Shown here: piece by piece, positions 1-64,000 of the stretch
How positions within the stretch are numbered: position 1 is the stretch's first letter
How the letters are laid out: each line of letters opens with the position of its first letter
Sequence record: OR258281.1
Direction: 5' to 3' (one strand)
Length of the DNA stretch: 64,000 bases
Position numbers and translations under genes: made by a program
Notes under the pieces: model-generated
Told to the model about the DNA's origin: nothing
The model's input: the letters and a program-made list of their open reading frames with translations, nothing else
Database searches by the model: none

Positions 1-1500
1 AGATCGCCATTACAATTTTATAAAAATAGCACTTAATGTTAAGTACTAAATTATGGTTAATGGTATAATTATAATGAGATTAGTGTGTACTGGAATGTTA
101 TAAAATACGAATATTCGTTTACTAATAATTTGTAAATGTCAATCCTAAAAAATCTGGTTAGACCTCTAGAAAAAAGACGTTTCAAGGAAATTTTGAAGTA
201 CCTTTGAGTACTGGAGAAAAAGTTGGAAGAACAGTAAAAAAAATGTTGAAACATCAGGTGATAGGTGGTATAGTCTTATCACGGTGAAGGAAGAAGGGTA
301 ATTACCCTGAGCCTGGAACTGAGGTTAAACTATCAGGAAGATAGTAACCGAGCATAGACAATAAAATTACCTATGGGCTTATGGGTAACGTTAGTAGTAC
401 TATATTATGAGACTATCCCCCTTATAGTATAGTGCCTGACATTAGTAATTAAAGATTATACACAGCAGTTATTATCTGACGGTACTCATAGTACTGGTAC
501 ATTACGGCCCCTCTCTTACCTGTACTGTATCAGTACTATTGAGTGCCATCAGATACTAATTTAGCAGTATCGGTAAAGTTGCTGCGAGAGAGTTTCTTTA
601 CGTTTGTCTTTCCTCAAAGTGTATATTGGTACTCACTGTCCAGAGTACTCCAATCGCCATATTTTAGCGAGGCAAGGATGCCGCATTTTTTAAGGATGAA
701 AGTTACCCTCAGAAATTAATCCGATAGAAACAATAATCCCTTGTTATAGTACTTCATGGTTATAATTAGTTTGCTAATTGTTTTGAGAGAAATAATTCCA
801 TAGGTAATCATTAGCATCCTAATCATTTCAGGCGTGATAGTCGTACCCGCGATAATTAGCATCCTAATGATCACTTGCGTTATTACTTTTTTTGTGATAC
901 ACGGGTACGACTATACGCACCGCCGATCATGGTTAGATCGCCAGCGTTTACATTTCCGTGTAAGTTTTTAAATTACAATCATAGTACTATATCGTTTCAG
1001 AAAAATCAAATAAATTTTTCGATTGTAAAGATTGATTATTTTGTTTGACAAGATAGGTTAGAATGTAGTACTATATCACTAATCCAGCGAAATGGACTTG
1101 CCCTATAGGGTGGGTAGATCTGTCTATAGTTTGTTATATGAATTTTGGGCAGATCTACCCGCCCACGAGGGTCAAAGCGTTATCTGCCAATGACTTTATA
1201 ATACTATAGTACTTCAGGTTATGCAAGGATTATTTTGAATTGATTTAATAGTTTTTCAATGATAAGGTACTATTACGATTCATTATCCTATATAGGTTAA
1301 CGTGATGAAAAACAAATACAATCAGCCATACTTTCGCGGTATCAGTGTACTTGTTTTCCCATCAAAGAAAAGTTAATTTCAGATACTTTAGTACTGAACA
1401 TCTGTGAACGTGTAATGATCGTGGTTCGATTGTGTGGTGATTTGCATCGAAAAAATGGCCCATTTTTGTTCATGGGTAAACCCTTTGCTTTTTTGTGAAA
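1..1500. other. Non-coding region with direct and inverted repeats and convergent promoters, possibly near a genome end or terminal repeat
   Basis: No credible ORF; ATTAGCATCCTAAT at 810-823 and 855-868; 13-bp inverted repeat ATAGTCGTACCCG 837-849 / CGGGTACGACTAT 902-914. Confidence 0.6.
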
Positions 1501-1851
1501 ATCGTGTAAAAATGAGAAATTCCGGTTAAAGTGGAAAACTCATGATCTTAAGTATAGTCTTCAAGCCGTGTGAGCGTAGTTCAGGCGGCTTTTTTGTTTA
1601 TGACAGTACTAAGGTACTTTTACGGTTATCTGGTACTGTGAGTACTATAGAGGACGTACACGCGTTGTTATATGACGCATATGTAAAGTTACATAATACT
1701 GGCTATCGTGGTTTGGTGCATTTGCAGTTCTATGAGTACTATAGTTCTAAAGAGAATGTACAGTACTTTACGAGGTTCAAAAAAAGTTATCCTAGACACA
1801 TAGAAGTACTTGATCTTTAGTTTTGAGTACTATATACTAACTGGAGGATAT

Positions 1852-2097
1852 ATGCCACAAAGAATATTAAAAGGTACAGAATCTGATTTTGCTCAATTCA
1901 AACGGAAACGTTTTATTGCTATTATTACCGATGATGATGTAATGCATTTTGCGGTACGTTCATTGGATTTAGATAAGAAGCAACAAATCATTCATTGCAA
2001 TGGTGGTTCTGGTCGGTTCTTTGATGAAAGAAGTACTACAATTAGGGAATACATAGGTACTAAATTTAAAGTACTCGCATCTAGAGAATTTTATTGA
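1852..2097 (+). CDS. Hypothetical protein
   Basis: ORF; start moved to the ATG after GGAGG. Confidence 0.7.
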   Translation: MPQRILKGTESDFAQFKRKRFIAIITDDDVMHFAVRSLDLDKKQQIIHCNGGSGRFFDERSTTIREYIGTKFKVLASREFY

Positions 2098-2159
2098 TTT
2101 TTAGTACTTGGTACTGTATAGTACTTACATCGAAAGCAAACATCTATGGGGATAGAGAA

Positions 2160-2420
2160 ATGAGTAAGTCATATAGTGCAACGATGATTGTTAATGGTAC
2201 TACAGGTAAGCCAATAGCTGCTAGTGGTTCTTTCCGTAATATCAGTATTGACGGACGTTTATCGTTAGAGAATGCGAAGAACGTTGCTCGTGAAGCCTTT
2301 AAGAAAGAAGGCGAATATATGGGATTTGCGATTGAACGTACTGAAAAGTTTGTTGAATACAAAAATCCCGTAATGGTTGATACAGTACTAAAGAGTACTG
2401 ACGTTGCTTTCTTGTTTTAA
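2160..2420 (+). CDS. Hypothetical early protein
   Basis: GGGGATAGAGAAATG RBS; start corrected. Confidence 0.75.
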   Translation: MSKSYSATMIVNGTTGKPIAASGSFRNISIDGRLSLENAKNVAREAFKKEGEYMGFAIERTEKFVEYKNPVMVDTVLKSTDVAFLF

Positions 2421-2502
2421 AGTACTAATTAAAAGTACCTTGCATAAGTTATCAGGGTACTTTATAATTAGCACAACAACAAACATCTATGGGGATAGAG
2501 AA

Positions 2503-2988
2503 ATGACAAACGTTAATGTAAGTACTGGTATTTCATACGGCGTTATTAATGCTAATGTTATTGATGGAGATGTTTTACATAACATTTCTTTTGGTTCAAA
2601 CAGTATCGATATTACGATGTTAAGTCTTCGGATTGATCACGCACAAAGTCAGGAAGATATTAATTTTGTACTTCCTGTAATTTCATTAAGTGAAAGTGCT
2701 AACCGCTTTTACAATCGCGTGCAGGAAGCATTAGACGCTACCAGCATTGATTGGGATTCTTTCTACACTGAGCATGAAGAGATTAACAGCGATGTATACA
2801 GTGCGATTGTTGACGGTTGTGAAGTACTTTATAGTACTGATAGCAATACAATCACTGTGATCGATTCACCGTACACGGATAAATTTGCACGTTGTTCTCC
2901 TTGCTATCCTGGTGCCGGGGATCTGAATACCCGCGACAATGATGGCATTAATACTTACACTGTACCTAGCGATTGGATTGTAGCATGA
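2503..2988 (+). CDS. Hypothetical early protein with a RCSPCYPGAGDL Cys motif
   Basis: Cassette promoter and RBS; start corrected. Confidence 0.8.
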   Translation: MTNVNVSTGISYGVINANVIDGDVLHNISFGSNSIDITMLSLRIDHAQSQEDINFVLPVISLSESANRFYNRVQEALDATSIDWDSFYTEHEEINSDVYSAIVDGCEVLYSTDSNTITVIDSPYTDKFARCSPCYPGAGDLNTRDNDGINTYTVPSDWIVA

Positions 2989-3353
2989 AAGTGCGGATAG
3001 CCATTAAGTCAGGTAGTACTTTCCAGTACTGTGAAGGTTCAGTGTTGGAAAGTAATTTTCCACGGGTACTAAAAGAATTGTACTATAATGATAGTTTCCT
3101 TTCTTTACGGAAATTGATTGCTGGTGGTTCTTTTCAGGTACATGGTGAAGTACTTAAACGTGTTAAATCACCGGTTAAGTCTTGCAGTACCTGGGAAGGA
3201 TTAACAAAAGATTGCGTAGTACTTTTCTTTGATACTAACATAAATTACCTGTACTTTTCGCCATATAGCATGTATAGTAATGGTGTACGACAGAAAACGA
3301 AGATTAGTACTAAACATTCTGATTCTTTCAATAACGCGTTACTTTGTGCATAG
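2985..3353 (+). CDS. Hypothetical protein
   Basis: ATGA overlap with the upstream stop. Confidence 0.7.
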   Translation: MKVRIAIKSGSTFQYCEGSVLESNFPRVLKELYYNDSFLSLRKLIAGGSFQVHGEVLKRVKSPVKSCSTWEGLTKDCVVLFFDTNINYLYFSPYSMYSNGVRQKTKISTKHSDSFNNALLCA

Positions 3354-3362
3354 GCGGTTTAT

Positions 3363-3557
3363 ATGGTTATGGAATTGATTGGCCTGTACTTCCTGATTGG
3401 GTTCTTTGTTAGTCCAGTAGTGTACCGTATGGATCAGGTATGTGCTTCTGATTGCGGCCCGTTAACTGATATGTTGATTGCGGTTATTGTCTGGCCTTTC
3501 TTTTGGGTACTGGTAGTATATAACGTACTGACGGACAAGCCTGATAATTCATTCTAA
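3363..3557 (+). CDS. Small membrane protein
   Basis: Two hydrophobic segments. Confidence 0.65.
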   Translation: MVMELIGLYFLIGFFVSPVVYRMDQVCASDCGPLTDMLIAVIVWPFFWVLVVYNVLTDKPDNSF

Positions 3558-3832
3558 TTAGTACTTGAGGCGTTTTCTGATATGGTATTGTTTCAGTACT
3601 ATATCGGAAGACGCCTTTTATTGTTATTGCGAATGCTTCTCATTTACACTTATAGACACATATACACGCCCCTCGGGGACAGGTTTAATATAGCATTCTG
3701 AAGTACTTAACGCAAGGAAAAGAAATAGTATTTTAATTAGTATTAGTACTTAAAAAGTACTTAAAAAGTACTTGCAAAGTATTAGGTACTATAGTACTAT
3801 TATTACATCGAAACGAACGAGGGGATAGAGAA

Positions 3833-4105
3833 ATGTGGCAGATTATTAAAGTACAGGGTACAGTAGGTAAAGCGGTAAACATGGCGGTTCACAGTACTGA
3901 TAAATTACTTAATCATGTAATCCTTCAGAATCATCTTTCAAAGGATTTTGGTAATTTTGTAACTATCGAGTACTTAGAAACAGTTGAAGTACCAGATTTT
4001 AAACTTAACCACAAGGTTGAGCGTGTAATTGCTTTGGATGATATTAAAGCAAGATTTGTAGAAGATACTACTTCATTTGAAGATGATAATAGCGAAGGTA
4101 ATTAA
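3833..4105 (+). CDS. Hypothetical early protein
   Basis: Own promoter and RBS. Confidence 0.75.
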   Translation: MWQIIKVQGTVGKAVNMAVHSTDKLLNHVILQNHLSKDFGNFVTIEYLETVEVPDFKLNHKVERVIALDDIKARFVEDTTSFEDDNSEGN

Positions 4106-4187
4106 GTACTAAAAGTATATTAAAAGTACCTTGCAATATATCTTAGGGTACTTTATAATGTACTTATACCAACAAGGGGATAGAGAA

Positions 4188-4472
4188 ATGACAAATACTA
4201 CTGAAAACCGTAAATTCTACGTGTTGAAAATCAGCGAAAATATTGGTGAGTACGAAGCCAATTCTAAAATACTGGTACAAGTGAAGCCGGATGATCTGGA
4301 TCAATACGTTGAAGATCTTCTGAAAGATTCATGGCGTGGTGAAGCCGACTATAACGAAGAAGATCAAGTTTTTGAAAATGGCGAAGTTTCCTGGTACTTA
4401 ACTGAAGCGATTGAAGTAAAAGACGATGTAGCACAGTACTTAATCCAAATGAATATCTTAAATCTGTTGTAA
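4188..4472 (+). CDS. Hypothetical acidic early protein
   Basis: Cassette promoter and RBS; start corrected. Confidence 0.8.
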   Translation: MTNTTENRKFYVLKISENIGEYEANSKILVQVKPDDLDQYVEDLLKDSWRGEADYNEEDQVFENGEVSWYLTEAIEVKDDVAQYLIQMNILNLL

Positions 4473-4554
4473 GTACTAAGTACTATTAAAAGTATCTTGC
4501 TTAATTAAGTAGGGTACTTTATAATGGTACTTATACAAACAAGGGGATAGAGAA

Positions 4555-4746
4555 ATGACCATTCATTTAATTGCTGTTATTGATTCTAATGGTGCTGGTG
4601 CTCTGGTAACGTTTGAGTCTTCTTCAAGTGATTATGAGGAAGTACAGGAACAATTAGAAAACTGGTTATCAGATGAAGGATATGATAGTACTTATATCAT
4701 CATTGATGATATTCAAAGCTCTAAGCGGGTAGTCAACGGTTTATAA
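4555..4746 (+). CDS. Hypothetical acidic early protein
   Basis: Cassette promoter and RBS. Confidence 0.8.
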   Translation: MTIHLIAVIDSNGAGALVTFESSSSDYEEVQEQLENWLSDEGYDSTYIIIDDIQSSKRVVNGL

Positions 4747-4822
4747 AGTACTATTAAAAGTATCTTGCAATATAATGTAGGGTACTTTATAATGGTACTT
4801 ATACAAACAAGGGGATATAGAA

Positions 4823-4948
4823 ATGGTTGATATTGAAAAAGTACGTGAAGTTATGGAACTACTGCGTGATCAGGGTTTTGTTAATGCTGATGATGATGAA
4901 GAGTTAGATACAGTAACAGAACTTGCATTTAACGCTTTCAATGATTAA
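4823..4948 (+). CDS. 41-aa acidic early protein (not in the ORF track)
   Basis: MVDIEKVREVMELLRDQGFVNADDDEELDTVTELAFNAFND, lying between two cassette promoters with an RBS. Confidence 0.75.
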   Translation: MVDIEKVREVMELLRDQGFVNADDDEELDTVTELAFNAFND

Positions 4949-5032
4949 GTACTGAAGTACTATTAAAAGTATCTTGCAATATATTGTAGGGTACTTTATA
5001 ATGGTACTTAACGAATCAACGGGGATATAAAA

Positions 5033-5269
5033 ATGGGTTCATATCGTATTACTAACAAAGATATCAATGAGAAGATTGATATCTTAAACGAGATGTTTAA
5101 GAATCGCGGCGTTGAGATTGTATTCAAAAATTCACCGCGTAATGATTATGCAGCGGTTGATTACCGTAAAGGTGAAGACAATCTGAATTTCATTTCCGGC
5201 GTTAGTAATCGCGAATGTTACAATATGTTAGAATGTGCGATTTCCGCGATTCACTTGCTAAGTGATTAA
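5033..5269 (+). CDS. Hypothetical early protein
   Basis: Cassette promoter and RBS. Confidence 0.8.
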   Translation: MGSYRITNKDINEKIDILNEMFKNRGVEIVFKNSPRNDYAAVDYRKGEDNLNFISGVSNRECYNMLECAISAIHLLSD

Positions 5270-5361
5270 GTACTTCAGTACTGAAGTATTATTAAAAGTA
5301 CCTTGCAATATATTGTAGGGTACTTTATAATGATACTTACCTTAACAAAGGGGATAGATAA

Positions 5362-5661
5362 ATGCAAGTTAACCTTCATGCCACCAGCTTTCGACTGCGT
5401 GATGATACTGAATCACTAAAAGAAACTGTCGGGCTTGTAAAGTTCCTGGAAGACCATAAAGTACCATTTACCCGGTATACTACGCCTAAAACCTTACAGA
5501 GTGGTATTACCTTCCCTGAAGAAAAGCGGGTACAGTGGCACGAAAACGATCGGGCTGTAGAAATTCCATGCAGTACTATTGAAGAGTTACAAAAGTACTG
5601 TAAAGATTATGATTGTACTTTTATAGTACATGACGAATACATACAAGTTACTTTCCCGTAA
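5362..5661 (+). CDS. Hypothetical early protein
   Basis: Cassette promoter and RBS. Confidence 0.8.
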   Translation: MQVNLHATSFRLRDDTESLKETVGLVKFLEDHKVPFTRYTTPKTLQSGITFPEEKRVQWHENDRAVEIPCSTIEELQKYCKDYDCTFIVHDEYIQVTFP

Positions 5662-5729
5662 TTATTAAAAGTACCTTGCAATTATTATCAGGGTACTTTA
5701 TAATACTTACATATTGAAAGGGGGATAAT

Positions 5730-6101
5730 ATGTATCAGAACATTGAAGTACTTAACACTAAAGAACGCCGGGAAGAAATTGAAAAGTTAGGCAAGATGGC
5801 ACTTGAGACTAATCTTAAGCACAGTACCATTACCCGCTTTTACAAACCTGGTGATGTACGTCATTATGACTTTGATAAGCTGACGCCGGATCTGATTGGC
5901 AAAGTAGTACGCATTGAGTACTACAGTACTGGCAACAATCCCGAAACTGGTATCTGGTCAGGTTGTTATCGTGAGATAATTGGTACTGTAACATACCTGA
6001 CGCCGGGTGTAATTACTAATGTTGGTTATCTGGTACTGGATGGCAATAAGTGTATAAGTGCACATTCAGGCCACGACTTTACACTTGAGGTACTACAATG
6101 A
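5730..6101 (+). CDS. Hypothetical early protein
   Basis: Cassette promoter and RBS. Confidence 0.8.
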   Translation: MYQNIEVLNTKERREEIEKLGKMALETNLKHSTITRFYKPGDVRHYDFDKLTPDLIGKVVRIEYYSTGNNPETGIWSGCYREIIGTVTYLTPGVITNVGYLVLDGNKCISAHSGHDFTLEVLQ

Positions 6102-6328
6102 TCCTGACTCAACACAAAGTAGCAGTAGCCTTGCATAGTATCAGTACTGTTATGCTTAAGTACAGTATTTGTGCTATGGCTGCGGCCTGCGATGGATATA
6201 CGGATAAGCGTATTGAAATCATGATGCAAAATGGTATCAGTGCAGAAGACGCTATTATCCTTGAACGGTTAGAACCGGGTGAGCTGGTGGAATTTGACCT
6301 GGGTAGTGATGCCATAACTTATAATTAG
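6098..6328 (+). CDS. Hypothetical protein
   Basis: ATGA overlap; terminator follows. Confidence 0.7.
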   Translation: MILTQHKVAVALHSISTVMLKYSICAMAAACDGYTDKRIEIMMQNGISAEDAIILERLEPGELVEFDLGSDAITYN

Positions 6329-6337
6329 TACTAAAAT

Positions 6338-6365
6338 AAGCCTTGACTAGTTCAGGGCTTTTTGT
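6338..6365 (+). terminator. Intrinsic terminator overlapping a sigma70 promoter (TTGACT 6343 - 17 bp - TATCTT 6366)
   Basis: AAGCCTTGA-CTAGT-TCAGGGCTT followed by a T-run. Confidence 0.7.
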
Positions 6366-6568
6366 TATCTTAATACCGTCCCCGAGGGGCCGGGAAATGT
6401 AAGTACTTAATGAAATGATAATCATTCGCATTAGCAATCGATTCTAAGCGTGTATCTATATAGAGGGAATGCAACGGGTCGGGTTTAGTACTAAAACGCT
6501 TTATAATGCTTCTGGTGCATTATAAATAGGATTAGTGATTTAGTACTAAACCAAAGGAAGTTTTTATA

Positions 6569-6811
6569 ATGATTAAGCATACAGACATTAACGCAATTCA
6601 GAAATGGCAGGCAGTACCATTTAGCCAGCTAGGTCAACTACTACAGTCAGAAGGTTTTCGATTTGCAAAGGCATTCAGTACTGATGAGATCAGGATCTTC
6701 AAGTCTGACGATAACAAGTACACGATAGTTTTTAACGGTCAGTTGGCTAAGGTGTATCAAGCAGGAAATATGAGACAGTACATTCATATGTTCAGTGTAG
6801 TAAAAGGATAA
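6569..6811 (+). CDS. Hypothetical protein
   Basis: ORF with AAGGA RBS; terminator at about 6813-6836. Confidence 0.75.
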   Translation: MIKHTDINAIQKWQAVPFSQLGQLLQSEGFRFAKAFSTDEIRIFKSDDNKYTIVFNGQLAKVYQAGNMRQYIHMFSVVKG

Positions 6812-7203
6812 GGAAGCCATTGGCTTCCTTTTTTTGTTTGTATTTTATGGGTTTAGTACAAGTACTAATATTTCTCTAAAAAGATGCAAAAAGTACTTGC
6901 ACTAATTTTTCCAGTACTGTAGTATTAACTCCATCGAAGGGCGAGACGGAAACGAATCAAACTAAGATGAAGTTCAAAGGGTTCTGAAAGATGCCTTCTT
7001 ACAAAGACTGCAACTGATTCTCCTTTAGACTTCCTGATGATTGAATACTAAAAATTCAGTCCTTCAGAAAAAGATTTAAAAAGATTTAAAAAGTACTTGC
7101 AGAGTTAGTCGAAACGATGTAAAGTACTATTCAAGCAGTAAGAAACACCAAAAAACAAAAAAACCTTTATACACAAAATACACTGAAAATTGAGGATTAA
7201 AAT

Positions 7204-7950
7204 ATGACAACTTCTACTAAAGCAAACAACAAACCTTCTTCTAAAGCTGGCAACACTAACAAAACGCCTGATAACAACCTGGCGAAAAACACCAACGCGA
7301 AAACCGCTGGTGCGAACAAAGAAGGTACTGAAACCAGCACTGATACCGCTGAAGCTACTCCAGCCGCTGAAGAAGGTTCAAACGCTGAAGGTACTGATAC
7401 CCCGGCGACTGAAGAACAGAAAGCCCAGGCTAAACGTGTAACTCTGATGAGTGCACTGGAAAGCGGCGATGCTCTGGCGGTGGCTGAAGTACTGATTAAA
7501 CAGGGCCGCACTCAGGAGCAGATCGCTTCCTTCGCTGAAACTTTCGGTCAGGCTACTAAATCCTTCGCTGAAGTAGTTGCTAAACAGGAAGCAGAAGCAA
7601 AACAGCGTGCTGCTGAGAAAGAGAAAGCGGATCGTGAACTGGAAGAAGAACGCCAGAAAGCACAGGAAATCGTTGAAGCTGGTAAAAAGGCCGCGATTGA
7701 AGAAATGATTAAAAAGCTGGAAAGTACTGGTATCAAACCAGAAATGGCGGTACAGATTGCAAACAGTACTTTCGGTGGCGGTGCACGTTCAGGCGGTGCA
7801 GCACCAAAAGCAACAGTCCGTGTTAAGTACAAAGATGATCTGTACACTGTTAAAGTAACTGGTAACGACAAAGAAGCAATTAAGAAAATGATTGCTGAAT
7901 CAGGTCTGAGCCGTGCTGACTTCATCAAACAGTACCAGATTTCTGAATAA
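7204..7950 (+). CDS. H-NS-like protein with a low-complexity N-terminal extension
   Basis: Coiled coil, then EEMIKKLESTGIKPE and C-terminal VTGNDKEAIKKMIAESGLSRADFI, resembling H-NS EMLIADGIDPNE and [25 protein letters not shown]. Confidence 0.5.
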   Translation: MTTSTKANNKPSSKAGNTNKTPDNNLAKNTNAKTAGANKEGTETSTDTAEATPAAEEGSNAEGTDTPATEEQKAQAKRVTLMSALESGDALAVAEVLIKQGRTQEQIASFAETFGQATKSFAEVVAKQEAEAKQRAAEKEKADRELEEERQKAQEIVEAGKKAAIEEMIKKLESTGIKPEMAVQIANSTFGGGARSGGAAPKATVRVKYKDDLYTVKVTGNDKEAIKKMIAESGLSRADFIKQYQISE

Positions 7951-8046
7951 GATGTAACGGGGCGGTATACGCCCCATTCTAAGAGGCTTTTGCAAAGTAC
8001 TAGTACAGTTGGATAGTGTTTTATAAAAGTCTCTTAAAATGAACTA

Positions 8047-8075
8047 CAGGACACTCAATTGAGTGTCTTTTTTTT
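8047..8075 (+). terminator. Intrinsic terminator
   Basis: GGACACTC-AATT-GAGTGTCT followed by a T-run. Confidence 0.8.
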
Positions 8076-8169
8076 GTTTGTATCTTTTGATTAAGTACTA
8101 AAATAAATTTGCACTATATCTAGGAATGTATTATAATTACCTTAAGTTAATCAATGGGGGATTACGAAC

Positions 8170-8361
8170 ATGTTCTATCGGGTAGAAGAATACAACAACG
8201 ATGGTTATCTTGACTTGCTGGTTATCACTGAGAAGTCAAAAGCTGAAGTACAGGCAAAGTACCCGGAGGCAAAAGTTAAACTTGTTTCCGACGCGGATAG
8301 CATTGAAACCTGGGACATTGCTGATATGGAAAGCATTACTAAGATTGAGGTACTTAAATGA
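8170..8361 (+). CDS. Hypothetical early protein
   Basis: Promoter and GGGGAT RBS. Confidence 0.75.
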   Translation: MFYRVEEYNNDGYLDLLVITEKSKAEVQAKYPEAKVKLVSDADSIETWDIADMESITKIEVLK

Positions 8362-8753
8362 ATACTGTATTTCAAAGTTTAATGCGTGATGTACTGGCGA
8401 CTTTCGCTGACGTTGTAGTACTGATGCCGCCAAAATCAAGCCTGGATGCGGAGATCGCAATGATCCGCAAACGGATGAAAGAAAGCAAGTTACAGAAGCG
8501 GGAAGCCTTTGCAATTGATGAACTTATCAAAGCACACTATAAATTTACAGGTACATTACATTTAGTACTTGCATATAAGTTTAATGGTGAGCTATACTAT
8601 TCAGGAAATAAGCCGGTTCCATTTATGAAAAGTACTAAGGTACTTCATGATATGAATATGCTTACTCAAACTGACTGGAATAACCTGGAGCGTTATGTAG
8701 TATGGATCAAGTCCGGGCAGATTTACGATAAGGTACATTCAATTAATCACTGA
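8358..8753 (+). CDS. Hypothetical protein
   Basis: ATGA overlap. Confidence 0.75.
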   Translation: MNTVFQSLMRDVLATFADVVVLMPPKSSLDAEIAMIRKRMKESKLQKREAFAIDELIKAHYKFTGTLHLVLAYKFNGELYYSGNKPVPFMKSTKVLHDMNMLTQTDWNNLERYVVWIKSGQIYDKVHSINH

Positions 8754-8829
8754 GTACTATTAAAAGCGTCTTGCTTTATATTGTAGGATGCTTTATAATG
8801 TACTTAATGAATCGACGGGGATAGAGAAA

Positions 8830-9147
8830 ATGTTAGGTACTCCACACAACAAAGCATACAAATACAACTACTTTTTCATTGATAGCTTAGGCGTTCAGTG
8901 CCGGGTTGAAAAGGTTATCTGTTTAGTACCAGGTGCACCAAATATTCATAAGATGATCATTCAGTGGAACCATGCCGCTAAAAAAGGCAACTACTACGAA
9001 TTGATCGGGGAAATACCAGTTAAGGAAGCACTTTTACTGAAAAGTACATCTGGAAGTACTATCCGCGATAACTGGAAATTCCTGGGTAATTTACTGTTTC
9101 ACAGTATCGAACTTTCTTTTAATAAAGTACTACCTAAACTTGCATAA
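8830..9147 (+). CDS. Hypothetical early protein
   Basis: Variant cassette promoter; start corrected. Confidence 0.75.
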   Translation: MLGTPHNKAYKYNYFFIDSLGVQCRVEKVICLVPGAPNIHKMIIQWNHAAKKGNYYELIGEIPVKEALLLKSTSGSTIRDNWKFLGNLLFHSIELSFNKVLPKLA

Positions 9148-9158
9148 GGTAATATATA

Positions 9159-9380
9159 ATGTTAAACTTATCTTGTGGTGCAAGAGTTAAATTTTCCGGT
9201 ACTTTACCTGGCGGATATGAAATTGAAGGTACTGGAGTTGTAAAGACACAAATCGATGATCATTGTAGTGTTTACATCGGTACTATTAAAGTAAATGGCG
9301 AGGATGTTACTAAAAAGTACAGTGCGGAAATTTCCTACCTTATACCCATAGGAATAATTAAGTCAAGTACCCCGGCATAG
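9159..9380 (+). CDS. Hypothetical protein
   Basis: ORF; terminator follows. Confidence 0.7.
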   Translation: MLNLSCGARVKFSGTLPGGYEIEGTGVVKTQIDDHCSVYIGTIKVNGEDVTKKYSAEISYLIPIGIIKSSTPA

Positions 9381-9576
9381 GCTGGGGATTTTTTTTGAGT
9401 ACTTTTAAATTCTCAGGACAGATCTACCCGCCCCTCGGGGTCAGTATTAGAATAGCAAACCAGGTACTTAAAAGCAAGGAAAAGAAATAGTTTATTTCGG
9501 TACTTAATACTATATAGTACTTGCAATGTAATTAGTATTGTAGTACTATTATTGTATTGAAACGAAGGGGGATTGT

Positions 9577-9798
9577 ATGCCGAAGTCATTTAACGCGAGA
9601 AGTAAAGAAAGTACTGGATTACTCTTTATTGATTCAGAAGTATATAACAAAGAGTTTCCTGCTGGTACTACATTAGCAGAGATCAAATCTGCGATGGATA
9701 TTAAAGGGGAAGTATTCATTAAATCCCGGTATGCTAATTCCGTAGAGTACAAATTGAAAGGAAGTACTTACACTTTCACTGTAAAGTTTTTATTCTGA
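9577..9798 (+). CDS. Hypothetical early protein
   Basis: Promoter and RBS. Confidence 0.75.
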   Translation: MPKSFNARSKESTGLLFIDSEVYNKEFPAGTTLAEIKSAMDIKGEVFIKSRYANSVEYKLKGSTYTFTVKFLF

Positions 9799-9874
9799 AT
9801 ACATTAAAAGTACCTTGCAAATAGTATCAGGGTACTTTATAATGTACTTACAGTAAACAAAGGGGATAGAGAAA

Positions 9875-10060
9875 ATGGCTAAATGTACTATTTGTGGTAA
9901 AGAGATTGCACTGAATCCAAGTGCTAAAGAACGTGCGGAAAAGTTCGGTGGAAAGCCGTCTGATTACACTAAGCTGTTTACTACTCACGCGGCATGTTCA
10001 TTACAGAAGCGTTCAGAAGAAAGTACTGAACTTATGCGTAAGCTGGCTGGTGGACAATGA
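9875..10060 (+). CDS. Small protein with CxxC and HxxC motifs (possible Zn binding)
   Basis: MAKCTICGK...THAAC; cassette promoter. Confidence 0.75.
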   Translation: MAKCTICGKEIALNPSAKERAEKFGGKPSDYTKLFTTHAACSLQKRSEESTELMRKLAGGQ

Positions 10061-10242
10061 AACTTTCAAAGCTGAAAGCACTGGTACAGAAACTTGAAGA
10101 TGATAGTACCGGTACTGATCCAGAAGTTTTCTTGTACTCAATTCATGCTCAAGATATACAGTTTGACATCTTAGAAAATGCTGAAAGATTGAGTGCACGA
10201 CAAATGTGTTTTGATGGTAGTTATCACTTACCTATTGAATAA
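10057..10242 (+). CDS. Hypothetical protein, paralog of 10605-10805
   Basis: MKLSKLKALVQKLEDDSTGTD vs MKLSKLKEIVRQLEEESKGTD. Confidence 0.8.
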   Translation: MKLSKLKALVQKLEDDSTGTDPEVFLYSIHAQDIQFDILENAERLSARQMCFDGSYHLPIE

Positions 10243-10313
10243 GTTTATTAAAAGTACTTGCAATATATCAGCGAGTACTTTATAATGTACTTATTGAAAC
10301 GGGGGAATAGATT

Positions 10314-10505
10314 ATGAAACGTTATATCAATGCAAAATCAGGATCAGTAACTGAAACAATCGAAGAACTGGATAGTAAAGATTTCGCAAGTATGAATGAT
10401 TTTAAAAATACCTTAGCTACTCGGGTCGGTTCGCATCGAATGACATTAAAATCATTTAAAGTATATGTTTCTTCTCGTTGTGATAAATCATGGACGGGCA
10501 ACTAA
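10314..10505 (+). CDS. Hypothetical early protein
   Basis: Cassette promoter and RBS. Confidence 0.75.
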   Translation: MKRYINAKSGSVTETIEELDSKDFASMNDFKNTLATRVGSHRMTLKSFKVYVSSRCDKSWTGN

Positions 10506-10604
10506 TCACAAAACGGCGATATTACTGTTTAAGTACAATAAAAGTACTTGTATTAATTAAACGAGTACTTTATAATGTACTTATACCAACAAGGGGATAG
10601 AGAA

Positions 10605-10805
10605 ATGAAACTGTCAAAACTGAAAGAAATTGTACGTCAACTGGAAGAAGAAAGTAAAGGTACTGACGTAGATATTGTACTTTACGATATTGGTATTCCA
10701 GGCCGTGCTCCAAACTATGAGCTTGCATTTCAAAACAACGAATATCCATTAAGTGTTATGCGTGTTGAAAACACGTTTGCACTGCCGCTGGTACTGGTAA
10801 AATAA
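10605..10805 (+). CDS. Hypothetical early protein, paralog of 10057-10242
   Basis: Cassette promoter; start corrected. Confidence 0.8.
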   Translation: MKLSKLKEIVRQLEEESKGTDVDIVLYDIGIPGRAPNYELAFQNNEYPLSVMRVENTFALPLVLVK

Positions 10806-10881
10806 TACATTAAAAGTACTTGCACTATATCAGCGAGTACTTTATAATGTACTTATACAAACAAATACAGGGAATTAAACT

Positions 10882-11094
10882 ATGGTCAGATTAAAGAAAG
10901 GTTCTTTAGTTGGAACCCTGAAAATAACACCACGCGAACATTATACAATGAATGGTTGTGATTGGCGTGATTGTTTAGCTCTTGTGGATGATTCAGGTAA
11001 TTGGCTTAATAGTACCTGGTTTCGTCCAAACGCACACAAAAAGGCATTGAGTTATTTTCTTGAAAATGGCTGGTCTGTAGAAAACGGGGATTAG
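10882..11094 (+). CDS. Hypothetical early protein
   Basis: Cassette promoter. Confidence 0.75.
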   Translation: MVRLKKGSLVGTLKITPREHYTMNGCDWRDCLALVDDSGNWLNSTWFRPNAHKKALSYFLENGWSVENGD

Positions 11095-11098
11095 TCAA

Positions 11099-11353
11099 AT
11101 GAAAGTAATTAAAATCAGTACTTACACGTATGTACCGGACGCGATCTTAAAGGCACTGTCACACATCCAAGAAGGCTGCCCGGACGTGCACCAAGTACAG
11201 TACGACGAAGACGGAAACTGGTTGTACATTAACCGGGATGGTACTGCAACGGATTTCGGGAAAAGTACTGTCAGTATCAATCAGGAAGTACTTGAGCAGG
11301 CGTCTGACGCGGCTTATTCAGTTGGCTATCCTGTAACGTTTGTACTTCCTTAA
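11099..11353 (+). CDS. Hypothetical protein
   Basis: GGGGAT RBS at the end of the upstream gene. Confidence 0.75.
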   Translation: MKVIKISTYTYVPDAILKALSHIQEGCPDVHQVQYDEDGNWLYINRDGTATDFGKSTVSINQEVLEQASDAAYSVGYPVTFVLP

Positions 11354-11428
11354 AGTACTATTAAAAGTATCTTGCAATATATTGTAGGGTACTTTATAAT
11401 GTACTTATACTAACAAGGGGATAGAGAA

Positions 11429-11686
11429 ATGAAAGTATCAGAACTGATTGCAGAATTACTGAAACAGGATCAAAATAAGGATGTAGTAGCGGATGTATGG
11501 TACGCGGATGATATTCGCGAAGCGGCTGAACATCTGGAAAAGCTGACGGATGAGCAATGTCAGAAAATCATTCAGTACTTAGAGCGTAATCCTAACTCTG
11601 AGTATGGCATCAACAACGAGCGTATTATTGATATTGTTGATAACCTGATTGAATCAGGTGAAATTGATTTCGACTACACCATTTAA
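11429..11686 (+). CDS. Hypothetical acidic early protein
   Basis: Cassette promoter and RBS. Confidence 0.8.
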   Translation: MKVSELIAELLKQDQNKDVVADVWYADDIREAAEHLEKLTDEQCQKIIQYLERNPNSEYGINNERIIDIVDNLIESGEIDFDYTI

Positions 11687-11758
11687 TTACATTAAAAGTA
11701 CCTTGCAATATATCTCAGGGTACTTTATAATGTACTTAAATCAACGGGGGATAGTACA

Positions 11759-12205
11759 ATGAGCATTCAAAAACGTTTTATCATGGTTGTAACTGCTGCC
11801 AATCTTCGCGGCCAGCCAATGAAGAAAGCAGAGATTGAAATTACTGAATCTCAAATGAGCAATCAGGATTTCATTCAGAACCTGTTAGATCAGTTAGGAT
11901 CACTGACTGATACTGAACTCACGTATGAGTTTCAGGAAAAAGAAATGAAGTACTTTAACGCCCATGTTAACGTTATCGAGTATGGTAACAAACATAAAGT
12001 ACTTAATACCCTTCGCTTTCTTGTGCAGGCATACGATGCACAAGAAGCCCAAACTCATGTTTATCTTGAGATGGAAAAGATCTTAGTCAAGCGTAATCAG
12101 GAAATTCATCACGTTGCCTATACCGCAATTGATTCTGATTTAGCGAATGATGTACTTGCAAATAATATCAGTACCTTATTCGATGAAACGGATTATTTAA
12201 TTTGA
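11759..12205 (+). CDS. Hypothetical early protein
   Basis: Cassette promoter and RBS. Confidence 0.8.
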   Translation: MSIQKRFIMVVTAANLRGQPMKKAEIEITESQMSNQDFIQNLLDQLGSLTDTELTYEFQEKEMKYFNAHVNVIEYGNKHKVLNTLRFLVQAYDAQEAQTHVYLEMEKILVKRNQEIHHVAYTAIDSDLANDVLANNISTLFDETDYLI

Positions 12206-12300
12206 CGTGGCACTAAAAACGTGCTAAAGTTAATTATACTAAAGTACTATACAAAAGAACGTGTAGTACTTGATAATTAATTTACTCTGGAAGTATAAAG

Positions 12301-12696
12301 ATGAAAGCAGCAATCTATCACTTAATCAAAGCGGATCATACCAAATACAATTCAGTACAGGATTATATCGACGCCTTTAATGAGGGCGATGATACCCTGT
12401 ATAAAAGTATTCATTTTCAAACCTTGAGTACTGATAAGCGTAGTACCGTAGAAAACGCCTGGAATCTTTACCAGGAACAACGGATCGCGGAGCTTAAGAG
12501 TATTGAAGCTGCTCAACGTGAAGAAGAACGCGAGTACTCTAAACCGTACCCTAGCATTACTGAAATACTTAACAAGATCAAGGAAAACCCTGAATTGATA
12601 CCACATTTCGTATCATTGCTTGAGCTTGATAGTACCGTGTATGAGTACCGGGATAATATTCGTAAAGCTATCTGGTACTATAAGAACAATCGTTAA
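12301..12696 (+). CDS. Hypothetical protein
   Basis: 131-aa ORF with an upstream promoter. Confidence 0.75.
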   Translation: MKAAIYHLIKADHTKYNSVQDYIDAFNEGDDTLYKSIHFQTLSTDKRSTVENAWNLYQEQRIAELKSIEAAQREEEREYSKPYPSITEILNKIKENPELIPHFVSLLELDSTVYEYRDNIRKAIWYYKNNR

Positions 12697-12745
12697 AAAG
12701 CAGGGATAGGCGGGATGTTCACCTATCCCTGAAATAACACAGCAA
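12695..12745 (-). ncRNA. Candidate sRNA of about 50 nt
   Basis: Minus-strand TTGACT-17-TAAGGT promoter (12778-12750) and terminator CAGGGATAGG...CCTATCCCTG-CTTTTT. Confidence 0.35.
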
Positions 12746-12825
12746 TTAAACCTTAGTCAGTACTTCAATATAAGTCAAGAACAAAAATGTCATTGACAGA
12801 CTAAGGTATTGTGCTATCTTTAAAT

Positions 12826-12901
12826 TGTATCAGAGAAGTTCATCCATGAGTAGACTCCTTTTTGGGGATAAGAACGCCATCAATCTTATCCCTGCTTTTT
12901 T
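12826..12901 (+). ncRNA. Candidate sRNA of about 75 nt
   Basis: TTGACA (12793) - 16 bp - TATCTT with an extended -10 TG; no ORF; terminator GGGATAAGA...TCTTATCCC-TGCTTTTTT. Confidence 0.45.
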
Positions 12902-13105
12902 GTAGTACTTGATAAATTTTACACATAACTACCCACCCCTCGGGGTCACTGTTACTATAGCACATAGTGCTAATTACGCAAGGAATTATGTTCAAAAAGT
13001 AGAACTAAAAACAAAGAAATATATTATTAAAATAGTACTTAATTCCCCTTGCAGTACTTAATAGTTTTTGATAATATAACTGTATTGAAGCAAGGGGATA
13101 TGAAA

Positions 13106-13333
13106 ATGAAAAACAAAGAGTTGATTGAACAAATCATAAGTCATTTGGATATGGGTAATCCATCCATCGCGGTTGAATTACTCTTTCGCAAACGCCGTAG
13201 TAAAACTTTTGAGTTAAGTGTACTTATTATTGACCTTACTCAAGAGTTGATTGCCAAAGGGCATTATCGTTCTTTGCAATCCATGAAAGATCGTTTAAAC
13301 TGGTACAAAGACAATAATGTTACTTGGGGATAA
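13106..13333 (+). CDS. Hypothetical early protein
   Basis: Promoter and RBS; start corrected. Confidence 0.75.
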   Translation: MKNKELIEQIISHLDMGNPSIAVELLFRKRRSKTFELSVLIIDLTQELIAKGHYRSLQSMKDRLNWYKDNNVTWG

Positions 13334-13336
13334 AAA

Positions 13337-13507
13337 ATGAGTCAATACAATATTCAGAAAGTGTGGGGCGGTTTGGGTAAGCGTGAGTTTGAAGTGCAAT
13401 ATCGCGGTCAGGTAATTGGTACTAAGAGTACTAAACACGAAGCCGAAACTTTGATCCACCAGCACAAAAAAGATTCAGATTCTTTTAAACAGAAAGTACC
13501 TGCTTAA
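13337..13507 (+). CDS. 56-aa hypothetical protein (not in the ORF track)
   Basis: MSQYNIQKVWGGLGKREFEVQYRGQVIG...; GGGGAT RBS. Confidence 0.7.
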   Translation: MSQYNIQKVWGGLGKREFEVQYRGQVIGTKSTKHEAETLIHQHKKDSDSFKQKVPA

Positions 13508-13585
13508 GTTTTTATTAAAAGTACCTTGCAAATAGTATCAGGGTACTTTATAATAAAAATTCATTTACGGAGTGGGGATAGATGA

Positions 13586-13879
13586 ATGTTATTTGCTCTT
13601 ATTGTTTACGTCAATGCTTCACGTAGTGCCATTGTTGGTACTAAAGAAGTTATAGACGAATGGTTTAAAGATCACGATGTATCGTGGTACGATTCAGTTA
13701 CTGTTAATAAGTTAGTACCTGAACATGTATACATGTTAAAGCCATTGAATCACCAGGCTTTAGATGCTCAGTTATTCCGTCAGTTCGGGCTTAATTATAG
13801 TACTGACTGGACGTGGATTAATGAGAATGCATTGCGTCATGATAAGTACGGTTTTATTGCTCAGATTCCAGTAGGTTAA
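13586..13879 (+). CDS. Hypothetical early protein
   Basis: Cassette promoter; terminator at about 13914-13946. Confidence 0.7.
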   Translation: MLFALIVYVNASRSAIVGTKEVIDEWFKDHDVSWYDSVTVNKLVPEHVYMLKPLNHQALDAQLFRQFGLNYSTDWTWINENALRHDKYGFIAQIPVG

Positions 13880-13998
13880 TGAACATCCCCTGTAATTGCT
13901 AATTTTAGCACTGCCCGTTATCACTTTGGTAACGGGCTTTTTTATTTGCATATTATTTGCTGGTACTATATAATGAGTACTCAATCTTAGGGGGATAT

Positions 13999-14454
13999 AT
14001 GAAAGTTTACCGCATCGAATTGAAGTACTCACTGTTAGACGAACAATCTAAGAAGTTTTATAACAGTACTAATCAGGGGCCAATGTGTAACATCTTAGGT
14101 TCATGGATTTACTTACTTAATGGTTATTCCCGGTTAAACCTTTGTACCAGTATTGATTATATGCCTGAACCAGAATCTGATGGCATTTCAGATTGTGGCG
14201 GCTGGCATTTTGGTTTTAAGGATCTTGAGCAATTCGAAATGTTCTTTAACGGTGATATTAATAATCTTGAGTGGTCAGGTTATACTATTGCTGTTTATGA
14301 AGTACCAGAAAAATCAGTACAATTAGGCGGTAAGCAATTATGTTTCATCATGCAGCATTCAGTACTGATTGAGTACTTACCATTGCGTAAGACTATGACC
14401 GATAACAGACGCGAGAAGTACGGTTATCCGAAAAAGACTATTGCAACTGTCTGA
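13999..14454 (+). CDS. Hypothetical early protein
   Basis: RBS; start corrected. Confidence 0.75.
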   Translation: MKVYRIELKYSLLDEQSKKFYNSTNQGPMCNILGSWIYLLNGYSRLNLCTSIDYMPEPESDGISDCGGWHFGFKDLEQFEMFFNGDINNLEWSGYTIAVYEVPEKSVQLGGKQLCFIMQHSVLIEYLPLRKTMTDNRREKYGYPKKTIATV

Positions 14455-14529
14455 TAATTGTGATCGTACCCCCAGGATAAAGATATTAAAAATAGTACTT
14501 GCATATCCTGGGGTACTTTGATAATATAA

Positions 14530-14705
14530 TTGCACTTAAGGACAATAGTCATTAGGTGCATGGTACTAATCAGTACCAATAACGTTTAGAGTAATTGCAT
14601 TGTACATGACGAAAGAACATCCTGCAAGGGGTGTATTTTGTGTGTAGTCCATTCTCCTGGTATGTTCTTTTAACGAATTACCCTTGCATACCAGGAGCTT
14701 TTTAT
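14530..14705 (+). ncRNA. Candidate structured RNA of about 170 nt
   Basis: Promoter TTGCAT near 14498; no ORF; 11-bp stem CTCCTGGTATG 14654-64 / CATACCAGGAG 14687-97 followed by a T-run. Confidence 0.35.
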
Positions 14706-14779
14706 GTTATTATTTTTATCGACCCCGAGGGGCGGATAGTTATATCTAAATTTTAGTACTATTACGGTACTGAAAAATC

Positions 14780-14808
14780 TGAAATGTTTTGTGTTTATGT
14801 TCTATACT
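14780..14808 (+). promoter_or_regulatory. Class-2 promoter TGAAAT-N12-TGTTCTATACT
   Basis: Same geometry at 41526, 45084 and 48604. Confidence 0.75.
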
Positions 14809-14822
14809 ACTGGTATAAAATT

Positions 14823-15375
14823 CTGAATGGTGTACCCGGTTAGTAGTGTTAAGTACTTAAGAGTTAGTACTTGATTGGTACAATACAATAATCCTGATCT
14901 TATCGAAAATGTAGATAGCAGATGAGCAGTCCATACAGTGCGATGTGCAAACGAGACCCGTGTAAATTACTCCAAGTTAATTCAGAGGACACGGCAATGC
15001 GGCACAATAAAGGTACTCAATAATACTGAGAAGTACCCTTGATAGACATATATGGTAAACACCATACCAAAGGTATAAGGGAGTTTACAGTACTAAAAAG
15101 GTTCTTTAGTGCTCTGGATGTATAATATAGATCCGTCCAGTTTTTGTCAAAGGATTTTTCCAGTACTGTAAACAGGTATTTGATTAGTTTGTGTTGATTA
15201 AGTACTTAGATACGTGATGAGCGTAGACCGTTGCAATAGAACACTAATAGGAAGAAACCGGGCAACCCGCTTCCGTCTGAATAAGAATTTAGTACACAAA
15301 ATGTTGATAGCACCAGCGTCAAGTTTCTTTCCCCCTTGTGGGGTATCGAAATGTATCAAAGAAACCGCGTCAAGT
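14823..15375 (+). ncRNA. Large structured ncRNA candidate, copy 1 (about 553 nt)
   Basis: Collinear homology to 48676-49262; 51-nt identical block at 14953-15003; compensatory changes in stems; no conserved ORF. Confidence 0.75.
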
Positions 15376-15594
15376 TATCATCATATAGTTGATTAAGTAC
15401 TTACAAGAGCGTAAGCGATTGGTGTACTTAATCACTAACGGTTTGTCAAAACCGTTTAGTACTAAAACCAGTACAAATACCAGTACTTAAGTACTACAAA
15501 AACTATTATTAAAAGTATTACAAATAGTACTTGTAGAACCAATACTATAAGTGTATAGTACTTACATCGAAACGAAATACAAGGAAGTAAAGAA

Positions 15595-15837
15595 ATGAGT
15601 TCAAGAATGAAGGTACTGAATAAAGTAGTACACGTATATAATGTTCCACAGAAATTCCTTGATAAATGCGTGGTACTGATTAAGCAGTACTTAGCAGGCG
15701 AATTATCAGGCAGGAAGTTAAACAACGGAAAATTTGAAGTACTATCGTTGGGTAGAGAATATCGTGTGCTGGTGGATGGTGATTCCTTTAGGGTTATGAA
15801 TCACAACCACTACAACAAATATATTGATGCAAGATAA
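15595..15837 (+). CDS. ParE/RelE-like toxin-fold small protein (orphan)
   Basis: KQYLAGELSGRKL...LSLGREYRVL...VMNHNHYN resembles minimal ParE-like proteins of plasmids and prophages. Confidence 0.45.
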   Translation: MSSRMKVLNKVVHVYNVPQKFLDKCVVLIKQYLAGELSGRKLNNGKFEVLSLGREYRVLVDGDSFRVMNHNHYNKYIDAR

Positions 15838-15907
15838 TCCTTGCATTACGATTCAGAAATCGATATAGTCTTAGTCAAGCAAACAACGAATATCCGTGGG
15901 GGATAAA

Positions 15908-16279
15908 ATGAAAACTGTAACTACTTACTTCGCAACTCGCACTCTGGCCCGTAACGCTGTTGAAGCACTGAATGGCAAATTCAAAGACTTTGGTACTACT
16001 GCTGCTAAAGGTGAACGTTGGGCCGTGATCCATGAAGTAGCTGAAACTGTAATGGAAGAACAAATCCAGGTACAGGAAAAAGCGGCTGGTGCAGGCATTG
16101 GCAAGTCTTATGTACCGGATGATGAAATCAAAGCACAGATCGCATTGCTGGCCCGTTCAGTACAAAACCATAACGGTACTGTCCGTGTTATTAATCGCCG
16201 CCGGATGAATCGTAGTCACGCGGTGAACCTTAAAGGCAAAACTATCCCGGTAACTACTTACCATCGTCCAGCCGCGTAA
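15908..16279 (+). CDS. Hypothetical early protein
   Basis: Promoter and GGGGGAT RBS; start corrected. Confidence 0.8.
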   Translation: MKTVTTYFATRTLARNAVEALNGKFKDFGTTAAKGERWAVIHEVAETVMEEQIQVQEKAAGAGIGKSYVPDDEIKAQIALLARSVQNHNGTVRVINRRRMNRSHAVNLKGKTIPVTTYHRPAA

Positions 16280-16313
16280 CACTTGTACTTGTAGTAGTAC
16301 TCTATAGTAAATA

Positions 16314-16709
16314 ATGAAAACCTTATTAACATTGGAGTACTACTACATGCCTATTTCATTTGATGATGAACATCTAAACTCGCAAGATCCACGTAAGAAC
16401 AATGATAACGCTAAGTACAATGGCGGGATCGCTGGCACGTCTAAGAAGTGGGATCAATACCACAAGACTAACCCAGGCACAAAGAACGGCTTATACAAAG
16501 CAAGTCGCTCAGTGGGTACAGGTCAGGCGGGGATAGATGCGATGCAGCCCGGTGAAGTCACCGATACATCTACAATGAGTCCTGAAGAGAAGTTTCGTTA
16601 CATGCAGGCTTTAGGTCTATTAGGCGATAAACCGGTACAGGCACAAGCACAGCAAGTACCAGCTAAGCCAGTAATGCAACGTAACCAGCCATTCCGTAGA
16701 GGCCGGTAA
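16314..16709 (+). CDS. Hypothetical protein, probably disordered (start may be 16347)
   Basis: ORF rich in Q/N/G/P. Confidence 0.65.
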   Translation: MKTLLTLEYYYMPISFDDEHLNSQDPRKNNDNAKYNGGIAGTSKKWDQYHKTNPGTKNGLYKASRSVGTGQAGIDAMQPGEVTDTSTMSPEEKFRYMQALGLLGDKPVQAQAQQVPAKPVMQRNQPFRRGR

Positions 16710-16868
16710 GCAGTTTTAACACAAATAGTACTGTACATGGGTACAGTACTTTTAATGTGTACCTGGCGTTTATCCTAATCACACAAAATGATCAAATAAA
16801 TCGTACTTTAAACTTGTACAAGTTTAGAGGTTCATGTATAGTTAATTCATCGACGGGAACAACGGTAA

Positions 16869-17105
16869 ATGAGTTCAGAGACGCAAATACTGGTTCTTAA
16901 CGGTCAGAAGTTCACGATGACTTCTGGTGCAAGACAGATTGATAACGTTGGCGAGGTACTTAATTATCTTTCTTCTGACGATATAAAGAAAGTCCGAAGG
17001 GAAGCTAATATAAGTAAGATCGCAGTACGGCGAAATCCGGTACTAACCCGATTACTAAGCTGTATCTTATTGAAAAGTAGTCAAATTTTGAATGATCGAA
17101 CTTGA
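16869..17105 (+). CDS. Hypothetical protein
   Basis: 78-aa ORF. Confidence 0.6.
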   Translation: MSSETQILVLNGQKFTMTSGARQIDNVGEVLNYLSSDDIKKVRREANISKIAVRRNPVLTRLLSCILLKSSQILNDRT

Positions 17106-17236
17106 GTACTTATTTGATAAAATAGTTTGAAATTTGGCTTGCAATTAAATATTCAGTGCTATACTATACATGCATCCGGTAAGTTAAATGCACTTAAGGA
17201 TGCACTAAAACTACTTTTAATTGTGAGGATTTAACT

Positions 17237-17767
17237 ATGAACGCGACTAATACCACTACTAACCATAGCCGACTGACTCTTGTAAGTACTCTGGAGCAGG
17301 GCAAGCCGTCTATCGTAGCAGAAGTATTATACAAACAGGGTCGCACCGTTGCTGAAGTTAAGCAATTTGATAAAACCCTACGTAAAGCTGTTAAGCTGGC
17401 GAAATCATTGTTTCGTGAAGATGAGAAACGCCGCAAAGAACAGGAAAAAGAACGTATTGCAGCAGAGAAAGCTAAACAGCAACAGGAACAACTGTTACAG
17501 AAAAATGCTTCTCAGGCTATCGAAGCGGCGAAAAATGTACTTCTGGAAACGTTGATCGCTGGTGGTATGAGTGAGAAACAAGCGAAAGAAGTAGTAGCCC
17601 AGGAATTTAGCCATGTTTACCCAATGGGTAAAGTACAGGTATCATTCCGTGGCAAAACCTTTACTACTTCACTTCGCGGAAAAGCGTCAGATGATCTGAA
17701 AGAAGCACTCAAAGCTACTAATATGAGTCGCAAAAGTTTCATCGAACATTTCCAGGTACACGCATAA
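17237..17767 (+). CDS. H-NS-like protein, paralog of 7204-7950
   Basis: LVSTLEQGKPSIVAEVLYKQGRT vs LMSALESGDALAVAEVLIKQGRT; ETLIAGGMSE; SLRGKASDDLKEALKATNMSRKSFI. Confidence 0.5.
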   Translation: MNATNTTTNHSRLTLVSTLEQGKPSIVAEVLYKQGRTVAEVKQFDKTLRKAVKLAKSLFREDEKRRKEQEKERIAAEKAKQQQEQLLQKNASQAIEAAKNVLLETLIAGGMSEKQAKEVVAQEFSHVYPMGKVQVSFRGKTFTTSLRGKASDDLKEALKATNMSRKSFIEHFQVHA

Positions 17768-17799
17768 GTACTGTATAGTGTTACAGTGCTGTATATAAA

Positions 17800-17823
17800 A
17801 GCGGGTTAATTAACCCGCTTTTC
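17800..17823 (+). terminator. Intrinsic terminator (possibly bidirectional)
   Basis: AAAGCGGGTT-AATT-AACCCGCTTTT. Confidence 0.75.
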
Positions 17824-17898
17824 TTGTCTCTTGTGCTTTACTTTGGTTGACAAGCCGATTATAATCTTCACAGTGAAGTTGAAGAAAGGATATAAATT

Positions 17899-18171
17899 AT
17901 GTGTACCCAAAAGAGAAGGATCACTTTTTGTAGATTTGTATCATTGGACAAAAGCCGTACTTTGAAAGAAGAAGTTCAGGATCTGGTAGAAGTACCTGAA
18001 AGTACTTTTAACGAACTGATAACTTTTCAAGATCATTTGTTTAGTGATGATAACGTTAGATGTATAGGGTACATTACTCGTTATTATAATGATTACAATG
18101 AATTACTTGCTATCCAGGACGGCATATCAAAATTCTATGTAAAGGGTACACTGATTGAAACAAAACATTGA
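17899..18171 (+). CDS. Hypothetical protein
   Basis: TTGACA promoter and AAGGA RBS; terminator at about 18176-18205. Confidence 0.75.
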   Translation: MCTQKRRITFCRFVSLDKSRTLKEEVQDLVEVPESTFNELITFQDHLFSDDNVRCIGYITRYYNDYNELLAIQDGISKFYVKGTLIETKH

Positions 18172-18302
18172 TTAAGAAGCCTGCTAACTATTAGCAGGCT
18201 TTTTTGTTTTGTACTAAAAACAAAATAGTACTGAAAACTGCTTGCACTATATCTCATAATACCGTATTATATAAACATACAAACAAATACGGGGATAGAG
18301 AA

Positions 18303-18842
18303 ATGAAATTCAACGAACTTAACGAGAAACAACAAGCTAAAGTACTGGATATGTACCGTTATGCTGAAACTGGTTCTTCTGATTGGTACTCTGAAATCAA
18401 ATCAGATTTTCATGAAGAGTTAGAAGCCGCTGGCTTTAATAATGTTGATAGTCAATTCAGCGGTTTTTGTGTCCAGGGCGACGGGGCAAGTTTCACCTCT
18501 GAAGATATCAACGTCAAGGAAGTACTGACGCATTTAGGAAAGTACCAGTACTATGCACAGAATCACGGTTCATATGTAATTGATAATATGACCGCCGAAA
18601 TTGTACGTAATGACTCGCATTATGTACATGAATACACGATGAGTATTAACATCGTAGAAGGCGATGATGTTTCAGAAGTTAAAAAAGAAATTCTTGAGTA
18701 CGCACGCAACAAGTGCCGTGAGTACTACAAGAAGCTGAATGAAGAATCTGATCGCCTTGAATCGGATGAATCTGTAAAAGAGTACATCGAAGCAAATGAT
18801 ATCGAGTTCGATGTGAAGAAAGAGAACGTGACTTATATCTGA
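18303..18842 (+). CDS. Acidic protein resembling the plasmid family annotated as antitoxin of toxin-antitoxin stability system
   Basis: KFNELNEKQQAKVLD...DW...FSGFCVQGDGASF motif; start corrected. Confidence 0.55.
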   Translation: MKFNELNEKQQAKVLDMYRYAETGSSDWYSEIKSDFHEELEAAGFNNVDSQFSGFCVQGDGASFTSEDINVKEVLTHLGKYQYYAQNHGSYVIDNMTAEIVRNDSHYVHEYTMSINIVEGDDVSEVKKEILEYARNKCREYYKKLNEESDRLESDESVKEYIEANDIEFDVKKENVTYI

Positions 18843-18915
18843 TAATGTATTAAGAGTACCTTGCATTTAATATCAGGGTACTCTATAATACAGTTATTGC
18901 TTAAGAGGGATAACT

Positions 18916-19008
18916 ATGAAAGATGAAATTATCTCATTCAGTACCTTTATCGGCGGATTATTTTGCTTCTTTTTATTAGGCGTACTCGCCTACTTTGCAC
19001 AAGGTTAA
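18916..19008 (+). CDS. 30-aa membrane peptide (not in the ORF track)
   Basis: MKDEIISFSTFIGGLFCFFLLGVLAYFAQG behind a cassette promoter. Confidence 0.6.
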   Translation: MKDEIISFSTFIGGLFCFFLLGVLAYFAQG

Positions 19009-19013
19009 TCTAT

Positions 19014-19388
19014 ATGAAACGTACTATCATCGCTTTAGCTTTATTCTCATTCAGTACTGTATCTTTCGCCAGTAATTCTATTGGCCTTAATGAAGTACAG
19101 AAAACTGATCTGTATTGTGCAGGCTGGAACCAGGCACATATGGAAGCATTTCCTGATGATACCGGGGAATATAACGAAGCACTTAACGCCGTTAACTTCT
19201 TCTATATGAAAGCGGAAGATGATGGATTAAACGACGATGATAGTGCTAAAAGTGCTTTGATGGATAAAGCCTGGAATAAGGGTTATCAGGCATACAATGG
19301 TAATCGTGCCAGTACTATGCCGGATAAATGCTTTAAGCTCTATTCAAAGCACGTACAATCATTAACTGATGCAGAATTGCAGGGTTAA
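19014..19388 (+). CDS. Exported protein with a Sec signal peptide
   Basis: MKRTIIALALFSFSTVSFA; two Cys; start corrected. Confidence 0.75.
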   Translation: MKRTIIALALFSFSTVSFASNSIGLNEVQKTDLYCAGWNQAHMEAFPDDTGEYNEALNAVNFFYMKAEDDGLNDDDSAKSALMDKAWNKGYQAYNGNRASTMPDKCFKLYSKHVQSLTDAELQG

Positions 19389-19461
19389 TAATTATTATAT
19401 AAGCCTTGATTAATTCAAGGCTTTTTTGTATACTCCTTATTAATAACTGATAGGGGGATAT

Positions 19462-19647
19462 ATGTTTATTCAGATCTACGACAAATCAAAGTACAAAAAG
19501 TTCACAGACGCAAGAAAGAACAATGATTATCGTACACTGGAAGTACCAGATGATACAAACCTATTAGTTATTCATAACCTGATTAGTACTGTACAGAGTA
19601 TGTGCAACTATAAATCATTGGCATGGCTTCAGGAGAACAGAATATGA
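19462..19647 (+). CDS. Hypothetical protein
   Basis: Promoter and RBS. Confidence 0.7.
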   Translation: MFIQIYDKSKYKKFTDARKNNDYRTLEVPDDTNLLVIHNLISTVQSMCNYKSLAWLQENRI

Positions 19648-19877
19648 GTACTATACACCAGTATGCTATTGTTGATGAAGAAACTGATTTAGTTATCGGT
19701 AAGTACGTAAGTACTCAAGCCCCGGCTAAAATGCGTAATATACCTTATGCAATAATGGATATCAACGACGTTAAAAGTACTGGTAAAGCATTCTTGAGCC
19801 GGTCAGTTAAGTACTGGGATCAAGTTAAACATCCACTGTACAACTACTTTAAAGATGATAGCGTAGTACTGTTATAA
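19644..19877 (+). CDS. Hypothetical protein
   Basis: ATGA overlap; start corrected. Confidence 0.7.
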   Translation: MSTIHQYAIVDEETDLVIGKYVSTQAPAKMRNIPYAIMDINDVKSTGKAFLSRSVKYWDQVKHPLYNYFKDDSVVLL

Positions 19878-19949
19878 TACATTAAAAGTACCTTGCAAAT
19901 AGTATCAGGGTACTTTATAATGTACTTATACAAACAAGGGGATAAAGAA

Positions 19950-20261
19950 ATGAAAGATAAACTGATTCAAGTAATCAAAGATACCCACGATAGTCAAGAA
20001 AAACGATTCAATCCTGACTTTTTTGTTGACAGCAAACGTATGTCAGACGAAGGTATGTTGATTGTTAAATCACTGATCGGAAATCTGTTTGTCAAAGGTT
20101 ATTCCGAAGAATCAAGAAAAAACTTTGAAGTATTCAAAGACTCTGAAAACTATCGTATTCGTCTTTGGGTATTTGATAGCAACAAGCCTGAAACTTTTAC
20201 TTTCATGTGCAACGCGAATGAAATGGATATCGCTATTAAGTACATTCAGGATTCAATGTAA
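19950..20261 (+). CDS. Hypothetical early protein
   Basis: Cassette promoter; start corrected. Confidence 0.8.
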   Translation: MKDKLIQVIKDTHDSQEKRFNPDFFVDSKRMSDEGMLIVKSLIGNLFVKGYSEESRKNFEVFKDSENYRIRLWVFDSNKPETFTFMCNANEMDIAIKYIQDSM

Positions 20262-20334
20262 GAGTACAATAAAAGTACTTGCAATATATCAGCGAGTACT
20301 TTATAATGTACTTATACAAACGAGGGGATAAGAA

Positions 20335-20601
20335 ATGAGCAGAACTGTTAATTTTAACCCACAAGGTATGGATATTGTATATCTTGGGTTTGATCGTCCT
20401 GAATACATGCAAAGTATTGAAGCATGTTGCGTATTCAAGTACAAAGGATACGAAATTAGTATCAGTACTAAAGGCCGCTACAAAGGTGCGTGCCTGAATG
20501 AACATCTGGTTATTAGCCCGAATGGTACTGAAACGTATATTGCTGATACTGTACAGGCGGCAATTGAATTTGTTGATGCACAATTGAGTACTCAATCATG
20601 A
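20335..20601 (+). CDS. Hypothetical early protein
   Basis: Cassette promoter and RBS. Confidence 0.8.
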   Translation: MSRTVNFNPQGMDIVYLGFDRPEYMQSIEACCVFKYKGYEISISTKGRYKGACLNEHLVISPNGTETYIADTVQAAIEFVDAQLSTQS

Positions 20602-20867
20602 AAGGTAATCGGAAAAAAGTCGATACTGATTGTATCTACAATGTAGTACTTTCGCGGTTCCATCATGAAAGTATTAATGATATGGGTAAACACCAAGTGC
20701 GTAAATTTAAACGTACTGTCGGTATTACTCCTAAAGTAATTGAAATGCTTTCGTATGGTTATCAGTTACCTAGTGCAAAAAGTACCGTAGTTGCTGATTG
20801 TAATGATGATTGGGTTAGTATTGATCCCGGTTCTTTTTGGGAAGAATTTTACGAAACTGAAAAATAA
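20598..20867 (+). CDS. Hypothetical protein
   Basis: ATGA overlap. Confidence 0.7.
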   Translation: MKGNRKKVDTDCIYNVVLSRFHHESINDMGKHQVRKFKRTVGITPKVIEMLSYGYQLPSAKSTVVADCNDDWVSIDPGSFWEEFYETEK

Positions 20868-20939
20868 TACATTAAAAGTATCTTGCATAAGTTATCAGGG
20901 TACTTTATAATGAATTATCAAATCAAGAGGGATAAGCAA

Positions 20940-21422
20940 ATGACTGAATTACCATTACACTATCATATCGCTGATTCAGTTGATATGAACAAATGGCCTG
21001 AGCATTATAATTATTGTGCTCTACAGGCTAACGGTACTCTTTCTTTGTTTGTCTCTCAGCCAGTATTCAAAGAATATCAGAAAAGTGAAAAAATTTATGG
21101 TCATACTGGATATTACCTAAGAACTGAATACTGGAGCGAATTTCGTTGGGAAGGGTCTTTGTCTATCTTTTACCCTATCAAAATCGCTCGGAACCGGTAT
21201 TACGGAGAAATGTTTTTCTCGCGTGAGCAAATCCAGCAGATCAAAGATAATTATGCAAATGACATTCAAGTACAAAAAGAAATAGTACTTGAACAACAAC
21301 GAAAAGAAAAAGAAAAGATACTAAAAGAAGAAAAGAAAGAAAGTTTTCATGCAATGTTACTTGGAATTACTATAGTTTTAGGTATAATAATTATAACAAT
21401 AGCTAAGGCGTTAGAACCATGA
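20940..21422 (+). CDS. Early protein with a C-terminal transmembrane helix
   Basis: Cassette promoter; AMLLGITIVLGIIIITIA. Confidence 0.75.
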   Translation: MTELPLHYHIADSVDMNKWPEHYNYCALQANGTLSLFVSQPVFKEYQKSEKIYGHTGYYLRTEYWSEFRWEGSLSIFYPIKIARNRYYGEMFFSREQIQQIKDNYANDIQVQKEIVLEQQRKEKEKILKEEKKESFHAMLLGITIVLGIIIITIAKALEP

Positions 21423-21655
21423 AAATTGTACCAGTGCCAGAAGTACAGAAGCCTAATAATTATCTAGATAAGGAATTAGATTTCTACCGGGATTTACCGA
21501 AAAGAAAAAAGGTTCCTTGCAAATCCACCAGCACTGTAGTACATTTACACGAGCACAAGATCATAGTAGGTTATGAAAATCTTGGGCCAAATAAAGTACC
21601 TAAAATGACTCCTGAACGCGTCCAGGCTCATATTGAATGGTTGAAAAGTTTATAG
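21419..21655 (+). CDS. Hypothetical protein
   Basis: ATGA overlap. Confidence 0.7.
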   Translation: MKIVPVPEVQKPNNYLDKELDFYRDLPKRKKVPCKSTSTVVHLHEHKIIVGYENLGPNKVPKMTPERVQAHIEWLKSL

Positions 21656-21661
21656 GATCAT

Positions 21662-21883
21662 ATGATGAAGTACAAAATCTATTACCGTATTAAACGCAAA
21701 AAATCACTTGCTAATAGCATTAAGATGGAGTTTAATCTTGAAGCTGAAGATTATCTTAAAGCGGTTGATAAACTTACCCGGTCTATTACAGACTACGAGC
21801 CGGATGTAGAAGTAATTATAATACAAGCATTCTGTGAAGTATATAACAACAACGAAACTGTAGTACTTCCAGAAGATTTATAA
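21662..21883 (+). CDS. Hypothetical protein
   Basis: AGGA RBS. Confidence 0.7.
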   Translation: MMKYKIYYRIKRKKSLANSIKMEFNLEAEDYLKAVDKLTRSITDYEPDVEVIIIQAFCEVYNNNETVVLPEDL

Positions 21884-22093
21884 GAATAAGCACAATCGGC
21901 CTACTATCCCCCTTGCACAATCAGGCCGGTTGTGCTACCTTATTACTTGTCCTCTAGGGGCGGGGAGATATAGTACTAAATGTAAATGATTCTCATTCGT
22001 AATAAAATAATTAAGAATAGTACTAAAAAAGACTTGCACTATAGTTAAGGAAATATTATAGTACTTAACAGGAACAGAGAGGGGGATAACGAG

Positions 22094-22390
22094 ATGCAAG
22101 CAAGTACCTTTATCAAAACTGTACGCACTAATCTGGAAACTGTAATTACTGAATCACAACGCCAGGAATATAAGGCAGAAGTGATCATTAAGCAATTCAA
22201 AGAACGTATGAAGAATGTTCGTGAGTTAGTACTGAAACAAATTACTAACCGCAAAGAACAACAAAAGTATCTTAAGGTACTTAATGATTGTAATGTACAA
22301 TATAAAGATAAGCATTATGATCTTATTGTGATGGACTTCAAAGAATTAAAAACTAAGCTACCTTACATGATCGATTTCATTAAATTGTAA
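22094..22390 (+). CDS. Hypothetical basic early protein
   Basis: Promoter and RBS. Confidence 0.75.
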   Translation: MQASTFIKTVRTNLETVITESQRQEYKAEVIIKQFKERMKNVRELVLKQITNRKEQQKYLKVLNDCNVQYKDKHYDLIVMDFKELKTKLPYMIDFIKL

Positions 22391-22465
22391 GAGTACAATA
22401 AAAGTACTTGTACTATATCAGCAAGTACTTTATAATGTATTCATCAATCAAGAGGGGATAGAAAA

Positions 22466-22699
22466 ATGCATAACAAGTTTAAAGTACGCAAGTGGTCTGA
22501 CGATAAGTTGCAAGCCCGTCCGTATGATGTTGTTTATCTCGATCTGGCTAACAACAACTTGCACTTTCATCCAGATATGCAGTACAGCAATGAAGTAGAT
22601 GCCGCTGTTGCTACTGAAAAGCTGAACCACGCCAGGCAAGCCGCTAACCCTAAACAGTGGCCCATCGATGGCCCTATCCCTGAAGAATATTTGCACTAA
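22466..22699 (+). CDS. Hypothetical early protein
   Basis: Cassette promoter and RBS. Confidence 0.8.
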   Translation: MHNKFKVRKWSDDKLQARPYDVVYLDLANNNLHFHPDMQYSNEVDAAVATEKLNHARQAANPKQWPIDGPIPEEYLH

Positions 22700-22789
22700 A
22701 AAACAAAAGTAGTACTGAAAAAAGACTTGCATATAACATCTAATAGTACTATAATAAGTACATACAAAAAGATATAGGGGAATAAAATC

Positions 22790-23692
22790 ATGGTTATGTC
22801 GTATTCAAACAAAACAGAAAAGCTGATTCCAAGTATCGGTCGTGAACTTCGGGCTAAGTCTCGCCCCCTTACCAATACTGAAATGTTTCAGGCTGCACCG
22901 TCACTGTTTCAGGCACAGGCACACGATTCGCGTTCAAGCCGTTTCAAGCCTATCAGTACTATTGACGTAGTTGATGCGTTACGCACAGAAGGCTTTGAAC
23001 CCTTCTCGGTACTGCAATCCCGTGCTCGCGATGAAAGTAAAATCGACTTCACTAAACATCAGGTACGTTTCCGTAAACGTGAAGAACTGGAAGGCGAACT
23101 GTTGTTGCCTGAATGGAATGAAATCATTCTGGTTAATGCCAACGATGGTACAAGTTCTTACCAGGTAATGGCTGGTGGATTCCGCCAGGCTTGTGCAAAT
23201 GGTTTAGTACTCGGAGACATTAACTGTACTCAACGTGTACACCATAAAGGTTCTAACATCCAAAAAGATGTTATCGAAGGCGTGTACACAGTAGTAAATC
23301 AATTCAAAATGATTGATGAATACAAAGAAGATATGCAACGTACTATGTTGTCAATTGAAGACCGTAATGGTCTGGCAATGGCTGCAATGATCTTCGCCGG
23401 GTTTGATTATCAGGATCTTCCTTATGATCATAAGTTACTGCTGAAAACCCATCGCCATGCTGATAGCGGTCACGATCTCTGGAGTACTTTTAACGTAGTA
23501 CAAGAGAACCTTGTAAAAGGCGGCGTGAAGTATAAGAAGTTTGACGAAGAAAAACAAACAGTACGTAATGTGAGTACTAAAGGTATTACCAGCATCCAAA
23601 AGAATATCCAGGTTAATCAGGGCGTCTGGACTGCTGCTAAAATGCTGATCAATAGTAATCAGGAAAAACAGGACGTACTTGCTTTAGTCTAA
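22790..23692 (+). CDS. DUF932 family protein
   Basis: HDSRSSRFKPISTIDVVDALRTEGF, FTKHQVRFR, EIILVNANDGTSSYQVMAGGFRQACANGLV, DLWSTFNVVQENL. Confidence 0.85.
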   Translation: MVMSYSNKTEKLIPSIGRELRAKSRPLTNTEMFQAAPSLFQAQAHDSRSSRFKPISTIDVVDALRTEGFEPFSVLQSRARDESKIDFTKHQVRFRKREELEGELLLPEWNEIILVNANDGTSSYQVMAGGFRQACANGLVLGDINCTQRVHHKGSNIQKDVIEGVYTVVNQFKMIDEYKEDMQRTMLSIEDRNGLAMAAMIFAGFDYQDLPYDHKLLLKTHRHADSGHDLWSTFNVVQENLVKGGVKYKKFDEEKQTVRNVSTKGITSIQKNIQVNQGVWTAAKMLINSNQEKQDVLALV

Positions 23693-24253
23693 TCCCCCGT
23701 AAAACGCTCTACAAGGAACGTAGAGCCGTTTTACAAAGTACTTGATAAAAGATATTAGGTACTCTGTAAAACGTAATAGAAAGGCAACCAGAAATGAATA
23801 ATATAATCTTTACTGGTGGATTTGCTTTAATCTATATGCTAGTATATGGCTATCAGGAATATGGTTCAGTACTGAATGGCTTAAAACATTTTGCAAAGTT
23901 CATAGTGGGGATGTTATAATGTTTAAACTAATCAGCCTCGTTTGTATTCTGGTAGTAGTATGCCTTATCTGGCAGACTGCCGCAATCTATGTCAGTGCTA
24001 CCCTGGGTTATATGTCTGACTTCATTGCTAACATCAGTGCATTCAGCTTTATCAAAATTCAATAGTACTGTACCGGATTCTATATAATTTCGAGTACTCA
24101 ACAAAGTAAACACGAATCATAGAAATTTTGGTACACCCTTGAGCACTCAGGGAAAATTTCGCAAGTACGTGAGCACATATGCGGATCATGCCTGTACCCA
24201 TACATTACACGTACAGATACACATCATACAAATATATACGCGAGGGTACTTGC

Positions 24254-24619
24254 ATGTACTTACCTAATAATGTATCATTAATATCAGTTGATGGTTCAGT
24301 GAGAATCAGTAAATGTACAGATGAAGTTAATCCGTACCTGGTTTATCATTTAGGTACTTGCACAGTGCATAAAAGTACCTTAGAGGAAGCTATCGATCAT
24401 TGTACTAAACGTTATCAAGCTCGCTTCCCAAAAGAAACAAAAGTACTTGCAAAAGATATTAAACGTGGTATGATCGTTTGTACAGAAGGTTATCCATACG
24501 GTTCAGTTAAGTTCAATAACCGTAATGTTGATGAAGACCAGGATCATCGCCAGTTAGTACTCTTCTCGCAAGATACTATTACGTTAGATTCCAGTGCTGT
24601 ACTGACAGTACTGAAATAA
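24254..24619 (+). CDS. Hypothetical protein
   Basis: GAGGG RBS; start corrected. Confidence 0.65.
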   Translation: MYLPNNVSLISVDGSVRISKCTDEVNPYLVYHLGTCTVHKSTLEEAIDHCTKRYQARFPKETKVLAKDIKRGMIVCTEGYPYGSVKFNNRNVDEDQDHRQLVLFSQDTITLDSSAVLTVLK

Positions 24620-25077
24620 TACCAAATATGGCCGGTACTTGACAAAACTCTATCCCCCTAGAGTCAAGTACTGGCCGCCTCTTTTTATCCCCAAAATACA
24701 TTTTTACCCTAACCCCTAATTGTATCACATCCTGAGCCAAAAAACAAGTCCGACCAGCACGAATTGCTTAGATGCGAATACGAATGATAATGATTCTCAT
24801 TTCAGTCAAAGGCCACATCTACCCGCCCCTCGGGGTCAGTATTAATATAACAGAACTGAAAAATAATTGCAAGTACTACAGCACTATTTGTTTAAATGCG
24901 AATGAGAATCATTTACAACAATGATCGCATCTCCCCACCCCTCGGGGTCAACTACATAGTACTAAACCAGTACTGAAAAAGCAAGGGAATATATCAAAAT
25001 AAAGGTACTTATTTGTACTTGCAGAATCATTTCAGGAAAGGTATAGTACTTACATCGAAATTACGGGGATAGACAAA

Positions 25078-25485
25078 ATGAATAAAGAACAGGCTATTGC
25101 AGTACTGCGAGTACTGAAGAACATCCGCACTTGTGTAGATAATCAAGATACTTATATCCCTGGCGTGGGCGATTGCCATAATCAGGATGCAAGATATCGC
25201 AGTCCGTTTAACCTGTCTAAATCTTTCGGGATTTGCTGGCATGTATACGCCCACACATCCGGCGATCTCGGGATCGATATTGAGTTTCTTAAACCGGTAT
25301 TTGTTGAATTAGGTTATAAGTCTGATGCCTACCCGGTGGAAAGTACTGTACTGCCTGAAGGCGACAATGATTATTGGTTTGAAAATCGTAGTAATTACGA
25401 TCTGTACTTCAGCGATAACAAGTACTCAAAAGTACGGTATGAGTTATTAGAAAAGCTGATTAAGTACTTTGAAAATAAATTGTAA
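25078..25485 (+). CDS. Hypothetical early protein
   Basis: Promoter and RBS. Confidence 0.8.
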   Translation: MNKEQAIAVLRVLKNIRTCVDNQDTYIPGVGDCHNQDARYRSPFNLSKSFGICWHVYAHTSGDLGIDIEFLKPVFVELGYKSDAYPVESTVLPEGDNDYWFENRSNYDLYFSDNKYSKVRYELLEKLIKYFENKL

Positions 25486-25584
25486 TTGGTAATAATCAGT
25501 ACTTGCAAAGTACAGTACTATCAATTACTATTAGTACTCAAAGCGGGGAAATGACTTCCCCGCCGTAATAGGGGATTAAAGATT

Positions 25585-25893
25585 ATGGCACGTAAAACCA
25601 CTAAGATTTGTTCACTGATGTTATCAGAGCACGATTCACAACGTAATGCGATCCTTCTCAATAAAAGCACCACAGATAAAGAGAAAGTACTGCAATTGCG
25701 TGAAATTAATGCAATGATAGAATCGTTGCTGATGAAATCAAACTGCTATCATGGTTTCCAGTACCCGGATTTAGAGGGTTTGCGTAAAGTTCAGGCAGAA
25801 TATGAATCCACGCCAGGCAGCGACTACGGTACTGTAGTACTTGATTCTGTAGCTGAAAATAACCGTATGTATATCGGTCTCCGCGACTGGTAA
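25585..25893 (+). CDS. Hypothetical early protein
   Basis: Promoter, 5-prime hairpin leader and RBS. Confidence 0.8.
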   Translation: MARKTTKICSLMLSEHDSQRNAILLNKSTTDKEKVLQLREINAMIESLLMKSNCYHGFQYPDLEGLRKVQAEYESTPGSDYGTVVLDSVAENNRMYIGLRDW

Positions 25894-25989
25894 AAGTTTT
25901 TATTAAAAGTACCTTGCATATATCGTAGGGTACTTTATAATGAAATCTAAATCAGAGAATGATTCTTTGATGTACCAGGGGGAAAGATT

Positions 25990-26199
25990 ATGGCACTGTA
26001 TACCCGTTCTTTATTCAGTACTAAAAACATCGCGACACAAGTCGAAAGATATTACATGATGGTTTGTGATGCTCCACGCCGAATCAGTAAGGCGGAATAC
26101 CTGGAGTACAAACAAACGGCGATCCGTAAAGATTCAATGAGTACCGAAATTACTAAAAAATGCATCCGTCATTTTACTACCTGTTACTATGACGTATAA
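25990..26199 (+). CDS. Hypothetical early protein
   Basis: Cassette promoter. Confidence 0.75.
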   Translation: MALYTRSLFSTKNIATQVERYYMMVCDAPRRISKAEYLEYKQTAIRKDSMSTEITKKCIRHFTTCYYDV

Positions 26200-26428
26200 A
26201 ATATTTTCGAAATAATGTAATTGCCGCTTGTATTCCAGGCGGCAGTTTGATACATTGAAGTTGACCCCGAGGGGTGGGGAGATCCAATCATATACATAGC
26301 AGGCTAATAGTTCAGTACTGAACTAACAAAAATAGTACTAAAATAAATTTGCAATATATCCATTCATCCTGTACATTAGTACTTAACAGGTAAGCAATGA
26401 CGCTTAACCTAATATGGGGATTAAAATT

Positions 26429-26899
26429 ATGAATGCTATTCAGTTCGCTGCAAAGGTTAAAGAATCATTCCTGAAGTACTTCCCTAATGGTTTCTTAGGA
26501 TCTAGTAAGTACCAGTTAGGCGGCGGGATTCACTTCACGGCTGGCCTGGTTTCGAATGCTAACGATATTTCTTCCGGGTACAGGGTAAATGATATCATTT
26601 CCCTTTCTTTCGGTATTCACGACAATGTTAAGTACAACACAGAAGAAGAGATCCAGGGTAAGATCGTGATTGAATTTGTACAAAACAGCTTCAGTACTAA
26701 ACCCGAGCCAGGTTCTTACATGGCGATGGGCCGGGTAAAGATCCCCGCACGTAAGATCAACAACACACCAGAAAAAGCAATTGAAAGCCTGGATAAAGTA
26801 TTCCAGAAAACAGCAGAATTGATAAAAGCTGAAGTACTTAAGAATAACTTATACCGCCAGGAAAACATAAACGAAAAGTACTTAAACAGTATCAAATAA
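26429..26899 (+). CDS. Hypothetical early protein
   Basis: RBS; start corrected. Confidence 0.8.
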   Translation: MNAIQFAAKVKESFLKYFPNGFLGSSKYQLGGGIHFTAGLVSNANDISSGYRVNDIISLSFGIHDNVKYNTEEEIQGKIVIEFVQNSFSTKPEPGSYMAMGRVKIPARKINNTPEKAIESLDKVFQKTAELIKAEVLKNNLYRQENINEKYLNSIK

Positions 26900-26979
26900 A
26901 TTTGCTTATAGTACCGAGTACTGATATATTACTACTCAAAGGGGGAAATGATTTCCCCCTAATAATGGGGATTAAAATT

Positions 26980-27402
26980 ATGAGTACTTTTACTTTAGCA
27001 ACATATACTTACAACAACACCACTAATGAAGTACTTCACCATACTAACAGTGAACGTACTAAACTTTGGTACGCTAACCACGGCATCTCTAAGCACCTGG
27101 ATTCATTGCAGGAAATGGAGATCCCCGCGTCAAACCTGCTCATGATCGCCCTGGGCTGGGCTGGTGGCACTATCCATATGGTAGCCAGTGAAACAGGTCT
27201 GACTGTCCAGGAGATTTTGGATCTGGAACAGGTGAAGCCGGTACAATCCCGCGAGGAAATTACCCCGTATGGCTTCGGTATGATGTACGGTACTAAGAAC
27301 ATGGATCAGTATAAAGGAAATGTACAGTACTGGCGTGGAGTATTAGAAAATACTATCCAGTACAAAAAAAGTAAAATTAATTATAAATTGTACTTGAACT
27401 AA
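26980..27402 (+). CDS. Hypothetical protein, paralog of 30021-30371
   Basis: LMIALGWAGGTIHMVASETGLTVQEILDL...YKGNVQYWRGVL. Confidence 0.8.
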   Translation: MSTFTLATYTYNNTTNEVLHHTNSERTKLWYANHGISKHLDSLQEMEIPASNLLMIALGWAGGTIHMVASETGLTVQEILDLEQVKPVQSREEITPYGFGMMYGTKNMDQYKGNVQYWRGVLENTIQYKKSKINYKLYLN

Positions 27403-27470
27403 GGAACTGTATTTGATACCTTAGTACTCAAAGGGGGAAATGATTTCCCCCTGTAATTGGGGATAGTAAA

Positions 27471-27938
27471 ATGAACAAATTCAAAGCGGTTTCAGAAGTA
27501 CTCAAGAACGGCAGGAAATCAGTAGATGGTACTGAATGGAATTACATGTTCCAGGGTACTCGCTTCGCTTGCATCTCTAAACAGGATGGAAAGTATTTTG
27601 TACACTATGAAGGCCGCACTACAGCATTGCAATCTTATCCTAATTTTATGAAAGCGATTGCTTTTGTCGCGGATCTGTATTGCCGTCTGTATAACTCCGC
27701 TGTGTGTGCTGGTGGTACTGAAGTAACTTTCTATCGTGACATCACTGTTTATGTCGGTACTGATGGAAAGCCTTACACTAAGCTGGCCGGGAAGTTCTCA
27801 TTAGTCCAGGTATTCGGGAACTGCTATCAGCACCTCTCAAAGTACTATAGCGATGTAATGTCTGATATTGAAATCGGTTACTTTGCGGATGTAATGGAAC
27901 AGGCTATTAGTGATTATTTGAACCGCGACGACGAATAG
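27471..27938 (+). CDS. Hypothetical early protein
   Basis: Promoter, hairpin leader and RBS. Confidence 0.8.
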   Translation: MNKFKAVSEVLKNGRKSVDGTEWNYMFQGTRFACISKQDGKYFVHYEGRTTALQSYPNFMKAIAFVADLYCRLYNSAVCAGGTEVTFYRDITVYVGTDGKPYTKLAGKFSLVQVFGNCYQHLSKYYSDVMSDIEIGYFADVMEQAISDYLNRDDE

Positions 27939-28016
27939 TACTGGTATTGCTCCACCAATAATGTATAATAAGTACTTCGGGGAATCAAATGGTTCCCCAT
28001 TACTGAGGGTAGCGGG

Positions 28017-28493
28017 ATGAATACTGACAACAATTTGCAGGTACTGGCTGAAGCAATGCAATCCATCGTAAACGCAAACGGTGTTGATGCATGTATCGCG
28101 TACTGTGAAAGTGTTTATTCTAGTACCTTCAGAACTGATTCTGTTGTTACACTTAACGATTTTGATTGTGATTGTGATTGTGACCCGGCTGAAGTACTCC
28201 GTACCTTAACCGATTCAGCCGCCGAATATCTTGCAGTCTTAAACGGTGTAGTACTCAATGAACCTTTAGGGTTCACTCCATCAATCGATGATGAAGATTT
28301 CGAGTACTATCCAGACCCTGGCGAGATGAACGCCGAACTGATACAGCCATATAAAGAGCAGGCACGGGCTTTAGTACTCAATAACTTGGAGTTCGTTATC
28401 CTGGTTAACTACAAAGGGGAAGAAGCCGGATATATGGTAAAAGAAGCCGCTCAGAGTTTAAGTCTGTACAAGGGAAAGTACAACTACGTTTAA
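28017..28493 (+). CDS. Hypothetical acidic protein with a DCDCDCD repeat
   Basis: 158-aa ORF. Confidence 0.7.
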   Translation: MNTDNNLQVLAEAMQSIVNANGVDACIAYCESVYSSTFRTDSVVTLNDFDCDCDCDPAEVLRTLTDSAAEYLAVLNGVVLNEPLGFTPSIDDEDFEYYPDPGEMNAELIQPYKEQARALVLNNLEFVILVNYKGEEAGYMVKEAAQSLSLYKGKYNYV

Positions 28494-28646
28494 CATCCCC
28501 CGAAATATTCCCACATACGGATCGTGTGGGATATTTCACCCTTTCTTGTACTAATAGCACTTTATGTTCTTGCAATATATCCCACGATAAACGATAATAA
28601 GTACTCAAGGCAAGCATGATGCAAAGCCAACCAGGGGATAAAGAAC

Positions 28647-28871
28647 ATGAAATTAGTAATCCGTGATCATAAGTTCGGTGACATTCTTTCAGTAGTTTTT
28701 GATATTACTATCGCACCAACTGCTAATAGTACCGTAACAACTGAAGATGGGTCATATGAAATTTTTGAAGTAGCATATGATTACAAAAACGGGCATGTAA
28801 ATGCATACACAGAAGAATATGATCATGAGCCGGTCGAGTACTACACCAAGACCGCCGAATTGATTAAATAG
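28647..28871 (+). CDS. Hypothetical early protein
   Basis: Promoter, hairpin leader and RBS. Confidence 0.8.
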   Translation: MKLVIRDHKFGDILSVVFDITIAPTANSTVTTEDGSYEIFEVAYDYKNGHVNAYTEEYDHEPVEYYTKTAELIK

Positions 28872-29659
28872 TCTCTTTACAAATCTTTACAAACCAGCCC
28901 TTGCACCCGCAGGGGCTTTTTGTTATCTTAATACTGACCCCGAGGGGCGGGGAGATGTAGCTGTATATAATAATGATTCTCATTCGCATTAAGTACTAAC
29001 ACGTCGCAATCATTCAGTACCCAATCATTTTATACAAAATCATTAGCATACTATTAATCACATATAATAGTAATCACCGTGAGTTACTATTTGCTTACTA
29101 AGCTAATGATTAAAGTACAAAACTATCAGATCCCAAATCATTAACAATGTAATAATCACTATAGTTATTATCTATAATCAAATCATTTAGTACTAAACAG
29201 TTAGGATGCTAACTATTACATGAAGTACTACAAGATAAGATATAATTAGCACGCTAAGTAATTCGCTGCCTGGACGCATTTCGCCGGGAATTACAAGATG
29301 CAGAAACTATATCAGTAGTCAATAGCTAATAGTACTTTATTTCAATTTTGCTTAATTCTGACATTATATACAGTACTCTAAAACGCTCTGTAACGCATTC
29401 TAAGCGTTTTTACCCAAAAGCTAACCAAGTGTACTGGTACTACACAGATCTCTTCACCACGAGCGAAATAGTATATGTCAATACTAAACTATAAAAATAA
29501 ATGAAAAATAATAGTACTTCAGGCTTGACTTATATAGTACTGAAGTACAATTAAGTACTGAAAAATAATTATAGAAATCGCTTGCCAGTACTGTACCAAA
29601 AGCGTATATTAGTAATCGAAGGGCGAGCATGATGCGATGCCTAATAGGGGATAAAGAAC

Positions 29660-29911
29660 ATGAAAGCACAATTCGTAGTAGTATCTAACTCAATGTTTAA
29701 TCTGAAAACTACTGGCGATCAGTCAGCTTATGAAGCGTTTAAAGCGATTTTTACTAAGCACTTCAATTCCTTTGATATTCGCCCACAAGCGGCACGCGGT
29801 ATCGAAAACATCACCGTGTACAAAACTACTGGTGCAGCCCTGGCCGCTTTTGAAGCAGAAGCCCTGGCAGCAGGTATTGAGTTTCAGGAAGCAGAAGTTC
29901 CAAAATATTAA
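29660..29911 (+). CDS. Hypothetical early protein
   Basis: Promoter, hairpin leader and RBS. Confidence 0.8.
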   Translation: MKAQFVVVSNSMFNLKTTGDQSAYEAFKAIFTKHFNSFDIRPQAARGIENITVYKTTGAALAAFEAEALAAGIEFQEAEVPKY

Positions 29912-30020
29912 TATCAACCAGGGGCATTAAGTTGCCCCACTTGATTAAGTACTTTAGCCAGTAGAGTACTTAATCAAGTCCATCGCCGGACACAGTACAT
30001 CATGATTAAGGAACTGAAAT

Positions 30021-30371
30021 ATGAGCTTGTACTTATTGTTATCTGTATTGCTTGGGGAGTGCTTCAGTACTGGTGAAGAAGATTCACCTAATATACAGAA
30101 CTGTACTTTAGTACTCATCCGTGCACTGAACATGACTGATGGAGATGTGTACGCTTTAGCCAGGATCACCGGGCTGTCAGTACAAGATATCGTGAACCTT
30201 TCAACTCACGAGCACCAGACCCGCGAAGATGCTACCGGTATTAATGACTTCGGTCGCGGCAGAAACTTCGGGTACAGTCCTGACGAAATAGATAAGTTTA
30301 AAGGTAATACCGATTATTGGAAAGGTGTTCTATATAATCAATATTACAAAGAAAGTACTTTACTCGCTTGA
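30021..30371 (+). CDS. Hypothetical protein, paralog of 26980-27402
   Basis: LIRALNMTDGDVYALARITGLSVQDIVNL...FKGNTDYWKGVL. Confidence 0.75.
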   Translation: MSLYLLLSVLLGECFSTGEEDSPNIQNCTLVLIRALNMTDGDVYALARITGLSVQDIVNLSTHEHQTREDATGINDFGRGRNFGYSPDEIDKFKGNTDYWKGVLYNQYYKESTLLA

Positions 30372-30438
30372 GTACTTTCCTGTACAATAGAATCTCAATA
30401 GGGGAAATGATTTCCCCTAGCACCAGGGGATAAAGATT

Positions 30439-30636
30439 ATGACTAATACTGACGTTACCTTACTTGCTTCAAAGGCTCTTTCCTATCTGCACCTCGGAAC
30501 TTGCGAGGCTATCGAGAGGGTAGTAGGTAAGTTCACTGAAGAGAACAAAGATCTACATAGTGCGGTATTCGATGAACTGGAAGAAATTATGTACCCGCAT
30601 GGTAAAGGTGAAGATGCGGCGTACTACGAGTACTAA
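30439..30636 (+). CDS. Hypothetical acidic early protein
   Basis: Promoter, hairpin leader and RBS. Confidence 0.8.
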   Translation: MTNTDVTLLASKALSYLHLGTCEAIERVVGKFTEENKDLHSAVFDELEEIMYPHGKGEDAAYYEY

Positions 30637-30839
30637 TAAAATAAATTACTAATAGTACTAATCAGCCCTTGCATATGCAGGGGCTTTTTGTTATCTTAGT
30701 ACTGACCCCGAGGGGCGGGTAGATTTGTCTAAAATTTATTATCATTAAGTACTAAAAAGTACTTGCACTATATTGCTGGTGGATGTATATTGAGTACTCA
30801 AGGCAAGCATGATGCAAGCCACTATCAGGGGATTAGATT

Positions 30840-31094
30840 ATGAAATTAGTAACCGCACTGGCTAAAAAGTTCTTTGTAGAAGAATCAAGCGAAATTGTTG
30901 AGGATGAAACTGTTTCGAGTATCTTCGTATACGAAGAAGAAGACGATGCAGAACATATGGTTAGGTTTAGTACTACTGATAACGTTAATTACACAGTTAA
31001 CAATGTGTTCAGTAACCTGGCTCATGGTACAGTACTCACAGAGAAAGAGATTAAAGCATTACTGAAAAATAATTCTATTAAACAGAAAGAATAG
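30840..31094 (+). CDS. Hypothetical acidic early protein
   Basis: Promoter, hairpin leader and RBS. Confidence 0.8.
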   Translation: MKLVTALAKKFFVEESSEIVEDETVSSIFVYEEEDDAEHMVRFSTTDNVNYTVNNVFSNLAHGTVLTEKEIKALLKNNSIKQKE

Positions 31095-31172
31095 TATTGC
31101 AATCTAAACGGTAAAGTACTATATTAATAACTCAAGGCGGTAATGGTTACCGCCAGTATCGGGGGATACAAA

Positions 31173-31604
31173 ATGAAATCATCTGCACTGGCTCGTTTCG
31201 CTCAATCTATCGGTATGGAAGTTGTTAACAATTCACAGGGCGACAACCTCAACCGTGAAGCCTTTGTGTATAGGTTCAAACGCTTTGAAGGTTCAGTACT
31301 GTACAAGATGCACAGGGCCGCCGGTTTTGATTCATGCATTAAGTACATCGTTATCAATGCAGAAGTTAACAAAGAACAGTACTACAAGTGTACTGCTACT
31401 TTCGGCATCGATAATTGTCCTAACTTTGCCGATGCAGAATGGCAACGCGAGTTGTACATCGCTGTACATAAGATGGTAGTACATAACGATCCATCATTCC
31501 TTAAGTCATTGGGCGGGGAGTTCGATAACGTTCAGCTTCTGAACTATATCAACTTTGATCCACTCCATGCACCACGCCCCGCGTCTGCCTATCTCCATGC
31601 ATAA
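31173..31604 (+). CDS. Hypothetical early protein
   Basis: RBS; start corrected. Confidence 0.8.
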   Translation: MKSSALARFAQSIGMEVVNNSQGDNLNREAFVYRFKRFEGSVLYKMHRAAGFDSCIKYIVINAEVNKEQYYKCTATFGIDNCPNFADAEWQRELYIAVHKMVVHNDPSFLKSLGGEFDNVQLLNYINFDPLHAPRPASAYLHA

Positions 31605-31673
31605 CGCTTGACAGTATATTAAAGCCGCTGGCATAATCCCCAGCGGCTTTATCATATCTATAAGGGGAACCCT

Positions 31674-31877
31674 ATGACCTATACTGTTACGCACCTGCTG
31701 GGGCATATACACGGCACATACAACGATAGTACTACTGCACACACTGAAGTACTCAAGCTGTTACCATTAAGTAAGAGCAAAGCATCTAAGCTACTCAACC
31801 GCCTGGCTGGTTCCAGGGCTGGCAGTACTATACGGGTGGAGTACGACAACTGTGAGGTAACTGTTACAGTACAGTAA
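31674..31877 (+). CDS. Hypothetical early protein
   Basis: TTGACA promoter and RBS. Confidence 0.75.
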   Translation: MTYTVTHLLGHIHGTYNDSTTAHTEVLKLLPLSKSKASKLLNRLAGSRAGSTIRVEYDNCEVTVTVQ

Positions 31878-32057
31878 CTATAACGTACTAAATTATACTA
31901 GAGTCAAATTATAACTAAGCTAATAATAATCTTAGGTACTTTTTATTTGTACAGGTAATCCCTTAACATTTCCTTACACAAAATAAATTGACTGTAACAA
32001 AATTATTTGCTTACTAAAGGCGGGTTCTGCTTAGCCGCTTTTAAATCTTAGTTAATA

Positions 32058-32170
32058 GTACTAAATTCTGTACTAAATTCTGTACTAAATTCTGTACTAA
32101 ATTCTGTACTAAATTCTGAGTACATTCTGTACTTCATTCTATGTACATTGTCCCGGCCCGGATAATGTAC
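32058..32170. repeat. Tandem 12-bp repeat (GTACTAAATTCT x5, then degenerate copies) and a hairpin
   Basis: Five exact units at 32058-32117; GTACATTGTCC...GGATAATGTAC inverted repeat at about 32143-32170. Confidence 0.9.
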
Positions 32171-32258
32171 TACATTCTGTATCACACTCTGTATTGGATT
32201 TACTTAATATTAGAGATATGTGTGCTGACCTTGAAGTAATAGTACAACGGCTTAAAAA

Positions 32259-32831
32259 ATGAATAAAATAAAAAAGGTTCCAGTACTTAGTACCTCCCCT
32301 AAAGGTAATTACACAATGAGAGATATAAAAGAACTACAAGCTAAAGCACAATCATTCAATAAGGTACTCAAGTACCTTTTAGATGATATGTCGTATAAAG
32401 CACGGTACTATAAAACAAAATTTGGCCATGTAGTGACTCTAACTAAAAGAGTATCATTATCATCAGTAAGGTGTCGGCATGGTACTCTATTTTGTATAGA
32501 TCATAGTGAAAATAATAGTAGAATTAAGACCTCCGACATTGACGGTTCATATCAGGAACGGTTAGCTGATACTCGTGCTCTACGAATCAATAACAACATA
32601 TATGTACAGGATATAAAAACCAAAATAACAATACAGGTTCTTGCTGACGAAGTACAGAATGATTCATTTGCTTTGAGCACGGTACTATCCAATGAAGCCT
32701 ATGAATTAGTACTTCTAATATCTATGGTTGATATTACTTCAGTACAGGATGAAGGATTATATATGTTCAGTTTATGTACAAGATATATTGATGAGTTGCT
32801 TATAGGTATTGAGAATGAAGAATTATATTAA
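32259..32831 (+). CDS. FNLS-motif paralog family member 1
   Basis: VQNDSFALSTVL. Confidence 0.8.
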   Translation: MNKIKKVPVLSTSPKGNYTMRDIKELQAKAQSFNKVLKYLLDDMSYKARYYKTKFGHVVTLTKRVSLSSVRCRHGTLFCIDHSENNSRIKTSDIDGSYQERLADTRALRINNNIYVQDIKTKITIQVLADEVQNDSFALSTVLSNEAYELVLLISMVDITSVQDEGLYMFSLCTRYIDELLIGIENEELY

Positions 32832-33342
32832 TGATGGTTTACATGACGATGTACCTAAGCTTAAGTTAATACTTGAGTACCTTTATGATATGGATAAGTA
32901 TTCACAGAGAGACTTTGAAACCATAAATGTACTGTGTGATACCCATGGAAAGGTGGTGTACTGCAAAGCTAAGAGTACTAAACATGGTGTTTATAACGCA
33001 TTGGTAGCGTTCAATAAAGACGGTTCACCTTTAGTTGACTTTAGTACTTCAGTGAATAGAATAAGTTTGTTAGGTTCATCAAGAATAACTCATAATGTAT
33101 TGAGTAATGAGTACTTAGTACAGGACATTGAAACTAAATTCAGTGAAGTGCTTACTGAGGAACAGGTTATTGATGATTATTTTGCATTAAGTACTACTAT
33201 GGATGCAGAATTGCTGGATATGGTGCTATTACATGCTAATCTATACCGAGAACTATCATATGAGTTTCAGAAACTCAATATTGCTTTATTCAAAAACTGC
33301 ATTGGTATGATACCTAAATTTTACGATGAGTTATCAAAATGA
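32815..33342 (+). CDS. FNLS-motif family member 2
   Basis: VIDDYFALSTTM. Confidence 0.8.
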   Translation: MKNYINDGLHDDVPKLKLILEYLYDMDKYSQRDFETINVLCDTHGKVVYCKAKSTKHGVYNALVAFNKDGSPLVDFSTSVNRISLLGSSRITHNVLSNEYLVQDIETKFSEVLTEEQVIDDYFALSTTMDAELLDMVLLHANLYRELSYEFQKLNIALFKNCIGMIPKFYDELSK

Positions 33343-33812
33343 GCACACTGAATAAAGATCATATTGTTGAAAATCTTCTTAAAGCTTTTACAGAACTCAA
33401 TACTTTAGGCGAGGATGAACGGGTAGCACGAAAAAATTTAGACTTACATAACGAAGGTTTTTTTAAAGCTTCAAGAATCAGTGATTACTCCCGTACTAAC
33501 AATACCGTACTCTGTATCAGCGGTTGTAATGTAACATACCATACGCCATCATTAAGTGCTTCAATTCGTCCTTATGTAAAAATTATGAACACACTGGCTG
33601 GTGTGCATTCATATAAAGATGGTGTAGCTGAAGACCTTTCAATATGTACTTTTGACGAGTACAGGTTTCAGTACAGTACTTACATGAGTACCGAAATAAT
33701 GATTGGTCTGGAATGTTTATACACCCTGTACAAGAATAATTTAACACCAAAAGGTACTAGTATTTCATTGTACTGTGACAATTTGGACTGTCTGGAAAAT
33801 ATATATGAATGA
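33339..33812 (+). CDS. FNLS-motif family member 3 (divergent)
   Basis: FDEYRFQYSTYM. Confidence 0.7.
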   Translation: MSTLNKDHIVENLLKAFTELNTLGEDERVARKNLDLHNEGFFKASRISDYSRTNNTVLCISGCNVTYHTPSLSASIRPYVKIMNTLAGVHSYKDGVAEDLSICTFDEYRFQYSTYMSTEIMIGLECLYTLYKNNLTPKGTSISLYCDNLDCLENIYE

Positions 33813-34245
33813 TTTATTAGGATTAGAAGAACTCAAGTACTACAGTTCTGTACTTCAGGGTGCATTAAACCATTTACATAAACATGGTGGTACTCATATG
33901 TTTACTGACTTCAGGACTTTGAGTGCATTTTTAACTGTTTATAACGGGTCAGAATCACATTTTTCGATTCTTTATGGTACTTCTATACTCTATCCTGAAT
34001 ACTTTAAAATAAGTACTGGTGCAAAATTAAAGCAATTCAATTATCACGAATTGAGTACTGAAACAATTTTCAATGCTAGTATGTTAGGTGAATTTACTAA
34101 CAAATTTATCAATGAAATGTTGATTGCAGGTTCAGTAAAAAATCCATTCAAAGATAACTCGGTGCATGTTAATTTCAGCAGACTGTATAACGATACTGAT
34201 AAAATTATTGAAATACTTAAGGATGGGAGTATTCTATGTTTGTAA
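33805..34245 (+). CDS. FNLS-motif family member 4
   Basis: STETIFNASML. Confidence 0.75.
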   Translation: MNDLLGLEELKYYSSVLQGALNHLHKHGGTHMFTDFRTLSAFLTVYNGSESHFSILYGTSILYPEYFKISTGAKLKQFNYHELSTETIFNASMLGEFTNKFINEMLIAGSVKNPFKDNSVHVNFSRLYNDTDKIIEILKDGSILCL

Positions 34246-34748
34246 ATGAAATCAGGGTACTACAGAAGTGTATTGATATTCTCAGTGCACAGAGGGGAGG
34301 TACTTTCACAAAATCTGGTCTTAAGATTGAGATTAGTATGGACAGTACTACCATCAGCAGTCCTAACGGCTTCAGCTTCATCAATATTAATACCCCAGCA
34401 GTAACTTTACTTCTTATAGAATGTAGTAATAATGGTGGTGTATTTTTAAAAAATGAACATAACGAAAGTGATATATTATGTATGGATAGAGTGCTTAATA
34501 TATATGAAAACGATATTCCTCTTCAGATTAATCTTGATGATATTAAGAACTGTACCCCGGACGAAAAGTTTAACTTAAGTGTAATGTATTCTGAGAGAAC
34601 TCTTAAGTACGTTGATATTCTTTTGGGATTGGACGTGTCAGCATTTAACGAATTCTTCCTAAACATTGAATGGTTCGAAAGTTATTATAACGATATAGAA
34701 CTTATTGTGGATGGTATAGATATTGAGGAAATTTGGGGAGATAAATAA
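34236..34748 (+). CDS. FNLS-motif family member 5
   Basis: TPDEKFNLSVMY. Confidence 0.8.
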   Translation: MFVNEIRVLQKCIDILSAQRGGTFTKSGLKIEISMDSTTISSPNGFSFININTPAVTLLLIECSNNGGVFLKNEHNESDILCMDRVLNIYENDIPLQINLDDIKNCTPDEKFNLSVMYSERTLKYVDILLGLDVSAFNEFFLNIEWFESYYNDIELIVDGIDIEEIWGDK

Positions 34749-34816
34749 GAGCATTTTTGATGAAACGAAAATTACGATCCTGAAAAAATTTTCGCTTCTT
34801 TTTTTTTTAATAGAAT

Positions 34817-35362
34817 ATGAAAGGGTTCCGCGATATGGAGCACGACGAATACGTAGATGTTATGGTGAAGCTAATAAAGAAAGCCGCATCATTAACAAAT
34901 GGAATATTCTCATACGTACTTGGAGAGAAAGAAGAATTAGTGTTTAGAAAAAGTACCAGTTATGTTACTTGCGAGTTCTTTACTAATGATGTGTGGGAAA
35001 ATTTATTTTTCATTACTACTCCTACTGATTCTACTTGTGATTTCATGAGGAGTTATCCAAAGATATACAGTGAAAATGTACAGTACAAGTCAGACACTGA
35101 AGAGTACTGGACCATTGATGGGAAGTGTGTTTGTTATACTTCAGACGAGGTAAAAGACAGTTCTTTTTATTTTAATTTAAGTTTAGTAACCCAAAGTATA
35201 AGATTACTTAATCATATTAAAATCTTACAGTGCTTTAGAGAAACTGAAGAAGCACAAAACCTTCTCAATACTGATGGTTATCATGTAATGATATATAAGT
35301 TTTCAGATACAATTACACAGAATCTGGTAAAGATCTTAGAGGAAGGAAAGATTAAAAAATGA
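34817..35362 (+). CDS. FNLS-motif family member 6
   Basis: KDSSFYFNLSLV. Confidence 0.8.
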   Translation: MKGFRDMEHDEYVDVMVKLIKKAASLTNGIFSYVLGEKEELVFRKSTSYVTCEFFTNDVWENLFFITTPTDSTCDFMRSYPKIYSENVQYKSDTEEYWTIDGKCVCYTSDEVKDSSFYFNLSLVTQSIRLLNHIKILQCFRETEEAQNLLNTDGYHVMIYKFSDTITQNLVKILEEGKIKK

Positions 35363-35895
35363 ATTCTAGCGAAGAGTACACAATAGATGTAGTACTGAAG
35401 TTGATACAGAAATCAAGTACATTACCAAGATCATGGTATACGGAACTTGAACAGCACGGAAAATTATGTTTACATTCTTCTAATTACGGTACTAGGATAA
35501 ATTGTAGTATTTTAATTTCTTCAGTATGGCATACTTTGTTTTACTTACTTAAAAATACTGATTCCGAACATCTTTATATGAAAGAAAATCCAACCCGTTA
35601 TGCTGATATACTTCTTTATAGTTCAGATAACCCAAATGATTATTTCCTATTAGAAGATACTATGAGTAAGTGTAGTACTGAAGAAGCACTGGACTATTCT
35701 TATCATTTTAACCTTAATTTAGAAAATAGAGGGTTAATGTCAAGAAGTATTAAAATAGCACAAAAATTCAGAGAGACAGAAGAAGAACAAGTGCTACTTT
35801 CAAATAAGGGGTATCAGTTATTGTTGTACTCTTTTCCTGATAGTATTACATCTGATATAGTAAAGATCTTAGAGGAAGGAGTATTGAGGAAATGA
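35359..35895 (+). CDS. FNLS-motif family member 7 (close paralog of member 6)
   Basis: LDYSYHFNLNLE; shared end VKILEEG. Confidence 0.8.
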   Translation: MNSSEEYTIDVVLKLIQKSSTLPRSWYTELEQHGKLCLHSSNYGTRINCSILISSVWHTLFYLLKNTDSEHLYMKENPTRYADILLYSSDNPNDYFLLEDTMSKCSTEEALDYSYHFNLNLENRGLMSRSIKIAQKFRETEEEQVLLSNKGYQLLLYSFPDSITSDIVKILEEGVLRK

Positions 35896-36392
35896 CCGAT
35901 GTTATTGAATTCAGTACTAAACTGTTTGATGAGTGTGAAAATTACATTACACGGTTCTTTGAAGATCCTAGTATTCTAGACAAAGAGCATCATACTGACC
36001 ATCCTGTATATAATAATCTTAACTACTACGGTAAGGTTGAATTAAACAACAATGAACCTTATTCATATATAACAAGTAGATTTTCACGACGAGCATTATT
36101 ATGCTTAGTACTTTCGGATGAGAGCACTGAGGATGAGTTACATGAAGAATTTGAAACAACCGATTCTTCTTATATACTAAGAACTAAAAATTACATATCT
36201 ACATCCTGTGGTATTCATTCGGTCCATGATATAAAAGACGATTCTTACTGTTTCAATCTGATGACACTAATGAGTACTGAAGAAATTGAAATAGTAAAAT
36301 TCATGTGCAGTCCTAGATTTGACAAATACAAGTACATGTATTTTATACCAAAGGACGTAATTTATACCATAGGATGTAATTTCTCCGTATGA
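35892..36392 (+). CDS. FNLS-motif family member 8
   Basis: KDDSYCFNLMTLM. Confidence 0.8.
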   Translation: MTDVIEFSTKLFDECENYITRFFEDPSILDKEHHTDHPVYNNLNYYGKVELNNNEPYSYITSRFSRRALLCLVLSDESTEDELHEEFETTDSSYILRTKNYISTSCGIHSVHDIKDDSYCFNLMTLMSTEEIEIVKFMCSPRFDKYKYMYFIPKDVIYTIGCNFSV

Positions 36393-36408
36393 TAATTAGG
36401 AACATGAA

Positions 36409-36885
36409 ATGAAAACTGACATTGCAAAAAGAGCAGTACAGGTATTCTCGGAAGTATATGAAAAAAACTCAGCTATATGCCGTGATAAAAAACCAAACGG
36501 GATCACCATAGCACGTACTGAAGAAGTTCTTATTGTTCACGATACTAAGTCTCAGATATGTATTCAAACCTACGATATGTACAGTTTTTATGTTAAGCAA
36601 AATCATCTTCTAACTGATAATTTTGTTTATCTGGACAACTATATTATCGCATTTAAGTGTATTAAAACAAATAATTTTTATGAACACAAGCTGAACTTTA
36701 TTGATACTTTCAAGGATGATTACTTTTCATTGAGTACCGTGATGGAAATTGAAGTACTTGACATGATACTGATTGCCATTGAATTAAGAAAACAGTTCTC
36801 TGAAAAAGGTTATACTTCGTTTTGTGTATTTGGTTCTATAACCGACGATTTTATTTCAAAAGTACAGGCTGCTAATAATGAATGA
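36409..36885 (+). CDS. FNLS-motif family member 9
   Basis: FKDDYFSLSTVM. Confidence 0.8.
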   Translation: MKTDIAKRAVQVFSEVYEKNSAICRDKKPNGITIARTEEVLIVHDTKSQICIQTYDMYSFYVKQNHLLTDNFVYLDNYIIAFKCIKTNNFYEHKLNFIDTFKDDYFSLSTVMEIEVLDMILIAIELRKQFSEKGYTSFCVFGSITDDFISKVQAANNE

Positions 36886-37369
36886 AGAAGAAAAGATACT
36901 AAAGGTACTGGAATATTTTTGTGATACGAAAACTAAAAATGTTCTATACTCTCTTTATAAAGAAATTGTAAAACGTGATCTAATTCGCAATCCCGGTGCT
37001 GAATATTCATTTATGTTAAAGAATGACATAACTTTAAATTACAGTGCTCAAGAATTTTCATTATCACTTCATGGGTTTGGATGGATTACTACATCTTCTA
37101 GCTATCAGATTTACGTTGACAAATATACCAAAAGTACCTCAGAATTATTCTTGTACCAGTATAACGATGCTGAGCACAGTGTTGATTTAAATTCAGTACA
37201 TGAAGATGATGTATTATTTAACAGTACTTTAACTATTCCTGAAACGTACTGGAATAACTTTTGTTTAAGTTATATAATATCTTTTTTTATTAGTCATTTA
37301 CCACCTGGTATTTGTACTTATACCCGCAGATTTATGCTTAAGGCTATGATTGATGAATATAAATTATGA
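36878..37369 (+). CDS. FNLS-motif family member 10
   Basis: HEDDVLFNSTLT. Confidence 0.8.
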   Translation: MNEEEKILKVLEYFCDTKTKNVLYSLYKEIVKRDLIRNPGAEYSFMLKNDITLNYSAQEFSLSLHGFGWITTSSSYQIYVDKYTKSTSELFLYQYNDAEHSVDLNSVHEDDVLFNSTLTIPETYWNNFCLSYIISFFISHLPPGICTYTRRFMLKAMIDEYKL

Positions 37370-37853
37370 TGAATTTAATTTGATTGCGGAAAAGTTGAAT
37401 AAACTAATTCAGTTAGTTCCAGTGAAAAAAGGTAATTCATTTATTGATTCCGAGAGTACTAATAAACGTTATTTAGTTACAAGGGCTGGTGCCGTTTCCT
37501 TACTTCCCATAGTAATTCAAGATTGGTACAAACCACACGGTAATAAGATAATTACCTTTGTGAAGAGTAAAGAACTGACACGAATGAATTCGGCTTATGT
37601 AAATTACAGTACTGCGTTATTCAATACTCAAATAAAATTACCGGGTAATAACGGAAGTACGTATGAAGTAATAAAGAAGGCTGATCTTTGCAACAAAGAT
37701 GATTTCTTTAATATGACACTGATTTACGACTGGCACATTGTACAACAACTTTATGTACTTCAGATTCTCAAAGAAAAGTATAATATAAAGACTGTATTTC
37801 TGTACAAAGACACATTCGATTATCTTGATGATTTATTAACTCTGGACTATTAA
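37350..37853 (+). CDS. FNLS-motif family member 11
   Basis: NKDDFFNMTLIY. Confidence 0.8.
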   Translation: MMNINYDEFNLIAEKLNKLIQLVPVKKGNSFIDSESTNKRYLVTRAGAVSLLPIVIQDWYKPHGNKIITFVKSKELTRMNSAYVNYSTALFNTQIKLPGNNGSTYEVIKKADLCNKDDFFNMTLIYDWHIVQQLYVLQILKEKYNIKTVFLYKDTFDYLDDLLTLDY

Positions 37854-37854
37854 C

Positions 37855-38322
37855 ATGAGTACTTCTGATGAACTAATCAGTTGTTTGGAAATTGTATTCG
37901 ATAAAGCTTTAGAACTTATAATTTATCCTAATACGGTAGATAGTGTAACCTTCGACAAAAATATATTCTACATTGAAGCCCGAAAAACTTACATGAGTGT
38001 TTATGCAAGTGCCTCTTTCAATGGAGTATATACTAGTGGAGTTGTACAACAATATAATAATTCAGATGAAAATATTCTTTCAAGAATGATTGAAAGTACT
38101 GAAACTATATATCGTTTTAATGAAGTACTGGTATATAATGGTAAGGTATTAGACCTTGCAGATTTGAAAGATGAGGATTACTTTTTCAATCTTTCATTAA
38201 TATATGATGAGATGGTTCTTGGATGTATTAAATTATTATGTACTACAAGGTTTGAAACTATGCGTTATTCGTACATTAGACCTATGATGTTGGCAGAAGC
38301 ATGGAAAAGTAGAAATGATTGA
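37855..38322 (+). CDS. FNLS-motif family member 12
   Basis: KDEDYFFNLSLIY. Confidence 0.8.
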   Translation: MSTSDELISCLEIVFDKALELIIYPNTVDSVTFDKNIFYIEARKTYMSVYASASFNGVYTSGVVQQYNNSDENILSRMIESTETIYRFNEVLVYNGKVLDLADLKDEDYFFNLSLIYDEMVLGCIKLLCTTRFETMRYSYIRPMMLAEAWKSRND

Positions 38323-38758
38323 GTACTCAATAATTCCAGAACTATTGAAAAATGCAATTAGTACCTTAAGTACTGGTGAAAGTAATATTATAGAAAATTT
38401 CAGGACTCATAAAATAAAAAAATATGAAACCATAATCCATTACGGACCCGCACAAATTAACATGGGTTCATATAGTTATAATCTTGGAATAGAAGATGAT
38501 GTTGCTAAAATAATAAATCAAAGATTCAAAAATAAAAATTATACAGTAGCACATCGCCACCGGGACGTATTGATTTTTGATTCTAAAATCATTGATATTA
38601 ATAGCGTAGATGACAAGGATTATGCATTCAACCTTATTCTTGATGGAATAGAAGTACATCATATTGAATTAATATCTGTACTATCTAAATTAGTAATCCC
38701 ACCGGACCATGGATTTTTCTTACGTATCTATAACTTTGACAGTATGAAAACATTATGA
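38315..38758 (+). CDS. FNLS-motif family member 13
   Basis: DDKDYAFNLILD. Confidence 0.8.
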   Translation: MIEYSIIPELLKNAISTLSTGESNIIENFRTHKIKKYETIIHYGPAQINMGSYSYNLGIEDDVAKIINQRFKNKNYTVAHRHRDVLIFDSKIIDINSVDDKDYAFNLILDGIEVHHIELISVLSKLVIPPDHGFFLRIYNFDSMKTL

Positions 38759-39204
38759 AAAAACTAGAATTAGTACATGAGTGGTTCACTTTACTTAAAT
38801 GGTATTACGATAATAAGAAACAAGGTCATTTTTATCACAAGGATATTATTATATACAGTGAAGATACTAAGTACTTTATTCGAAGTCATTACACTAAAAG
38901 TTTTTTATTTTTCATACCATCATATGAATTTGCGATGAAATTTGGAACAGATGAAAAAAGATATAGTGTTTTTAGTGGGAGTGGTGGTTCAGCAGTACTT
39001 CAGGAAAACTATGGGATCAACGGTTTAGTACTGAATAAAGAAGATGTTAAGAATGATTATCAATATTTTAACTCATTGATGCTTGGCGATTTTGATAGTG
39101 AGAATTTAAAAATACTTGAAGCTATTAATGAGTACTTTCCTGATTACCCAATAATTATGTCATATGACAACCGATTTGATGAACACCTAATGTATGAAAA
39201 CTAA
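38755..39204 (+). CDS. FNLS-motif family member 14
   Basis: KNDYQYFNSLML. Confidence 0.8.
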   Translation: MKKLELVHEWFTLLKWYYDNKKQGHFYHKDIIIYSEDTKYFIRSHYTKSFLFFIPSYEFAMKFGTDEKRYSVFSGSGGSAVLQENYGINGLVLNKEDVKNDYQYFNSLMLGDFDSENLKILEAINEYFPDYPIIMSYDNRFDEHLMYEN

Positions 39205-39637
39205 AACACTTAAAGATGTATCAGATGCTTTATGGCGTATATATTTCGGAAATGAAAAACTTACTGTATTCGATAAAGCTAAAATCTGCCCACGTAATAT
39301 CACTCTAAGTTCTGGTGTCAACCATCACATTGCAAACTACAAGGGTGATAATATGGTATATATGTTCTTTAATGACGATATATACAAAAGAAGTATGGTG
39401 AACCCTAATATGAGTGAAATTGTAATAGTACATGAAGAGAATATACTTTACAATAAGTACTGTATTAAAACTGATGACGTTTTAAATGACTACCAGTTGT
39501 TTAATACCAGCACATTATTAGACAATGAAAGTACTGAAATTATCAGACATGTTATTGAATTTGAGTTCAGATTTGATAAAATTAAACAATACATATTTGA
39601 TCCGTACTTAGTTAAGGGATATTTAAATGAAAAATAA
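39194..39637 (+). CDS. FNLS-motif family member 15
   Basis: LNDYQLFNTSTLL. Confidence 0.8.
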   Translation: MKTKTLKDVSDALWRIYFGNEKLTVFDKAKICPRNITLSSGVNHHIANYKGDNMVYMFFNDDIYKRSMVNPNMSEIVIVHEENILYNKYCIKTDDVLNDYQLFNTSTLLDNESTEIIRHVIEFEFRFDKIKQYIFDPYLVKGYLNEK

Positions 39638-40133
39638 GCTGATCGATGAACTACAAGAGTTCAAAAGAGTTACAGATATTTTCAATAATACCCTTGGTAA
39701 TATAAGTACTGAGGGTCGTCTACTGTTAACGTATGAAACTCAGGATGAATCATTACTGGCTGTTAGTGTTCGTGATGAACACTCAAGTATTTCATTCAAG
39801 TGGCATTCTATATTAACTTATTTTAAGTTAGATGAAGATTGTAGTAATTTAGATCCTACATTACTTGCTTCAATTGCAGTTAGAAACAATTCTATAGTAC
39901 TAGATAGACATAAATTACATATAAAAGAAAATTCTGATACTTTTTATTTTAATGATCTCAATGACGACCAAGATCTGTTTAATCATCGTATTATGTTGGA
40001 AGAAAATATCTTGATGTGCATTGAATGTGCTTTGTGTGTTAAAATACCAGAAGAATATCAGGTATGCGTTATTGATATGGCAGCTTTTGACAATTACATT
40101 TACCGTAAACTTATAGATTTAACCTATGACTGA
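39627..40133 (+). CDS. FNLS-motif family member 16
   Basis: NDDQDLFNHRIML. Confidence 0.75.
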   Translation: MKNKLIDELQEFKRVTDIFNNTLGNISTEGRLLLTYETQDESLLAVSVRDEHSSISFKWHSILTYFKLDEDCSNLDPTLLASIAVRNNSIVLDRHKLHIKENSDTFYFNDLNDDQDLFNHRIMLEENILMCIECALCVKIPEEYQVCVIDMAAFDNYIYRKLIDLTYD

Positions 40134-40187
40134 TAAGCTTGATAAAATAACAGATAAGTTCAATTTAATTAGAACCGGGAAAATTTT

Positions 40188-40700
40188 ATGAAAAAATTAT
40201 CAAAGAAAATAAAAGGACTTCAGTACCTTATTGATTTTAGTATTGACATAGCTTTGCATGATGGACTGTATTACCATAATCCATCTAAGCAAGGTCGTAA
40301 TGGTGGTGTTTTTGTGAACAAAAATCAGGGGTATCAAAGAGAGCTAACATCCATACAATTTCGAGACAATTCATGTTCTCAATGGCATCCAGTTTTTTCT
40401 CTTAGTGTAAATGAAGGAAGAAAGAATTATGGAATTGTTGTTCTGAACAAAAATCAAGAAATTATAATTAATGATGTCGTTTATCCATTGGGTATGGATA
40501 AAGATGACAAATTTAATTTCACAATTAGTACTGATGTATATTATCTTGAATGGTATGAAGTACTTTCACGTATAAAGCTACCTGACGAAGTACACGGATT
40601 CTGTCTGCATCATAAGATGGACTTCATTGAATGTTTAAACATCGTTAATAAAACTAAGAAGCAATATGTTAAAAAAGAAAACAGCACTGGAAGTACTTGA
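40188..40700 (+). CDS. FNLS-motif family member 17
   Basis: DKDDKFNFTIS. Confidence 0.8.
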   Translation: MKKLSKKIKGLQYLIDFSIDIALHDGLYYHNPSKQGRNGGVFVNKNQGYQRELTSIQFRDNSCSQWHPVFSLSVNEGRKNYGIVVLNKNQEIIINDVVYPLGMDKDDKFNFTISTDVYYLEWYEVLSRIKLPDEVHGFCLHHKMDFIECLNIVNKTKKQYVKKENSTGST

Positions 40701-41073
40701 GTACGTAAAAAGTTATGAAATTGACTACCAATACCATAGACATGATGATTACAAAGAACATAATGGTTCACATGTTTATGGTACTTTTCAAGACCAGTAT
40801 CATAATGAGTTCGCATTCTTCTACTATAATACAGTAATAGTAATGGATTATGACGGGAGTTTTGATATTGAAATGGATTATGGATTAGAAGAATATTATC
40901 TAGGTCAAAGAACTGAACTCAATAAGGACGATTATTTTAATTTCAGTTTAGAGTACAATGTACAGATTCCTTACGAAGTATGTTTAGAAATAATTGAGTA
41001 CTTTAAGAAATTAATCGAATTAGGATTAAGAGTGAATATTAAATACGGAATGATAACTTTATATGAAGAATGA
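40666..41073 (+). CDS. FNLS-motif family member 18
   Basis: NKDDYFNFSLEY. Confidence 0.8.
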   Translation: MLKKKTALEVLEYVKSYEIDYQYHRHDDYKEHNGSHVYGTFQDQYHNEFAFFYYNTVIVMDYDGSFDIEMDYGLEEYYLGQRTELNKDDYFNFSLEYNVQIPYEVCLEIIEYFKKLIELGLRVNIKYGMITLYEE

Positions 41074-41482
41074 TGTTGATTTACTTGGACATGTAGAAAA
41101 ATGTTTCAGTTTTGTAGATGCGTTGAAATTTAACAAAGAACTTAATATGGATAAGTACTACGTTTTAGATTTTGGCAGTTATAACGTATTGCAATATAGA
41201 AATGACACTATCAGAAAAGAGTTTTGTAGATTTAATACAGTAGAACAAATCAGGGTTAGTATCTGGAAAGGTGGATTTAAAATAAATTACAATTCCAGTA
41301 CTAAAAAATTCAGAATCATATTTGGGATGGAATTCGTAACAGCAGACACGTTCAGCAAAGCAATGTCTGAATACTATCTCAATTGTCCAGCATTAATGAT
41401 AGAAAACGATCTGGATCTTAAGAATATTGAGGAAGTACTGTTGACTCCTTCTTACCTCGGATTTATCTTCATATTAAGTTGA
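41063..41482 (+). CDS. Hypothetical protein (no clear family motif)
   Basis: Overlapping ORF in the array. Confidence 0.7.
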   Translation: MKNDVDLLGHVEKCFSFVDALKFNKELNMDKYYVLDFGSYNVLQYRNDTIRKEFCRFNTVEQIRVSIWKGGFKINYNSSTKKFRIIFGMEFVTADTFSKAMSEYYLNCPALMIENDLDLKNIEEVLLTPSYLGFIFILS

Positions 41483-41525
41483 GGTGAAGTACCGAATAAA
41501 AATGTGTAAATACTTATGATACCGG

Positions 41526-41554
41526 TGAAACGGATTTCAAAAGTGTTCTATACT
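41526..41554 (+). promoter_or_regulatory. Class-2 promoter TGAAAC-N12-TGTTCTATACT
   Basis: Exact geometry shared by four sites. Confidence 0.75.
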
Positions 41555-41577
41555 ATAGTAGTAACAAAGGAGTTAAC

Positions 41578-42036
41578 ATGGAAGTTAAAGTGCTAGAAAA
41601 GGAGCAAGGATCTGCTTCAGACGTAATCGACCAGGATGGATTTAAAGTACATGATATAATGTTCAGCTACCGTGACTTAGTACAGTGTCTGATTTTATGT
41701 AGTGCCTCATTAGTTGAAAATATTTCCAGCCCATACGTCAACGCTATTATGGTTACTATTAACCGCAAAGAGAAAAATATTATCTGTGCACCTATGATGT
41801 ACAATCGATACTTTTCCCGTAAACTTAAAAAAACCGACAATGATGTTAAGATCAACACTTATATCAGAGAGAATGCTAACAGTACTGTATTCCTGTTGAG
41901 TACTGGATTTCTAATTGATAACTTTGAAATACGCATGGGACTTCATGATTTTCTAGTTGACGAAGAACAGCCGTTCGTATATATTGACGCAGCAGATATT
42001 GAAAGTTTAACAGTACCAAACCCACTGGTTGTATAA
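41578..42036 (+). CDS. Hypothetical protein
   Basis: AAGGAG RBS downstream of a class-2 promoter. Confidence 0.8.
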   Translation: MEVKVLEKEQGSASDVIDQDGFKVHDIMFSYRDLVQCLILCSASLVENISSPYVNAIMVTINRKEKNIICAPMMYNRYFSRKLKKTDNDVKINTYIRENANSTVFLLSTGFLIDNFEIRMGLHDFLVDEEQPFVYIDAADIESLTVPNPLVV

Positions 42037-42053
42037 TGTAGAGAGGAATCCCA

Positions 42054-42212
42054 ATGTCCAAGAAGAAAAAACCAAAAGTACAGAACTTCGTTCATAAGCA
42101 CATGGAAGAATTTAACCGAGCACAGACGCACGAAGATCAGAAGAAAGCACAGAAGAAAGGTAAAGTTAAACATAAAGGACGTGATTGGGACACGTCCTTT
42201 CTTTTTGGGTAA
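42054..42212 (+). pseudogene. Small basic protein apparently split by a -1 frameshift in an A-run (sequencing error or slippage)
   Basis: ATG at 42054 with a GAGAGG RBS; the -1 frame gives NFVHKHMEEFNRAQTHEDQKKAQKKGKVKHKGRDW, like small basic phage proteins. Confidence 0.4.
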
Positions 42213-42217
42213 AAATC

Positions 42218-43015
42218 ATGGACTTCAAAAAGTACACACTGCATGAGCACATAGAGTACGCGAAAGATTCATATTATATGGATCATCCAATTGATATTGC
42301 ATGTACTATTCCTAAAGAAAATTATATTCAAACCAGAACCGGAAATACTACAGTTGACGATATTAGAGTTAATGGCTTAATAACCTTAAGAAACAGCGTT
42401 CAAGCTATAAGTGTTGGCAAGTACACTATAAGTATATGTGGTGCTTTATGGTATCAAAGTAAGCATGATACTGAGATTATTAGACTACCAAATGTTCATT
42501 TTACTACTTCTAACAATAGAATAACTAATAAGTACTACAGCTTAGGATCAGTGAAAATTCATTATAACGTAACTGATTCGAAAACTATAGCAATTCATAT
42601 GTCAGACAAGTACCATTACAAGATTACACAACAGCCTAGCAAAACAAAAAAAGATTACAGTATTAACGGTATTAATATGTGGGAAGAAGCTACCAGTACT
42701 GGAAAGATTGTGAAAAGTTTTATTTCTAAAGGTACATTTAAAGTACGAATGGAAAAAAAGGTTTCTCAAACTGAAGGCATTGCATATGTGAAATTGGGTA
42801 ATACCACTGTTAATTTCATATTCGAAGGTGAACCATCATTTATTCGATTGCTCAGTAATAAGTTTGTATTTAATTTGCTTATTGATACTGAATTGGGTTC
42901 CATAATAAAGGAAGCCCGTACTATTGTTACAGAAGCAATTACAGAATTATGCAAAGTACATCCTACTAAACAGAACGCAGAAAAACTTATTGAGTACTAT
43001 ACTAATGGACATTAA
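42218..43015 (+). CDS. Hypothetical protein, beta-rich
   Basis: 265-aa ORF; start corrected. Confidence 0.75.
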   Translation: MDFKKYTLHEHIEYAKDSYYMDHPIDIACTIPKENYIQTRTGNTTVDDIRVNGLITLRNSVQAISVGKYTISICGALWYQSKHDTEIIRLPNVHFTTSNNRITNKYYSLGSVKIHYNVTDSKTIAIHMSDKYHYKITQQPSKTKKDYSINGINMWEEATSTGKIVKSFISKGTFKVRMEKKVSQTEGIAYVKLGNTTVNFIFEGEPSFIRLLSNKFVFNLLIDTELGSIIKEARTIVTEAITELCKVHPTKQNAEKLIEYYTNGH

Positions 43016-43409
43016 TCAACGAATTATTAATGTGTTCGATGACATTAATACTTTCAGATATTCAGAATCAAAAGATTATAAATTCGAACGTGGATTAGCT
43101 AAATGCAGGTCAGACAACATAATGTTATATAAAGACCTATTTCCTAATCTCTATGATTTTTATGCAGTCTTTCTTAAAAGAAATTATCATTTCACACTTT
43201 ATCACACTAATGATAGTACATATTATATATACGATCATAAATTAGTACTGGATATTAATGAAGAATATCAAATACCTATTACTAATAAAGACATTTATTT
43301 TAATACATCCCTTTCACACGATCTTCTTCCGTTTGAACTTATTACGGAGATAGAACATAAAGCAATAAAATTGCGTGGCAATTTGTCAATTTATACGAGT
43401 GCAATGTAA
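43005..43409 (+). CDS. FNLS-motif family member 19
   Basis: TNKDIYFNTSLSH. Confidence 0.8.
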   Translation: MDINQRIINVFDDINTFRYSESKDYKFERGLAKCRSDNIMLYKDLFPNLYDFYAVFLKRNYHFTLYHTNDSTYYIYDHKLVLDINEEYQIPITNKDIYFNTSLSHDLLPFELITEIEHKAIKLRGNLSIYTSAM

Positions 43410-43828
43410 TGGATGAGAAAATATTAAACTTCACAGATAAATTTTGCAAAGAAACAATTGTAAAAGGTAAAACCGGGTTTATTGATACTGAAATTTTTGT
43501 TACTAAAAAGAACGGCGGTGCTCATAGAATTTATAAGGATGACAAGAATCCTACTTCATTAAACTATTACGCAAGATATTGCGGCAGTCACGTTGCTCAT
43601 ATTTTAATTATAATTCCAGAAGTAAAATTCTTTATTACTAGTAATGAAATACGATTAATGACACCTAGTACTGTACTATATGTAGTAGTTGAAGACGAAT
43701 CTGCTCTGTTTAATTACTCACTGAACGATAATCTTGTACTATCCTTCAGTACCCTAAAAACATTACAGAAGAATTTAGAACTATTTAAAGATGAATATAG
43801 TCTAAAAATTTACGGTGATGAATTATGA
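43409..43828 (+). CDS. FNLS-motif family member 20
   Basis: EDESALFNYSLN. Confidence 0.8.
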   Translation: MDEKILNFTDKFCKETIVKGKTGFIDTEIFVTKKNGGAHRIYKDDKNPTSLNYYARYCGSHVAHILIIIPEVKFFITSNEIRLMTPSTVLYVVVEDESALFNYSLNDNLVLSFSTLKTLQKNLELFKDEYSLKIYGDEL

Positions 43829-44253
43829 AAAAAGAAAAATTCTTCAAGCTGATTGAAGTACTAAAGACCTTTAATGAACATGCACCTGACATTCCACATA
43901 ATGTGGTGCATAAAATGAGCCATTGGTACTATAAAAAGACCGGCTATATTTTTACATTATATAACGAACGGTCGTGTACTAAAGCGGTTGCTGGCGTATC
44001 GTATGAGCGTAAAAATAATAACAATATCATTTTTAACTCTGAGTATGCTTTAAAGTTTCATGAAGAGTATGTTGTTCTCTCAACAGTAGAAGATGTTACC
44101 ATTTACGATAAGAATATCAAAGTAAGTAAAGCTGACTATTTCAATTTAACTTTATTACATAATATTCCCTTCAGCTACGAAGATATAGAAAATATTTTTG
44201 AAGTTTTAAAAAGTACTGGACCAGAATTTTTTATTTCATTGGAAAAACTATGA
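43825..44253 (+). CDS. FNLS-motif family member 21
   Basis: SKADYFNLTLLH. Confidence 0.8.
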   Translation: MKKEKFFKLIEVLKTFNEHAPDIPHNVVHKMSHWYYKKTGYIFTLYNERSCTKAVAGVSYERKNNNNIIFNSEYALKFHEEYVVLSTVEDVTIYDKNIKVSKADYFNLTLLHNIPFSYEDIENIFEVLKSTGPEFFISLEKL

Positions 44254-44720
44254 CAAAGAAGGAAGAACTACTAAAGGTACTAAATGATTTAGAGATGTTG
44301 TATCATTCATTTTATGATCTTACAAAAGAATATACTAAAATTGTTTATAGTTATTTTAATATAGAAGCAAATGAAGATACCATAAACATTCGTTCAAATA
44401 AAAATGATATAATGTTTGCAAGAATATATCGTAAAAATGATAGACCATTTTATTATAATTGCAGTGCTTTGTACATAGAAGGAATTGCTGATAATTTGTT
44501 CTTTTATGAAGGAAATTTATATCTTTCTAATGGAAGTAATGAAGAACTGGAACTTCTTTTTAAGTTAGTACCAGAAAATAAAGATTTATTATTCCCTTTA
44601 AGTACTAGAATTGAAATTGCTTTAACTTATGAAGAACTACTGAAAATTGGTTCTTTTATGGGAAATAAAGATATTGTAATAGATTTATATGATTTACCTA
44701 GTATTGTAGAACATTACTAG
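44250..44720 (+). CDS. FNLS-motif family member 22
   Basis: NKDLLFPLSTRIEIALTYEEL. Confidence 0.75.
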   Translation: MTKKEELLKVLNDLEMLYHSFYDLTKEYTKIVYSYFNIEANEDTINIRSNKNDIMFARIYRKNDRPFYYNCSALYIEGIADNLFFYEGNLYLSNGSNEELELLFKLVPENKDLLFPLSTRIEIALTYEELLKIGSFMGNKDIVIDLYDLPSIVEHY

Positions 44721-44752
44721 TATTATTTTAATTAACATGGAGAACTAAAAAA

Positions 44753-45076
44753 ATGGATTATATTCTGTATTTTAAAAATGACGAACCTAAGATTATCTGG
44801 TTCGACCGAAAACGTGCACCATATGCTGCTGAAGAACGTACAGTAGATGGACATACATTCTGGCTAAGTTCATGTACATATCGTGCAGCACTGAATAGTA
44901 TTATCCAGCGTAGTACTATTGAACGTGACCCGGAAAAACTTAGAAAGTACGAAGCAGTACTAATGGATATTATTGATCCAAAGCGTGGAGACGGATTTAC
45001 TATTCTGATGGAGACATTTGATAAATGGCATGAGCTATTGAATATCAATTGCGAGATCCCCGAGGAATATCAGTAA
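44753..45076 (+). CDS. Hypothetical protein
   Basis: GGAG RBS. Confidence 0.75.
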   Translation: MDYILYFKNDEPKIIWFDRKRAPYAAEERTVDGHTFWLSSCTYRAALNSIIQRSTIERDPEKLRKYEAVLMDIIDPKRGDGFTILMETFDKWHELLNINCEIPEEYQ

Positions 45077-45083
45077 AAAAGCA

Positions 45084-45112
45084 TGAAACGATTAGGAGAG
45101 GTGTTCTATACT
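45084..45112 (+). promoter_or_regulatory. Class-2 promoter TGAAAC-N12-TGTTCTATACT
   Basis: Exact geometry shared by four sites. Confidence 0.75.
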
Positions 45113-45145
45113 ACTAATGTTACCAACCTAACAGGATTCTAAAAA

Positions 45146-45547
45146 ATGAAAGAGATCGGCAAAATTCTACAGACCATCGGCGGCGTTATTCTTGTACAGA
45201 CTGCAAACGAGTCCCGCCTGTACTGCATTGAAGATCTGGAACACGTTAATGAACTGACCATCGGGCAGCTATTCAATGCAGCACGTATGTATAACAGCAA
45301 GTCTAAAGAGGAATATGGCAACCTTTGGCCTCACCTGTGTATTCAGGAAGGGGAACGTAAAGGCGAGCGTTCACAGCAGTTTGAAACGATTTCTGGCGTA
45401 CTCAAGAAGTGCAGCAACGACTTAGAACGTTTACAGTTGGTATTCGCACAACTGCAAGAAGAATTCCCTGAAATTCTCACTAAAGAGAAGACTCAGAATC
45501 AGCTTGATGTGTACAAGGAAGCAATTGGATTTCTTTCTAGAACATAA
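45146..45547 (+). CDS. Hypothetical protein
   Basis: Downstream of a class-2 promoter. Confidence 0.8.
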   Translation: MKEIGKILQTIGGVILVQTANESRLYCIEDLEHVNELTIGQLFNAARMYNSKSKEEYGNLWPHLCIQEGERKGERSQQFETISGVLKKCSNDLERLQLVFAQLQEEFPEILTKEKTQNQLDVYKEAIGFLSRT

Positions 45548-45571
45548 CTAAAGATAAAGGAACTATATTAT

Positions 45572-45943
45572 ATGTCAAAGGATAATGACAAAATTGATCT
45601 GTTCGCAGAGATAAACGAAATCTACAAAAAGCGTGTACAGGATAAAGAAGTAACTCTGCCTGCTCCAGAAAATGCTTTCATTTTTGAAGATGATGAAGTA
45701 CCAGAGCAGGAAGAAGATGTACAACGTACAGTAACGGTTATTGCAGAATCCAAAAGAAAAATGAATTCCAATACTCCGGTACGATCTCAGGAAGAGTACG
45801 AAGAACATATTCTTAGTACTCATTTTGAGACTATGACTAAAGAAGACGGCAGTACTTACGAAGTTAAGGTTACTGTACTAAAACCAGGTATCAATCCTCT
45901 TGAGAATATGAAACCTGCTTATTGTTACGCGACAAGTTCATAA
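45572..45943 (+). CDS. Hypothetical acidic protein
   Basis: AAGGA RBS; terminator at about 45947-45972. Confidence 0.8.
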   Translation: MSKDNDKIDLFAEINEIYKKRVQDKEVTLPAPENAFIFEDDEVPEQEEDVQRTVTVIAESKRKMNSNTPVRSQEEYEEHILSTHFETMTKEDGSTYEVKVTVLKPGINPLENMKPAYCYATSS

Positions 45944-45987
45944 TTCAAAAGGGAGCCTTATGCTCCCTTTTTCTGTTTAAGGACCAA

Positions 45988-46761
45988 ATGAAAAGCTTAT
46001 CTCAAATCAAAAAAGAAGCCAATGAAATCAAGTCTTCTTTCTATAATAAATGTAATGAAATCCATCCTAAACTTTTAAGTACGCTTGTTTATGAAGATAT
46101 TAGTGACCATACTCTATACAATGATGATCTTCTGGATAGATTCAAAGAAATACTAAAGGAAGTAAACATTGCTAATTCTAACATCTGGTATGAAGTAAAA
46201 GATTACTTTTTAGATGTAGTACTGGACTACTATGAGCACGGCATTGATATTGGTTATCATGAAAATGGCGAAGAGTTTCTTACCAGATTTGGAGAAATAC
46301 TGATTGATTTCAATGTGTACAGTCCTTCGTTTCAGCTTGAGCCATTATATAAGGCGGTAATAGGATATCGTAATTATATTGAACTAGTTCCTTTCTGGAA
46401 AAAGTCAATTGATATGTATCTTCCTGAACGTGGTTTTTATACTAAAGCATTATCTAAGAATTCACCACAAGAATATATTAATGGTATGAAATTAGCATCT
46501 GAAACTGACAAGTTAAGTACTAATGAAATATTTCTACTATGTGTTAAAGCTGATATACAAAGTCCGTATGACATGCATATTAGTGTGCGTGATCCAAAAA
46601 ATCAAGATCTTAAAAAGTATCAAGAAAGTTATATCAACACCGTTGTTATGCATAAAGCACTTGAAGAACTTCTTAAACTTGAACCAAACAAATCATACAT
46701 AATGGATGATATTTGTAGAGAAGATAATGAATTGAAGATTTTTATTAGGGGAGACTTCTAA
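45988..46761 (+). CDS. Hypothetical protein
   Basis: Start corrected to the ATG after the terminator and AAGGA. Confidence 0.8.
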   Translation: MKSLSQIKKEANEIKSSFYNKCNEIHPKLLSTLVYEDISDHTLYNDDLLDRFKEILKEVNIANSNIWYEVKDYFLDVVLDYYEHGIDIGYHENGEEFLTRFGEILIDFNVYSPSFQLEPLYKAVIGYRNYIELVPFWKKSIDMYLPERGFYTKALSKNSPQEYINGMKLASETDKLSTNEIFLLCVKADIQSPYDMHISVRDPKNQDLKKYQESYINTVVMHKALEELLKLEPNKSYIMDDICREDNELKIFIRGDF

Positions 46762-47531
46762 TGCTTTTTACGTGTATGTACGGTGCAACTGATTTAAAAA
46801 CTTCTCCATTAACTGTGATGGCTAATAACAATACTATATCTAACTATTTTGCCAATCATGGGAAGTTTGAACTTGAAAAACAATTCAGTTCTTGGGGTAA
46901 AGGAAAATGTGAACATTTTTCAGATAGCAGTAATTTCTTAGTTGATATTCCTAATAAGCTAATTTTTAATATTATGATGGAGGAAAATGTTCCTAAGATC
47001 CCTACTATATATGTTGACTACTTTAGAAAAAAACTTTACGTGTGTAATAAGGTTGCGGATATTTTTGAAAAACATAATGGTGCATGGGCTAGAGTTCATC
47101 ATAATAAAGAAAAATTCTTTGAATGGGACACCGACGAAGAAGTACAAGAACAACATTTTTTGTATGAAGTACCAGATGAAGATTATGATGACATTTATAA
47201 AGTACTGGAGCCATACATCACTTATGATTTTGAAAGAAAAATCAATAAAGTAATTAATTCGTTTCCAGAAATACGTGGTTATAAAAATTATGTTATCTCA
47301 GGTTTAGTTTCATCGTTGCAAGACATTGAGACACAAAAAGAGTTCAGAATTAATACTGATATTGAATTTTGGAAATTCTTAGTATTTGATCTATTCAATA
47401 TGAATTTCATTTCAGATTATGAAAAACGTTTTCCAAGAAAAATTGATATTCTCCGTACTCACATGGGACGTTTTCATTCACATTACTTAGAAACAGGCAA
47501 TAACGATTATGACCCGACAATTGAAAAATAA
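46761..47531 (+). CDS. Hypothetical protein
   Basis: 256-aa ORF with TAATG coupling. Confidence 0.8.
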   Translation: MLFTCMYGATDLKTSPLTVMANNNTISNYFANHGKFELEKQFSSWGKGKCEHFSDSSNFLVDIPNKLIFNIMMEENVPKIPTIYVDYFRKKLYVCNKVADIFEKHNGAWARVHHNKEKFFEWDTDEEVQEQHFLYEVPDEDYDDIYKVLEPYITYDFERKINKVINSFPEIRGYKNYVISGLVSSLQDIETQKEFRINTDIEFWKFLVFDLFNMNFISDYEKRFPRKIDILRTHMGRFHSHYLETGNNDYDPTIEK

Positions 47532-48588
47532 AAGCAATACTCACATTGAGCATCTGGATGATACGGTACTTTACAATCCTGATATTACCATCAAGCACCT
47601 GAATAAAGTACAACAAGGTACTGAAACAAGTACTCTTAAATGGGATGGTGCACCAAGTATTGTACTAGGTAAATTTGACCATATTGCAATGGTTGGTACA
47701 AAATCTTTCTTCAGTAAAAATGAAACTAACTATGTAAGTACTGAAGAAATTATTGCTGCCGGTCTGTCATCTGAACTTTCATATATCCTCATCGTTGCCC
47801 TTGAATACGCTAAGGACCATATAAATGAAGGTCAGTTGATTCAGGGTGATGTAATGTTTTGTACTGATGATAAGAAGGTTCAAAATGATAAAATCCAGTT
47901 CGGTTTAAATCTTATTAAGTACGCAGTTCCTAAAGAATTGCCTGAATATGAACTTATCAAAAATGCGAAGATTGGTATTGCATTCCACACTGAATATGAT
48001 GCAGATTATAATGCATCACCAATCAAAGAGTTGCCTGAAAGTTCTGAAGTTCTATACGTATTTGATCAGTACCAGTGTACTCTTCAGGATGCAGAAAACC
48101 AGAGCTTTCATGATAATTCAACATATTGCTCTATGCTGATAGACTATGCTCATAAGATTAAGCAATTTCAGGGTACTACATTGCACAATCTGACTGAGTA
48201 TCATGAATTATACCGTAAGTACAAAACGATGCGGCTGCGTTATTTTGATATGGTATGTAGTGCTGACCATGAAGATTTTGAAAAATTCTGTTTTGGAGAA
48301 CTGTCAGAAAAGTTATTCAATCCAGAATATAAATATCTCGCTAGACAGAATGCACTTCAGCATATGTTGGAATTTAACAAAGTACTAAAAGATACTTCTA
48401 AGTACTTTATGTTACTTAGTGCATTTACATTTACTTCACAGCAACTAGTAATACATAACTTAGAAAGTACTAAAGAACATAATATTAGTGCAGAACATGA
48501 AGGATTAGTAGTTAGTACTGATGAATACATTATTAAGTACGTTGATAAGAAGAACTTTACGAAGTTAAACAATAGTAAACGTACTTAA
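47509..48588 (+). CDS. Ligase-like covalent nucleotidyltransferase-superfamily protein (HxEH...KWDG type)
   Basis: THIEHLDD; motif I TLKWDGAPS; GTKSFF; QGDVMF; motif IV EHEGLVV; motif V IIKYVD. Confidence 0.65.
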   Translation: MTRQLKNKSNTHIEHLDDTVLYNPDITIKHLNKVQQGTETSTLKWDGAPSIVLGKFDHIAMVGTKSFFSKNETNYVSTEEIIAAGLSSELSYILIVALEYAKDHINEGQLIQGDVMFCTDDKKVQNDKIQFGLNLIKYAVPKELPEYELIKNAKIGIAFHTEYDADYNASPIKELPESSEVLYVFDQYQCTLQDAENQSFHDNSTYCSMLIDYAHKIKQFQGTTLHNLTEYHELYRKYKTMRLRYFDMVCSADHEDFEKFCFGELSEKLFNPEYKYLARQNALQHMLEFNKVLKDTSKYFMLLSAFTFTSQQLVIHNLESTKEHNISAEHEGLVVSTDEYIIKYVDKKNFTKLNNSKRT

Positions 48589-48603
48589 CAGAACATTTTT
48601 TTC

Positions 48604-48632
48604 TGAAACTTATTGGAAATGTGTTCTATACT
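48604..48632 (+). promoter_or_regulatory. Class-2 promoter TGAAAC-N12-TGTTCTATACT
   Basis: Immediately upstream of ncRNA copy 2. Confidence 0.75.
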
Positions 48633-48675
48633 ATAGGGAGAAAGATATTTTCTCTCTTTTAATTTAGACAAAAAC

Positions 48676-49262
48676 CTGACTGATATACCCGCTTAGTAGT
48701 GGATTATACATAAGAGATTGTGTGATCCTGGTATAATAATTAAAACCTGATCCTATCGAAAAGTAGATGGCAGATGAGTTGTTCAGACAGAACGATGAGC
48801 AAATGAGACCCGTGTAAATTACTCCAAGTTAATTCAGAGGACACGGCAATGCGGCTCAATAAAGATGGAAAGAGAATACAAGTACTCCATCCTAGATAGA
48901 CATATAAGGATCGCACCTTACCAACATGTATAAGGGATTCTATTACTCGTAATGGATTTGGCGACGGAATTATACAATATAGTTACGTCCAGAATTTGAG
49001 TACTTAGAAGACGTATTTGAAGTGTTCATGTACTTTAAATGCGTAGAGTAGTGATGAGCTACGACCGTTGCAATATGAACTGCGATAGGAAGAAACAGGG
49101 CAACCCGCTTCCGTTTAGTACAAGATAATTGTATCTGAAATTCGTAACATGAATTGATACTGGCTACCAGCGTCAAGATTAAAACCAAAGAAGTATTTTG
49201 GAATTTAGTTTTTCATTCCCCCGTTGTGGGGGATAGAATTGAATCAACAAACCGCGTCAAGT
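48676..49262 (+). ncRNA. Large structured ncRNA candidate, copy 2 (about 587 nt)
   Basis: Homolog of 14823-15375; identical block at 48805-48855; terminator at about 49416-49443. Confidence 0.75.
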
Positions 49263-49457
49263 ATAGTAGCTGTTAAAGCTTTGAGTACTTCTTAGGATTT
49301 AATCTAGTAAATCAAAGAATATAAATTATTCATAAGAAATGAACGTAGTGAATTTCGTTGGATAATTTAGGATTAGATGAACGAAGTTCAGATAAGCCTT
49401 GTAGTTGAAAACCAAAAGAGAGATCACTGTATCTCTCTTTTTTATTGTGAGTCATAA

Positions 49458-49973
49458 ATGCATAGCGTATATAAACAGTTTAATGGTAGTACAAGTCCTG
49501 CAATGCCGTCAGTTTTTAATGGATATAAAATTGTTTTTCAGCCCAATGGCAAAATCCTTTGGTCTATAGAGAAATACCAAAATAATATACGAATGCCTGA
49601 TTTCAAAATACGTTTCCGTCCTAGTGCATATGATAATGTACTTAATTCAGTACTCATCAATTACTCATGCATCATCTACAACTCAAATGGTGCAAAACTA
49701 CGAGAGTATTACACAGATGATTTAAACTCATTTTATGGTGAAAGAGTCGTTTATAGAGATGGAAAAAAGTGCAGTGAGTACTGGAATAAAATTAATGAAG
49801 TAACCACAGAGGTATTACAGATCACGGGTGGAGTACTTGATTCTGAACTGTTCAGCACTGAAGACAGATTCAATCTGTATATTAAATATGGTACACCATT
49901 TAAGTTCTATGATGAATTCAGAATTGATGATAAAGAAATACAGGAAATAGTTGAGTTCTGCAAGAGCAGATAA
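49458..49973 (+). CDS. FNLS-motif family member 23
   Basis: STEDRFNLYIKY. Confidence 0.75.
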   Translation: MHSVYKQFNGSTSPAMPSVFNGYKIVFQPNGKILWSIEKYQNNIRMPDFKIRFRPSAYDNVLNSVLINYSCIIYNSNGAKLREYYTDDLNSFYGERVVYRDGKKCSEYWNKINEVTTEVLQITGGVLDSELFSTEDRFNLYIKYGTPFKFYDEFRIDDKEIQEIVEFCKSR

Positions 49974-49982
49974 GGAAGTAGC

Positions 49983-50546
49983 ATGGATGCTAAAAAGAAA
50001 CAAAGTAAAACAGCAGCACCTAAGAAAAGAAATCTTGGAGTACATTTCACCTCTAAATCACAGACATGGAATACACCTAAAGACTTCTTCAATAAGATTG
50101 ATGCTGAATGGAAATTTGAAGTTGATACCGCATGTCTGAAAGAAAGTGCACTATGTTCTGAGTACTTTACTCCTGAAACTGATGGATTAGGTTCATCATG
50201 GGATCAGAAAGTATGCTGGAATAACCCACCATATGATGACATTAAGACCTGGATTAAGAAGTGTTATACTGAATATGTTGCTGGTGCTACGGTCGTACAG
50301 TTGATTCCATCACGTACTGATACCAAAGCATTTCATGAGTACGCATTTGAATATGCTACTGCAATATGTTTCATTAAAGGACGCCTGAAGTTTGATAACC
50401 CTACTCTTCCTTCGTGGAAAGCAGATGGTTCACATACCAAAAGTCCCGCACCATTCCCGTCTTGTCTTATTATATTTGATGACAATTTAACTGATGAGAA
50501 AATGAAAGTACTTCAAAGTATAGGTACTGTCGTTAAGAAACTATGA
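49983..50546 (+). CDS. dam: Phage-type DNA N6-adenine methyltransferase (Dam, PF05869-like)
   Basis: SKSQTWNTPKDFF; catalytic WNNPPY; VVQLIPSRTDTKAFH; ICFIKGRLKF. Confidence 0.85.
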   Translation: MDAKKKQSKTAAPKKRNLGVHFTSKSQTWNTPKDFFNKIDAEWKFEVDTACLKESALCSEYFTPETDGLGSSWDQKVCWNNPPYDDIKTWIKKCYTEYVAGATVVQLIPSRTDTKAFHEYAFEYATAICFIKGRLKFDNPTLPSWKADGSHTKSPAPFPSCLIIFDDNLTDEKMKVLQSIGTVVKKL

Positions 50547-51037
50547 AAATAATTGAAATCCTGAAAGAAACTTTTGAGAATTTAGATAGTCTTATCCCTA
50601 ATATAAGAAACTTTGATGATTTATGGTATTTCACCAATTTACCTAACACATATCTGACAGACGAGGAAGAATTGGATGGTATGCCTACTGTTATTCAGTA
50701 CATCTATAATATAGATCACTATCAGCAATGGTTCAGTCTATCATCCCAAGATGTTTTTACTGGTGTTACTATATTTGTACCTGATAATAACGATTATCAA
50801 CGATATTATTATAACTTAAGTAGTGTTCTGGATTTAAGACTAAAAGTATATTCTAATGTTAGCTCAGAACCTGTACCTTTACCAATTACTGATGACACTT
50901 ATTTTAATTTTTCGATGCAGCAGGAAATGAAACTTACTCATGAAGAAATGATTGAGATTGAGAAATATTTTAATAAGTACCAAAAGGTGATTGATAAGTA
51001 CAAATTAAACATTGAGATAGTGATGAAGAGACAATAA
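50543..51037 (+). CDS. FNLS-motif family member 24
   Basis: TDDTYFNFSMQ. Confidence 0.8.
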   Translation: MKIIEILKETFENLDSLIPNIRNFDDLWYFTNLPNTYLTDEEELDGMPTVIQYIYNIDHYQQWFSLSSQDVFTGVTIFVPDNNDYQRYYYNLSSVLDLRLKVYSNVSSEPVPLPITDDTYFNFSMQQEMKLTHEEMIEIEKYFNKYQKVIDKYKLNIEIVMKRQ

Positions 51038-51570
51038 TGACATTAATGGAAAGAATAACTCAGGGTTTTAATGTCTTTGAGGTCACAAAAAACTTTGTAG
51101 AAAAAGATTATGATGTGGACTATGAAGGTGATTACTACTATTTTAACAGTAATAAATTAGACGGCCATTCTATAATGAATGGCCTTTTTTATCAATGTTG
51201 TGATTATAAAAATGATTCTATAAGTTCACATTTAGATTTTGAAGATATTTTATCAAGAAATAATTACTTCTGGCTTTCATTAAACCAAAAGGACGATAAT
51301 GGTCATTTAATTTGTCTCTATCCTACACATGATAATGATGAAAACTATATTAGATATTGTTTCAACGTAGACGAAACAGTTGACTTATACTCAGCCGAAG
51401 GACATGTAAAACTTGAAACTCTTATTTCTGCTGATGATATTTTTAATGCAAGAATTCAGAATTTTTATGTACAACTCACTGAGGAAGAATTAAAAGTAAT
51501 TAATGGTTATATCAAAAAGTACTCAAAGTACTATGATATGTATGGATTCGATATTGAGATAGTTTTATGA
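51037..51570 (+). CDS. FNLS-motif family member 25
   Basis: SADDIFNARIQ. Confidence 0.75.
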   Translation: MTLMERITQGFNVFEVTKNFVEKDYDVDYEGDYYYFNSNKLDGHSIMNGLFYQCCDYKNDSISSHLDFEDILSRNNYFWLSLNQKDDNGHLICLYPTHDNDENYIRYCFNVDETVDLYSAEGHVKLETLISADDIFNARIQNFYVQLTEEELKVINGYIKKYSKYYDMYGFDIEIVL

Positions 51571-51794
51571 AATCAGAAGGTGTAAAAGATATTGTGGTAT
51601 GGCTTGAAAATGAATGTAAGAAAGCCAAAGCTAAAGTACTGCAAGCTAAAGCTGAACGGAAAGATTCTCACTGGTTAAGCCACGAATATCTGGATAAACA
51701 GATTGAAATTGCAGAAGCTGAACTAGATACTCTAGTACGAGTAAAAATTAGTACTGAAAAATATATGAGGAAGCTACGCCATGAAGCTCAGTAA
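51567..51794 (+). CDS. Hypothetical helical protein
   Basis: ATGA overlap. Confidence 0.7.
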   Translation: MKSEGVKDIVVWLENECKKAKAKVLQAKAERKDSHWLSHEYLDKQIEIAEAELDTLVRVKISTEKYMRKLRHEAQ

Positions 51795-51897
51795 ATTTTT
51801 TTGTTTTATTGGAATGCACAACTACGAAGAAATAACTGAACTGGAAGCAAGATATTTGGAATGTAGCTGTTGTGGCAAACCATACGTTATGTGTTAA
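51781..51897 (+). CDS. 38-aa Cys/His peptide (DUF1660-like; not in the ORF track)
   Basis: MKLSKFFCFIGMHNY...ECSCCGKPY. Confidence 0.55.
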   Translation: MKLSKFFCFIGMHNYEEITELEARYLECSCCGKPYVMC

Positions 51898-51907
51898 GAG
51901 GTATAAA

Positions 51908-52126
51908 ATGATCGTTGCATTACATATTACATCAGAAAGTGGTGACCATTATCTACAATTATACAAAGATCGTTCACCATACCAGATTCGTGAAGAATTA
52001 TGGGGTGAAGAATCGTATTATGGTTGTAGTATTAATTATGAAGTACTTGATTGTTCTGAGTCTGAAGAGAAACAACTTAATGAAGTACTGGAAGAGGTAC
52101 AAGAAGAATCTTGGAATTGGGGTTAA
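51908..52126 (+). CDS. Hypothetical acidic protein
   Basis: GAGG RBS; start corrected. Confidence 0.7.
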   Translation: MIVALHITSESGDHYLQLYKDRSPYQIREELWGEESYYGCSINYEVLDCSESEEKQLNEVLEEVQEESWNWG

Positions 52127-52665
52127 TGAGTACTTGTATTGTAATTTTTGGAAGAATGAATCTTCCACATAATGGACATGGCCTTCTCTTTGAGAAGGCT
52201 CTTTTTTTGCAAAGAGAAAATCCAGAAAAGGACATAAAAATCTTCCTAAGTACGCAGTGTAACATCAAAAATCCTCTTCCATTTGATGTGAAAAAAGAGT
52301 ATATTAAACGTCTCTTTCCTTGCATTGCGAACTTCGTCGAGGATAAATCATACTCTGAACTATTCAGCATTATGAGATACCTGGATGAAAAGTACCAGAA
52401 CATAGAATTACTTGTTGGTTCAGACCGAGTACAGCATTTCGAAGAAATACTTAATCGATACAATTATAGTCAATACGATTACGATACTATAACAGTACAT
52501 AACTGTGGTGAACGTTCTTCTAATGATCTAAGTGGTACAAGTATGCGTTCATATGTACATAGTAAAGATTATGAAAAATTCAGTACTTCATTACCTGATG
52601 TATCAGATGAACTAAAACAAGAATTCTATAAAACTTCAGCGAGATATATGAATGTCAAGACTTGA
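52126..52665 (+). CDS. HIGH-superfamily nucleotidyltransferase (cytidylyltransferase-like)
   Basis: IFGRMNLPHNGH, LLVGSDRV, LSGTSMR motifs. Confidence 0.8.
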   Translation: MSTCIVIFGRMNLPHNGHGLLFEKALFLQRENPEKDIKIFLSTQCNIKNPLPFDVKKEYIKRLFPCIANFVEDKSYSELFSIMRYLDEKYQNIELLVGSDRVQHFEEILNRYNYSQYDYDTITVHNCGERSSNDLSGTSMRSYVHSKDYEKFSTSLPDVSDELKQEFYKTSARYMNVKT

Positions 52666-53092
52666 TCCTGAACTTAGTAAAGCTATTGTTATTATGGGTA
52701 AGATGTGTAACGAGTATTCGGATTTAGATTACTTTATAAGACATGCTCAAGACGAAGCTTATTTTTGTTCAATAAAACATAAAATGGTACTTAGCCGGTA
52801 TGGTTCTAATATTGGCTTTTATGAAACTACTAATACAACAAGACGTAGTTTTGGTTATATTTTACTGAATGCTGATTATCAAAAAAGGTTAAGAGTGTTC
52901 GACAATGGAAGTTTAATATATGCAAAATCAAGGTACTGCTGGATAGATTACAAGAACGATATTAGTTTTGATAAGTCAGACGAGTACTTTGAACATTTAA
53001 TGAATTATGACATTAAACTACTATACACTGACTTTGCCTTTATTGATGAAGTTTTTGATGACATTGACTGTAGAGTGGAAATATATCTATGA
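52652..53092 (+). CDS. FNLS-motif family member 26
   Basis: KSDEYFEHLMNYDI. Confidence 0.7.
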   Translation: MSRLDPELSKAIVIMGKMCNEYSDLDYFIRHAQDEAYFCSIKHKMVLSRYGSNIGFYETTNTTRRSFGYILLNADYQKRLRVFDNGSLIYAKSRYCWIDYKNDISFDKSDEYFEHLMNYDIKLLYTDFAFIDEVFDDIDCRVEIYL

Positions 53093-53508
53093 GAGTACAA
53101 TATGAAATAGTAAAAGCTATTCAAAAATTTATTGATACTAAAGGTACTAACTGGAAAGAAAATTGTGTATCACCTATTATACTAGGTATAGATTTGAGTA
53201 TTGTATATTCTAAATCTTATTACATTATTAAGAAAGAATCAAATTTTGTAGGAATGCATATTCCATCTGATGAAGAGAACTTGATATACCTTGACCGCGA
53301 TATGTGTTTAACATGGGATGAAGAAAAGGTTACTCATGGTGATGTAAATGAAAATAATGTTCAGGTTTACCATAAACCACTAACCCGTGATGATTATTTT
53401 AATCTTCAACTCATAGTACAGAACTTTGATATTACGTTTGAAGAATTCATTGACATGATCTCATATAATCATGAATTCTTAAGAATAGATGTAGAGGAAA
53501 ATAATTGA
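53089..53508 (+). CDS. FNLS-motif family member 27
   Basis: TRDDYFNLQLI. Confidence 0.8.
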   Translation: MRVQYEIVKAIQKFIDTKGTNWKENCVSPIILGIDLSIVYSKSYYIIKKESNFVGMHIPSDEENLIYLDRDMCLTWDEEKVTHGDVNENNVQVYHKPLTRDDYFNLQLIVQNFDITFEEFIDMISYNHEFLRIDVEENN

Positions 53509-53966
53509 GTACACTACTTGAACGTTTAGATATATTACTTAAATTATCTCAGTTAGATACTCTTAAACTAATGTATCCTTCTAATTCGTCTCATGCATTT
53601 ATCCTGCCATATGAAGTGCAAGTTATATGCAAAGGTGTATATAATCTTCTCCATTGTACTGAACATAAATTACTTGGGGTGCTTACTGAAGGTTATTGGG
53701 TTAAACAGCCCGGCGAAATAGAAATTGAATATCGTGATTTCAATGTATTTTTCACCCAAGAAGAATGTAGAATTACTTGTTACCAGCCTGAAGATATATG
53801 GAAAGAAGACCCCGACGAATTGGTAGTAAAAAGTAAAGAAGATTTCTTTAATTTAATGTTAGTACGTGAATTGCCAATAAGTTACAACGATTATGAAGAC
53901 CTTATGTTGTATAGTAATGAATTCAATAAGCATGTAACAATTTATATGGTGGATCTGCATGTTTAA
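53505..53966 (+). CDS. FNLS-motif family member 28
   Basis: SKEDFFNLMLVRELPISY. Confidence 0.8.
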   Translation: MSTLLERLDILLKLSQLDTLKLMYPSNSSHAFILPYEVQVICKGVYNLLHCTEHKLLGVLTEGYWVKQPGEIEIEYRDFNVFFTQEECRITCYQPEDIWKEDPDELVVKSKEDFFNLMLVRELPISYNDYEDLMLYSNEFNKHVTIYMVDLHV

Positions 53967-54237
53967 GTACAACAGCTTGTTTTGGGAAGAGAGTAATAAT
54001 GCTGGTCATCGCCAGATTAAAATTAGTGCCTTTTCAAGAGACATTGCAGTAATTAATGCTACAAGGACCGATTCTGTATGGCGTTGTACTTTCGTTCCAT
54101 TAGGATTTAAGTTCAGTACTGAAGAAATGGGTGAACTTCAGAAGTGCATCAAATACTCAGAAGAGTTGATGAAGATGATGGTACTTGAAGATTTAAGTAC
54201 AGATGATTTAGATGCATTTATCGATACAATAAAATGA
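53959..54237 (+). CDS. Hypothetical protein
   Basis: Overlapping ORF. Confidence 0.7.
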   Translation: MFKYNSLFWEESNNAGHRQIKISAFSRDIAVINATRTDSVWRCTFVPLGFKFSTEEMGELQKCIKYSEELMKMMVLEDLSTDDLDAFIDTIK

Positions 54238-54246
54238 GAAACTAAA

Positions 54247-54687
54247 ATGTATAATTTGAAAAATGCAATACAGTTATTGGTTAAAGTTTACCATAAAAGA
54301 CATTATATTATGGGAAATGTTTTCGATACTTTCACTAAACTTGATGATTTCGAATGTAAGTACTACGCAGGTTGTATTATTGCAAAATGCGATAACTCAG
54401 GAATGATGGTTACCGTTATGAGACCACGACAGAATTATAAAAATTCTGGAATTGATATATATCTGGATGACAATTATTTCCCTACATCTTTTTTCTACAG
54501 GAAAGATAATGATGTAATTTTTCAGTCCGGTACTCAACATTTGTTTGACATTAACAGTACCACAGATGATCATTTTAATGCGATGATTGATGATGATTTG
54601 CCGTTCTCACTTGATGATATTATATTCGGTATAAAACAATTTGAACAAATAAGAACAACTTGTACTATTACATATAAGAAAATTTGA
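54247..54687 (+). CDS. FNLS-motif family member 29
   Basis: TTDDHFNAMIDDDLPFS. Confidence 0.75.
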   Translation: MYNLKNAIQLLVKVYHKRHYIMGNVFDTFTKLDDFECKYYAGCIIAKCDNSGMMVTVMRPRQNYKNSGIDIYLDDNYFPTSFFYRKDNDVIFQSGTQHLFDINSTTDDHFNAMIDDDLPFSLDDIIFGIKQFEQIRTTCTITYKKI

Positions 54688-54688
54688 T

Positions 54689-55135
54689 ATGAACATTGAA
54701 AGTTTAAAGCTTTTGTTCAGAACTATAGAAGAATTTCACAACTACCCCAATAAAAACGACTTCTACAATGCGGTAATGTTGAGTACTGGAATTATTTTGA
54801 AACGTAATGAATATAGTTCTGAATTTTTTGTAGGGAAAAACGAAGTTCAAAACTACGGTCTTAGTATTGCAGTACGGAATTTTTCTTATCTGATGATAAA
54901 TTTCAGAAAGGATAGCAGTATTGCATGTAGAATATTATATGAATCTGGACACTTGAAAATTTATGATGTTCATTCTGGTATTACTACCGATCTTGAGGGT
55001 GAAATCGGTAAAGAGGATATATTCAACTTAAATTTTAATCATGAGTTTGCAATTGATTATGAATTTATTGAACTACTAAACAAGTACCATCCGGTACTTG
55101 ATAATTATACTATTAAGGCGTTAATAAATGTGTGA
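54689..55135 (+). CDS. FNLS-motif family member 30
   Basis: GKEDIFNLNFNH. Confidence 0.8.
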   Translation: MNIESLKLLFRTIEEFHNYPNKNDFYNAVMLSTGIILKRNEYSSEFFVGKNEVQNYGLSIAVRNFSYLMINFRKDSSIACRILYESGHLKIYDVHSGITTDLEGEIGKEDIFNLNFNHEFAIDYEFIELLNKYHPVLDNYTIKALINV

Positions 55136-55556
55136 ATTTAAATTGTTATTCGAAGTTTTCGAGTTTATGAATGAAATCAAAAGTACTGATGAACTTGAAG
55201 AATTGTGCAAAGTAACATTCGATGAAGCTGGTGATGGATATAAAATACTTAGACTGCCAAATTCATATAACATATATAAAGGTAATGTTTTTAAATTTCG
55301 TGTTTATATGAACAGAAGTAATGGGTCATTTGATACTGGTACGCATAGACCACGTTCATACCATGTAGAAGACAATAAGTTTATTATCCGACACAAATAC
55401 AAAAAACAAAGCACGGAATTAGATCTACCTATCTCTAAAGATGAGTTCTTCAACTTAAGTATTTCAAATGATTATAAATTTACATATGAAGAGTTGGTGA
55501 AAGCTGGTGAAATCCTCAGTACTATTAATTACCAAATTTTATGCTTTGTTGATTAG
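55128..55556 (+). CDS. FNLS-motif family member 31
   Basis: SKDEFFNLSISN. Confidence 0.8.
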   Translation: MCEFKLLFEVFEFMNEIKSTDELEELCKVTFDEAGDGYKILRLPNSYNIYKGNVFKFRVYMNRSNGSFDTGTHRPRSYHVEDNKFIIRHKYKKQSTELDLPISKDEFFNLSISNDYKFTYEELVKAGEILSTINYQILCFVD

Positions 55557-55567
55557 GGTAGTATATT

Positions 55568-56071
55568 ATGAGTTCAGAATATACTCCAAAAGACATAATG
55601 GTAGAAATGATGTTAGAACGCAGAGAGACTTCTTTTGATAATCTAAGGTACTTGATGTTCAATCCAGTACCGGTTAGAAATCCAGGACTATTAACTTTAG
55701 CAAGTTCTATTATTGAAGATTATGATACTGTTCAATACATCATGCCAGAACTTGCGTATCATAGTATCGAAAGTAACGAAGAATATTTAAACACTTTAAT
55801 TCAAAAATACAAGTTCATAAAAGATAATTTTCATAATTATATTCTTTCAGTACTACAGTACTTACGCAGTTTAGATGATAAAGAGTATTGGGTACTTATA
55901 AATTCACCGTATGGATATAGTGTATCATTCGGTGATGAAACAGGCACCTTTTGTAATCTATACTTTACTGAGTTGGACTACAAAAAACACGTGCTATCAC
56001 CTAATTTATTATTGGATAAAATTCATTTTAAATCATTTAATAACGAAAAAATTGAGGTCTTACGGCCTTAA
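55568..56071 (+). CDS. Hypothetical protein
   Basis: 167-aa ORF. Confidence 0.75.
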   Translation: MSSEYTPKDIMVEMMLERRETSFDNLRYLMFNPVPVRNPGLLTLASSIIEDYDTVQYIMPELAYHSIESNEEYLNTLIQKYKFIKDNFHNYILSVLQYLRSLDDKEYWVLINSPYGYSVSFGDETGTFCNLYFTELDYKKHVLSPNLLLDKIHFKSFNNEKIEVLRP

Positions 56072-56086
56072 TATTCAGGAAATTAT

Positions 56087-56542
56087 ATGTTCATTGATGA
56101 TGCAAAAGTAGAAAAATGGTACATAACTCTTGGGAATGGTGGTGAGTTTTTGGGCTATCTTCCGGTATATTCTGCCGATTATACATACTATACAATTCAG
56201 AATATCAATCAAAATTGTGAGTTCGATAGGGTATCAGTAGTACTAGGATATGAAAACTCTGACCGTCTCTCCTTAATTGAAATGAGCTACTACGAGCTAT
56301 TGTCAAAAGCAGAATTTAAAGCAAGAAAATTTCGTGGATCTTATGAAGATTTCCTTGCTAAACGTGATGAAATCCTTGATAATATCTTCAGGAATCCATA
56401 TTTTATTGTCTTTGTTGGATGTGATGATGGTGACATATGTATGCGATTCAAAGATAAAGAACATGCATTAAAGTACCTTACTGAACAGATTGTGTACTTC
56501 GATGAGGTATATCAAGACCCTAACATGATGATTTATAACTAA
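56087..56542 (+). CDS. Hypothetical protein
   Basis: 151-aa ORF. Confidence 0.75.
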   Translation: MFIDDAKVEKWYITLGNGGEFLGYLPVYSADYTYYTIQNINQNCEFDRVSVVLGYENSDRLSLIEMSYYELLSKAEFKARKFRGSYEDFLAKRDEILDNIFRNPYFIVFVGCDDGDICMRFKDKEHALKYLTEQIVYFDEVYQDPNMMIYN

Positions 56543-56551
56543 GGATAAGAT

Positions 56552-57187
56552 ATGTCCAGTACTGAATATACAAAACTAAAAACAAAAGTATTTGGTCTAC
56601 TTGAAGGTATGACCATCATGGACCCTAAGTACTTCAAAGTACGTGAAGCACTAATCTATGGTGAAACGGTACATACCGGTACACGTAAAGATGGTTCTCC
56701 CGAATTTTCACATCAGATGGAAATGTTAGCTATCGCGATTAATTTCCATACAATGATGCTTGATCCGTACTCGGTTTATCTTGCAATTATTACGCATGAT
56801 ATGTATGAAGATTACCCACAAATCTTACCTACATTGCGTACTAAATTTCCTGAAGCTGAACAATACTCATTACGTCTGAGTAAGTACAAAGATACATCGG
56901 AACGTGAATACAGTTCTTACTTCCGTGAAATTGCAACATGTCCAGTTTCATCTGTAGTAAAACTGATCGACCGTATTCACAATCTCAGTACTGCACCGGG
57001 TGCTTTCAGTAACAAGAAAATGCTTGAGTACAGTGCAGAAGCAAAGCAGTACTTTCTTCCTATGCTTAAAGAAGCACGTAATTTACATAATCAGCGTACT
57101 GTATATGAAATCCTTAAAAGTTTCTTGGTAACTGAAATGAAAATTATTGACAAACTGCTGGGTGACAAAGATGAAAAAACTGTTTGA
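56552..57187 (+). CDS. HD-domain (p)ppGpp-hydrolase-like protein (SpoT/Mesh1 type)
   Basis: HTGTRKDGSPEFSH, THDMYED, VKLIDRIHNL. Confidence 0.8.
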   Translation: MSSTEYTKLKTKVFGLLEGMTIMDPKYFKVREALIYGETVHTGTRKDGSPEFSHQMEMLAIAINFHTMMLDPYSVYLAIITHDMYEDYPQILPTLRTKFPEAEQYSLRLSKYKDTSEREYSSYFREIATCPVSSVVKLIDRIHNLSTAPGAFSNKKMLEYSAEAKQYFLPMLKEARNLHNQRTVYEILKSFLVTEMKIIDKLLGDKDEKTV

Positions 57188-57413
57188 AGTACTATTCCGA
57201 TTCTTTAAACATATTGCATTTATTTGCTACTTCTCTGTAGTTGTAGTATTGCTAATACTGTTAGATTGGATGTTTGTATACATACTGGATGATGCCACCA
57301 GTACTGGTTTAGGTATTGTCGGAACTATTATGTTCTTTTTCAATATAGTAGCGTTCTGGTTAACAGTAGTAGAAGTGTTTAAGAAGTACATAAAGACAAA
57401 AAAGGAGCAGTAA
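57171..57413 (+). CDS. Two-TM membrane protein
   Basis: Two hydrophobic helices; start corrected. Confidence 0.7.
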   Translation: MKKLFEVLFRFFKHIAFICYFSVVVVLLILLDWMFVYILDDATSTGLGIVGTIMFFFNIVAFWLTVVEVFKKYIKTKKEQ

Positions 57414-57443
57414 TAATATAATCTAAGCAAAGGAGTTGCATAA

Positions 57444-58178
57444 ATGGATAATATTAAATTTAGCGTTGAAATGGCGAACGAGCTTAATAAAAGCCGATTC
57501 CAATCACTCACACCAGTAATGGCAGAAAACGCTGTAGCAGCCGCTATAGACGGTGTGAGTTGTGGTAAGGCTAACTATCTGGCAGATGCTTATAGTCCTG
57601 TGAACAGCATACAGTACTCAGTTAAGACATATAAGGATCAGTTCGTCCAGAAATATATGGATGGTGAGGTGCAGGAAGAACGTATGTTCACTGATTACAT
57701 TATCGAACGTCGAATTTCAGGTGTAAAAGACCCGAACGATTCCGCTGATGTAGTAATGACTGAAGTACTACAAGATATATATGATAACGAAGCAGTCTCT
57801 AAAAATCATTATGGTGTGCAGTATACTAATACAGTACTCTTAGGTTACGCGGAAGACGATTCTTATTTCTATTTCAGAAGTACAGTAGTTCCATACGAAT
57901 ATCAGGCACCTTCTTATTGTGAGGTTAAGTACTTTACCGAAAACAATAAGAATTTCAATAAGCATGTTGGAAACCGTGAAGCAATACTTGGTTATAATAA
58001 TGATGGTATGTGTATCTATAAATGGACTACACCTAACTCTCAGGTTTATACCAGAACTTTACAGAAGAAATATGACTTGAGAGAACACGACTCATTCTAT
58101 TTCAAAATCCAGAAATGTGTATATATCAGACCATCTGATGATGAACTGAAAGCACACATAATTCCGTTTGGTTTTTAA
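57444..58178 (+). CDS. Hypothetical protein
   Basis: AAGGAG RBS; 244 aa; terminator at about 58183-58210. Confidence 0.8.
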   Translation: MDNIKFSVEMANELNKSRFQSLTPVMAENAVAAAIDGVSCGKANYLADAYSPVNSIQYSVKTYKDQFVQKYMDGEVQEERMFTDYIIERRISGVKDPNDSADVVMTEVLQDIYDNEAVSKNHYGVQYTNTVLLGYAEDDSYFYFRSTVVPYEYQAPSYCEVKYFTENNKNFNKHVGNREAILGYNNDGMCIYKWTTPNSQVYTRTLQKKYDLREHDSFYFKIQKCVYIRPSDDELKAHIIPFGF

Positions 58179-58222
58179 ATTATAGGGTACTTTTAAGTAC
58201 CCTTTTATTTTGGATATTAATT

Positions 58223-58990
58223 ATGACAGTAAGAATGAAAGACACAGAGACATTCATTTATCGTGCTTCACAAGTACATAATGATACTTATGACTATAGT
58301 AAAGTACACTATGTTAACAGTACTACTAAGGTAAAGATATTGTGCAGAGAGCATGGTGAATTTGAAATGTTACCTGGAAACCACATCTCTGGTAAAAATG
58401 GATGTTCTAAATGTTCTGGTAAACACAAATATAGTACTTCTGAATTTATTCAAATGTCTAAAGCTAGGTTTGGGGTAGCCCTAGATTATTCAAAAACTAT
58501 GTATGTTAACCGTGAAACTAAAGTAGTATTAACATGTAAAAAACACGGTGACTTTAGCGTAGTTCCATCTGCACACTTATTAGCAAGGACAGCATGTCCG
58601 AATTGTTTTAAATGGGATCTTGATTCATTCAAGATGCATTGTTCTAGATTAAATAAAAACAAATTTGATTACAGCAAAGTTAAATTTAATAGCGTAGATG
58701 AACGAGTAACCATAATTTGTCCGGTACATGGTGAATTTGAACAGCTTGTGTACTCACATTTGGGTGGGAGTGGCTGCACTAATTGCAGTAAAACTAAAGC
58801 TTGGGATAAGGAACGTTTTGTTGAGTATTTTACCGAAAAATACAAAGGTCTAGATAATTATGATAAAGTTCTATATGTAAATCAACATACCAAAGTTACA
58901 GTTACCTGTAATGAACATGGTGATTACGATATATTGCCACTGAATTATAAGGTCAATCGTTGTAAAAAATGTAGAGGTACTAGTCGATGA
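58223..58990 (+). CDS. Protein of four homing-endonuclease-associated Zn-binding repeats, with no nuclease domain seen
   Basis: 4x about 63-aa F...YDYSKV.Y.N...KV...C..HG.F......H....GC..C. Confidence 0.75.
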   Translation: MTVRMKDTETFIYRASQVHNDTYDYSKVHYVNSTTKVKILCREHGEFEMLPGNHISGKNGCSKCSGKHKYSTSEFIQMSKARFGVALDYSKTMYVNRETKVVLTCKKHGDFSVVPSAHLLARTACPNCFKWDLDSFKMHCSRLNKNKFDYSKVKFNSVDERVTIICPVHGEFEQLVYSHLGGSGCTNCSKTKAWDKERFVEYFTEKYKGLDNYDKVLYVNQHTKVTVTCNEHGDYDILPLNYKVNRCKKCRGTSR

Positions 58991-59175
58991 ACTCCTTAAA
59001 AAAGATCTGGTACAGTACTAATTTCAGAGTATTTGTACTTCTTATTCCTACTTATTTTATTTTTCTATTTCCTATTTTGTACTACACTATTCCGTATGTT
59101 TATATAGGTTTAGTACTTCAAGTAGTTTATATCGGTCTTATTATTCTTGCGTGGAAGTATAATAACGATGAATAA
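58987..59175 (+). CDS. Small membrane protein
   Basis: Two hydrophobic segments. Confidence 0.65.
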   Translation: MNSLKKIWYSTNFRVFVLLIPTYFIFLFPILYYTIPYVYIGLVLQVVYIGLIILAWKYNNDE

Positions 59176-59710
59176 AATCATTAAAGATATAATAGATATT
59201 CATTTACAATTGAGTGCTGAATATCTAAAATTCTATAAAGACGACCAAACTTACTATGATGAAATAACTTTGAAATTTATACCTAACTTTGAAACTAAGC
59301 AAGATTATGAAAAATTTAGTATTTATGGGGGTGGTATTAGTTACGAAAGTAGAAAGATATATAACAAATATAGCACTAAAATTTATAGTAAAGAATCTGA
59401 TTATTGTGGATATTTAACTTCTTATTTTGGTTGTAACCGAAATGATTCTTGGATATATAAGTCAACTAATAGTTCAGTACTTGCTAAAGATTTAATGTTA
59501 GTAACACCAAATAAAAATATTAGAATCCAAGACTCAGACGTTGAATTACCATATAATCTCATAAGTAAGGACGAGTATTTCAACTTGTCTTTAGAACATG
59601 ACATTCCATCATATGAACTGTATCACTTGGGTTTAAAGCTTAGTAATGATATTAACAGTACTGTTGAATTACTAATGAATGAAAAAATATTGGAACTGGT
59701 CAAAAAATGA
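59168..59710 (+). CDS. FNLS-motif family member 32
   Basis: SKDEYFNLSLEHDIPSYELY. Confidence 0.85.
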   Translation: MNKIIKDIIDIHLQLSAEYLKFYKDDQTYYDEITLKFIPNFETKQDYEKFSIYGGGISYESRKIYNKYSTKIYSKESDYCGYLTSYFGCNRNDSWIYKSTNSSVLAKDLMLVTPNKNIRIQDSDVELPYNLISKDEYFNLSLEHDIPSYELYHLGLKLSNDINSTVELLMNEKILELVKK

Positions 59711-60261
59711 ATAACATTATAAAACATTTTTTAGACATTCATGTACGTCTTACTAATGAGTACTTCTTAGTATATGATACTGATATTTCATCTAAAAGTC
59801 AGCATGGGTATCTTAAACCAAATTTTACAGAAAATATTGAAGAAGAACATTATTCAATTATTGGAAAGGGTTACCACTATGGTAACCATAAAAGTAACAA
59901 CAAGTACATGGCTACTGTCAAGAACAAAGAAGACAAACCGTGTCTGCATTTTGTAACCCACTTTGGTAATGACAAGATCGGAAACACATGCATCTATCGT
60001 ATTAAAGAAGATAATGCTTTGATGGTAGATGGTATGGTGATGAGGAATTGTCAAGGTCTAAAAGTACATAAAACTAATAGAGTACTTCCATTAGGGTTGA
60101 TACCAAAAGATGAGTACTTTAACTTAAGCCTAGAGAACGAAATCCCTTCATATGAGCTTTATCTATTAGGAATACAGAACTATAGTACATTTCCGGGGTA
60201 TGTAGCTTGTAAAATTTATGAACCTTTACTGGATTTAATTAAGGTACTTAATTATGAATAA
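59707..60261 (+). CDS. FNLS-motif family member 33
   Basis: PKDEYFNLSLENEIPSYELY. Confidence 0.85.
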   Translation: MNNIIKHFLDIHVRLTNEYFLVYDTDISSKSQHGYLKPNFTENIEEEHYSIIGKGYHYGNHKSNNKYMATVKNKEDKPCLHFVTHFGNDKIGNTCIYRIKEDNALMVDGMVMRNCQGLKVHKTNRVLPLGLIPKDEYFNLSLENEIPSYELYLLGIQNYSTFPGYVACKIYEPLLDLIKVLNYE

Positions 60262-60784
60262 ATTAGAGCATATCATTTTTATACATAGTAAATCTGTAAC
60301 ATCTTTTGCAAGAATTTTTAGTACTACAAAATCTGAACTCACCGAAGATGAAAAATTCGTTAATCCTTGCTTTAAAAGTAATGATGATTTTGATGATGTA
60401 GAAACTTTATCCTTTGGGTATAAACATGGTTCTGCAAAAACCAATAATATGATAATCACACACTTTGGTTTTGGTGGGAAAGCTATAGGTAACATTACAA
60501 CGTATTTTGAAAATAATAGCATTAAGTTCAATCATAACTCGTGCAAAATAACGAAAGATGGAATAACTGTCAATGATAGTGATGTTTATGAATGTCGTAA
60601 TGATGAATTAAAAATCGTCACTATTGAACCGGATTATACTAAAGATGAATATTTCAATCTGAGTTTAGAATATAATTTATGTAAGTTTGAATTATTTGAG
60701 TACTCAAAACTTGTTAGGATGTATGTACCCTGCACGGCTTCGATATTATTAACTCCAGATATATTAGGATTTGACCTATTATGA
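60254..60784 (+). CDS. FNLS-motif family member 34
   Basis: TKDEYFNLSLEYNLCKFELF. Confidence 0.85.
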   Translation: MNKLEHIIFIHSKSVTSFARIFSTTKSELTEDEKFVNPCFKSNDDFDDVETLSFGYKHGSAKTNNMIITHFGFGGKAIGNITTYFENNSIKFNHNSCKITKDGITVNDSDVYECRNDELKIVTIEPDYTKDEYFNLSLEYNLCKFELFEYSKLVRMYVPCTASILLTPDILGFDLL

Positions 60785-61356
60785 CTCAATATCAGTTAGA
60801 TTTATTTTTAAGTACTCACTCCGATAAATGTGAAGAATTTAGAAAGAATTGGTATAGTATTAATTGTAAAATACATAATAAAGGTGGTGGTGATATTAGT
60901 GTAGAAGCTTCACTATCACAAGATGTAGATCTTGACGGATATACATTTAAATTTGTTGGATTTAATTATGACGAAGATATTTCAACCTGTAAGCTAACTA
61001 CGTATATTACTAATAATGATGATGTGTTATTTGCATTAGAAAGTTATTTTATGCCAGAACCATCAGATGATGATAAACCTGAAGTCCATTACCATATGAC
61101 TAATAACGAATTAAGTGCTATATGCTCTGACCACGTTATGATAACTCAAAACCGGCAGATGAAACTTTATAAAAATGAGACTAATTACAAGATTCTGGAG
61201 ATAGATGAATGTAATTTGTCCAAAGATGAGTATTTTAATTTATCATTAGAATACATTATGCCAAGTTATGAACTTTATAAACACGCACAAAATTATCATA
61301 AATCCTGCCCTTATAACTCAATAATGTATTTTACTGAACGTAGTTTAAAATTATGA
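60781..61356 (+). CDS. FNLS-motif family member 35
   Basis: SKDEYFNLSLEYIMPSYELY. Confidence 0.85.
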   Translation: MTQYQLDLFLSTHSDKCEEFRKNWYSINCKIHNKGGGDISVEASLSQDVDLDGYTFKFVGFNYDEDISTCKLTTYITNNDDVLFALESYFMPEPSDDDKPEVHYHMTNNELSAICSDHVMITQNRQMKLYKNETNYKILEIDECNLSKDEYFNLSLEYIMPSYELYKHAQNYHKSCPYNSIMYFTERSLKL

Positions 61357-61886
61357 AATCAAACACAATCTTAAAATATATGCGTATGCATAATAAAGAA
61401 GTTAAGAAATTTAAAGAAAGATACAGAGAAGAACCTAATGTTGAACGTGGTGTGGATGGTAATTATCTGTGTTCATCAAGAAAAGAAGTTAATCTAAATG
61501 GATTAGTTTTTGTTTATAAAGGTTTTAAAAATAATGGGTACAATCCTTGTTTTATAACATGTGCTTATAATAAAAATTACGAACCTGTTGTTCAGTTCAA
61601 TACTTTTTTCTCACATACATACAGAGAACAAGAAATAACTGAAAGTTTAAAAAACTTGGATAATAAAATGAGTTCTGAATATTTTAGAATTTCATATAAA
61701 ACCAACATGTTTTTGGCGGGAGAAATGAGAGATCTAAGTAATCTTATATCAAAGGACGAGTACTTTAATCTAAGTTTGCAATATGAACTGTGTCCATATG
61801 AATTATATCTATTAGGTATTAAATTGAATTCTTCTATTTCGAATACAGTAGAAATACTAATTACACCAAAATTACTGGAATTATAA
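61353..61886 (+). CDS. FNLS-motif family member 36
   Basis: SKDEYFNLSLQYELCPYELY. Confidence 0.85.
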   Translation: MKSNTILKYMRMHNKEVKKFKERYREEPNVERGVDGNYLCSSRKEVNLNGLVFVYKGFKNNGYNPCFITCAYNKNYEPVVQFNTFFSHTYREQEITESLKNLDNKMSSEYFRISYKTNMFLAGEMRDLSNLISKDEYFNLSLQYELCPYELYLLGIKLNSSISNTVEILITPKLLEL

Positions 61887-63028
61887 TGAAAGATAATAAA
61901 AAACTATATGACGAATTGATGGCTCTTTGCGATACAACTGAAGTATTTTATTTTAAAGACCATACTAATCTTGACAAGACGTATCGTATTTTCGATTATC
62001 GCCTTGCAAGCTATACTGATTTCTGCCAGCCAAGTGCATTGGAATGTCGTGGAACTATGTTTGAAGTTACGGAAAATGGTGAGTTTATTAAACTTGCAGC
62101 CCGTACAATGGACAAGTTCTTTAACTATGGTGAAAATCCATTTACTATGTTTGACCAGAATATTTCAAGTTCAGAAATTGAAATGGCAATCGATAAACTG
62201 GATGGTTCATTGATTAGTACTTTCATGAATGGTGATGTTCGTGTTCAGTGTAAATCTAAAGGTTCACTGTCATCTGACCATGCAGTACTGGCTAATAAAT
62301 TACTACATAATGATCAGAAGAAAGAAAATGAAGTAGCTATTCTGGAGTCCTATGGGTATACAGTTAACTTCGAACTTCTTTCTCCTGAGTTACGTATTGT
62401 TGTTCCTTACCAGAAAGATGAATTACGTTTCCTGAATGCACGTCATCGTATTAGTGGTGAATATCTTCCAATGGAAGAATTAAAAGAAAACTATCCAGAA
62501 CTGTATAGTACTTCAGTATATCAGGATGGTTATATTTCTAAAGATGTACCAATGAAAGAAACATTACATCAAACAGTACTAGCAGTCCGAGAGATGAAGG
62601 GTGATATTGAAGGTTTTGTATTCAAGTTAAAATCCGGTACATTCTTTAAGGTTAAAACTGATAAGTACTGTGCTTTACATCACACAAAAGATTCAATTAA
62701 TGTTGACTCTAATCTTTTTAACGCAGTACTTGAGGGTGCAACAGATGATCTACGTCAATTGTTTGCAACGGATGAGTACTGTATTACTAAAATAAAAAAG
62801 ATGGAACACTTGGTGTTCTCGACCTATAATAACATTATAGATGTTGTGACTAAGTTTTACGAAAGCAACAAACATCTTGAGCGAAAGGAATTCGCTTTGA
62901 AGGTCCAGAAAGAATTAGATCCATCAATCGGAAAACATGGTTTAGCATTCATTATGTACTCAGGCAACACGCCGGATTATAAACTAGTAATGCAGAAAAA
63001 CATGAAATACATTCTAGAAGGGTTTTAA
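61886..63028 (+). CDS. rnlA: RNA ligase 1 (T4 Rnl1-like)
   Basis: IFDYRLASYTDF, ALECRGTMF, KFFNYGENP, KLDGSLIST, NFELLSP, EGFVF, KVKT. Confidence 0.9.
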   Translation: MKDNKKLYDELMALCDTTEVFYFKDHTNLDKTYRIFDYRLASYTDFCQPSALECRGTMFEVTENGEFIKLAARTMDKFFNYGENPFTMFDQNISSSEIEMAIDKLDGSLISTFMNGDVRVQCKSKGSLSSDHAVLANKLLHNDQKKENEVAILESYGYTVNFELLSPELRIVVPYQKDELRFLNARHRISGEYLPMEELKENYPELYSTSVYQDGYISKDVPMKETLHQTVLAVREMKGDIEGFVFKLKSGTFFKVKTDKYCALHHTKDSINVDSNLFNAVLEGATDDLRQLFATDEYCITKIKKMEHLVFSTYNNIIDVVTKFYESNKHLERKEFALKVQKELDPSIGKHGLAFIMYSGNTPDYKLVMQKNMKYILEGF

Positions 63029-63053
63029 TACATAAGCCAGACAGGGAGTAGTT

Positions 63054-63347
63054 ATGGCTGAACCTAAGTATAAATTGAAAAAAGGTACTGTTAGAACACC
63101 AGAAGAACATAGAATGATACTTCAGGAAATAGACACGTTACATAAGAAAAAATCTGCTGTAGGTGTACATAAATCTAAAAAGAGAATCTATAACACTTTT
63201 GGTATTAGCAGTACTAAGTACAAAAAGACAAAGAAACCCCAAGAGCAAAAAGAACGTGTTCACATGCGAGAGATCTACGGATCGGATTTCTCAAATAATG
63301 TTAAACACACTGAAGACCTTACTTATAGAAAGAAAAAGTTCATATGA
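63054..63347 (+). CDS. Hypothetical basic protein
   Basis: GGGAG RBS. Confidence 0.7.
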   Translation: MAEPKYKLKKGTVRTPEEHRMILQEIDTLHKKKSAVGVHKSKKRIYNTFGISSTKYKKTKKPQEQKERVHMREIYGSDFSNNVKHTEDLTYRKKKFI

Positions 63348-63568
63348 GAAAGCGTGTTAAAATGCTTACCCTTACTGTTAATGATAAACAGTACGTTATG
63401 CTTAAGCAGGACGGGTTCAATAACAAAACAGTACTTAACAATATCGTAGTAACTTTATGTGAGAATGGTGAAGAATATTATATTCTTGACCAGGATAAAA
63501 TCTTTGTAACCAAAACCGGAATGTTCCATCTTGAGATGGAATTGAGTTCCGAAATCGAATTTTACTAA
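63344..63568 (+). CDS. Hypothetical protein
   Basis: ATGA overlap. Confidence 0.7.
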   Translation: MRKRVKMLTLTVNDKQYVMLKQDGFNNKTVLNNIVVTLCENGEEYYILDQDKIFVTKTGMFHLEMELSSEIEFY

Positions 63569-63580
63569 GAGGATATAAAA

Positions 63581-63808
63581 GTGAACGTTCAGACAATTCA
63601 TAGCGTAGTTCAAGATGAAACAGTACTTAAATTCAACTCACTGAAAGATTACTTCAGATGTATTGAGTTTCTTGATGAACGAAATTTAAAATGGACACCA
63701 CTCACTTATAGTTCACTAAAAGATAAAGCAAGTATTCGTGTTGCAGAACATGAACTAATTATTATAACAAATAGATTTGGAATGGATAAATGGCTAAAAT
63801 CGTATTAA
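63581..63808 (+). CDS. Hypothetical protein
   Basis: GAGGA RBS, GTG start. Confidence 0.65.
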   Translation: MNVQTIHSVVQDETVLKFNSLKDYFRCIEFLDERNLKWTPLTYSSLKDKASIRVAEHELIIITNRFGMDKWLKSY

Positions 63809-64000
63809 CTTACGGTCCACCCGGATGTGGAAAAAGTACTTGGGCTGTACAAAAGCTTTCTAAAATGAAAGGTAAAACAGTAATCGTGAATCTTGATGAT
63901 TTACGTTCTACTATGTTTGGTTCCCTAGATAATTACAAGTACAATAACGATAATGAGAAGTACGTAAGAACAGTACAGTGCTCTCAGGTTGAAGAACTTG
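63790..64000 (+). CDS. pseT: Polynucleotide kinase, 5-prime part truncated by the window end (not in the ORF track)
   Basis: MAKIVLTYGPPGCGKSTWA...VNLDDLR; P-loop and DxxR pattern as in T4 Pnk; near rnlA. Confidence 0.85.
   Translation, partial: MAKIVLTYGPPGCGKSTWAVQKLSKMKGKTVIVNLDDLRSTMFGSLDNYKYNNDNEKYVRTVQCSQVEEL

Follow-up and report, generated by a model that had tools for sequence, protein, structure and literature searches.

Among the closest described counterparts of the elements analyzed here are the promoter-early stem-loop (PeSL) cassettes of T4-type phages (Arbiol 2010, PMC2839356; Comeau 2014, PMC4122927). Like the units of Xanthomonas phage XaC1, PeSLs are repeated intergenic cassettes among small early genes, with a terminator-like stem-loop directly upstream of a sigma70-like promoter and near-identical copies within a genome. 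Small hairpins close to the 5' end of early RNAs that the host polymerase synthesizes are also found in the lambdoid nut sites (boxA/boxB), in HK022 put and in PR'-qut/6S RNA. These signals act on the transcribing polymerase, as is proposed below for XaC1, and PR' is likewise a promoter without an ORF that has a proximal pause. In PA5oct, a distantly related jumbo phage for which RNA-seq is available, the direct terminal repeat (DTR) is transcribed early by the host polymerase and yields abundant non-coding RNAs, among them the ORF-free, highly transcribed ncRNA001 and ncRNA002 (PMC7318152). Finally, the RNA anti-CRISPRs or solitary repeat units (Racr) are short hairpin RNAs driven by promoters in phage genomes, again with no ORF.

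The DNA analyzed here (the window) comprises bases 1-64000 of XaC1, a jumbo phage of 349 kb (OR258281.1), whose DTR of 32,031 bp occupies window positions 1-32031 (PMC11273794). With up to two mismatches allowed, the query GWCCCNNNNGGGYGGGKAGAT has 13 matches in the 64-kb window against 0.01 expected, none of 100 shuffles reaches 13, and a chance origin of the family is rejected. All 13 copies lie in the first 31 kb, inside the DTR, and none in 32-64 kb; the nine copies detectable by BLAST in the 349-kb record are all DTR ones. The copies lie at 1099, 6378, 14721, 21949, 26263, 28936 and 30704 on the plus strand and at 1153, 3660, 9422, 12927, 24817 and 24929 on the minus strand. As the annotated CDSs in 1-34 kb are all on the plus strand, seven copies follow the direction of the genes and six oppose it. 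The copy number, the two orientations, the six promoters directed against gene flow and the variable four-nucleotide centers (CGAG, TCGT, TATA, CTAG) had all been reported in the initial annotation and are borne out; the copy that it placed at 1151 does exist, but its coordinates are 1153-1173 on the minus strand.

Upstream of each of the 13 copies, on the same strand, is a sigma70-type promoter, TTGnnn-N16-18-TAnnnT. The motif begins 6-7 nt past the end of the -10 box in 11 of them, an arrangement with a chance probability of about 5e-21, and 24 nt past it in the convergent copies at 1099 and 1153. The promoters listed earlier at 6343/6366, 28901/28924, 30669/30692 and 24872/24849 are correctly placed, and the two more distant copies do converge. 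The earlier statement that some promoters are embedded in upstream terminators also holds: in plus-strand copies the -35 box is part of the terminator stem of the gene before it, with terminator hairpins enclosing that box at 6338-6360, 28896-28917 and 30664-30685. The -10 boxes (TATCTT, TATTCT etc.) are weaker than those of class-I promoters. Because the DTR genes possess their own class-I promoter and RBS cassettes, the motif-linked promoters are supernumerary. As noted before, no RBS or conserved ORF follows the motif at any of the 13 copies; the reading frames starting at the AGAT/G junction have 1-28 codons and are unconserved.

Each site, as judged from its sequence, is a self-contained non-coding transcription unit in which a putative host sigma70-type promoter is fused to an RNA module. 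The module has two forms. The long form consists of the promoter, hairpin HP1 (a covarying stem with a GNGAAA loop), hairpin HP2 (CCC-N3-4-GGG) and a single-stranded tail, YG..A.WU.YRUCY. The short form of XaC1 consists of the promoter, HP2 (CCC-N4-GGG) and the single-stranded tail YGGGKAGAU-NYGUCY. Transcription is predicted to start 6-7 nt past the -10 box, and the RNA would open with G-A, followed by HP2 and then the tail; clusters of G lie on the non-template strand right at this predicted start. In six copies a Fur-box-like palindrome follows at a fixed 16 nt. The 13 units are the following.

1045..1125, plus strand: long-form unit, left member of a convergent pair; -35 TTGACA at 1045, -10 TACTAT (ends 1074), HP1 1084-1095 (CCA-GCGAAA-TGG), HP2 1101-1110 (CCC-TATA-GGG), tail 1111-1125; covariance-model match E=8e-18.
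1147..1226, minus strand: long-form unit, right member of the pair; -35 TTGCAT at 1226, -10 TATTAT, degenerate HP1 (GGCAGATAACGC), HP2 and tail 1173-1147; TTATATGAATTTT separates the two tails of the pair.
3626..3715, minus strand: short-form unit, directed back into the gene 6 terminator; -35 TTGCGT at 3715, -10 TATATT, motif 3680-3660, palindrome 3644-3632 (one mismatch).
6343..6432, plus strand: short-form unit; -35 TTGACT in terminator hairpin 6338-6360, -10 TATCTT, motif 6378-6398, Fur-box-like palindrome 6414-6426.
9416..9477, minus strand: short-form unit, facing the plus-strand terminator 9370-9387; -35 TTGCTT at 9477, -10 TATTCT, motif 9442-9422.
12921..12981, minus strand: short-form unit; -35 TTGCGT at 12981, -10 TATAGT, motif 12947-12927; with the minus-strand terminator 12731-12701, the predicted RNA is about 250 nt long, inside an ORF-free gap.
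14684..14747, plus strand: short-form unit; -35 TTGCAT, -10 TATTAT, motif 14721-14741.
21913..22003, plus strand: short-form unit; -35 TTGCAC, -10 TACCTT, motif 21949-21969 with a U-G pair in HP2, palindrome 21985-21997; promoter of the next gene at 22034.
24783..24872, minus strand: short-form unit, in tandem with the following one; -35 TTGCAA at 24872, -10 TATATT, motif 24837-24817, palindrome 24801-24789.
24895..24984, minus strand: short-form unit; -35 TTGCTT at 24984, -10 TACTAT, motif 24949-24929, palindrome 24913-24901.
26228..26289, plus strand: short-form unit; -35 TTGTAT within a hairpin, -10 TACATT, motif 26263-26283; next promoter at 26349.
28901..28990, plus strand: short-form unit; -35 TTGCAC in terminator 28896-28917, -10 TATCTT, motif 28936-28956, palindrome 28972-28984; about 700 nt of ORF-free sequence downstream.
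30669..30730, plus strand: short-form unit; -35 TTGCAT in terminator 30664-30685, -10 TATCTT, motif 30704-30724; next promoter at 30763.

The long form is present in the DTRs of XbC2, CBB, an E. coli 121Q-like phage and uncultivated relatives, and homologous copies were found in XbC2, CBB, E. coli phage WPEC3 and IMG/VR contigs. XbC2, CBB and a further 40 records share the conserved convergent pair, and 44 phage records match the CBB pair. A covariance model built from XbC2-type copies only, the kind of cross-phage search suggested in the initial annotation, recovers the CBB and WPEC3 copies with E = 1e-8 to 5e-3 and finds nothing in T5-like or PA5oct loci. Metagenomic relatives of XaC1 keep the promoter-to-motif spacing, the property whose loss in related genomes had been named as evidence against the element. 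From one phage to another, the units do not stay beside orthologous genes. By this comparison, the XaC1 element is a short version of a module that is located in the DTRs of Rak2/CBB/121Q-type jumbo phages and conserved throughout this group, and the longer, two-hairpin form is its ancestor-like version. Rfam has no matching family and no description was found in the literature searched; on this basis the module is a previously undescribed conserved non-coding RNA of jumbo phages.

The following observations concern the level at which selection acts. In HP1, changes on both sides occur in three of the three pairs, 99.6% of the cells are paired, and the covariation score is 0.506; shuffles score 0.132, with none of 500 as high as the real pairing, and sliding the partners gives no more than 0.08, all in an alignment that had been fitted to the model. 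The stem of HP2 hardly varies, one compensatory event and a few wobbles being what supports its pairing, and single-sequence folding of the units is unremarkable (z-scores of -1.7 to +0.6). The GNGAAA loop and the tail are always on the strand of the promoter, face-to-face pairs included. The covarying HP1 stem with its GNGAAA loop argues that what is selected is an RNA, as opposed to a protein or a mere DNA site. In 59 units the tail has G at t2 (97%), U at t9 (100%), a pyrimidine at t11 (100%) and a purine at t12 (98%), which places the Y-R step at a fixed 11 nt from HP2 and a G ten positions upstream of the step. Conservation stops about 22 nt past HP2, and an AT-rich stretch (AAAATTC...) lies downstream of the tail.

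Comparison with the known systems sets the module apart from each of them. A plain PeSL cassette is rejected: PeSLs run into an SD sequence and a start codon and share the orientation of their gene, whereas the XaC1 units lack an RBS and an ORF, carry a conserved transcribed RNA module on both strands and in convergent pairs, and are oriented independently of the genes. HP1 has a purine-rich GNGAAA loop reminiscent of those of boxB, but the stems of the module have 3-4 bp and not 5 bp, the copies number 13, on both strands, and not one or two per operon, and the module has neither sequence similarity to the lambdoid signals nor a known N-, Q- or put-type partner; no boxA lies near any unit. 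The PA5oct RNAs are 236 and 451 nt long, come from single-copy loci, and have no sequence or covariance-model similarity to the module. One XaC1 motif copy superficially resembles type I-C CRISPR repeats. Among 185,579 bacterial and archaeal genomes, the motif gave only two chance matches and no arrays, and, unlike Racr, the module is kept in phages whose hosts differ in CRISPR type; CRISPR-repeat mimicry is therefore rejected.

By combining these data it is possible to propose how the module might work. The reading that we tentatively prefer, although we give it somewhat less than an even chance, is a signal in the nascent RNA close to the promoter, namely a pause or hand-off site that depends on the hairpin. 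The target of the freshly transcribed 5' module would be the host elongation complex from which it emerges. HP2, the 11 nt and the pyrimidine-purine step are arranged as in a hairpin-stabilized pause, at which RNA polymerase would stop after some 33 nt in the short form, or about 55 nt in the long form, counted from the start site. A conserved partner would then take over the transcript or the polymerase. The transcript might be terminated or processed to a short RNA with a 5' hairpin, or the polymerase might be modified. For XaC1-like phages, the Fur-box-like palindrome 16 nt further on would be a probable DNA-binding checkpoint. The geometry (hairpin, 11-nt spacer, Y-R step) is compatible with the pause sites suggested in the initial annotation: in class I (his-type) hairpin-stabilized and consensus elemental pauses a pyrimidine/purine step follows the hairpin after about 11-12 nt, and t2, t11 and t12 agree with a loose bacterial pause consensus that has G at -10. 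However, only 58% of the 59 units have G at position +1, just past the putative pause, and the invariant A6, U9 and U13-C14 of the tail are unexplained by this consensus. Moreover, a role in cis offers no obvious purpose for the six minus-strand copies and the gene-less convergent pairs.

In a close rival reading, possible but less probable, the 5' module would be released by processing, polymerase collision or weak termination as a multicopy trans-acting small RNA. It would build up quickly from 13 gene copies, or 26 if the virion genome has a second copy of the terminal repeat, and would act as a cofactor, sponge or decoy toward a conserved protein of the host or the phage, such as a nuclease, a chaperone or a defense sensor. 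Gene-independent units in both orientations and in face-to-face pairs, the high copy number, the tail as a strongly conserved single-stranded sequence and the abundant terminal-repeat RNAs of PA5oct agree with such a function. RNase E prefers RN↓WUU, which A6-R7-W8-U9 of the tail resembles. The plus-strand unit at the left end has a terminator-like site 19 nt past HP2 in XaC1 and XbC2, but such a site occurs within 150 nt in only 9 of 36 units from four phages. Of the multicopy small-RNA family first suggested, the RNA-level family is supported, by the compensatory changes of HP1 in the long form of relatives and by the promoter-to-motif spacing kept in metagenomic relatives, and the self-terminated small RNA is not generally supported. 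The end of conservation about 22 nt past HP2, promoters outside the strongest class and the lack of a known partner also weigh against the trans-acting reading.

It is improbable that the module is a 5' leader of mRNAs started at an upstream second promoter, whose terminal hairpin would shield them against 5'-end-dependent decay while the terminator ends the previous transcript and the embedded promoter restarts transcription. In both forms the predicted 5' end does precede the first hairpin (HP2 in the short, HP1 in the long one) by no more than about 2-5 nt, most plus-strand units are followed after 47-90 nt, free of terminators, by the promoter of the next gene, and unit 6378 may be the sole promoter for the gene at 6569. 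Nevertheless, there is no gene that such a leader could serve at the six minus-strand copies or at any convergent pair, a stabilizer does not need an invariant CCC/GGG stem and tail kept across genera, and the units do not accompany orthologous genes.

More doubtful still is an element acting as DNA, either a shut-off repressor operator over the start site or a terminator/promoter cassette of the PeSL type documented in T4-type phages, with repeats mainly for recombinational shuffling of small genes. The terminator-plus-promoter architecture, the near-identical copies at 28896-28956 and 30664-30724, the DNA dyad of HP2 and the fixed palindrome would fit. The module lies at +2 in the short form but at about +26 in the long form, unlike an operator, the HP1 stem covaries, the SD sequence, start codon and gene orientation of PeSLs are missing, and cross-genus conservation far exceeds the needs of a recombination substrate.

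Least likely, by a little, are R-loop or primer sites, at which a G-rich RNA start beside the AT-rich stretch would form a persistent hybrid that primes replication or stimulates terminal-repeat recombination, as at T4 oriF/oriG or in ColE1 RNA II: the G clusters and the T4-like replication genes and host-polymerase dependence of this phage group (PMC5259590) are in its favor, but the covarying HP1 and its strand-specific loop point to a free, folded RNA and not to a hybrid, as many as 13 origins within 31 kb would be excessive, and XbC2 tails are poorer in G. The R-loop primers and the decoy sites of the initial annotation are both speculative.

Several minor observations were also made. A large conserved non-coding element lies about 100 nt downstream of the unit at 14684..14747. 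The minor observations include a large covarying ncRNA candidate, the Fur-box-like palindrome, Chi enrichment and AGTACT enrichment.

The window is identical (100%) to bases 1-64000 of Xanthomonas phage XaC1 (OR258281.1), a jumbo myovirus of 348,967 bp that infects X. vesicatoria, encodes two phage sigma factors and carries non-permuted direct terminal repeats (DTRs) of 32,031 bp and of the T5 type; its closest BLASTn relative is Pectobacterium phage CBB (PMC11273794). Near 32 kb of the window the G+C content falls from ~0.35-0.41 to ~0.29-0.34, which fits the published DTR boundary at 32,031. Within 1-34 kb only small hypothetical genes are annotated, and the plus strand carries all of them.

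The degenerate motif G(A/T)CCC-N4-GGG-Y-GGG-K-AGAT has 13 matches (<=2 mismatches) in the whole window, where 0.01 are expected; they span 1099-30724, and none lies in 32-64 kb. Every one of the 13 is preceded on its own strand by a TTGnnn-N16-18-TAnnnT promoter. Eleven copies have 6-7 nt between the end of the -10 box and the motif; in the other two, the convergent pair 1099 (plus strand) and 1153 (minus strand), this distance is 24 nt. The probability of this -10/motif offset arising by chance is ~5e-21, and a chance or low-complexity artefact is rejected on both numbers. These counts bear out the initial annotation, which had described a multicopy motif in both orientations, with a promoter on the matching strand at a short offset. 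Given the 6-nt spacer, the usual start point would be the motif's first G, and the predicted RNA would start GA-CCC-N4-GGG. When one unit (the promoter with its motif-bearing module) is compared with the phage collection by BLAST, 9 places are found in the XaC1 record; a local BLAST identifies them as precisely the 9 strongest copies of the DTR, with no further copies elsewhere in the XaC1 genome at that sensitivity. On the basis of the 64-kb window and the BLAST place counts, the module is confined to the DTR. Terminator hairpins holding the -35 box were called by a scan at plus-strand copies 6343, 28901 and 30669 and were read by eye from the sequence at plus-strand copies 14684, 21913 and 26228; sequence inspection of the solitary minus-strand copies revealed no such hairpin.

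The motif-bearing promoters are supernumerary. They are followed by no RBS and no conserved ORF, as had been noted from the start. An ATG (AGAT|G) is present in about half of the copies, and the reading frames it opens have 1-28 codons and are not conserved, so the motif is rejected as the SD or start of mini-ORFs. The next gene has a promoter and RBS of its own, placed 47-700 nt beyond the unit; where there is a gene downstream, its promoter is usually 47-90 nt past the motif. The units are independent of the downstream genes. A second and very regular class of DTR promoters (class I) has the form ATTAAAAGTAcCTTGCAA-N17-TATAATGTACTTA, with GGGGATAGAGAAATG following 20-30 nt on, and occurs in ~30 copies between 2440 and 31125, all on the plus strand and each 55-60 nt before an ORF. 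Written out in full, this PeSL-like expression cassette consists of the UP-like ATTAAAAGTAC, CTTGCAA, N17, TATAATGTACTTA, ~15 nt and GGGGATAGAGAAATG, and almost all small genes of the DTR are preceded by one. Pairing between the motif and the class-I RBS was rejected (at most 4 bp by inspection).

The module has a longer form in other jumbo phages. In the DTR of XbC2, a phage of another genus with the same host as XaC1, a longer unit is present at least 9 times, in the order aGGGGTTGACTTCGGTTAGCCCCTT (a UUCG-loop terminator enclosing the -35 box), TATAGT, ~9 nt, CCAGCGAAATGG, ACTAA, CCCTATAGGG and TGGCAAGATCCGTCC. XaC1 copies 1099 and 1153 are of this long type, and CBB carries it with CCCACAGGGTGCGGAGAT. 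The long unit is also found in the E. coli phage WPEC3 (121Q-like) and in two ~371-kb IMG/VR contigs. The face-to-face pair, with the spacer TTATATGAATTTT, is kept ~1 kb from the left genome end in XaC1, XbC2 and CBB. A BLAST search with the CBB pair returns 44 records, always in unannotated DNA, among them GAP32, the pEa_SNUABM phages, Serratia BF, Yersinia fHe-Yen9, 121Q, PBECO4-like phages and Klebsiella phages. A metagenome scan yields XaC1-like contigs that are AT-rich and AGTACT-rich, one of them of 349 kb, in which a -35/-10 pair is followed by the motif 6 nt from the -10 box; the promoter-motif spacing is thus conserved in relatives, a point on which the initial annotation had made its proposal depend. 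A first IMG/VR hit proved to be a GC-rich chance match. Taken together, these are copies of a conserved, promoter-coupled, non-coding module.

A motif scan of the genomes of 185,579 species gives two single hits, both in GC-rich MAGs; the motif is therefore neither a host element nor a CRISPR repeat, the exact motif being absent apart from these two chance hits. A CRISPR-repeat mimic (RNA anti-CRISPR) is rejected as well, since there are no arrays and the family is common to Xanthomonas, Pectobacterium and E. coli phages. Rfam 15 has no gathering-score hit in the window, and at E<=1 the terminal repeats of XaC1, CBB and XbC2 give nothing relevant, only spurious matches of miRNA hairpins to the inverted pairs; a known RNA family is rejected accordingly. 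The CBB genome paper, which includes a promoter search by MEME, does not mention the element.

The evidence for an RNA concerns three parts of the module: a 5' hairpin present in the long form only (HP1), a CCC-N3-4-GGG hairpin (HP2) common to both forms, and a single-stranded tail 3' of HP2. The XaC1 short copies are without HP1. With a covariance model trained on 14 copies of the XbC2 type, those of CBB and WPEC3 are recovered at E = 1e-8 to 5e-3, and T5-like and PA5oct loci give nothing. In the alignment fitted to this model, which is to be borne in mind for the HP1 statistics, all three HP1 pairs change on both sides (CG/GC/UA, CG/AU/GC and AU/GC/CG), 99.6% of HP1 cells are paired, and the covariation score is 0.506, against 0.132 in shuffles (0/500 reach it) and <=0.08 with the partners slid. 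The raw sequences contain at least 15 different complementary HP1 stems around a GNGAAA-like loop, including CCA/TGG, GCG/CGC, CAG/CTG, CCG/CGG, CGC/GCG, GGAA/TTCC, GGAG/CTCC, GAC/GTC, GTC/GAC, GGC/GCC and ACCG/CGGT. The long form is under selection for RNA structure. HP2 has an almost invariant CCC/GGG stem, with a single compensatory change (C-G to U-A) and a few wobbles, and a loop that varies freely, just as the initial annotation had read a variable centre between kept arms. Single-sequence folding energies are ordinary, and thermodynamic support is not significant. The purine-rich loop and the tail always lie on the promoter-bearing strand, the convergent pairs included, which argues that both orientations are meant to be transcribed.

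The tail consensus over the 16 nt after HP2, from 59 distinct units, is Y-G-S-N-N-A-R-W-U-N-Y-R-U-C-Y-A (G2 97%, A6 93%, U9 100%, Y11 100%, R12 98%, Y15 95%). No covarying pairing is present within the tail or between the tail and HP1. A helix enclosing HP2 (GGAC...GUCC), taken from one MFE fold, was rejected for lack of covariation, and tail-internal hairpins were rejected by eye, none being consistent across variants.

The upstream half of the plus-strand units resembles the PeSL cassettes of T4-type phages (PMC4122927); in contrast to those cassettes, the units lack the SD and start-codon end, and half of the copies are inverted. The mode of action may be like that of nut, put or qut, although no sequence is common to the module and those signals. 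In nut, the N protein binds boxB, a 5-bp stem closed by a GNRA-like pentaloop; HP1 is a covarying stem of 3-4 bp with a GNGAAA hexaloop. A lambda-type boxA (CGCUCUUA-like; YGCTCTTWA) matches once in the window, with 2.3 expected, at 28352 on the minus strand and near no unit, and a nut-like boxA is rejected. Likeness of GGCGGGTAG to an ops/RfaH site, which would need two 1-nt insertions and is not conserved in relatives, was also rejected. Because the resemblance to PeSL and nut-like systems is partial, Rfam 15 has no match and the CBB genome paper is silent, we treat the element as a new RNA motif of a known general kind, that of phage promoter-proximal RNA elements or terminator-promoter cassettes.

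In hairpin-stabilised pauses (his-type and consensus), the nascent hairpin lies ~11-12 nt from the 3' end of the paused RNA, with G at -10, Y at -1 and G at +1. The tail offers a lead in this direction, as HP2 is followed by 11 nt and then a pyrimidine/purine step with a G ten positions back. Only the putative +1 position departs from the pattern, being G in no more than 58% of units; the geometry and the other base frequencies fit a pause signal. Early transcription of the units by the host polymerase is suggested by their promoter type, by a DTR of the T5 type and by RNA-seq of PA5oct, a distant relative in which the DTR is expressed early and carries abundant ncRNAs (PMC7318152). The PA5oct ncRNAs were rejected as homologues, having no similarity. 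The module probably acts on or through the nascent transcript. The reading that we tentatively favour, somewhat short of calling it probable once uncertainty about its class is included, is a promoter-proximal pause or hand-off signal; the terminal-repeat module would then present such a signal to the host polymerase in the nascent transcript.

The main rival, an abundant 5' RNA acting in trans, is rather unlikely. It gives a better account of the minus-strand copies and the convergent pairs than a pause or hand-off signal does, but such an RNA would be without defined 3' ends. By a crude terminator scan, only 9 of 36 units from four phages have a hairpin and T-run within 150 nt; in XaC1 such a site lies within 150 nt in 2 of 13 units and at 236 nt in one more. 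In XaC1 as in XbC2, the left-end plus-strand unit has one 19 nt beyond HP2. The minus-strand unit 12927 is followed ~245 nt on by a minus-strand terminator at which its predicted RNA would end, wholly inside an ORF-free gap. With a terminator-like site in so few units, classic small RNAs, which have a promoter of their own and an intrinsic terminator 50-300 nt downstream, are not supported in general; the multicopy small-RNA family first proposed is supported as a family at the RNA level, by the HP1 covariation and the conserved promoter-motif spacing. G clusters with an AT-rich follower are present at the units; R-loop priming of the T4 oriF/G or ColE1 RNA II kind, a 5' stabiliser role and a role at the DNA level are all less likely.

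T5-type long repeats suggest, by analogy, that entry of the phage DNA into the cell may begin with the terminal repeat. That the module represents a new class of phage RNA signal, made from the terminal repeat in the first minutes of infection, is doubtful. Such a signal, independent of proteins or dependent on a pre-early one, could reprogram the host RNA polymerase in a put- or nut-like manner while being unrelated to both; alternatively, a high-copy decoy RNA might neutralise a host nuclease or defence sensor. If the signal is new in this sense, the convergent pair ~1 kb from the end would be a dedicated generator of short RNA at the entering DNA tip. Jumbo phages of the Rak2/121Q/CBB type are common and are considered for therapy and biocontrol, and their gene regulation is almost unexplored; a conserved, multicopy, promoter-coupled RNA module found in the DTR alone would give access to the way in which they control the host polymerase when no phage protein has yet been made. 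The long form is present in E. coli K-12 phages of the group, which opens the question to standard transcript mapping and in vitro transcription. The module is also an annotation marker for terminal-repeat or pre-early regions, pointing to ORF-free gaps where gene calls should not be forced.

Six XaC1 copies have an addition beginning exactly 16 nt after the motif, the palindrome AATGAnnnTCATT, extended as TGTAAATGAttcTCATTCGCATT.

3632, 6414, 21985, 24789, 24901 and 28972: Fur-box-like palindrome TGTAAATGAnnnTCATTCGCATT, 16 nt after the motif

The window has five perfect matches, and each occupies this post-motif position. The palindrome matches the E. coli Fur-box core, AATGATAATCATT, the copy at 6414 perfectly. 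It recurs in metagenomic XaC1 relatives and is absent from the fetched terminal regions of XbC2, CBB and WPEC3, and by this distribution appears to be a lineage-specific add-on of XaC1-like phages. AATCATT half-sites are clustered in the ORF-free stretches ~780-880 and 28960-29200. In the T5-like phage SuperGirl, the untranslated region that precedes the A2/A1 genes contains one copy of the palindrome. The segment 29339-29508 (plus strand) is 70-84% identical to unannotated DNA directly upstream of the pre-early A2/A1 genes of T5-like phages (SuperGirl, Eos, AAS21, KKP_3711 and others), a region known solely as conserved untranslated repeats; it is without covariation and was rejected as a structured RNA.

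The window has 12 copies of the E. coli Chi octamer GCTGGTGG, at 3120-30782 (0.44 expected), all 12 inside the XaC1 DTR and 9 on the plus strand, and Chi is enriched in the XbC2 and CBB DTRs too. The palindrome AGTACT is over-represented 10-18x, coding DNA included (DTR 241 against 13 expected; 32-64 kb 124 against 12), and likewise in XbC2, CBB and WPEC3; it is frequent in terminator stems and beside promoters. Two proteins are conserved in the CBB, GAP32 and XbC2 DTRs: XaC1_41 (18303-18842, plus strand), which has homologues in ~200 phage records, including one with the annotation 'RNA polymerase binding protein', and XaC1_53 (22790-23692, plus strand), a DUF932 protein.

The most notable side find is a large conserved non-coding element, one copy of which starts ~100 nt downstream of unit 14721.

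14817-15400, plus strand: large conserved non-coding element, ~580 nt
48647-49262, plus strand: large conserved non-coding element, ~580 nt

The two copies share 73% identity and differ by indels whose lengths do not keep a triplet frame, and each is preceded by its own promoter, TGAAAY-N17-TATACT. The element is 65-76% identical in ~60 Rak2-like jumbo phages, unannotated and at 2-6 places per genome, and has no Rfam match. Across an alignment of six sequences, pairing is maintained by changes on both sides at 38 of the 93 predicted pairs, and the element is probably an undescribed large structured RNA.

Follow-up and report, generated by a model that had tools for sequence, protein, structure and literature searches.

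The terminal repeat of the giant phage XaC1 raises the question of whether a lytic virus can place its early promoters under Fur, the metal-sensing repressor of its host. The window analysed here, 64,000 nucleotides long, is part of the genome of this Xanthomonas phage (349 kb; 348,967 bp in full), whose recorded host is Xanthomonas vesicatoria. A preliminary description of the sequence had proposed six Fur-like boxes sharing one orientation relative to a nearby GC motif. All six are present, they all lie within the 32-kb terminal repeat, and their polarity relative to the GC motif is identical in 6/6. The AATGA-N3-TCATT cores, each read along the strand of its own unit, occupy positions 3633-3645 (-), 6414-6426 (+), 21985-21997 (+), 24789-24801 (-), 24901-24913 (-) and 28972-28984 (+), the box at 3633 having one arm changed to GCATT. 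The AATGA...TCATT motif occurs five times in the terminal repeat, where 0.06 occurrences are expected, and nowhere else across the 349-kb genome. Likewise, the 18-mer consensus with up to three mismatches has four matches versus 0.09 expected. A CGCAT(T) extension is found on the promoter-distal side of five of the boxes; at 24789 it is preceded by an extra ATCATT repeat.

The position of the boxes is rigidly defined. The box starts 34 nt from the first base of the GC motif in all six units and the gap between the 10-nt core CCCCGAGGGG and the box is exactly 24 nt in each of them, which replaces the earlier estimate of about 15-25 bp. Pairwise identity among the six units reaches 0.97 in the box arms and 0.84 in the core, compared to 0.38 in the spacer and 0.31 downstream. 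A promoter-like pair, TTGCNN-17-TANNNT, precedes the GC motif at a distance of 8 nt in the 11 GC-motif units of XaC1; in its looser sigma70-type form, TTGNNN-17-TANNNT, the pair is found in 11/11 XaC1 units and is kept in the 40 related copies described below. The GC motif had been regarded as the promoter. Since it lies 8 nt past the -10 of a sigma70-like promoter, it should rather correspond to the 5' end of the transcript and form a hairpin there. With a transcription start deduced solely from hexamer spacing, and the GC motif not being itself the promoter, the boxes fall at about +29 to +54 and not at +40 to +55 as previously placed. A generic consensus promoter scan recovers one of the six promoters (unit 4 only) and reveals no overall enrichment. 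XaC1 was absent from the RNA sequencing runs searched.

Unit 1 (3669-3716, - strand) has the organization TTGCGT-17-TATATT, 8 nt, GC hairpin motif CCCCGAGGGG (3669-3678). Unit 2 (6342-6399, +) reads TTGACT-17-TATCTT, 8 nt, CCCCGAGGGGCCGGGAAAT (GC motif 6380-6389) and its -35 is located in the preceding terminator hairpin. Unit 3 (21913-21970, +) combines TTGCAC-17-TACCTT with a variant GC motif, CCTCTAGGGG (21951-21960), whose C-to-T change retains a G-U pair. Units 4 (24826-24872, -; TTGCAA-17-TATATT) and 5 (24938-24985, -; TTGCTT-17-TACTAT) are arranged in tandem, both with 8 nt separating the promoter-like pair from CCCCGAGGGG (24826-24835 and 24938-24947, respectively). In unit 6 (28900-28957, +) TTGCAC, held in a terminator hairpin (28896-28917), and TATCTT are followed after 8 nt by CCCCGAGGGGCGGGGAGAT (GC motif 28938-28947). 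The box is a feature of six of the 11 GC-motif units; TAAAATTYA is found instead in four and neither element in one. The unit without a Fur-type box at 9431-9440 (-) has AATTTAAAA downstream, and the other unboxed GC motifs are at 12936-12945 (-), 14723-14732 (+), 26265-26274 (+) and 30706-30715 (+). A canonical convergent pair is located at ~1100 (+) and 1173 (-).

The 19-bp Fur consensus of Xanthomonas campestris (Xcc), AATGAgAATcATTctCATT, is a computer-found motif, defined without footprinting, upstream of genes shown to be Fur-regulated (PMC1790865). In a weight matrix derived from only ten Fur boxes of such X. campestris genes (Table 1 of PMC1790865), the six best matches, for the 64-kb window as for the entire XaC1 genome, are the six sites, with scores of 17.1-24.2 bits. 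The training boxes score 15.8-24.0 on their own matrix, the seventh match in the XaC1 genome reaches 15.5 and lies inside an ORF, and the mean maximum of simulated sequences is 14.3. Identity to the Xcc consensus is 15-18/19 in the six sites and 13-17/19 in natural boxes; six positions of the XaC1 genome have at least 16/19, versus 0.3 in simulations.

Box 4 (24777-24805, -; AATGAGAATCATTATCATT plus further repeats CGTATTCGCAT) has the highest score (24.2; 18/19 of the Xcc consensus) and lies inside a transcription unit of ~110 nt that ends in a terminator. Next in score is box 2 (6410-6432, +; AATGATAATCATTCGCATT; 23.5; 17/19), whose 19-mer has an identical copy in Klebsiella phage fENko-Kae01 and which is found ~140 nt upstream of ORF 6569-6811. 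Box 3 (21979-22003, +; AATGTAAATGATTCTCATTCGTA; 21.9; 17/19) precedes a second, ordinary promoter (TTGCAC-17-TATAGT) and then ORF 22094-22390, while box 6 (28966-28990, +; TATAATAATGATTCTCATTCGCATT; 19.8; 16/19) has 670 nt without an ORF downstream. Box 1 (3626-3648, -; TGTAAATGAGAAGCATTCGCA, with its one arm change; 17.7; 16/19) is flanked by the GC motif at 3669-3678 and by the terminator of a convergent + strand ORF (3363-3557). Box 5 (24895-24919, -; TGTAAATGATTCTCATTCGCATT; 17.1; 15/19) contains a 22-mer, AATGATTCTCATTCGCATTTAA, that Serratia phage BF and contig L025 share without any mismatch.

The classical Fur box of E. coli is GATAATGATAATCATTATC, with a 21-bp form organized as (7-1-7)x2. 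As a 19-mer, the plain E. coli consensus has little discriminating power: the sites match it at 13-15/19 and eight such places are found in the genome versus about four expected, a weak enrichment. The identity of the core with Fur boxes proposed at the outset stands at the sequence level, through the six best Xcc-matrix matches and the skeleton kept in related copies (see below), but its enterobacterial framing is not supported. The phage sites share with Fur boxes of gamma-proteobacteria the AT-rich dyad, the TGA/TCA triplets, the 6-bp period and the letters tolerated at degenerate positions, and their matrix scores and consensus matches equal or exceed those of host boxes. Fur operators normally overlap the -35/-10 region. 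The XaC1 boxes are found downstream of the deduced start, over neither the hexamers nor the start site, which is unusual for Fur; they differ from known Fur boxes in lying at +29 to +54, in belonging to a lytic phage and in following a 5' hairpin within a fixed cassette.

XaC1-like metagenomic phages contain the same cassette, with 40 distinct boxed units at 25 loci. These related copies and the six sites of XaC1 have the conserved skeleton TG-N2-AATGA-N3-TCATT-N2-CA, which is that of the 21-bp Fur site TGATAATGATAATCATTATCA. Its outer positions T30, G31, C49 and A50 were not forced by the search pattern and are at least 90% conserved in the 40 copies, and two related units match the Xcc consensus at 19/19. 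In two close relatives (L096 and L097) the only changes in box 4 are T/G and C/A exchanges at degenerate motif positions. The spacer of unit 5 is largely rewritten in L096 without indels, showing that the spacing is held; in a contig from a sequencing run this spacer is wholly different and the 34-nt spacing is again kept. The module composed of hairpin, 34/35 nt and box is also found in Serratia phage BF, Yersinia phage fHe-Yen9-04, Klebsiella phage fENko-Kae01 and two 360-kb metagenomic phages. In relatives whose hosts are E. coli, Cronobacter and Pectobacterium the hairpin units are present and the box is missing. In phage fENko-Kae01, Fur-like hexamers are in addition densely arrayed away from any hairpin unit.

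The anatomy of the cassette, its fixed spacing, the selection acting on the box and the quantitative identity with Fur boxes are observed here. From the sequence, we consider it somewhat probable that the six boxes are Fur-type DNA operators gating promoters, most likely bound by host Fur-Fe2+. Each box closes a conserved early-promoter cassette of the terminal repeat, ordered as a sigma70-like promoter, 8 nt, the GC hairpin motif plus CGGGGAGAT, a spacer of fixed length and free sequence, and the box, on which Fur-Fe2+ would most likely bind as two dimers across the 21-25 bp dyad. The open complex of RNA polymerase covers DNA to about +20 and the elongating enzyme extends 15-20 bp beyond its active site. 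With a protein bound at +29 to +54, polymerase would consequently stop after about 10-15 nt, when the very GC-rich start of the RNA would sit in the hybrid. Iron-replete cells would block the boxed promoters or keep them poised, while in iron-starved cells Fur without metal would allow read-through into downstream small genes, non-coding RNAs or in antisense direction. As the terminal repeat is present at both genome ends there are 12 sites per genome, and replicating phage DNA could also sequester Fur, relieving the repression of host iron uptake. We regard such titration as a by-product, since fixed spacing would be superfluous for a sponge; the spacing favours a position-dependent gate acting in cis over a pure sponge. 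A tblastn search with E. coli Fur found no homologue of the repressor in XaC1 or its relatives. XaC1 codes for the iron-dependent enzymes NrdA and NrdB and has a weak match to a 2OG-Fe(II) oxygenase.

These features suggest that a lytic phage may read or disturb the iron status of its host. The wider proposal that a clade of virulent jumbo phages wires Fur into its early cassettes, gating transcripts by iron and carrying a 12-site sponge as well, is more tentative, and we regard it as possible rather than probable. If true, host iron status would control some of the early transcripts, small non-coding and antisense RNAs among them, and a Fur sponge multiplied by replication would free host iron uptake for the iron-dependent enzymes of the phage.

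The same boxes could be the operator of another host protein or of a dimeric DNA-binding protein encoded by the phage, for example an early repressor that shuts off the boxed promoter class, their likeness to Fur sites being coincidence or convergence. This is a rather unlikely explanation, but one with several observations on its side. At a constant spacing, the box accompanies a phage-specific cassette in phages of several host genera, and it is patchy among relatives although all their hosts have Fur; most genes of the terminal repeat are without known function. The inner N2 positions are conserved asymmetrically in the 40 copies, being TA proximally and mostly CG or TG distally, for which Fur does not account. 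Arrays of AATCATT heptamers at 15-bp spacing and AATCATTnGCAT repeats, the latter exclusive to the terminal repeat, are present elsewhere in this region and hint at another binder, of iteron type. Against a different protein, 14 of 14 conserved positions are those of the Fur skeleton, degenerate positions vary with the letters of real Fur boxes (T/G and C/A) and with the independent host matrix the sites are the top matches of the 349 kb, a combination hard to obtain by chance; moreover, no candidate protein was identified. That the boxes have no function, being either carried along in an intergenic repeat of recent duplication or chance AT-rich palindromes, is very improbable. The genome is AT-rich and crude consensus counting does give many 13-14/19 matches, but the enrichment is large (5 vs 0.06 and 6 vs 0.3) and the pattern is found in 40 diverged copies and in distant phages. 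Flanks and spacers are at background identity between copies (0.28-0.38) while the box and its spacing are kept. Conservation is limited to islands, the promoter hexamers, the GC motif and the box, and does not extend to the whole block expected of a duplicated repeat. Comparative data bring this explanation close to refutation.

The box might also act as RNA, in short transcripts that start with the GC hairpin, either as an AU-rich hairpin (AAUGA-NNN-UCAUU) or as a single-stranded seed or Hfq site. If the deduced start is correct, the box is transcribed; pairing extends to 8-9 bp in some copies. Unit 4 resembles a small RNA of ~110 nt with a terminator and is highly conserved in relatives, and among three of them one double change occurs at an inner symmetric position, from G-C to U-A; the loop and stem sequences of the adjoining hairpin elements HP1 and HP2 vary as in RNA stems. 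Nevertheless, the hairpin appears in the minimum-energy fold of three of the six copies, the folds of the copies are unlike each other, and they show no consistent excess of stability over shuffled sequence (z-scores from -1.7 to +0.9). Arm substitutions are uncompensated in 3/3 cases (3633 GCATT, L108 AATGC and L111 AATAA), positions 32/48 and 33/47 are conserved yet mostly unable to pair, and box arms are invariant whereas HP1 stems change freely. These data weaken the 5-bp hairpin initially offered as the alternative to Fur. A terminator-like hairpin with a T tract occurs within +125 in one of 40 units, and downstream contexts are very diverse. The 64-kb window has no Rfam match at gathering score and the terminal repeat gives only noise, up to E = 5. 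A role of the box as RNA is accordingly improbable.

The preferred reading, a gate operated by host Fur, has partial counterparts in known systems. The stx1 gene of Shiga-toxin prophages is under Fur and tox of corynephage beta under DtxR, operators on phage DNA read by a host metal-sensing repressor as predicted for XaC1. The two toxin genes are cargo of temperate phages and have one operator each, over the promoter, while XaC1 is a virulent jumbo phage whose terminal repeat, early and the first part to enter, contains six sites (12 per genome). Roadblocks by DNA-bound repressors, like lac O2, PurR at purB and CodY or CcpA, similarly involve a polymerase-stopping site within the transcribed region, which is what we infer for XaC1. 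Their sites lie tens to hundreds of nucleotides into genes, in contrast to the strictly fixed spacing to a 5' GC hairpin that would impose a stop at 10-15 nt of RNA. Titration of Fur by multicopy Fur boxes is the principle of FURTA, and many predicted high-affinity sites on replicating DNA could similarly draw Fur off host promoters; however, a sponge needs no fixed promoter position and the number of XaC1 sites, 12 per genome, is modest. Upstream of the box, the XaC1 cassette places one or two short hairpins at the start of the transcript, reminiscent of the promoter-proximal RNA hairpins of phages (lambda nut boxB, HK022 put) and of 5' stabiliser hairpins of the ompA type. It differs from these systems in having no boxA and no known partner protein, and a shuffle test of HP1 was not significant. 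In relatives HP1 has GNGAAA-like loops; HP2 corresponds to the GC motif.

The window, 100% identical to record OR258281.1 (348,967 bp), makes up the first 64 kb of the genome of Xanthomonas phage XaC1. This lytic jumbo myovirus with 35% G+C, whose host X. vesicatoria is assigned as given by the record, has a direct terminal repeat of 32,031 bp of the T5 'long ends' type that contains 70 small ORFs annotated without function (PMC11273794). The six candidate boxes for Fur, the iron-sensing repressor of the host, listed in the preliminary description are all present (cores at 3633 (-), 6414 (+), 21985 (+), 24789 (-), 24901 (-) and 28972 (+)). They all lie in the terminal repeat, which is found at both genome ends, so that each genome carries twelve copies. 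Five copies of the dyad AATGA-N3-TCATT fall in the repeat, versus 0.06 expected, and the rest of the genome has none; the sixth site has a single arm change.

All six boxes share one polarity and start exactly 34 nt downstream of the first base of a GC-rich core, the GC motif. Identity between copies reaches 97% in the arms and 84% in the 13-nt core, and drops to background elsewhere: 38% across the 14 nt upstream of the box, 31% across the 13 nt downstream and 28% in the promoter spacer. The box and its spacing are thus kept while their surroundings are not, showing that both are under selection. The background identity of flanks and spacers also makes it very unlikely that the box is a passenger of a recent duplication.

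The GC motif (CCCCGAGGGG) is confined to the terminal repeat, where it has ten exact copies and one variant. In all 11 a promoter-like pair, TTGCNN-17 bp-TANNNT, ends 8 nt before the CCCC which, with the usual sigma70 geometry, predicts a transcription start at the GC motif or one base before it. The motif, taken for a promoter in the preliminary description, would therefore rather be the 5' end of the RNA. A generic scan for sigma70 promoters and terminators showed no enrichment over shuffled sequences and recovered one of the six boxed-unit promoters; the promoter assignment accordingly draws on fixed spacing and conservation. In three fused modules (window 28896-28917, 30664-30685 and 6345-6370) the stem or loop of the upstream gene's terminator hairpin contains the -35 of the next cassette, a design also found in relatives (GGGGTTGACTTCGGTTAGCCCC).

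The cassette is present as well in the terminal repeats of phages CBB, GAP32, fHe-Yen9-04, fENko-Kae01 and two 121Q-like coliphages; GAP32, CBB, BF and similar phages are distant kin of XaC1 (PMC11273794). Its order in those relatives is a near-consensus promoter, HP1, HP2, GCGGAGAT and GTCTA. HP1, a small stem with a GNGAAA-type loop, is suggested as a hairpin by its recurring position and variable arms only, since a shuffle test on single sequences of the relatives was not significant (a mean of 0.41 of the shuffles reach the observed stem). HP2, RCCC-loop-GGGT, is the counterpart of the XaC1 GC motif. Its loop varies in sequence and is 2-4 nt long, and the lone XaC1 variant retains a G-U pair, features that fit a hairpin better than a protein-binding palindrome. 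No positive evidence was found for these units being CRISPR-repeat mimics, REP/BIME-like elements, N4-type hairpin promoters or R-loop origins.

The segment following GTCTA is variable: most units have TAAAATTYA and a minority the Fur-type box, and the cassette seems to offer an exchangeable operator slot. TAAAATTYA forms a second class of downstream box in XaC1, at 9403-9411 (-), 12913-12921 (-), 14747-14755 (+) and 30730-30738 (+). It follows the GC motif at 24 nt in all of these units except the 9440 unit, where the distance is 29 nt, and is carried by many units of related phages. Units frequently occur as convergent, facing pairs. A canonical one is located close to the left end of the genome, as it is in relatives (window 1040-1240; HP1 CCAGCGAAATGG, HP2 GCCCTATAGGGT / ACCCTCGTGGGC). 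The GC elements of this pair are complementary to each other, making a long hairpin possible in either transcript, and its centre is AATTTT with no Fur-type box.

Blanvillain et al. derived computationally a 19-bp box of X. campestris, AATGAgAATcATTctCATT, upstream of genes shown to be regulated by iron and Fur; the ten instances listed match their own consensus at 13-17 of 19 positions (PMC1790865). A weight matrix built solely from these ten boxes was applied to the window and, on both strands, to the complete 349-kb genome. Its six best matches, in the window and genome alike, are the six sites (24.2, 23.5, 21.9, 19.8, 17.7 and 17.1 bits), compared to 15.8-24.0 bits for the training sites and a mean best score of 14.3 in 100 simulated windows. 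The seventh match, at 39046 (15.5 bits), is within an ORF and was taken as chance. The six sites agree with the X. campestris consensus at 15-18 of 19 positions, and the genome has six positions with at least 16/19, versus 0.3 in simulations. The plain E. coli 19-mer consensus, matched by the sites at 13-15/19, is a poor discriminator in the AT-rich XaC1 genome, where 15/19 is reached at eight places versus about four expected. The enrichment over shuffled sequence on which the preliminary description staked its proposal thus holds for the host-genus motif and would fail with the enterobacterial consensus.

Metagenome contigs were scanned for a GC motif followed at 34 nt by the box, yielding 28 stretches, one of them from a 349,404-bp XaC1-like contig. 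All GC motifs in those loci amount to 55 distinct units, of which 40 complete ones from 25 loci are boxed, always in the +28 or +34 register. Positions T30, G31, C49 and A50, left free by the search pattern, are conserved at 90% or more, extending the skeleton to TG-N2-AATGA-N3-TCATT-N2-CA, which agrees at every position with that of the 21-bp Fur site TGATAATGATAATCATTATCA. Two metagenomic units match the X. campestris consensus at 19/19. Box 4 in two close relatives about 80-90% identical (L096 and L097) has only T/G and C/A changes, at degenerate positions of the motif. The spacer of unit 5 is mostly rewritten without indels in L096, and wholly different in a contig from a sequencing run with the 34-nt distance unchanged.

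An HP2-34/35 nt-box module is also central in convergent pairs of Serratia phage BF, Yersinia phage fHe-Yen9-04, Klebsiella phage fENko-Kae01 and two 360-kb metagenomic phages, and XaC1, BF and contig L025 share the 22-mer AATGATTCTCATTCGCATTTAA without a mismatch. Units are present and the box absent in CBB, GAP32 and the coliphages. The exact GC motif had no match in IMG/VR, XaC1-like relatives surfacing in the metagenome collection only. The 349,404-bp contig (JGI Ga0308166_1000037; stretches L107, L116, L119, L120 and L125) and numerous shorter ones from metagenomes have these cassettes too, and contigs about 90% identical to window 23700-29690 are found in four public runs (X1, X2, X4 and X10). 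Searches of sequencing runs turned up no RNA run of XaC1. FENko-Kae01 has in addition a 110-bp tract densely packed with Fur-like hexamer repeats (L004:690-800; matrix scores 18.9 and 17.9). This tract, outside any hairpin unit and immediately left of the first convergent pair, contains an exact copy of the 15-mer GATTCTCATTCGCAT found in the XaC1 boxes.

Any palindrome in DNA could fold into a hairpin once transcribed, and the preliminary description offered AAUGA/UCAUU pairing in the transcript as its alternative. Unit 4 (~24720-24836, minus strand), which contains box 4, resembles a small-RNA gene of ~110 nt, and likely is one: it ends in a terminator-like hairpin, GCAAUUCG-UGCUGGU-CGGACUUG followed by U6, its 3' half hardly differs in L096 and L097, and one inner symmetric position changes from G-C to U-A among the three sequences. 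However, such a hairpin with a T tract within +125 is found in just one of 40 units, the downstream contexts being diverse (second promoters, convergent terminators, tandem units). Only three of the six leaders form the AAUGA/UCAUU stem in their minimum-energy folds; the folds differ and their z-scores run from -1.7 to +0.9. Arm substitutions in unforced copies are uncompensated (3/3), and positions 32/48 and 33/47 are conserved but mostly unable to pair; Rfam gave no match at gathering or permissive thresholds. Sequence-specific recognition of the DNA fits this pattern of invariance better than the RNA hairpin does.

The protein recognizing the box would be the host's if it is Fur, as tblastn with E. 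coli Fur detected no homologue in XaC1 and its relatives. A phage protein or another host protein may bind there instead; Fur does not account for the patchy distribution of boxes across relatives, for the asymmetry with which the N2 positions are conserved or for the arrays of the heptamer AATCATT. This half of the box is repeated with 15-bp spacing at 29008/29023/29038 and 806/821 (window 29008-29190 and 800-880), and the 12-mer AATCATTnGCAT is restricted to the terminal repeat, with copies at 806, 6420, 19613 and 29038. Both may be sites for another DNA-binding protein or weak Fur half-sites.

With Fur as the candidate binder and the start placed just before the GC motif, the box would span approximately +29 to +54. 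The leading edge of RNA polymerase would run into the bound protein once 10-15 nt of RNA had been made, at promoter escape, and about 20 nt later in relatives bearing HP1. Fur-Fe2+ would keep this putative iron-dependent gate closed and an iron-starved cell would open it. Three of the promoters concerned point toward small genes or a 670-nt non-coding stretch and three against the main direction of transcription. Late in infection the twelve sites per genome could additionally titrate Fur, although the strict spacing argues that titration is not their primary role.

XaC1 encodes a class I ribonucleotide reductase with alpha and di-iron beta subunits (L011:43066-47347, XaC1 257066-261347) and a small protein with a weak match to 2OG-Fe(II) oxygenases (L012:42317-42646). 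These iron-dependent functions could give a purpose to iron sensing, the phage NrdAB being a plausible reason for an interest in iron. DUF932 was the only Pfam match among ten box-adjacent ORFs, and the annotated 'starvation-inducible regulator' belongs to family DUF5856.

Fur boxes are well known, and host iron repressors control a few cargo toxin genes of temperate phages; to our knowledge, no such control of the early programme of a lytic phage has been described. A full-text literature search found no paper connecting Fur boxes with lytic phage genomes, and neither cassette nor Fur is mentioned in the genome papers of CBB, fENko-Kae01 and XaC1 (PMC11273794 for the latter). A clade of virulent jumbo phages that places Fur boxes at a constant downstream position in its early-promoter cassettes would put a known element to a new use. 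If Fur binds, XaC1-like phages would sense iron, or manipulate it, starting with the first DNA that enters the cell. Iron is a key nutrient in the ecology of plant pathogens, and such a link would have a bearing on the biocontrol performance of these phages on iron-poor leaf surfaces. Six natural sites, 40 natural variants and five box-less cassettes as internal control provide a ready test system. Independently of Fur, Rak2/GAP32-like jumbo phages have in common a conserved cassette in which a promoter is followed by a 5' hairpin and an operator slot.

The terminal repeat is also rich in the palindrome AGTACT, with 241 copies in 32 kb versus 13 expected and 20-45 per 10 kb in the remainder of the 349-kb genome. 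A 15-20-fold excess is likewise found in CBB, GAP32, fHe-Yen9-04, fENko-Kae01 and 121Q-like phages, and ordinary promoters are often flanked by it (aAGTACTgaaaAGTACTTGCA ... TATAGTACTta). Downstream of box 6 (window 29340-29500, plus strand), a promoter-like site TTGCTT-17-TATACA precedes a non-coding element of ~100 nt. This element shares 70-84% identity with a stretch lacking ORFs that lies upstream of pre-early gene A2 within the terminal repeat of T5-like Demerecviridae. Seven sequences of the element gave no compensatory pairs and no Rfam match; their consensus fold consists of a closing stem and a hairpin, ACGC-AUUCUAA-GCGU. The start of the element has a similar counterpart in fENko-Kae01 (L004, about 2480).

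Follow-up and report, generated by a model that had tools for sequence, protein, structure and literature searches.

The closest described systems fall into several groups. H-NS and StpA (PF22470 and PF00816), from Enterobacterales and further gamma-proteobacteria, have a canonical Q/RGR motif in the DNA-contact loop. In MvaT, the AT-pincer consists of Arg80 and Gly99-Asn100; the G99-N100 pair inserts into the minor groove, where N100 coincides with R114 of H-NS on superposition, and in Ler, the LEE-encoded H-NS paralog (2lev), the loop is altered to VGR and only a single side chain is inserted (PMC4466236). Ler and H-NST are H-NS relatives of mobile DNA that relieve silencing, H-NST acting via its oligomerisation part (PMC7074111). 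EPV1 H-NS, actinophage Lsr2, and CgpS are phage-borne, full-length relatives of host silencers and close copies of host proteins that are found by BLAST; EPV1 H-NS is 47% identical to host H-NS, sits among early genes (PMC3097231; PMC7074111), and has been proposed to silence horizontally acquired islands of the host (PMC3097231). According to passages in PMC3097231 (reference 34) and PMC8501957, T7 gp5.5 and LUZ24 Mip are early phage products that target host H-NS-family proteins.

The two genes compared here with these systems, XaC1_16 and XaC1_39, lie within the 32,031-bp T5-type terminal repeat (PMC11273794) of Xanthomonas phage XaC1 (OR258281.1), in a window of 64,000 nucleotides, the whole stretch that was analysed, whose numbering is that of the record (Table 1). 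The two open-reading frames match the deposited coding sequences exactly, and both carry the label hypothetical protein. They had been called paralogs on the strength of a shared VAEVL.KQGRT segment, which was borne out by BLASTP (E 8e-16, 26% identity over 174 residues), with this segment inside the alignment. A family profile built from 41 members scored both proteins highly (E 6e-55 for XaC1_16 and 9e-56 for XaC1_39) and found them to be the only members in the whole 349-kb XaC1 record.

Table 1 Features of the XaC1_16 and XaC1_39 loci (positions in OR258281.1)
Feature	Position	Strand	Basis
Putative promoter element 1, 5′ of XaC1_16: AAAGTACTTGCA motif (-35 TTGCAC), 17-nt spacer, TAGTAT	6890..6925	+	Sequence reading, motif enrichment
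Putative promoter element 2, 5′ of XaC1_16: AAAGTACTTGCA motif (-35 TTGCAG), 17-nt spacer, TAAAGT	7090..7125	+	Sequence reading, motif enrichment
XaC1_16 CDS, H-NS-like paralog, T-G-N type, 248 aa	7204..7950	+	ORF list, annotation, family HMM
XaC1_16 N-terminal low-complexity T/N/K/A/E/G tail, ~70 residues	7204..7413	+	Alignments
XaC1_16 long-helix end and short helix (H-NS site-2-like helix-turn-helix), Gly-rich linker	7678..7794	+	Residue mapping, hhalign
Residues 198-248 of XaC1_16, C-terminal domain made of a beta-hairpin, a loop and two helices	7795..7947	+	AF2 model, Foldseek, VIA-align
XaC1_16 loop T219-G220-N221, opposite H-NS Q112-G113-R114	7858..7866	+	Alignments
Terminator-like hairpin and T-run, 3′ of XaC1_16	8048..8069	+	Sequence
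Putative promoter element, 5′ of XaC1_39: TTGCAA, 17-nt spacer, TACTAT	17139..17167	+	Sequence reading
XaC1_39 CDS, H-NS-like paralog, R-G-K type, 176 aa	17237..17767	+	ORF list, annotation, family HMM
Residues 1-57 of XaC1_39, conserved domain at the N-terminus, RLTLVS..GKPSIVAEVLYKQGRT	17237..17407	+	Family conservation
XaC1_39 E/K/R-rich middle of long helix, residues 58-92	17408..17512	+	Composition, heptad occupancy
XaC1_39 H-NS site-2-like helix-turn-helix, residues 93-124, LLETLIAGGMSEKQAKEVV	17513..17608	+	hhalign, HMMER alignment
Residues 125-176 of XaC1_39, short linker followed by the C-terminal domain	17609..17764	+	AF2 model, charge
XaC1_39 loop R147-G148-K149, opposite H-NS Q112-G113-R114	17675..17683	+	hhalign, tally
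Terminator-like hairpin, 3′ of XaC1_39	17797..17822	+	Sequence

When the family profile was searched against a whole Escherichia genome, hns was the top and sole significant match (E 1.4e-6), as a full-length gene; the result was repeated in genomes G398 (E 1.8e-7) and G269 (E 4e-3), and one genome with a gamma-type H-NS gave no match by family HMM. Profile-profile comparison of the family with eight gamma-type H-NS proteins (hhalign) gave a score of 42.6 (P 2.2e-6), and chance resemblance is disfavoured because shuffled columns (10.9 ± 1.8, maximum 17.4), reversed profiles (11-12), and 99 unrelated ORFs (maximum 21.7) all scored far lower. XaC1_16 ranked first among 101 window ORFs against the gamma-type profile. 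The strongest signal came from the site-2-like element, the helix-turn-helix of XaC1_16 matching H-NS 45-86 with P 7.2e-6; this module and the C-terminal domain each matched their own H-NS counterpart, in order, with null cross-controls in hhalign. In the HMMER alignment the region is collinear with H-NS over ~100 residues, and LIAGGM/LESTGI stand opposite H-NS LIADGIDPNE in program alignments. The H-NS-like central segment, loop, and C-terminus of the first-pass annotation were all recovered by alignment programs in the claimed register and above all three kinds of null, and sequence comparison indicates that the resemblance of both proteins to H-NS is real remote homology. Detectable similarity was limited to gamma-type H-NS, the type compared here, and the natural host is Xanthomonas, whose own H-NS-like protein may differ at site 2. 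The 25 alpha/beta-type H-NS proteins and the MvaT family (P 0.18) stayed at null level in hhalign, PF00816, PF22470, and PF22055 gave no match to the proteins even at E 10, and hhalign detected no counterpart of the H-NS site-1 dimerisation region in the family.

An AF2 model of the XaC1_16 C-terminal domain (pLDDT 81.7) was compared with known structures by two aligners. Foldseek ranked the H-NS C-terminal domain 2l93 first of 350,542 chains (E 0.55); the top 45 further included MvaT and H-NS 1hnr, as well as Ler, whose C-terminal domain came within the top 30. VIA-align ranked the MvaT C-terminal domain-DNA complex 2mxf first of 48,161 (Z 3.4, rmsd 2.4 Å, 43/47 residues), and a second look gave Z 3.7 for MvaT 2mxe, with rmsd 2.4-2.5 Å over 43/47 residues across the MvaT matches. 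The single scores (Foldseek E 0.55, Z below 4) are weak because the domain has only ~45 residues. In the full-length AF2 model of XaC1_39, the C-terminal elements are two strands (E132-137, E140-145) and two helices (H152-161, H165-172), in the same order as in H-NS/StpA, and in confident models the two conserved strands of the family form an intramolecular hairpin. At the level of these models, the C-terminal domain has the H-NS/MvaT DNA-binding fold. Profile-profile and AlphaFold/Foldseek comparison with H-NS, proposed earlier as a check, returned H-NS both by sequence profile (P 2.2e-6) and by fold (2l93 at rank 1), and the structural claim of H-NS-like paralogs with a remodelled loop is one on which profile searches, controlled profile-profile comparison, and fold searches agree.

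With H-NS/StpA, the XaC1 family has in common a charged long-helix part, an LIA.G helix-turn-helix, a linker, and a hairpin, followed by the loop glycine, a helix with a conserved Lys, a Gly, and a final F-[IL] helix. It differs in a loop of the form [T/K/R/S]-G-N or [K/R]-G-K instead of Q/RGR, in having one more conserved domain at the N-terminus and a spacer helix ~25 residues longer, and in being encoded by lytic jumbo phages, unmatched by Pfam models and with site 1 undetected. The canonical motif is absent from both proteins in the alignments; as had been claimed, H-NS TWTGQGR is replaced, by T-G-N in XaC1_16 and by R-G-K in XaC1_39, the latter triplet being equated with Q112-G113-R114 because TTSLRGKAS aligns with H-NS TWTGQGRTP. 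The loop G is invariant in the family and is followed by N in 30 of the 41 members, as in MvaT; a basic residue stands ahead of strand 1 in 31/41, and the helix 1 Lys is near-invariant. MvaT/MvaU/Pmr (PF22055; 2mxe, 2mxf) provide the best structural match of the XaC1_16 domain, and G-N in the loop that follows strand 2, often with a basic residue just ahead of strand 1, recalls the MvaT pincer, although residue-by-residue equivalence to it is not established and XaC1_39 has G-K instead of G-N. By this analogy, a remodelled loop should not be equated with a disabled one.

Outside these regions, the N-terminal domain is the most conserved block of the family and gave no hhalign signal against H-NS 1-45; the first ~70 positions of the profile are unrelated to H-NS. 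The low-complexity tail is found in the XaC1_16 clade and not in the XaC1_39 clade, and the alignments show no counterpart of it in XaC1_39 or H-NS. An E/K-rich coiled coil had been described; the E/K-rich part does form a single long helix, but the coiled coil did not hold up, since heptad a/d occupancy is 0.20-0.30, against 0.69 in H-NS helix 3, and the XaC1_39 segment (E+K+R 45%, a/d 0.20) is only 15% hydrophobic, values more like those of a charged, solvent-exposed helix acting as a spacer than of a coiled coil in the classical sense. The C-terminal domain is basic in both proteins (net charge +3 in XaC1_16, +5 in the XaC1_39 core), and the linker, basic in many other family members, is short and without basic character in XaC1_39. 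As modelled, the shared plan is a conserved N-terminal domain, charged spacer helix, site-2-like helix-turn-helix homologous to the central dimerisation element of gamma-proteobacterial H-NS, linker, and H-NS/MvaT-fold C-terminal domain, and by sequence the two proteins are paralogs of long standing within a strongly diverged branch of the H-NS family that is specific to phages.

The terminal repeat is rich in strong sigma-70-like promoters, and the motif of elements 1 and 2 was found solely there (15 sites against 0.63 expected, two of them preceding XaC1_16). The element upstream of XaC1_39 scores 8/12, under the scan-tool threshold, and a promoter role for all three would follow from their sequence. 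No phage RNA polymerase is reported for XaC1 (PMC11273794), and for the repeat of CBB its authors considered that RpoD-like promoters possibly belong to an early region (PMC5259590). Both the place in the terminal repeat and the repeat-motif promoters are consistent with XaC1_16 and XaC1_39 being early genes. In most of the cultured Rak2-like jumbo phages that were found, the left end of the genome starts, or nearly starts, with an orthologue (g001 in fHe-Yen9-04, XbC2_1 in XbC2, CBB_3 in CBB, and GAP32_005 in GAP32), every one annotated as hypothetical. PHROG 20181, which presumably holds these orthologues, matches both XaC1 proteins weakly (E 8e-6 and 1e-4) along the greater part of each sequence, and its entry records no function and no H-NS link.

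We give a slightly better than even chance to the explanation that these are divergent H-NS-branch paralogs, transcribed very early, that interfere with host silencing of the AT-rich phage DNA (35.1% GC, against ~65% in the host; PMC11273794). Host RNA polymerase would transcribe them very early from the sigma-70-like promoters of the repeat, and the products, which we infer to be H-NS-type proteins acting on AT-rich DNA, would probably interfere with host silencing. The predicted outcome is counter-silencing, like that of Ler or truncated H-NS antagonists, by which phage early transcription would not be shut down. The known mobile-DNA proteins Ler and H-NST can readily be recognised as homologs of H-NS and belong to pathogenicity islands rather than to the early genes of a phage. 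EPV1 H-NS, Lsr2, and CgpS closely copy host proteins, whereas the XaC1 family has diverged far from H-NS, carries an N-terminal domain and a loop of its own, and is conserved by vertical descent throughout a whole group of jumbo phages. T7 gp5.5 and Mip may be functional analogues, although they are small and, unlike the XaC1 proteins, unrelated to H-NS in sequence. The earlier proposal of loop-remodelled, early anti-silencing factors is, as a whole, partly supported, its structural part being what stands; anti-silencing through co-oligomerisation with host H-NS, or service as a phage nucleoid protein, would be possible functions, and several quite different biological roles would fit the anatomy of these proteins.

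One such role, which we regard as unlikely, is that of phage-made silencers, not counter-silencers: full-length H-NS-type proteins that would coat and repress AT-rich DNA, whether acquired islands of the host or, to switch expression over time, early promoters of the phage itself. Horizontally acquired host islands often carry defence systems, and the many strong promoters of the repeat would need shutting off. The evidence of homology and fold is the same as for counter-silencing, and the argument made for EPV1 H-NS, that a helical part of the oligomerisation type has been kept together with a domain of the DNA-binding type, can be made here too (PMC3097231). No DNA in the cell, however, is as AT-rich as the phage genome (35% vs 65% GC, PMC11273794), which means that a silencer produced first and lacking selectivity would mainly act against the phage itself, and the changes in the loop, like the lack of a site 1, speak against a plain copy of host H-NS function.

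It is more doubtful that the proteins are pure dominant-negative antagonists, whose site-2-like helix-turn-helix docks on host H-NS-type proteins and caps filaments without useful DNA binding, and whose remodelled C-terminal domain serves another purpose. The strongest sequence signal does lie in the site-2-like element, the Q/RGR motif is lost, and truncated H-NS homologs, H-NST among them, relieve silencing (PMC7074111), but the C-terminal domain is among the best-conserved parts (invariant loop glycine, conserved lysine, basic surface), which is hard to explain unless it still contacts a ligand such as DNA, and G-N works as a minor-groove motif in MvaT (PMC4466236).

Less probable again is a function without any DNA role, such as that of an adaptor or scaffold in some different early process, with an H-NS likeness arising by convergence of short helical and hairpin segments; the silence of curated models, the N-terminal domain without assignment, and the low score of each single fold comparison would fit it, but the HMMER whole-genome search, hhalign with its nulls, and two structure aligners all converge on H-NS, and the collinear alignment spans ~100 residues. 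We consider it very improbable that the proteins are sequence-specific dimeric repressors unrelated to H-NS, with a C-terminal domain of the ribbon-helix-helix type, as suggested by the weak similarity that Pfam shows for residues 213-243 of XaC1_16 (NikA-like, E 0.0012; RHH_1, E 0.004), by CopG as the sole other chain with Z of at least 2 in the second-look alignment (Z 2.1), and, in our own reading, by a G-x-S-R-x-x-F-I turn resembling that between RHH helices A and B, since both Pfam matches fall under curated cut-offs and occur in only 2/41 members, RHH proteins have a single strand paired between subunits whereas the family has two conserved strands in an intramolecular hairpin, every RHH structure ranks below H-NS and MvaT in both aligners, and an RHH module cannot explain H-NS homology running upstream through the linker and helix-turn-helix.

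For the favoured explanation, early H-NS-type proteins that interfere with host silencing, the position of this family at the left end of most relatives found suggests that these giant phages may bring their own version of the host's silencing protein.

The two open reading frames that the first-pass annotation had marked as H-NS-like paralogs proved to be the deposited genes XaC1_16 and XaC1_39, and their paralogy held up, with 26% identity over 174 residues (E 8e-16) and an extra low-complexity tail of about 70 residues at the N-terminus of XaC1_16. In the whole XaC1 record (OR258281.1, 348,967 bp, of which the window covers bases 1-64000), the profile of the family matched exactly these two genes. 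XaC1 is a lytic phage of X. vesicatoria with 35.1% GC versus about 65% in the host, and its T5-type, direct, non-permuted terminal repeat spans 32,031 bp, with the left copy only held in the record (PMC11273794). The description paper lists each of the 70 ORFs in the repeat as hypothetical and reports phage-encoded sigma factors, without mentioning an RNA polymerase (PMC11273794). Since both genes lie inside the terminal repeat, each is present in two copies per packaged genome. The GC content drops from 0.35-0.41 over 1-32 kb to 0.29-0.34 over 32-64 kb, a step located at the repeat boundary given in the paper, and the most GC-rich 2-kb windows of the repeat (0.41) are the two holding the H-NS-like genes.

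Features of the XaC1 terminal repeat and of related genomes (positions are those of the record named)
Feature	Position	Size or number	Remark
XaC1_16 CDS	7204-7950 (+)	248 aa	ORF matches deposited CDS
XaC1_39 CDS	17237-17767 (+)	176 aa	ORF matches deposited CDS
AAAGTACTTGCA sites, XaC1	2068-30767, e.g. 3765, 6890, 7090, 10251, 10813, 20272, 24440, 30756	15 total	
XaC1_34	13999-14454		
Stretch without annotated CDS, between XaC1_34 and XaC1_35	14455-15594	1.1 kb	
XaC1_35	15595-15837	80 aa	ParE-like toxin domain, PF24732
Gene of 349-kb metagenomic relative (L002)	4372-4608		syntenic with XaC1_35
Gene of 349-kb metagenomic relative (L002)	3526-4017		Phage_T4_Y00F, PF26820
Gene of another metagenomic relative (L121)	9092-9532		Phage_T4_Y00F, PF26820
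Leader, fHe-Yen9-04	1-1082		
Leader, XbC2	1-1725		
Leader, CBB	188-1426		

The curated models PF00816 (Histone_HNS) and PF22470 (Histone_HNS_N) were silent on XaC1_16 and XaC1_39 at E up to 10 and on all 41 aligned members of the family at E up to 1, and the entire XaC1 record gave no match either. Single-protein and profile searches of Pfam, PHROG, and PDB sequences likewise returned no H-NS, only compositional helical matches, the blank PDB sequence search probably because the H-NS entries there are fragments. Comparison of the family alignment with E. coli H-NS using hhalign produced a single collinear alignment with 13 family sequences (P 1.5e-3), and with 41 sequences P reached 3.7e-6 at a probability of 87% over 78 columns (family 102-180, H-NS 58-135). 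A word-indexed search and a genome-contig scan with E. coli H-NS recovered no relatives below 82% identity, a range too narrow to build a profile on, and a more diverse comparison alignment was therefore assembled by searching 401 sampled genomes with PF00816, which supplied 32 genes. Against all 33 H-NS sequences the score was lowered to 27.0 (P 1e-3); splitting this set gave 42.6 (P 2.2e-6) for the eight gamma-type (GQGR) sequences and a non-significant 14.1 for the 25 alpha/beta-type sequences, showing that the gamma-type branch alone carries the signal. The corresponding nulls were 10.9 +/- 1.8 for 150 column shuffles (maximum 17.4), 11-12 for reversed alignments, and a median of 11.6 with a maximum of 21.7 for 99 unrelated window ORFs, and seven of the eight gamma-type proteins scored above this last maximum, all in one register. 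In the reverse test, a gamma-type H-NS profile run on 101 window ORFs ranked XaC1_16 first and XaC1_39 seventh. Five weakly scoring PF00816 proteins, sought as MvaT-like intermediates, gave scores of 9-24. The family was not significantly similar to 20 MvaT proteins (14.3, P 0.18), and PF22055 (MvaT_DBD) had no match in the XaC1 record at E 10.

When the proteins were split into parts, the central helix-turn-helix matched H-NS 45-86 (P 7.2e-6) and the C-terminal domain matched H-NS 87-137 (P 1e-3), the two cross-comparisons of these modules were both null, and the N-terminal part of the family gave no signal against site 1, an N-terminal dimerisation element of H-NS. A six-frame HMMER search of a whole Escherichia genome with the family HMM returned hns as the top and only significant match (E 1.4e-6, all 137 codons). 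The top match was again a PF00816 gene in two other genomes (E 1.8e-7 and 4e-3), and none was obtained in a beta-type, a MvaT-bearing, and one gamma-type genome. Significant reciprocal similarity to bona fide H-NS is present, for gamma-type H-NS only. The HMMER alignment sets family 'mlktLiaaGlslevA' opposite H-NS YREMLIADGIDPNELL, the basic linker of the family opposite TKAKRAQRPAK, 'vkGn' opposite G111-Q112-G113-R114, and 'elKdalaesGldReeFI' opposite the C-terminal segment; the three resemblances to H-NS that had been named from the sequence by eye are exactly those paired here. At the level of sequence, these comparisons establish that XaC1_16 and XaC1_39 are homologous to gamma-type H-NS from mid-helix 3 through the C-terminus. 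As far as sequence can tell, similarity of this gamma- or enterobacterial type is more in keeping with the hosts that most of the cultured relatives infect than with Xanthomonas, the host of XaC1.

The predicted structures point in the same direction. In the full-length model of XaC1_39 (pLDDT 69), helices at 6-21 and 24-33 are followed by one long helix (38-108), a helix at 113-123, a hairpin at 132-145, and two short helices, and from helix 3 on the modeled order of elements is that of H-NS. A Foldseek search with this model, dominated by the long helix, found no significant match and listed 2l93 only at rank 28. Folding the XaC1_16 C-terminal domain by itself, with ten diverse sequences as input, gave a confident model (pLDDT 81.7) of a hairpin, a six-residue loop with T-G-N-D, and two helices. 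A Foldseek comparison of the kind proposed in the first-pass annotation, covering 350,542 PDB chains, placed the Salmonella H-NS C-terminal domain 2l93 at rank 1 (TM 0.46/0.47, 24% identity); MvaT 2mxe followed at rank 19 (TM 0.51/0.54), Ler 2lev at rank 29, and H-NS 1hnr at rank 45. With VIA-align, an aligner independent of Foldseek, the MvaT domain-DNA complex 2mxf_A ranked first among 48,161 chains (Z 3.4, rmsd 2.4 A over 43 of 47 residues), only seven chains reached Z 2, and a second look gave Z 3.7 for 2mxe and Z 2.1 with rmsd 4.4 A for CopG. Each of these scores is weak alone because the domain is tiny; for this model, four structures of one small superfamily in the top 45, together with rank 1 in two aligners, are not a chance outcome. 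At the model level, the C-terminal domain is shown to have the H-NS/MvaT fold, a two-stranded antiparallel sheet, a helix, and a short helix. An Atlas structural search with the whole protein had two H-NS clusters among its neighbours (TM under 0.5).

A ribbon-helix-helix repressor was rejected as an alternative, as PF01402 (RHH_1, 17.5 bits) and PF21983 (NikA-like, 19.4 bits) fall below their cut-offs of 20.5 and 27 and match XaC1_16 but not XaC1_39 and only two of the 41 family members, and in both models the two conserved strands are predicted to form an intramolecular hairpin, not the single inter-subunit strand of that fold.

Other parts of the family are unlike H-NS. Conservation is highest in the N-terminal 55 residues (RLTLVS..G....VAEVL.KQGRT), a block that corresponds to nothing in H-NS site 1 and lacks an informative fold neighbour, and an Atlas search with the N-terminal 60 residues gave nothing useful. 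The E/K-rich stretch, previously read as a coiled coil, instead looks like a charged spacer helix and not a convincing coiled coil; the charged middle section of H-NS helix 3 is similar but shorter. The linker is K/R-rich like that of H-NS in many members, Gly-rich in XaC1_16, and short and neutral in XaC1_39, and the C-terminal domain cores are basic (+3 in XaC1_16 and +5 in XaC1_39).

The loop that contacts DNA in H-NS differs as had been noted, with KVTGND in XaC1_16 and TSLRGKAS in XaC1_39, and neither protein has the canonical Q/RGR. The loop glycine is invariant in all 41 members and often preceded by Lys or Arg; directly after it come Asn in 30 members, Lys in the 9 of the XaC1_39 clade, and Arg in 2. 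Strand 1 is preceded by Arg or Lys in 31 of 41 members and by Thr in XaC1_16. In MvaT, which lacks Q/RGR, only Gly99-Asn100 of the loop KGGNH is inserted into the minor groove, Asn100 coincides with H-NS Arg114 on superposition, and the AT-pincer is completed by Arg80, which precedes strand 1; the loop of Ler is VGR (Ding et al., PMC4466236). Given this Gly-Asn insertion, the T-G-N of XaC1_16 is a putative half-hook of the MvaT type, and the R-G-K of XaC1_39 appears close to an R-G-R hook.

Metagenomic homologs recovered by a word-indexed search numbered ten for XaC1_39 (54-60% identity) and one for XaC1_16 (89%). An exhaustive profile search at E up to 1e-3 yielded 37 cluster representatives, almost all of them matched over their full length of 150-250 aa, and a pattern scan of IMG/VR found no relatives. 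The metagenomic genes lie in same-strand arrays of small ORFs without Pfam matches, with synteny to XaC1 on long contigs. Using two divergent family members as tblastn queries, the family was found in the cultured Rak2-like jumbo phages Yersinia fHe-Yen9-03/04, Xanthomonas XbC2, Pectobacterium CBB, Cronobacter GAP32, Serratia BF, six Erwinia pEa_SNUABM phages, Erwinia Kaldavass, and Escherichia EJP2. In the four records opened, the family genes (g001 of fHe-Yen9-04, XbC2_1, CBB_3, and GAP32_005) were each confirmed by the family HMM (E 1e-50 to 1e-56) and stand first or nearly first behind a leader of 1-1.8 kb, and CBB_3 lies within the annotated 22,456-bp terminal repeat of CBB. The leaders at the genome ends of fHe-Yen9-04, XbC2, and CBB hold few or no annotated genes. 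Two genes suspected from their size to be second paralogs, fHe-Yen9-04 g003 and XbC2_3, are unrelated to the family. The family is conserved at the first-entering genome end in most of the cultured relatives found, and the annotation is 'hypothetical' in all records examined (XaC1, XbC2, CBB, GAP32, and fHe-Yen9-04) as well as for the homologs listed in Serratia BF, the Erwinia pEa_SNUABM phages, EJP2, and Kaldavass. A maximum-likelihood tree, from which two fragmentary rows were left out, placed XaC1_16 and XaC1_39 in two distinct, well-supported clades, each with orthologues from other phages, indicating that the duplication is old.

Upstream of XaC1_16 are two copies of the 12-mer AAAGTACTTGCA, an AGTACT palindrome joined to a TTGCA -35 element, each followed by 17 nt and then TAGTAT or TAAAGT, and upstream of XaC1_39 TTGCAA is separated by a 17-nt spacer from TACTAT. 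The 12-mer occurs far more often in the window than the 0.63 sites expected, with 13 sites on the + strand, and is confined to the terminal repeat, with none in 32-64 kb; it probably represents the class of early promoters in the repeat. Between 6500 and 18500, terminator-like hairpins are three times as frequent as expected (21 versus 6.8), with one 3' of each H-NS-like gene. Taken with the promoter motif, they give almost all small genes of the repeat the look of separate promoter-terminator units. Early transcription by host RNA polymerase was suggested for the CBB repeat by its authors (PMC5259590), and the XaC1 signals would fit early transcription of individual small units by that enzyme. 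No sequencing run held more than 15% of the sampled words, and the sole RNA run stood at 4%.

Among neighbouring genes, the PF24732 match of XaC1_35 is above the curated cut-off (E 1.8e-7), and its syntenic counterpart in the 349-kb metagenomic relative has the same match, weakly. Between the two paralog positions, metagenomic relatives carry a PF26820 gene; XaC1_34, which is syntenic with it, has no Pfam match at E 0.01.

Foreign DNA that is AT-rich is bound and switched off by silencers of the H-NS type, and Rak2-like jumbo phages are some 30 GC points lower than their hosts, which raises the question of how they escape silencing. We infer that XaC1_16 and XaC1_39 would be expressed early, self-associate, and bind AT-rich DNA in its minor groove, and that their most likely role would be to interfere with host H-NS-type silencing of a phage genome 30 GC points below the host, possibly through competitive coating or through capping of host filaments via the site-2-like element, the central helix-turn-helix. 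The overall picture of H-NS-type phage proteins likely interfering with host silencing seems to us somewhat better than an even proposition, and counter-silencing in particular is a tentative reading that we would put below even. The foremost alternative, though an unlikely one, is that the phage makes a silencer directed at islands of the host or at its own early genes. Less likely still are a dominant-negative protein that does not bind DNA, against which the invariant loop glycine and the basic cores count, and a protein unrelated to DNA, against which the agreement of the sequence and fold comparisons on H-NS counts. Returning to interference with host silencing, its most specific form, which we consider rather doubtful, is that a captured and rebuilt H-NS is encoded by the gene that enters the cell first in most of the Rak2-like jumbo phages found, and by two repeat genes in XaC1, and that it poisons or replaces host silencer filaments on the incoming AT-rich genome by docking on host H-NS through its retained site-2 element while the G-N or G-K loop alters its hold on DNA.

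Silencer copies on phages and plasmids are known, including EPV1 H-NS, actinophage Lsr2, CgpS, Sfh, and Pmr (PMC3097231, PMC7074111), as are unrelated phage antagonists such as T7 gp5.5 and LUZ24 Mip (PMC8501957). Unlike the known silencer copies, the present family lies too far off for curated models to recognise, possesses an N-terminal domain and a loop of its own, and belongs to the conserved terminal-repeat genes of an entire jumbo-phage lineage. A full-text literature search found no paper containing both 'Rak2' and 'H-NS'.

A gene annotated as hypothetical across Rak2-like phages thereby gains a name and a testable function, and the orthologues of coliphage-like members can be put to the test directly with the hns reporters already available in E. 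coli K-12. Several Rak2-like phages are under consideration for biocontrol of plant pathogens, which gives practical value to knowing their host-takeover genes. The loop [K/R/T]-G-N/K adds a third solution to the H-NS superfamily, informing the evolution of minor-groove readout, and the family loops offer natural variants for studies of filament capping. If the captured-H-NS reading is true, the MvaT-type G-N solution to minor-groove binding would have arisen independently within the gamma-type H-NS lineage, and the family would represent a conserved, lineage-wide anti-silencing strategy of giant AT-rich phages that build no nucleus-like shell.
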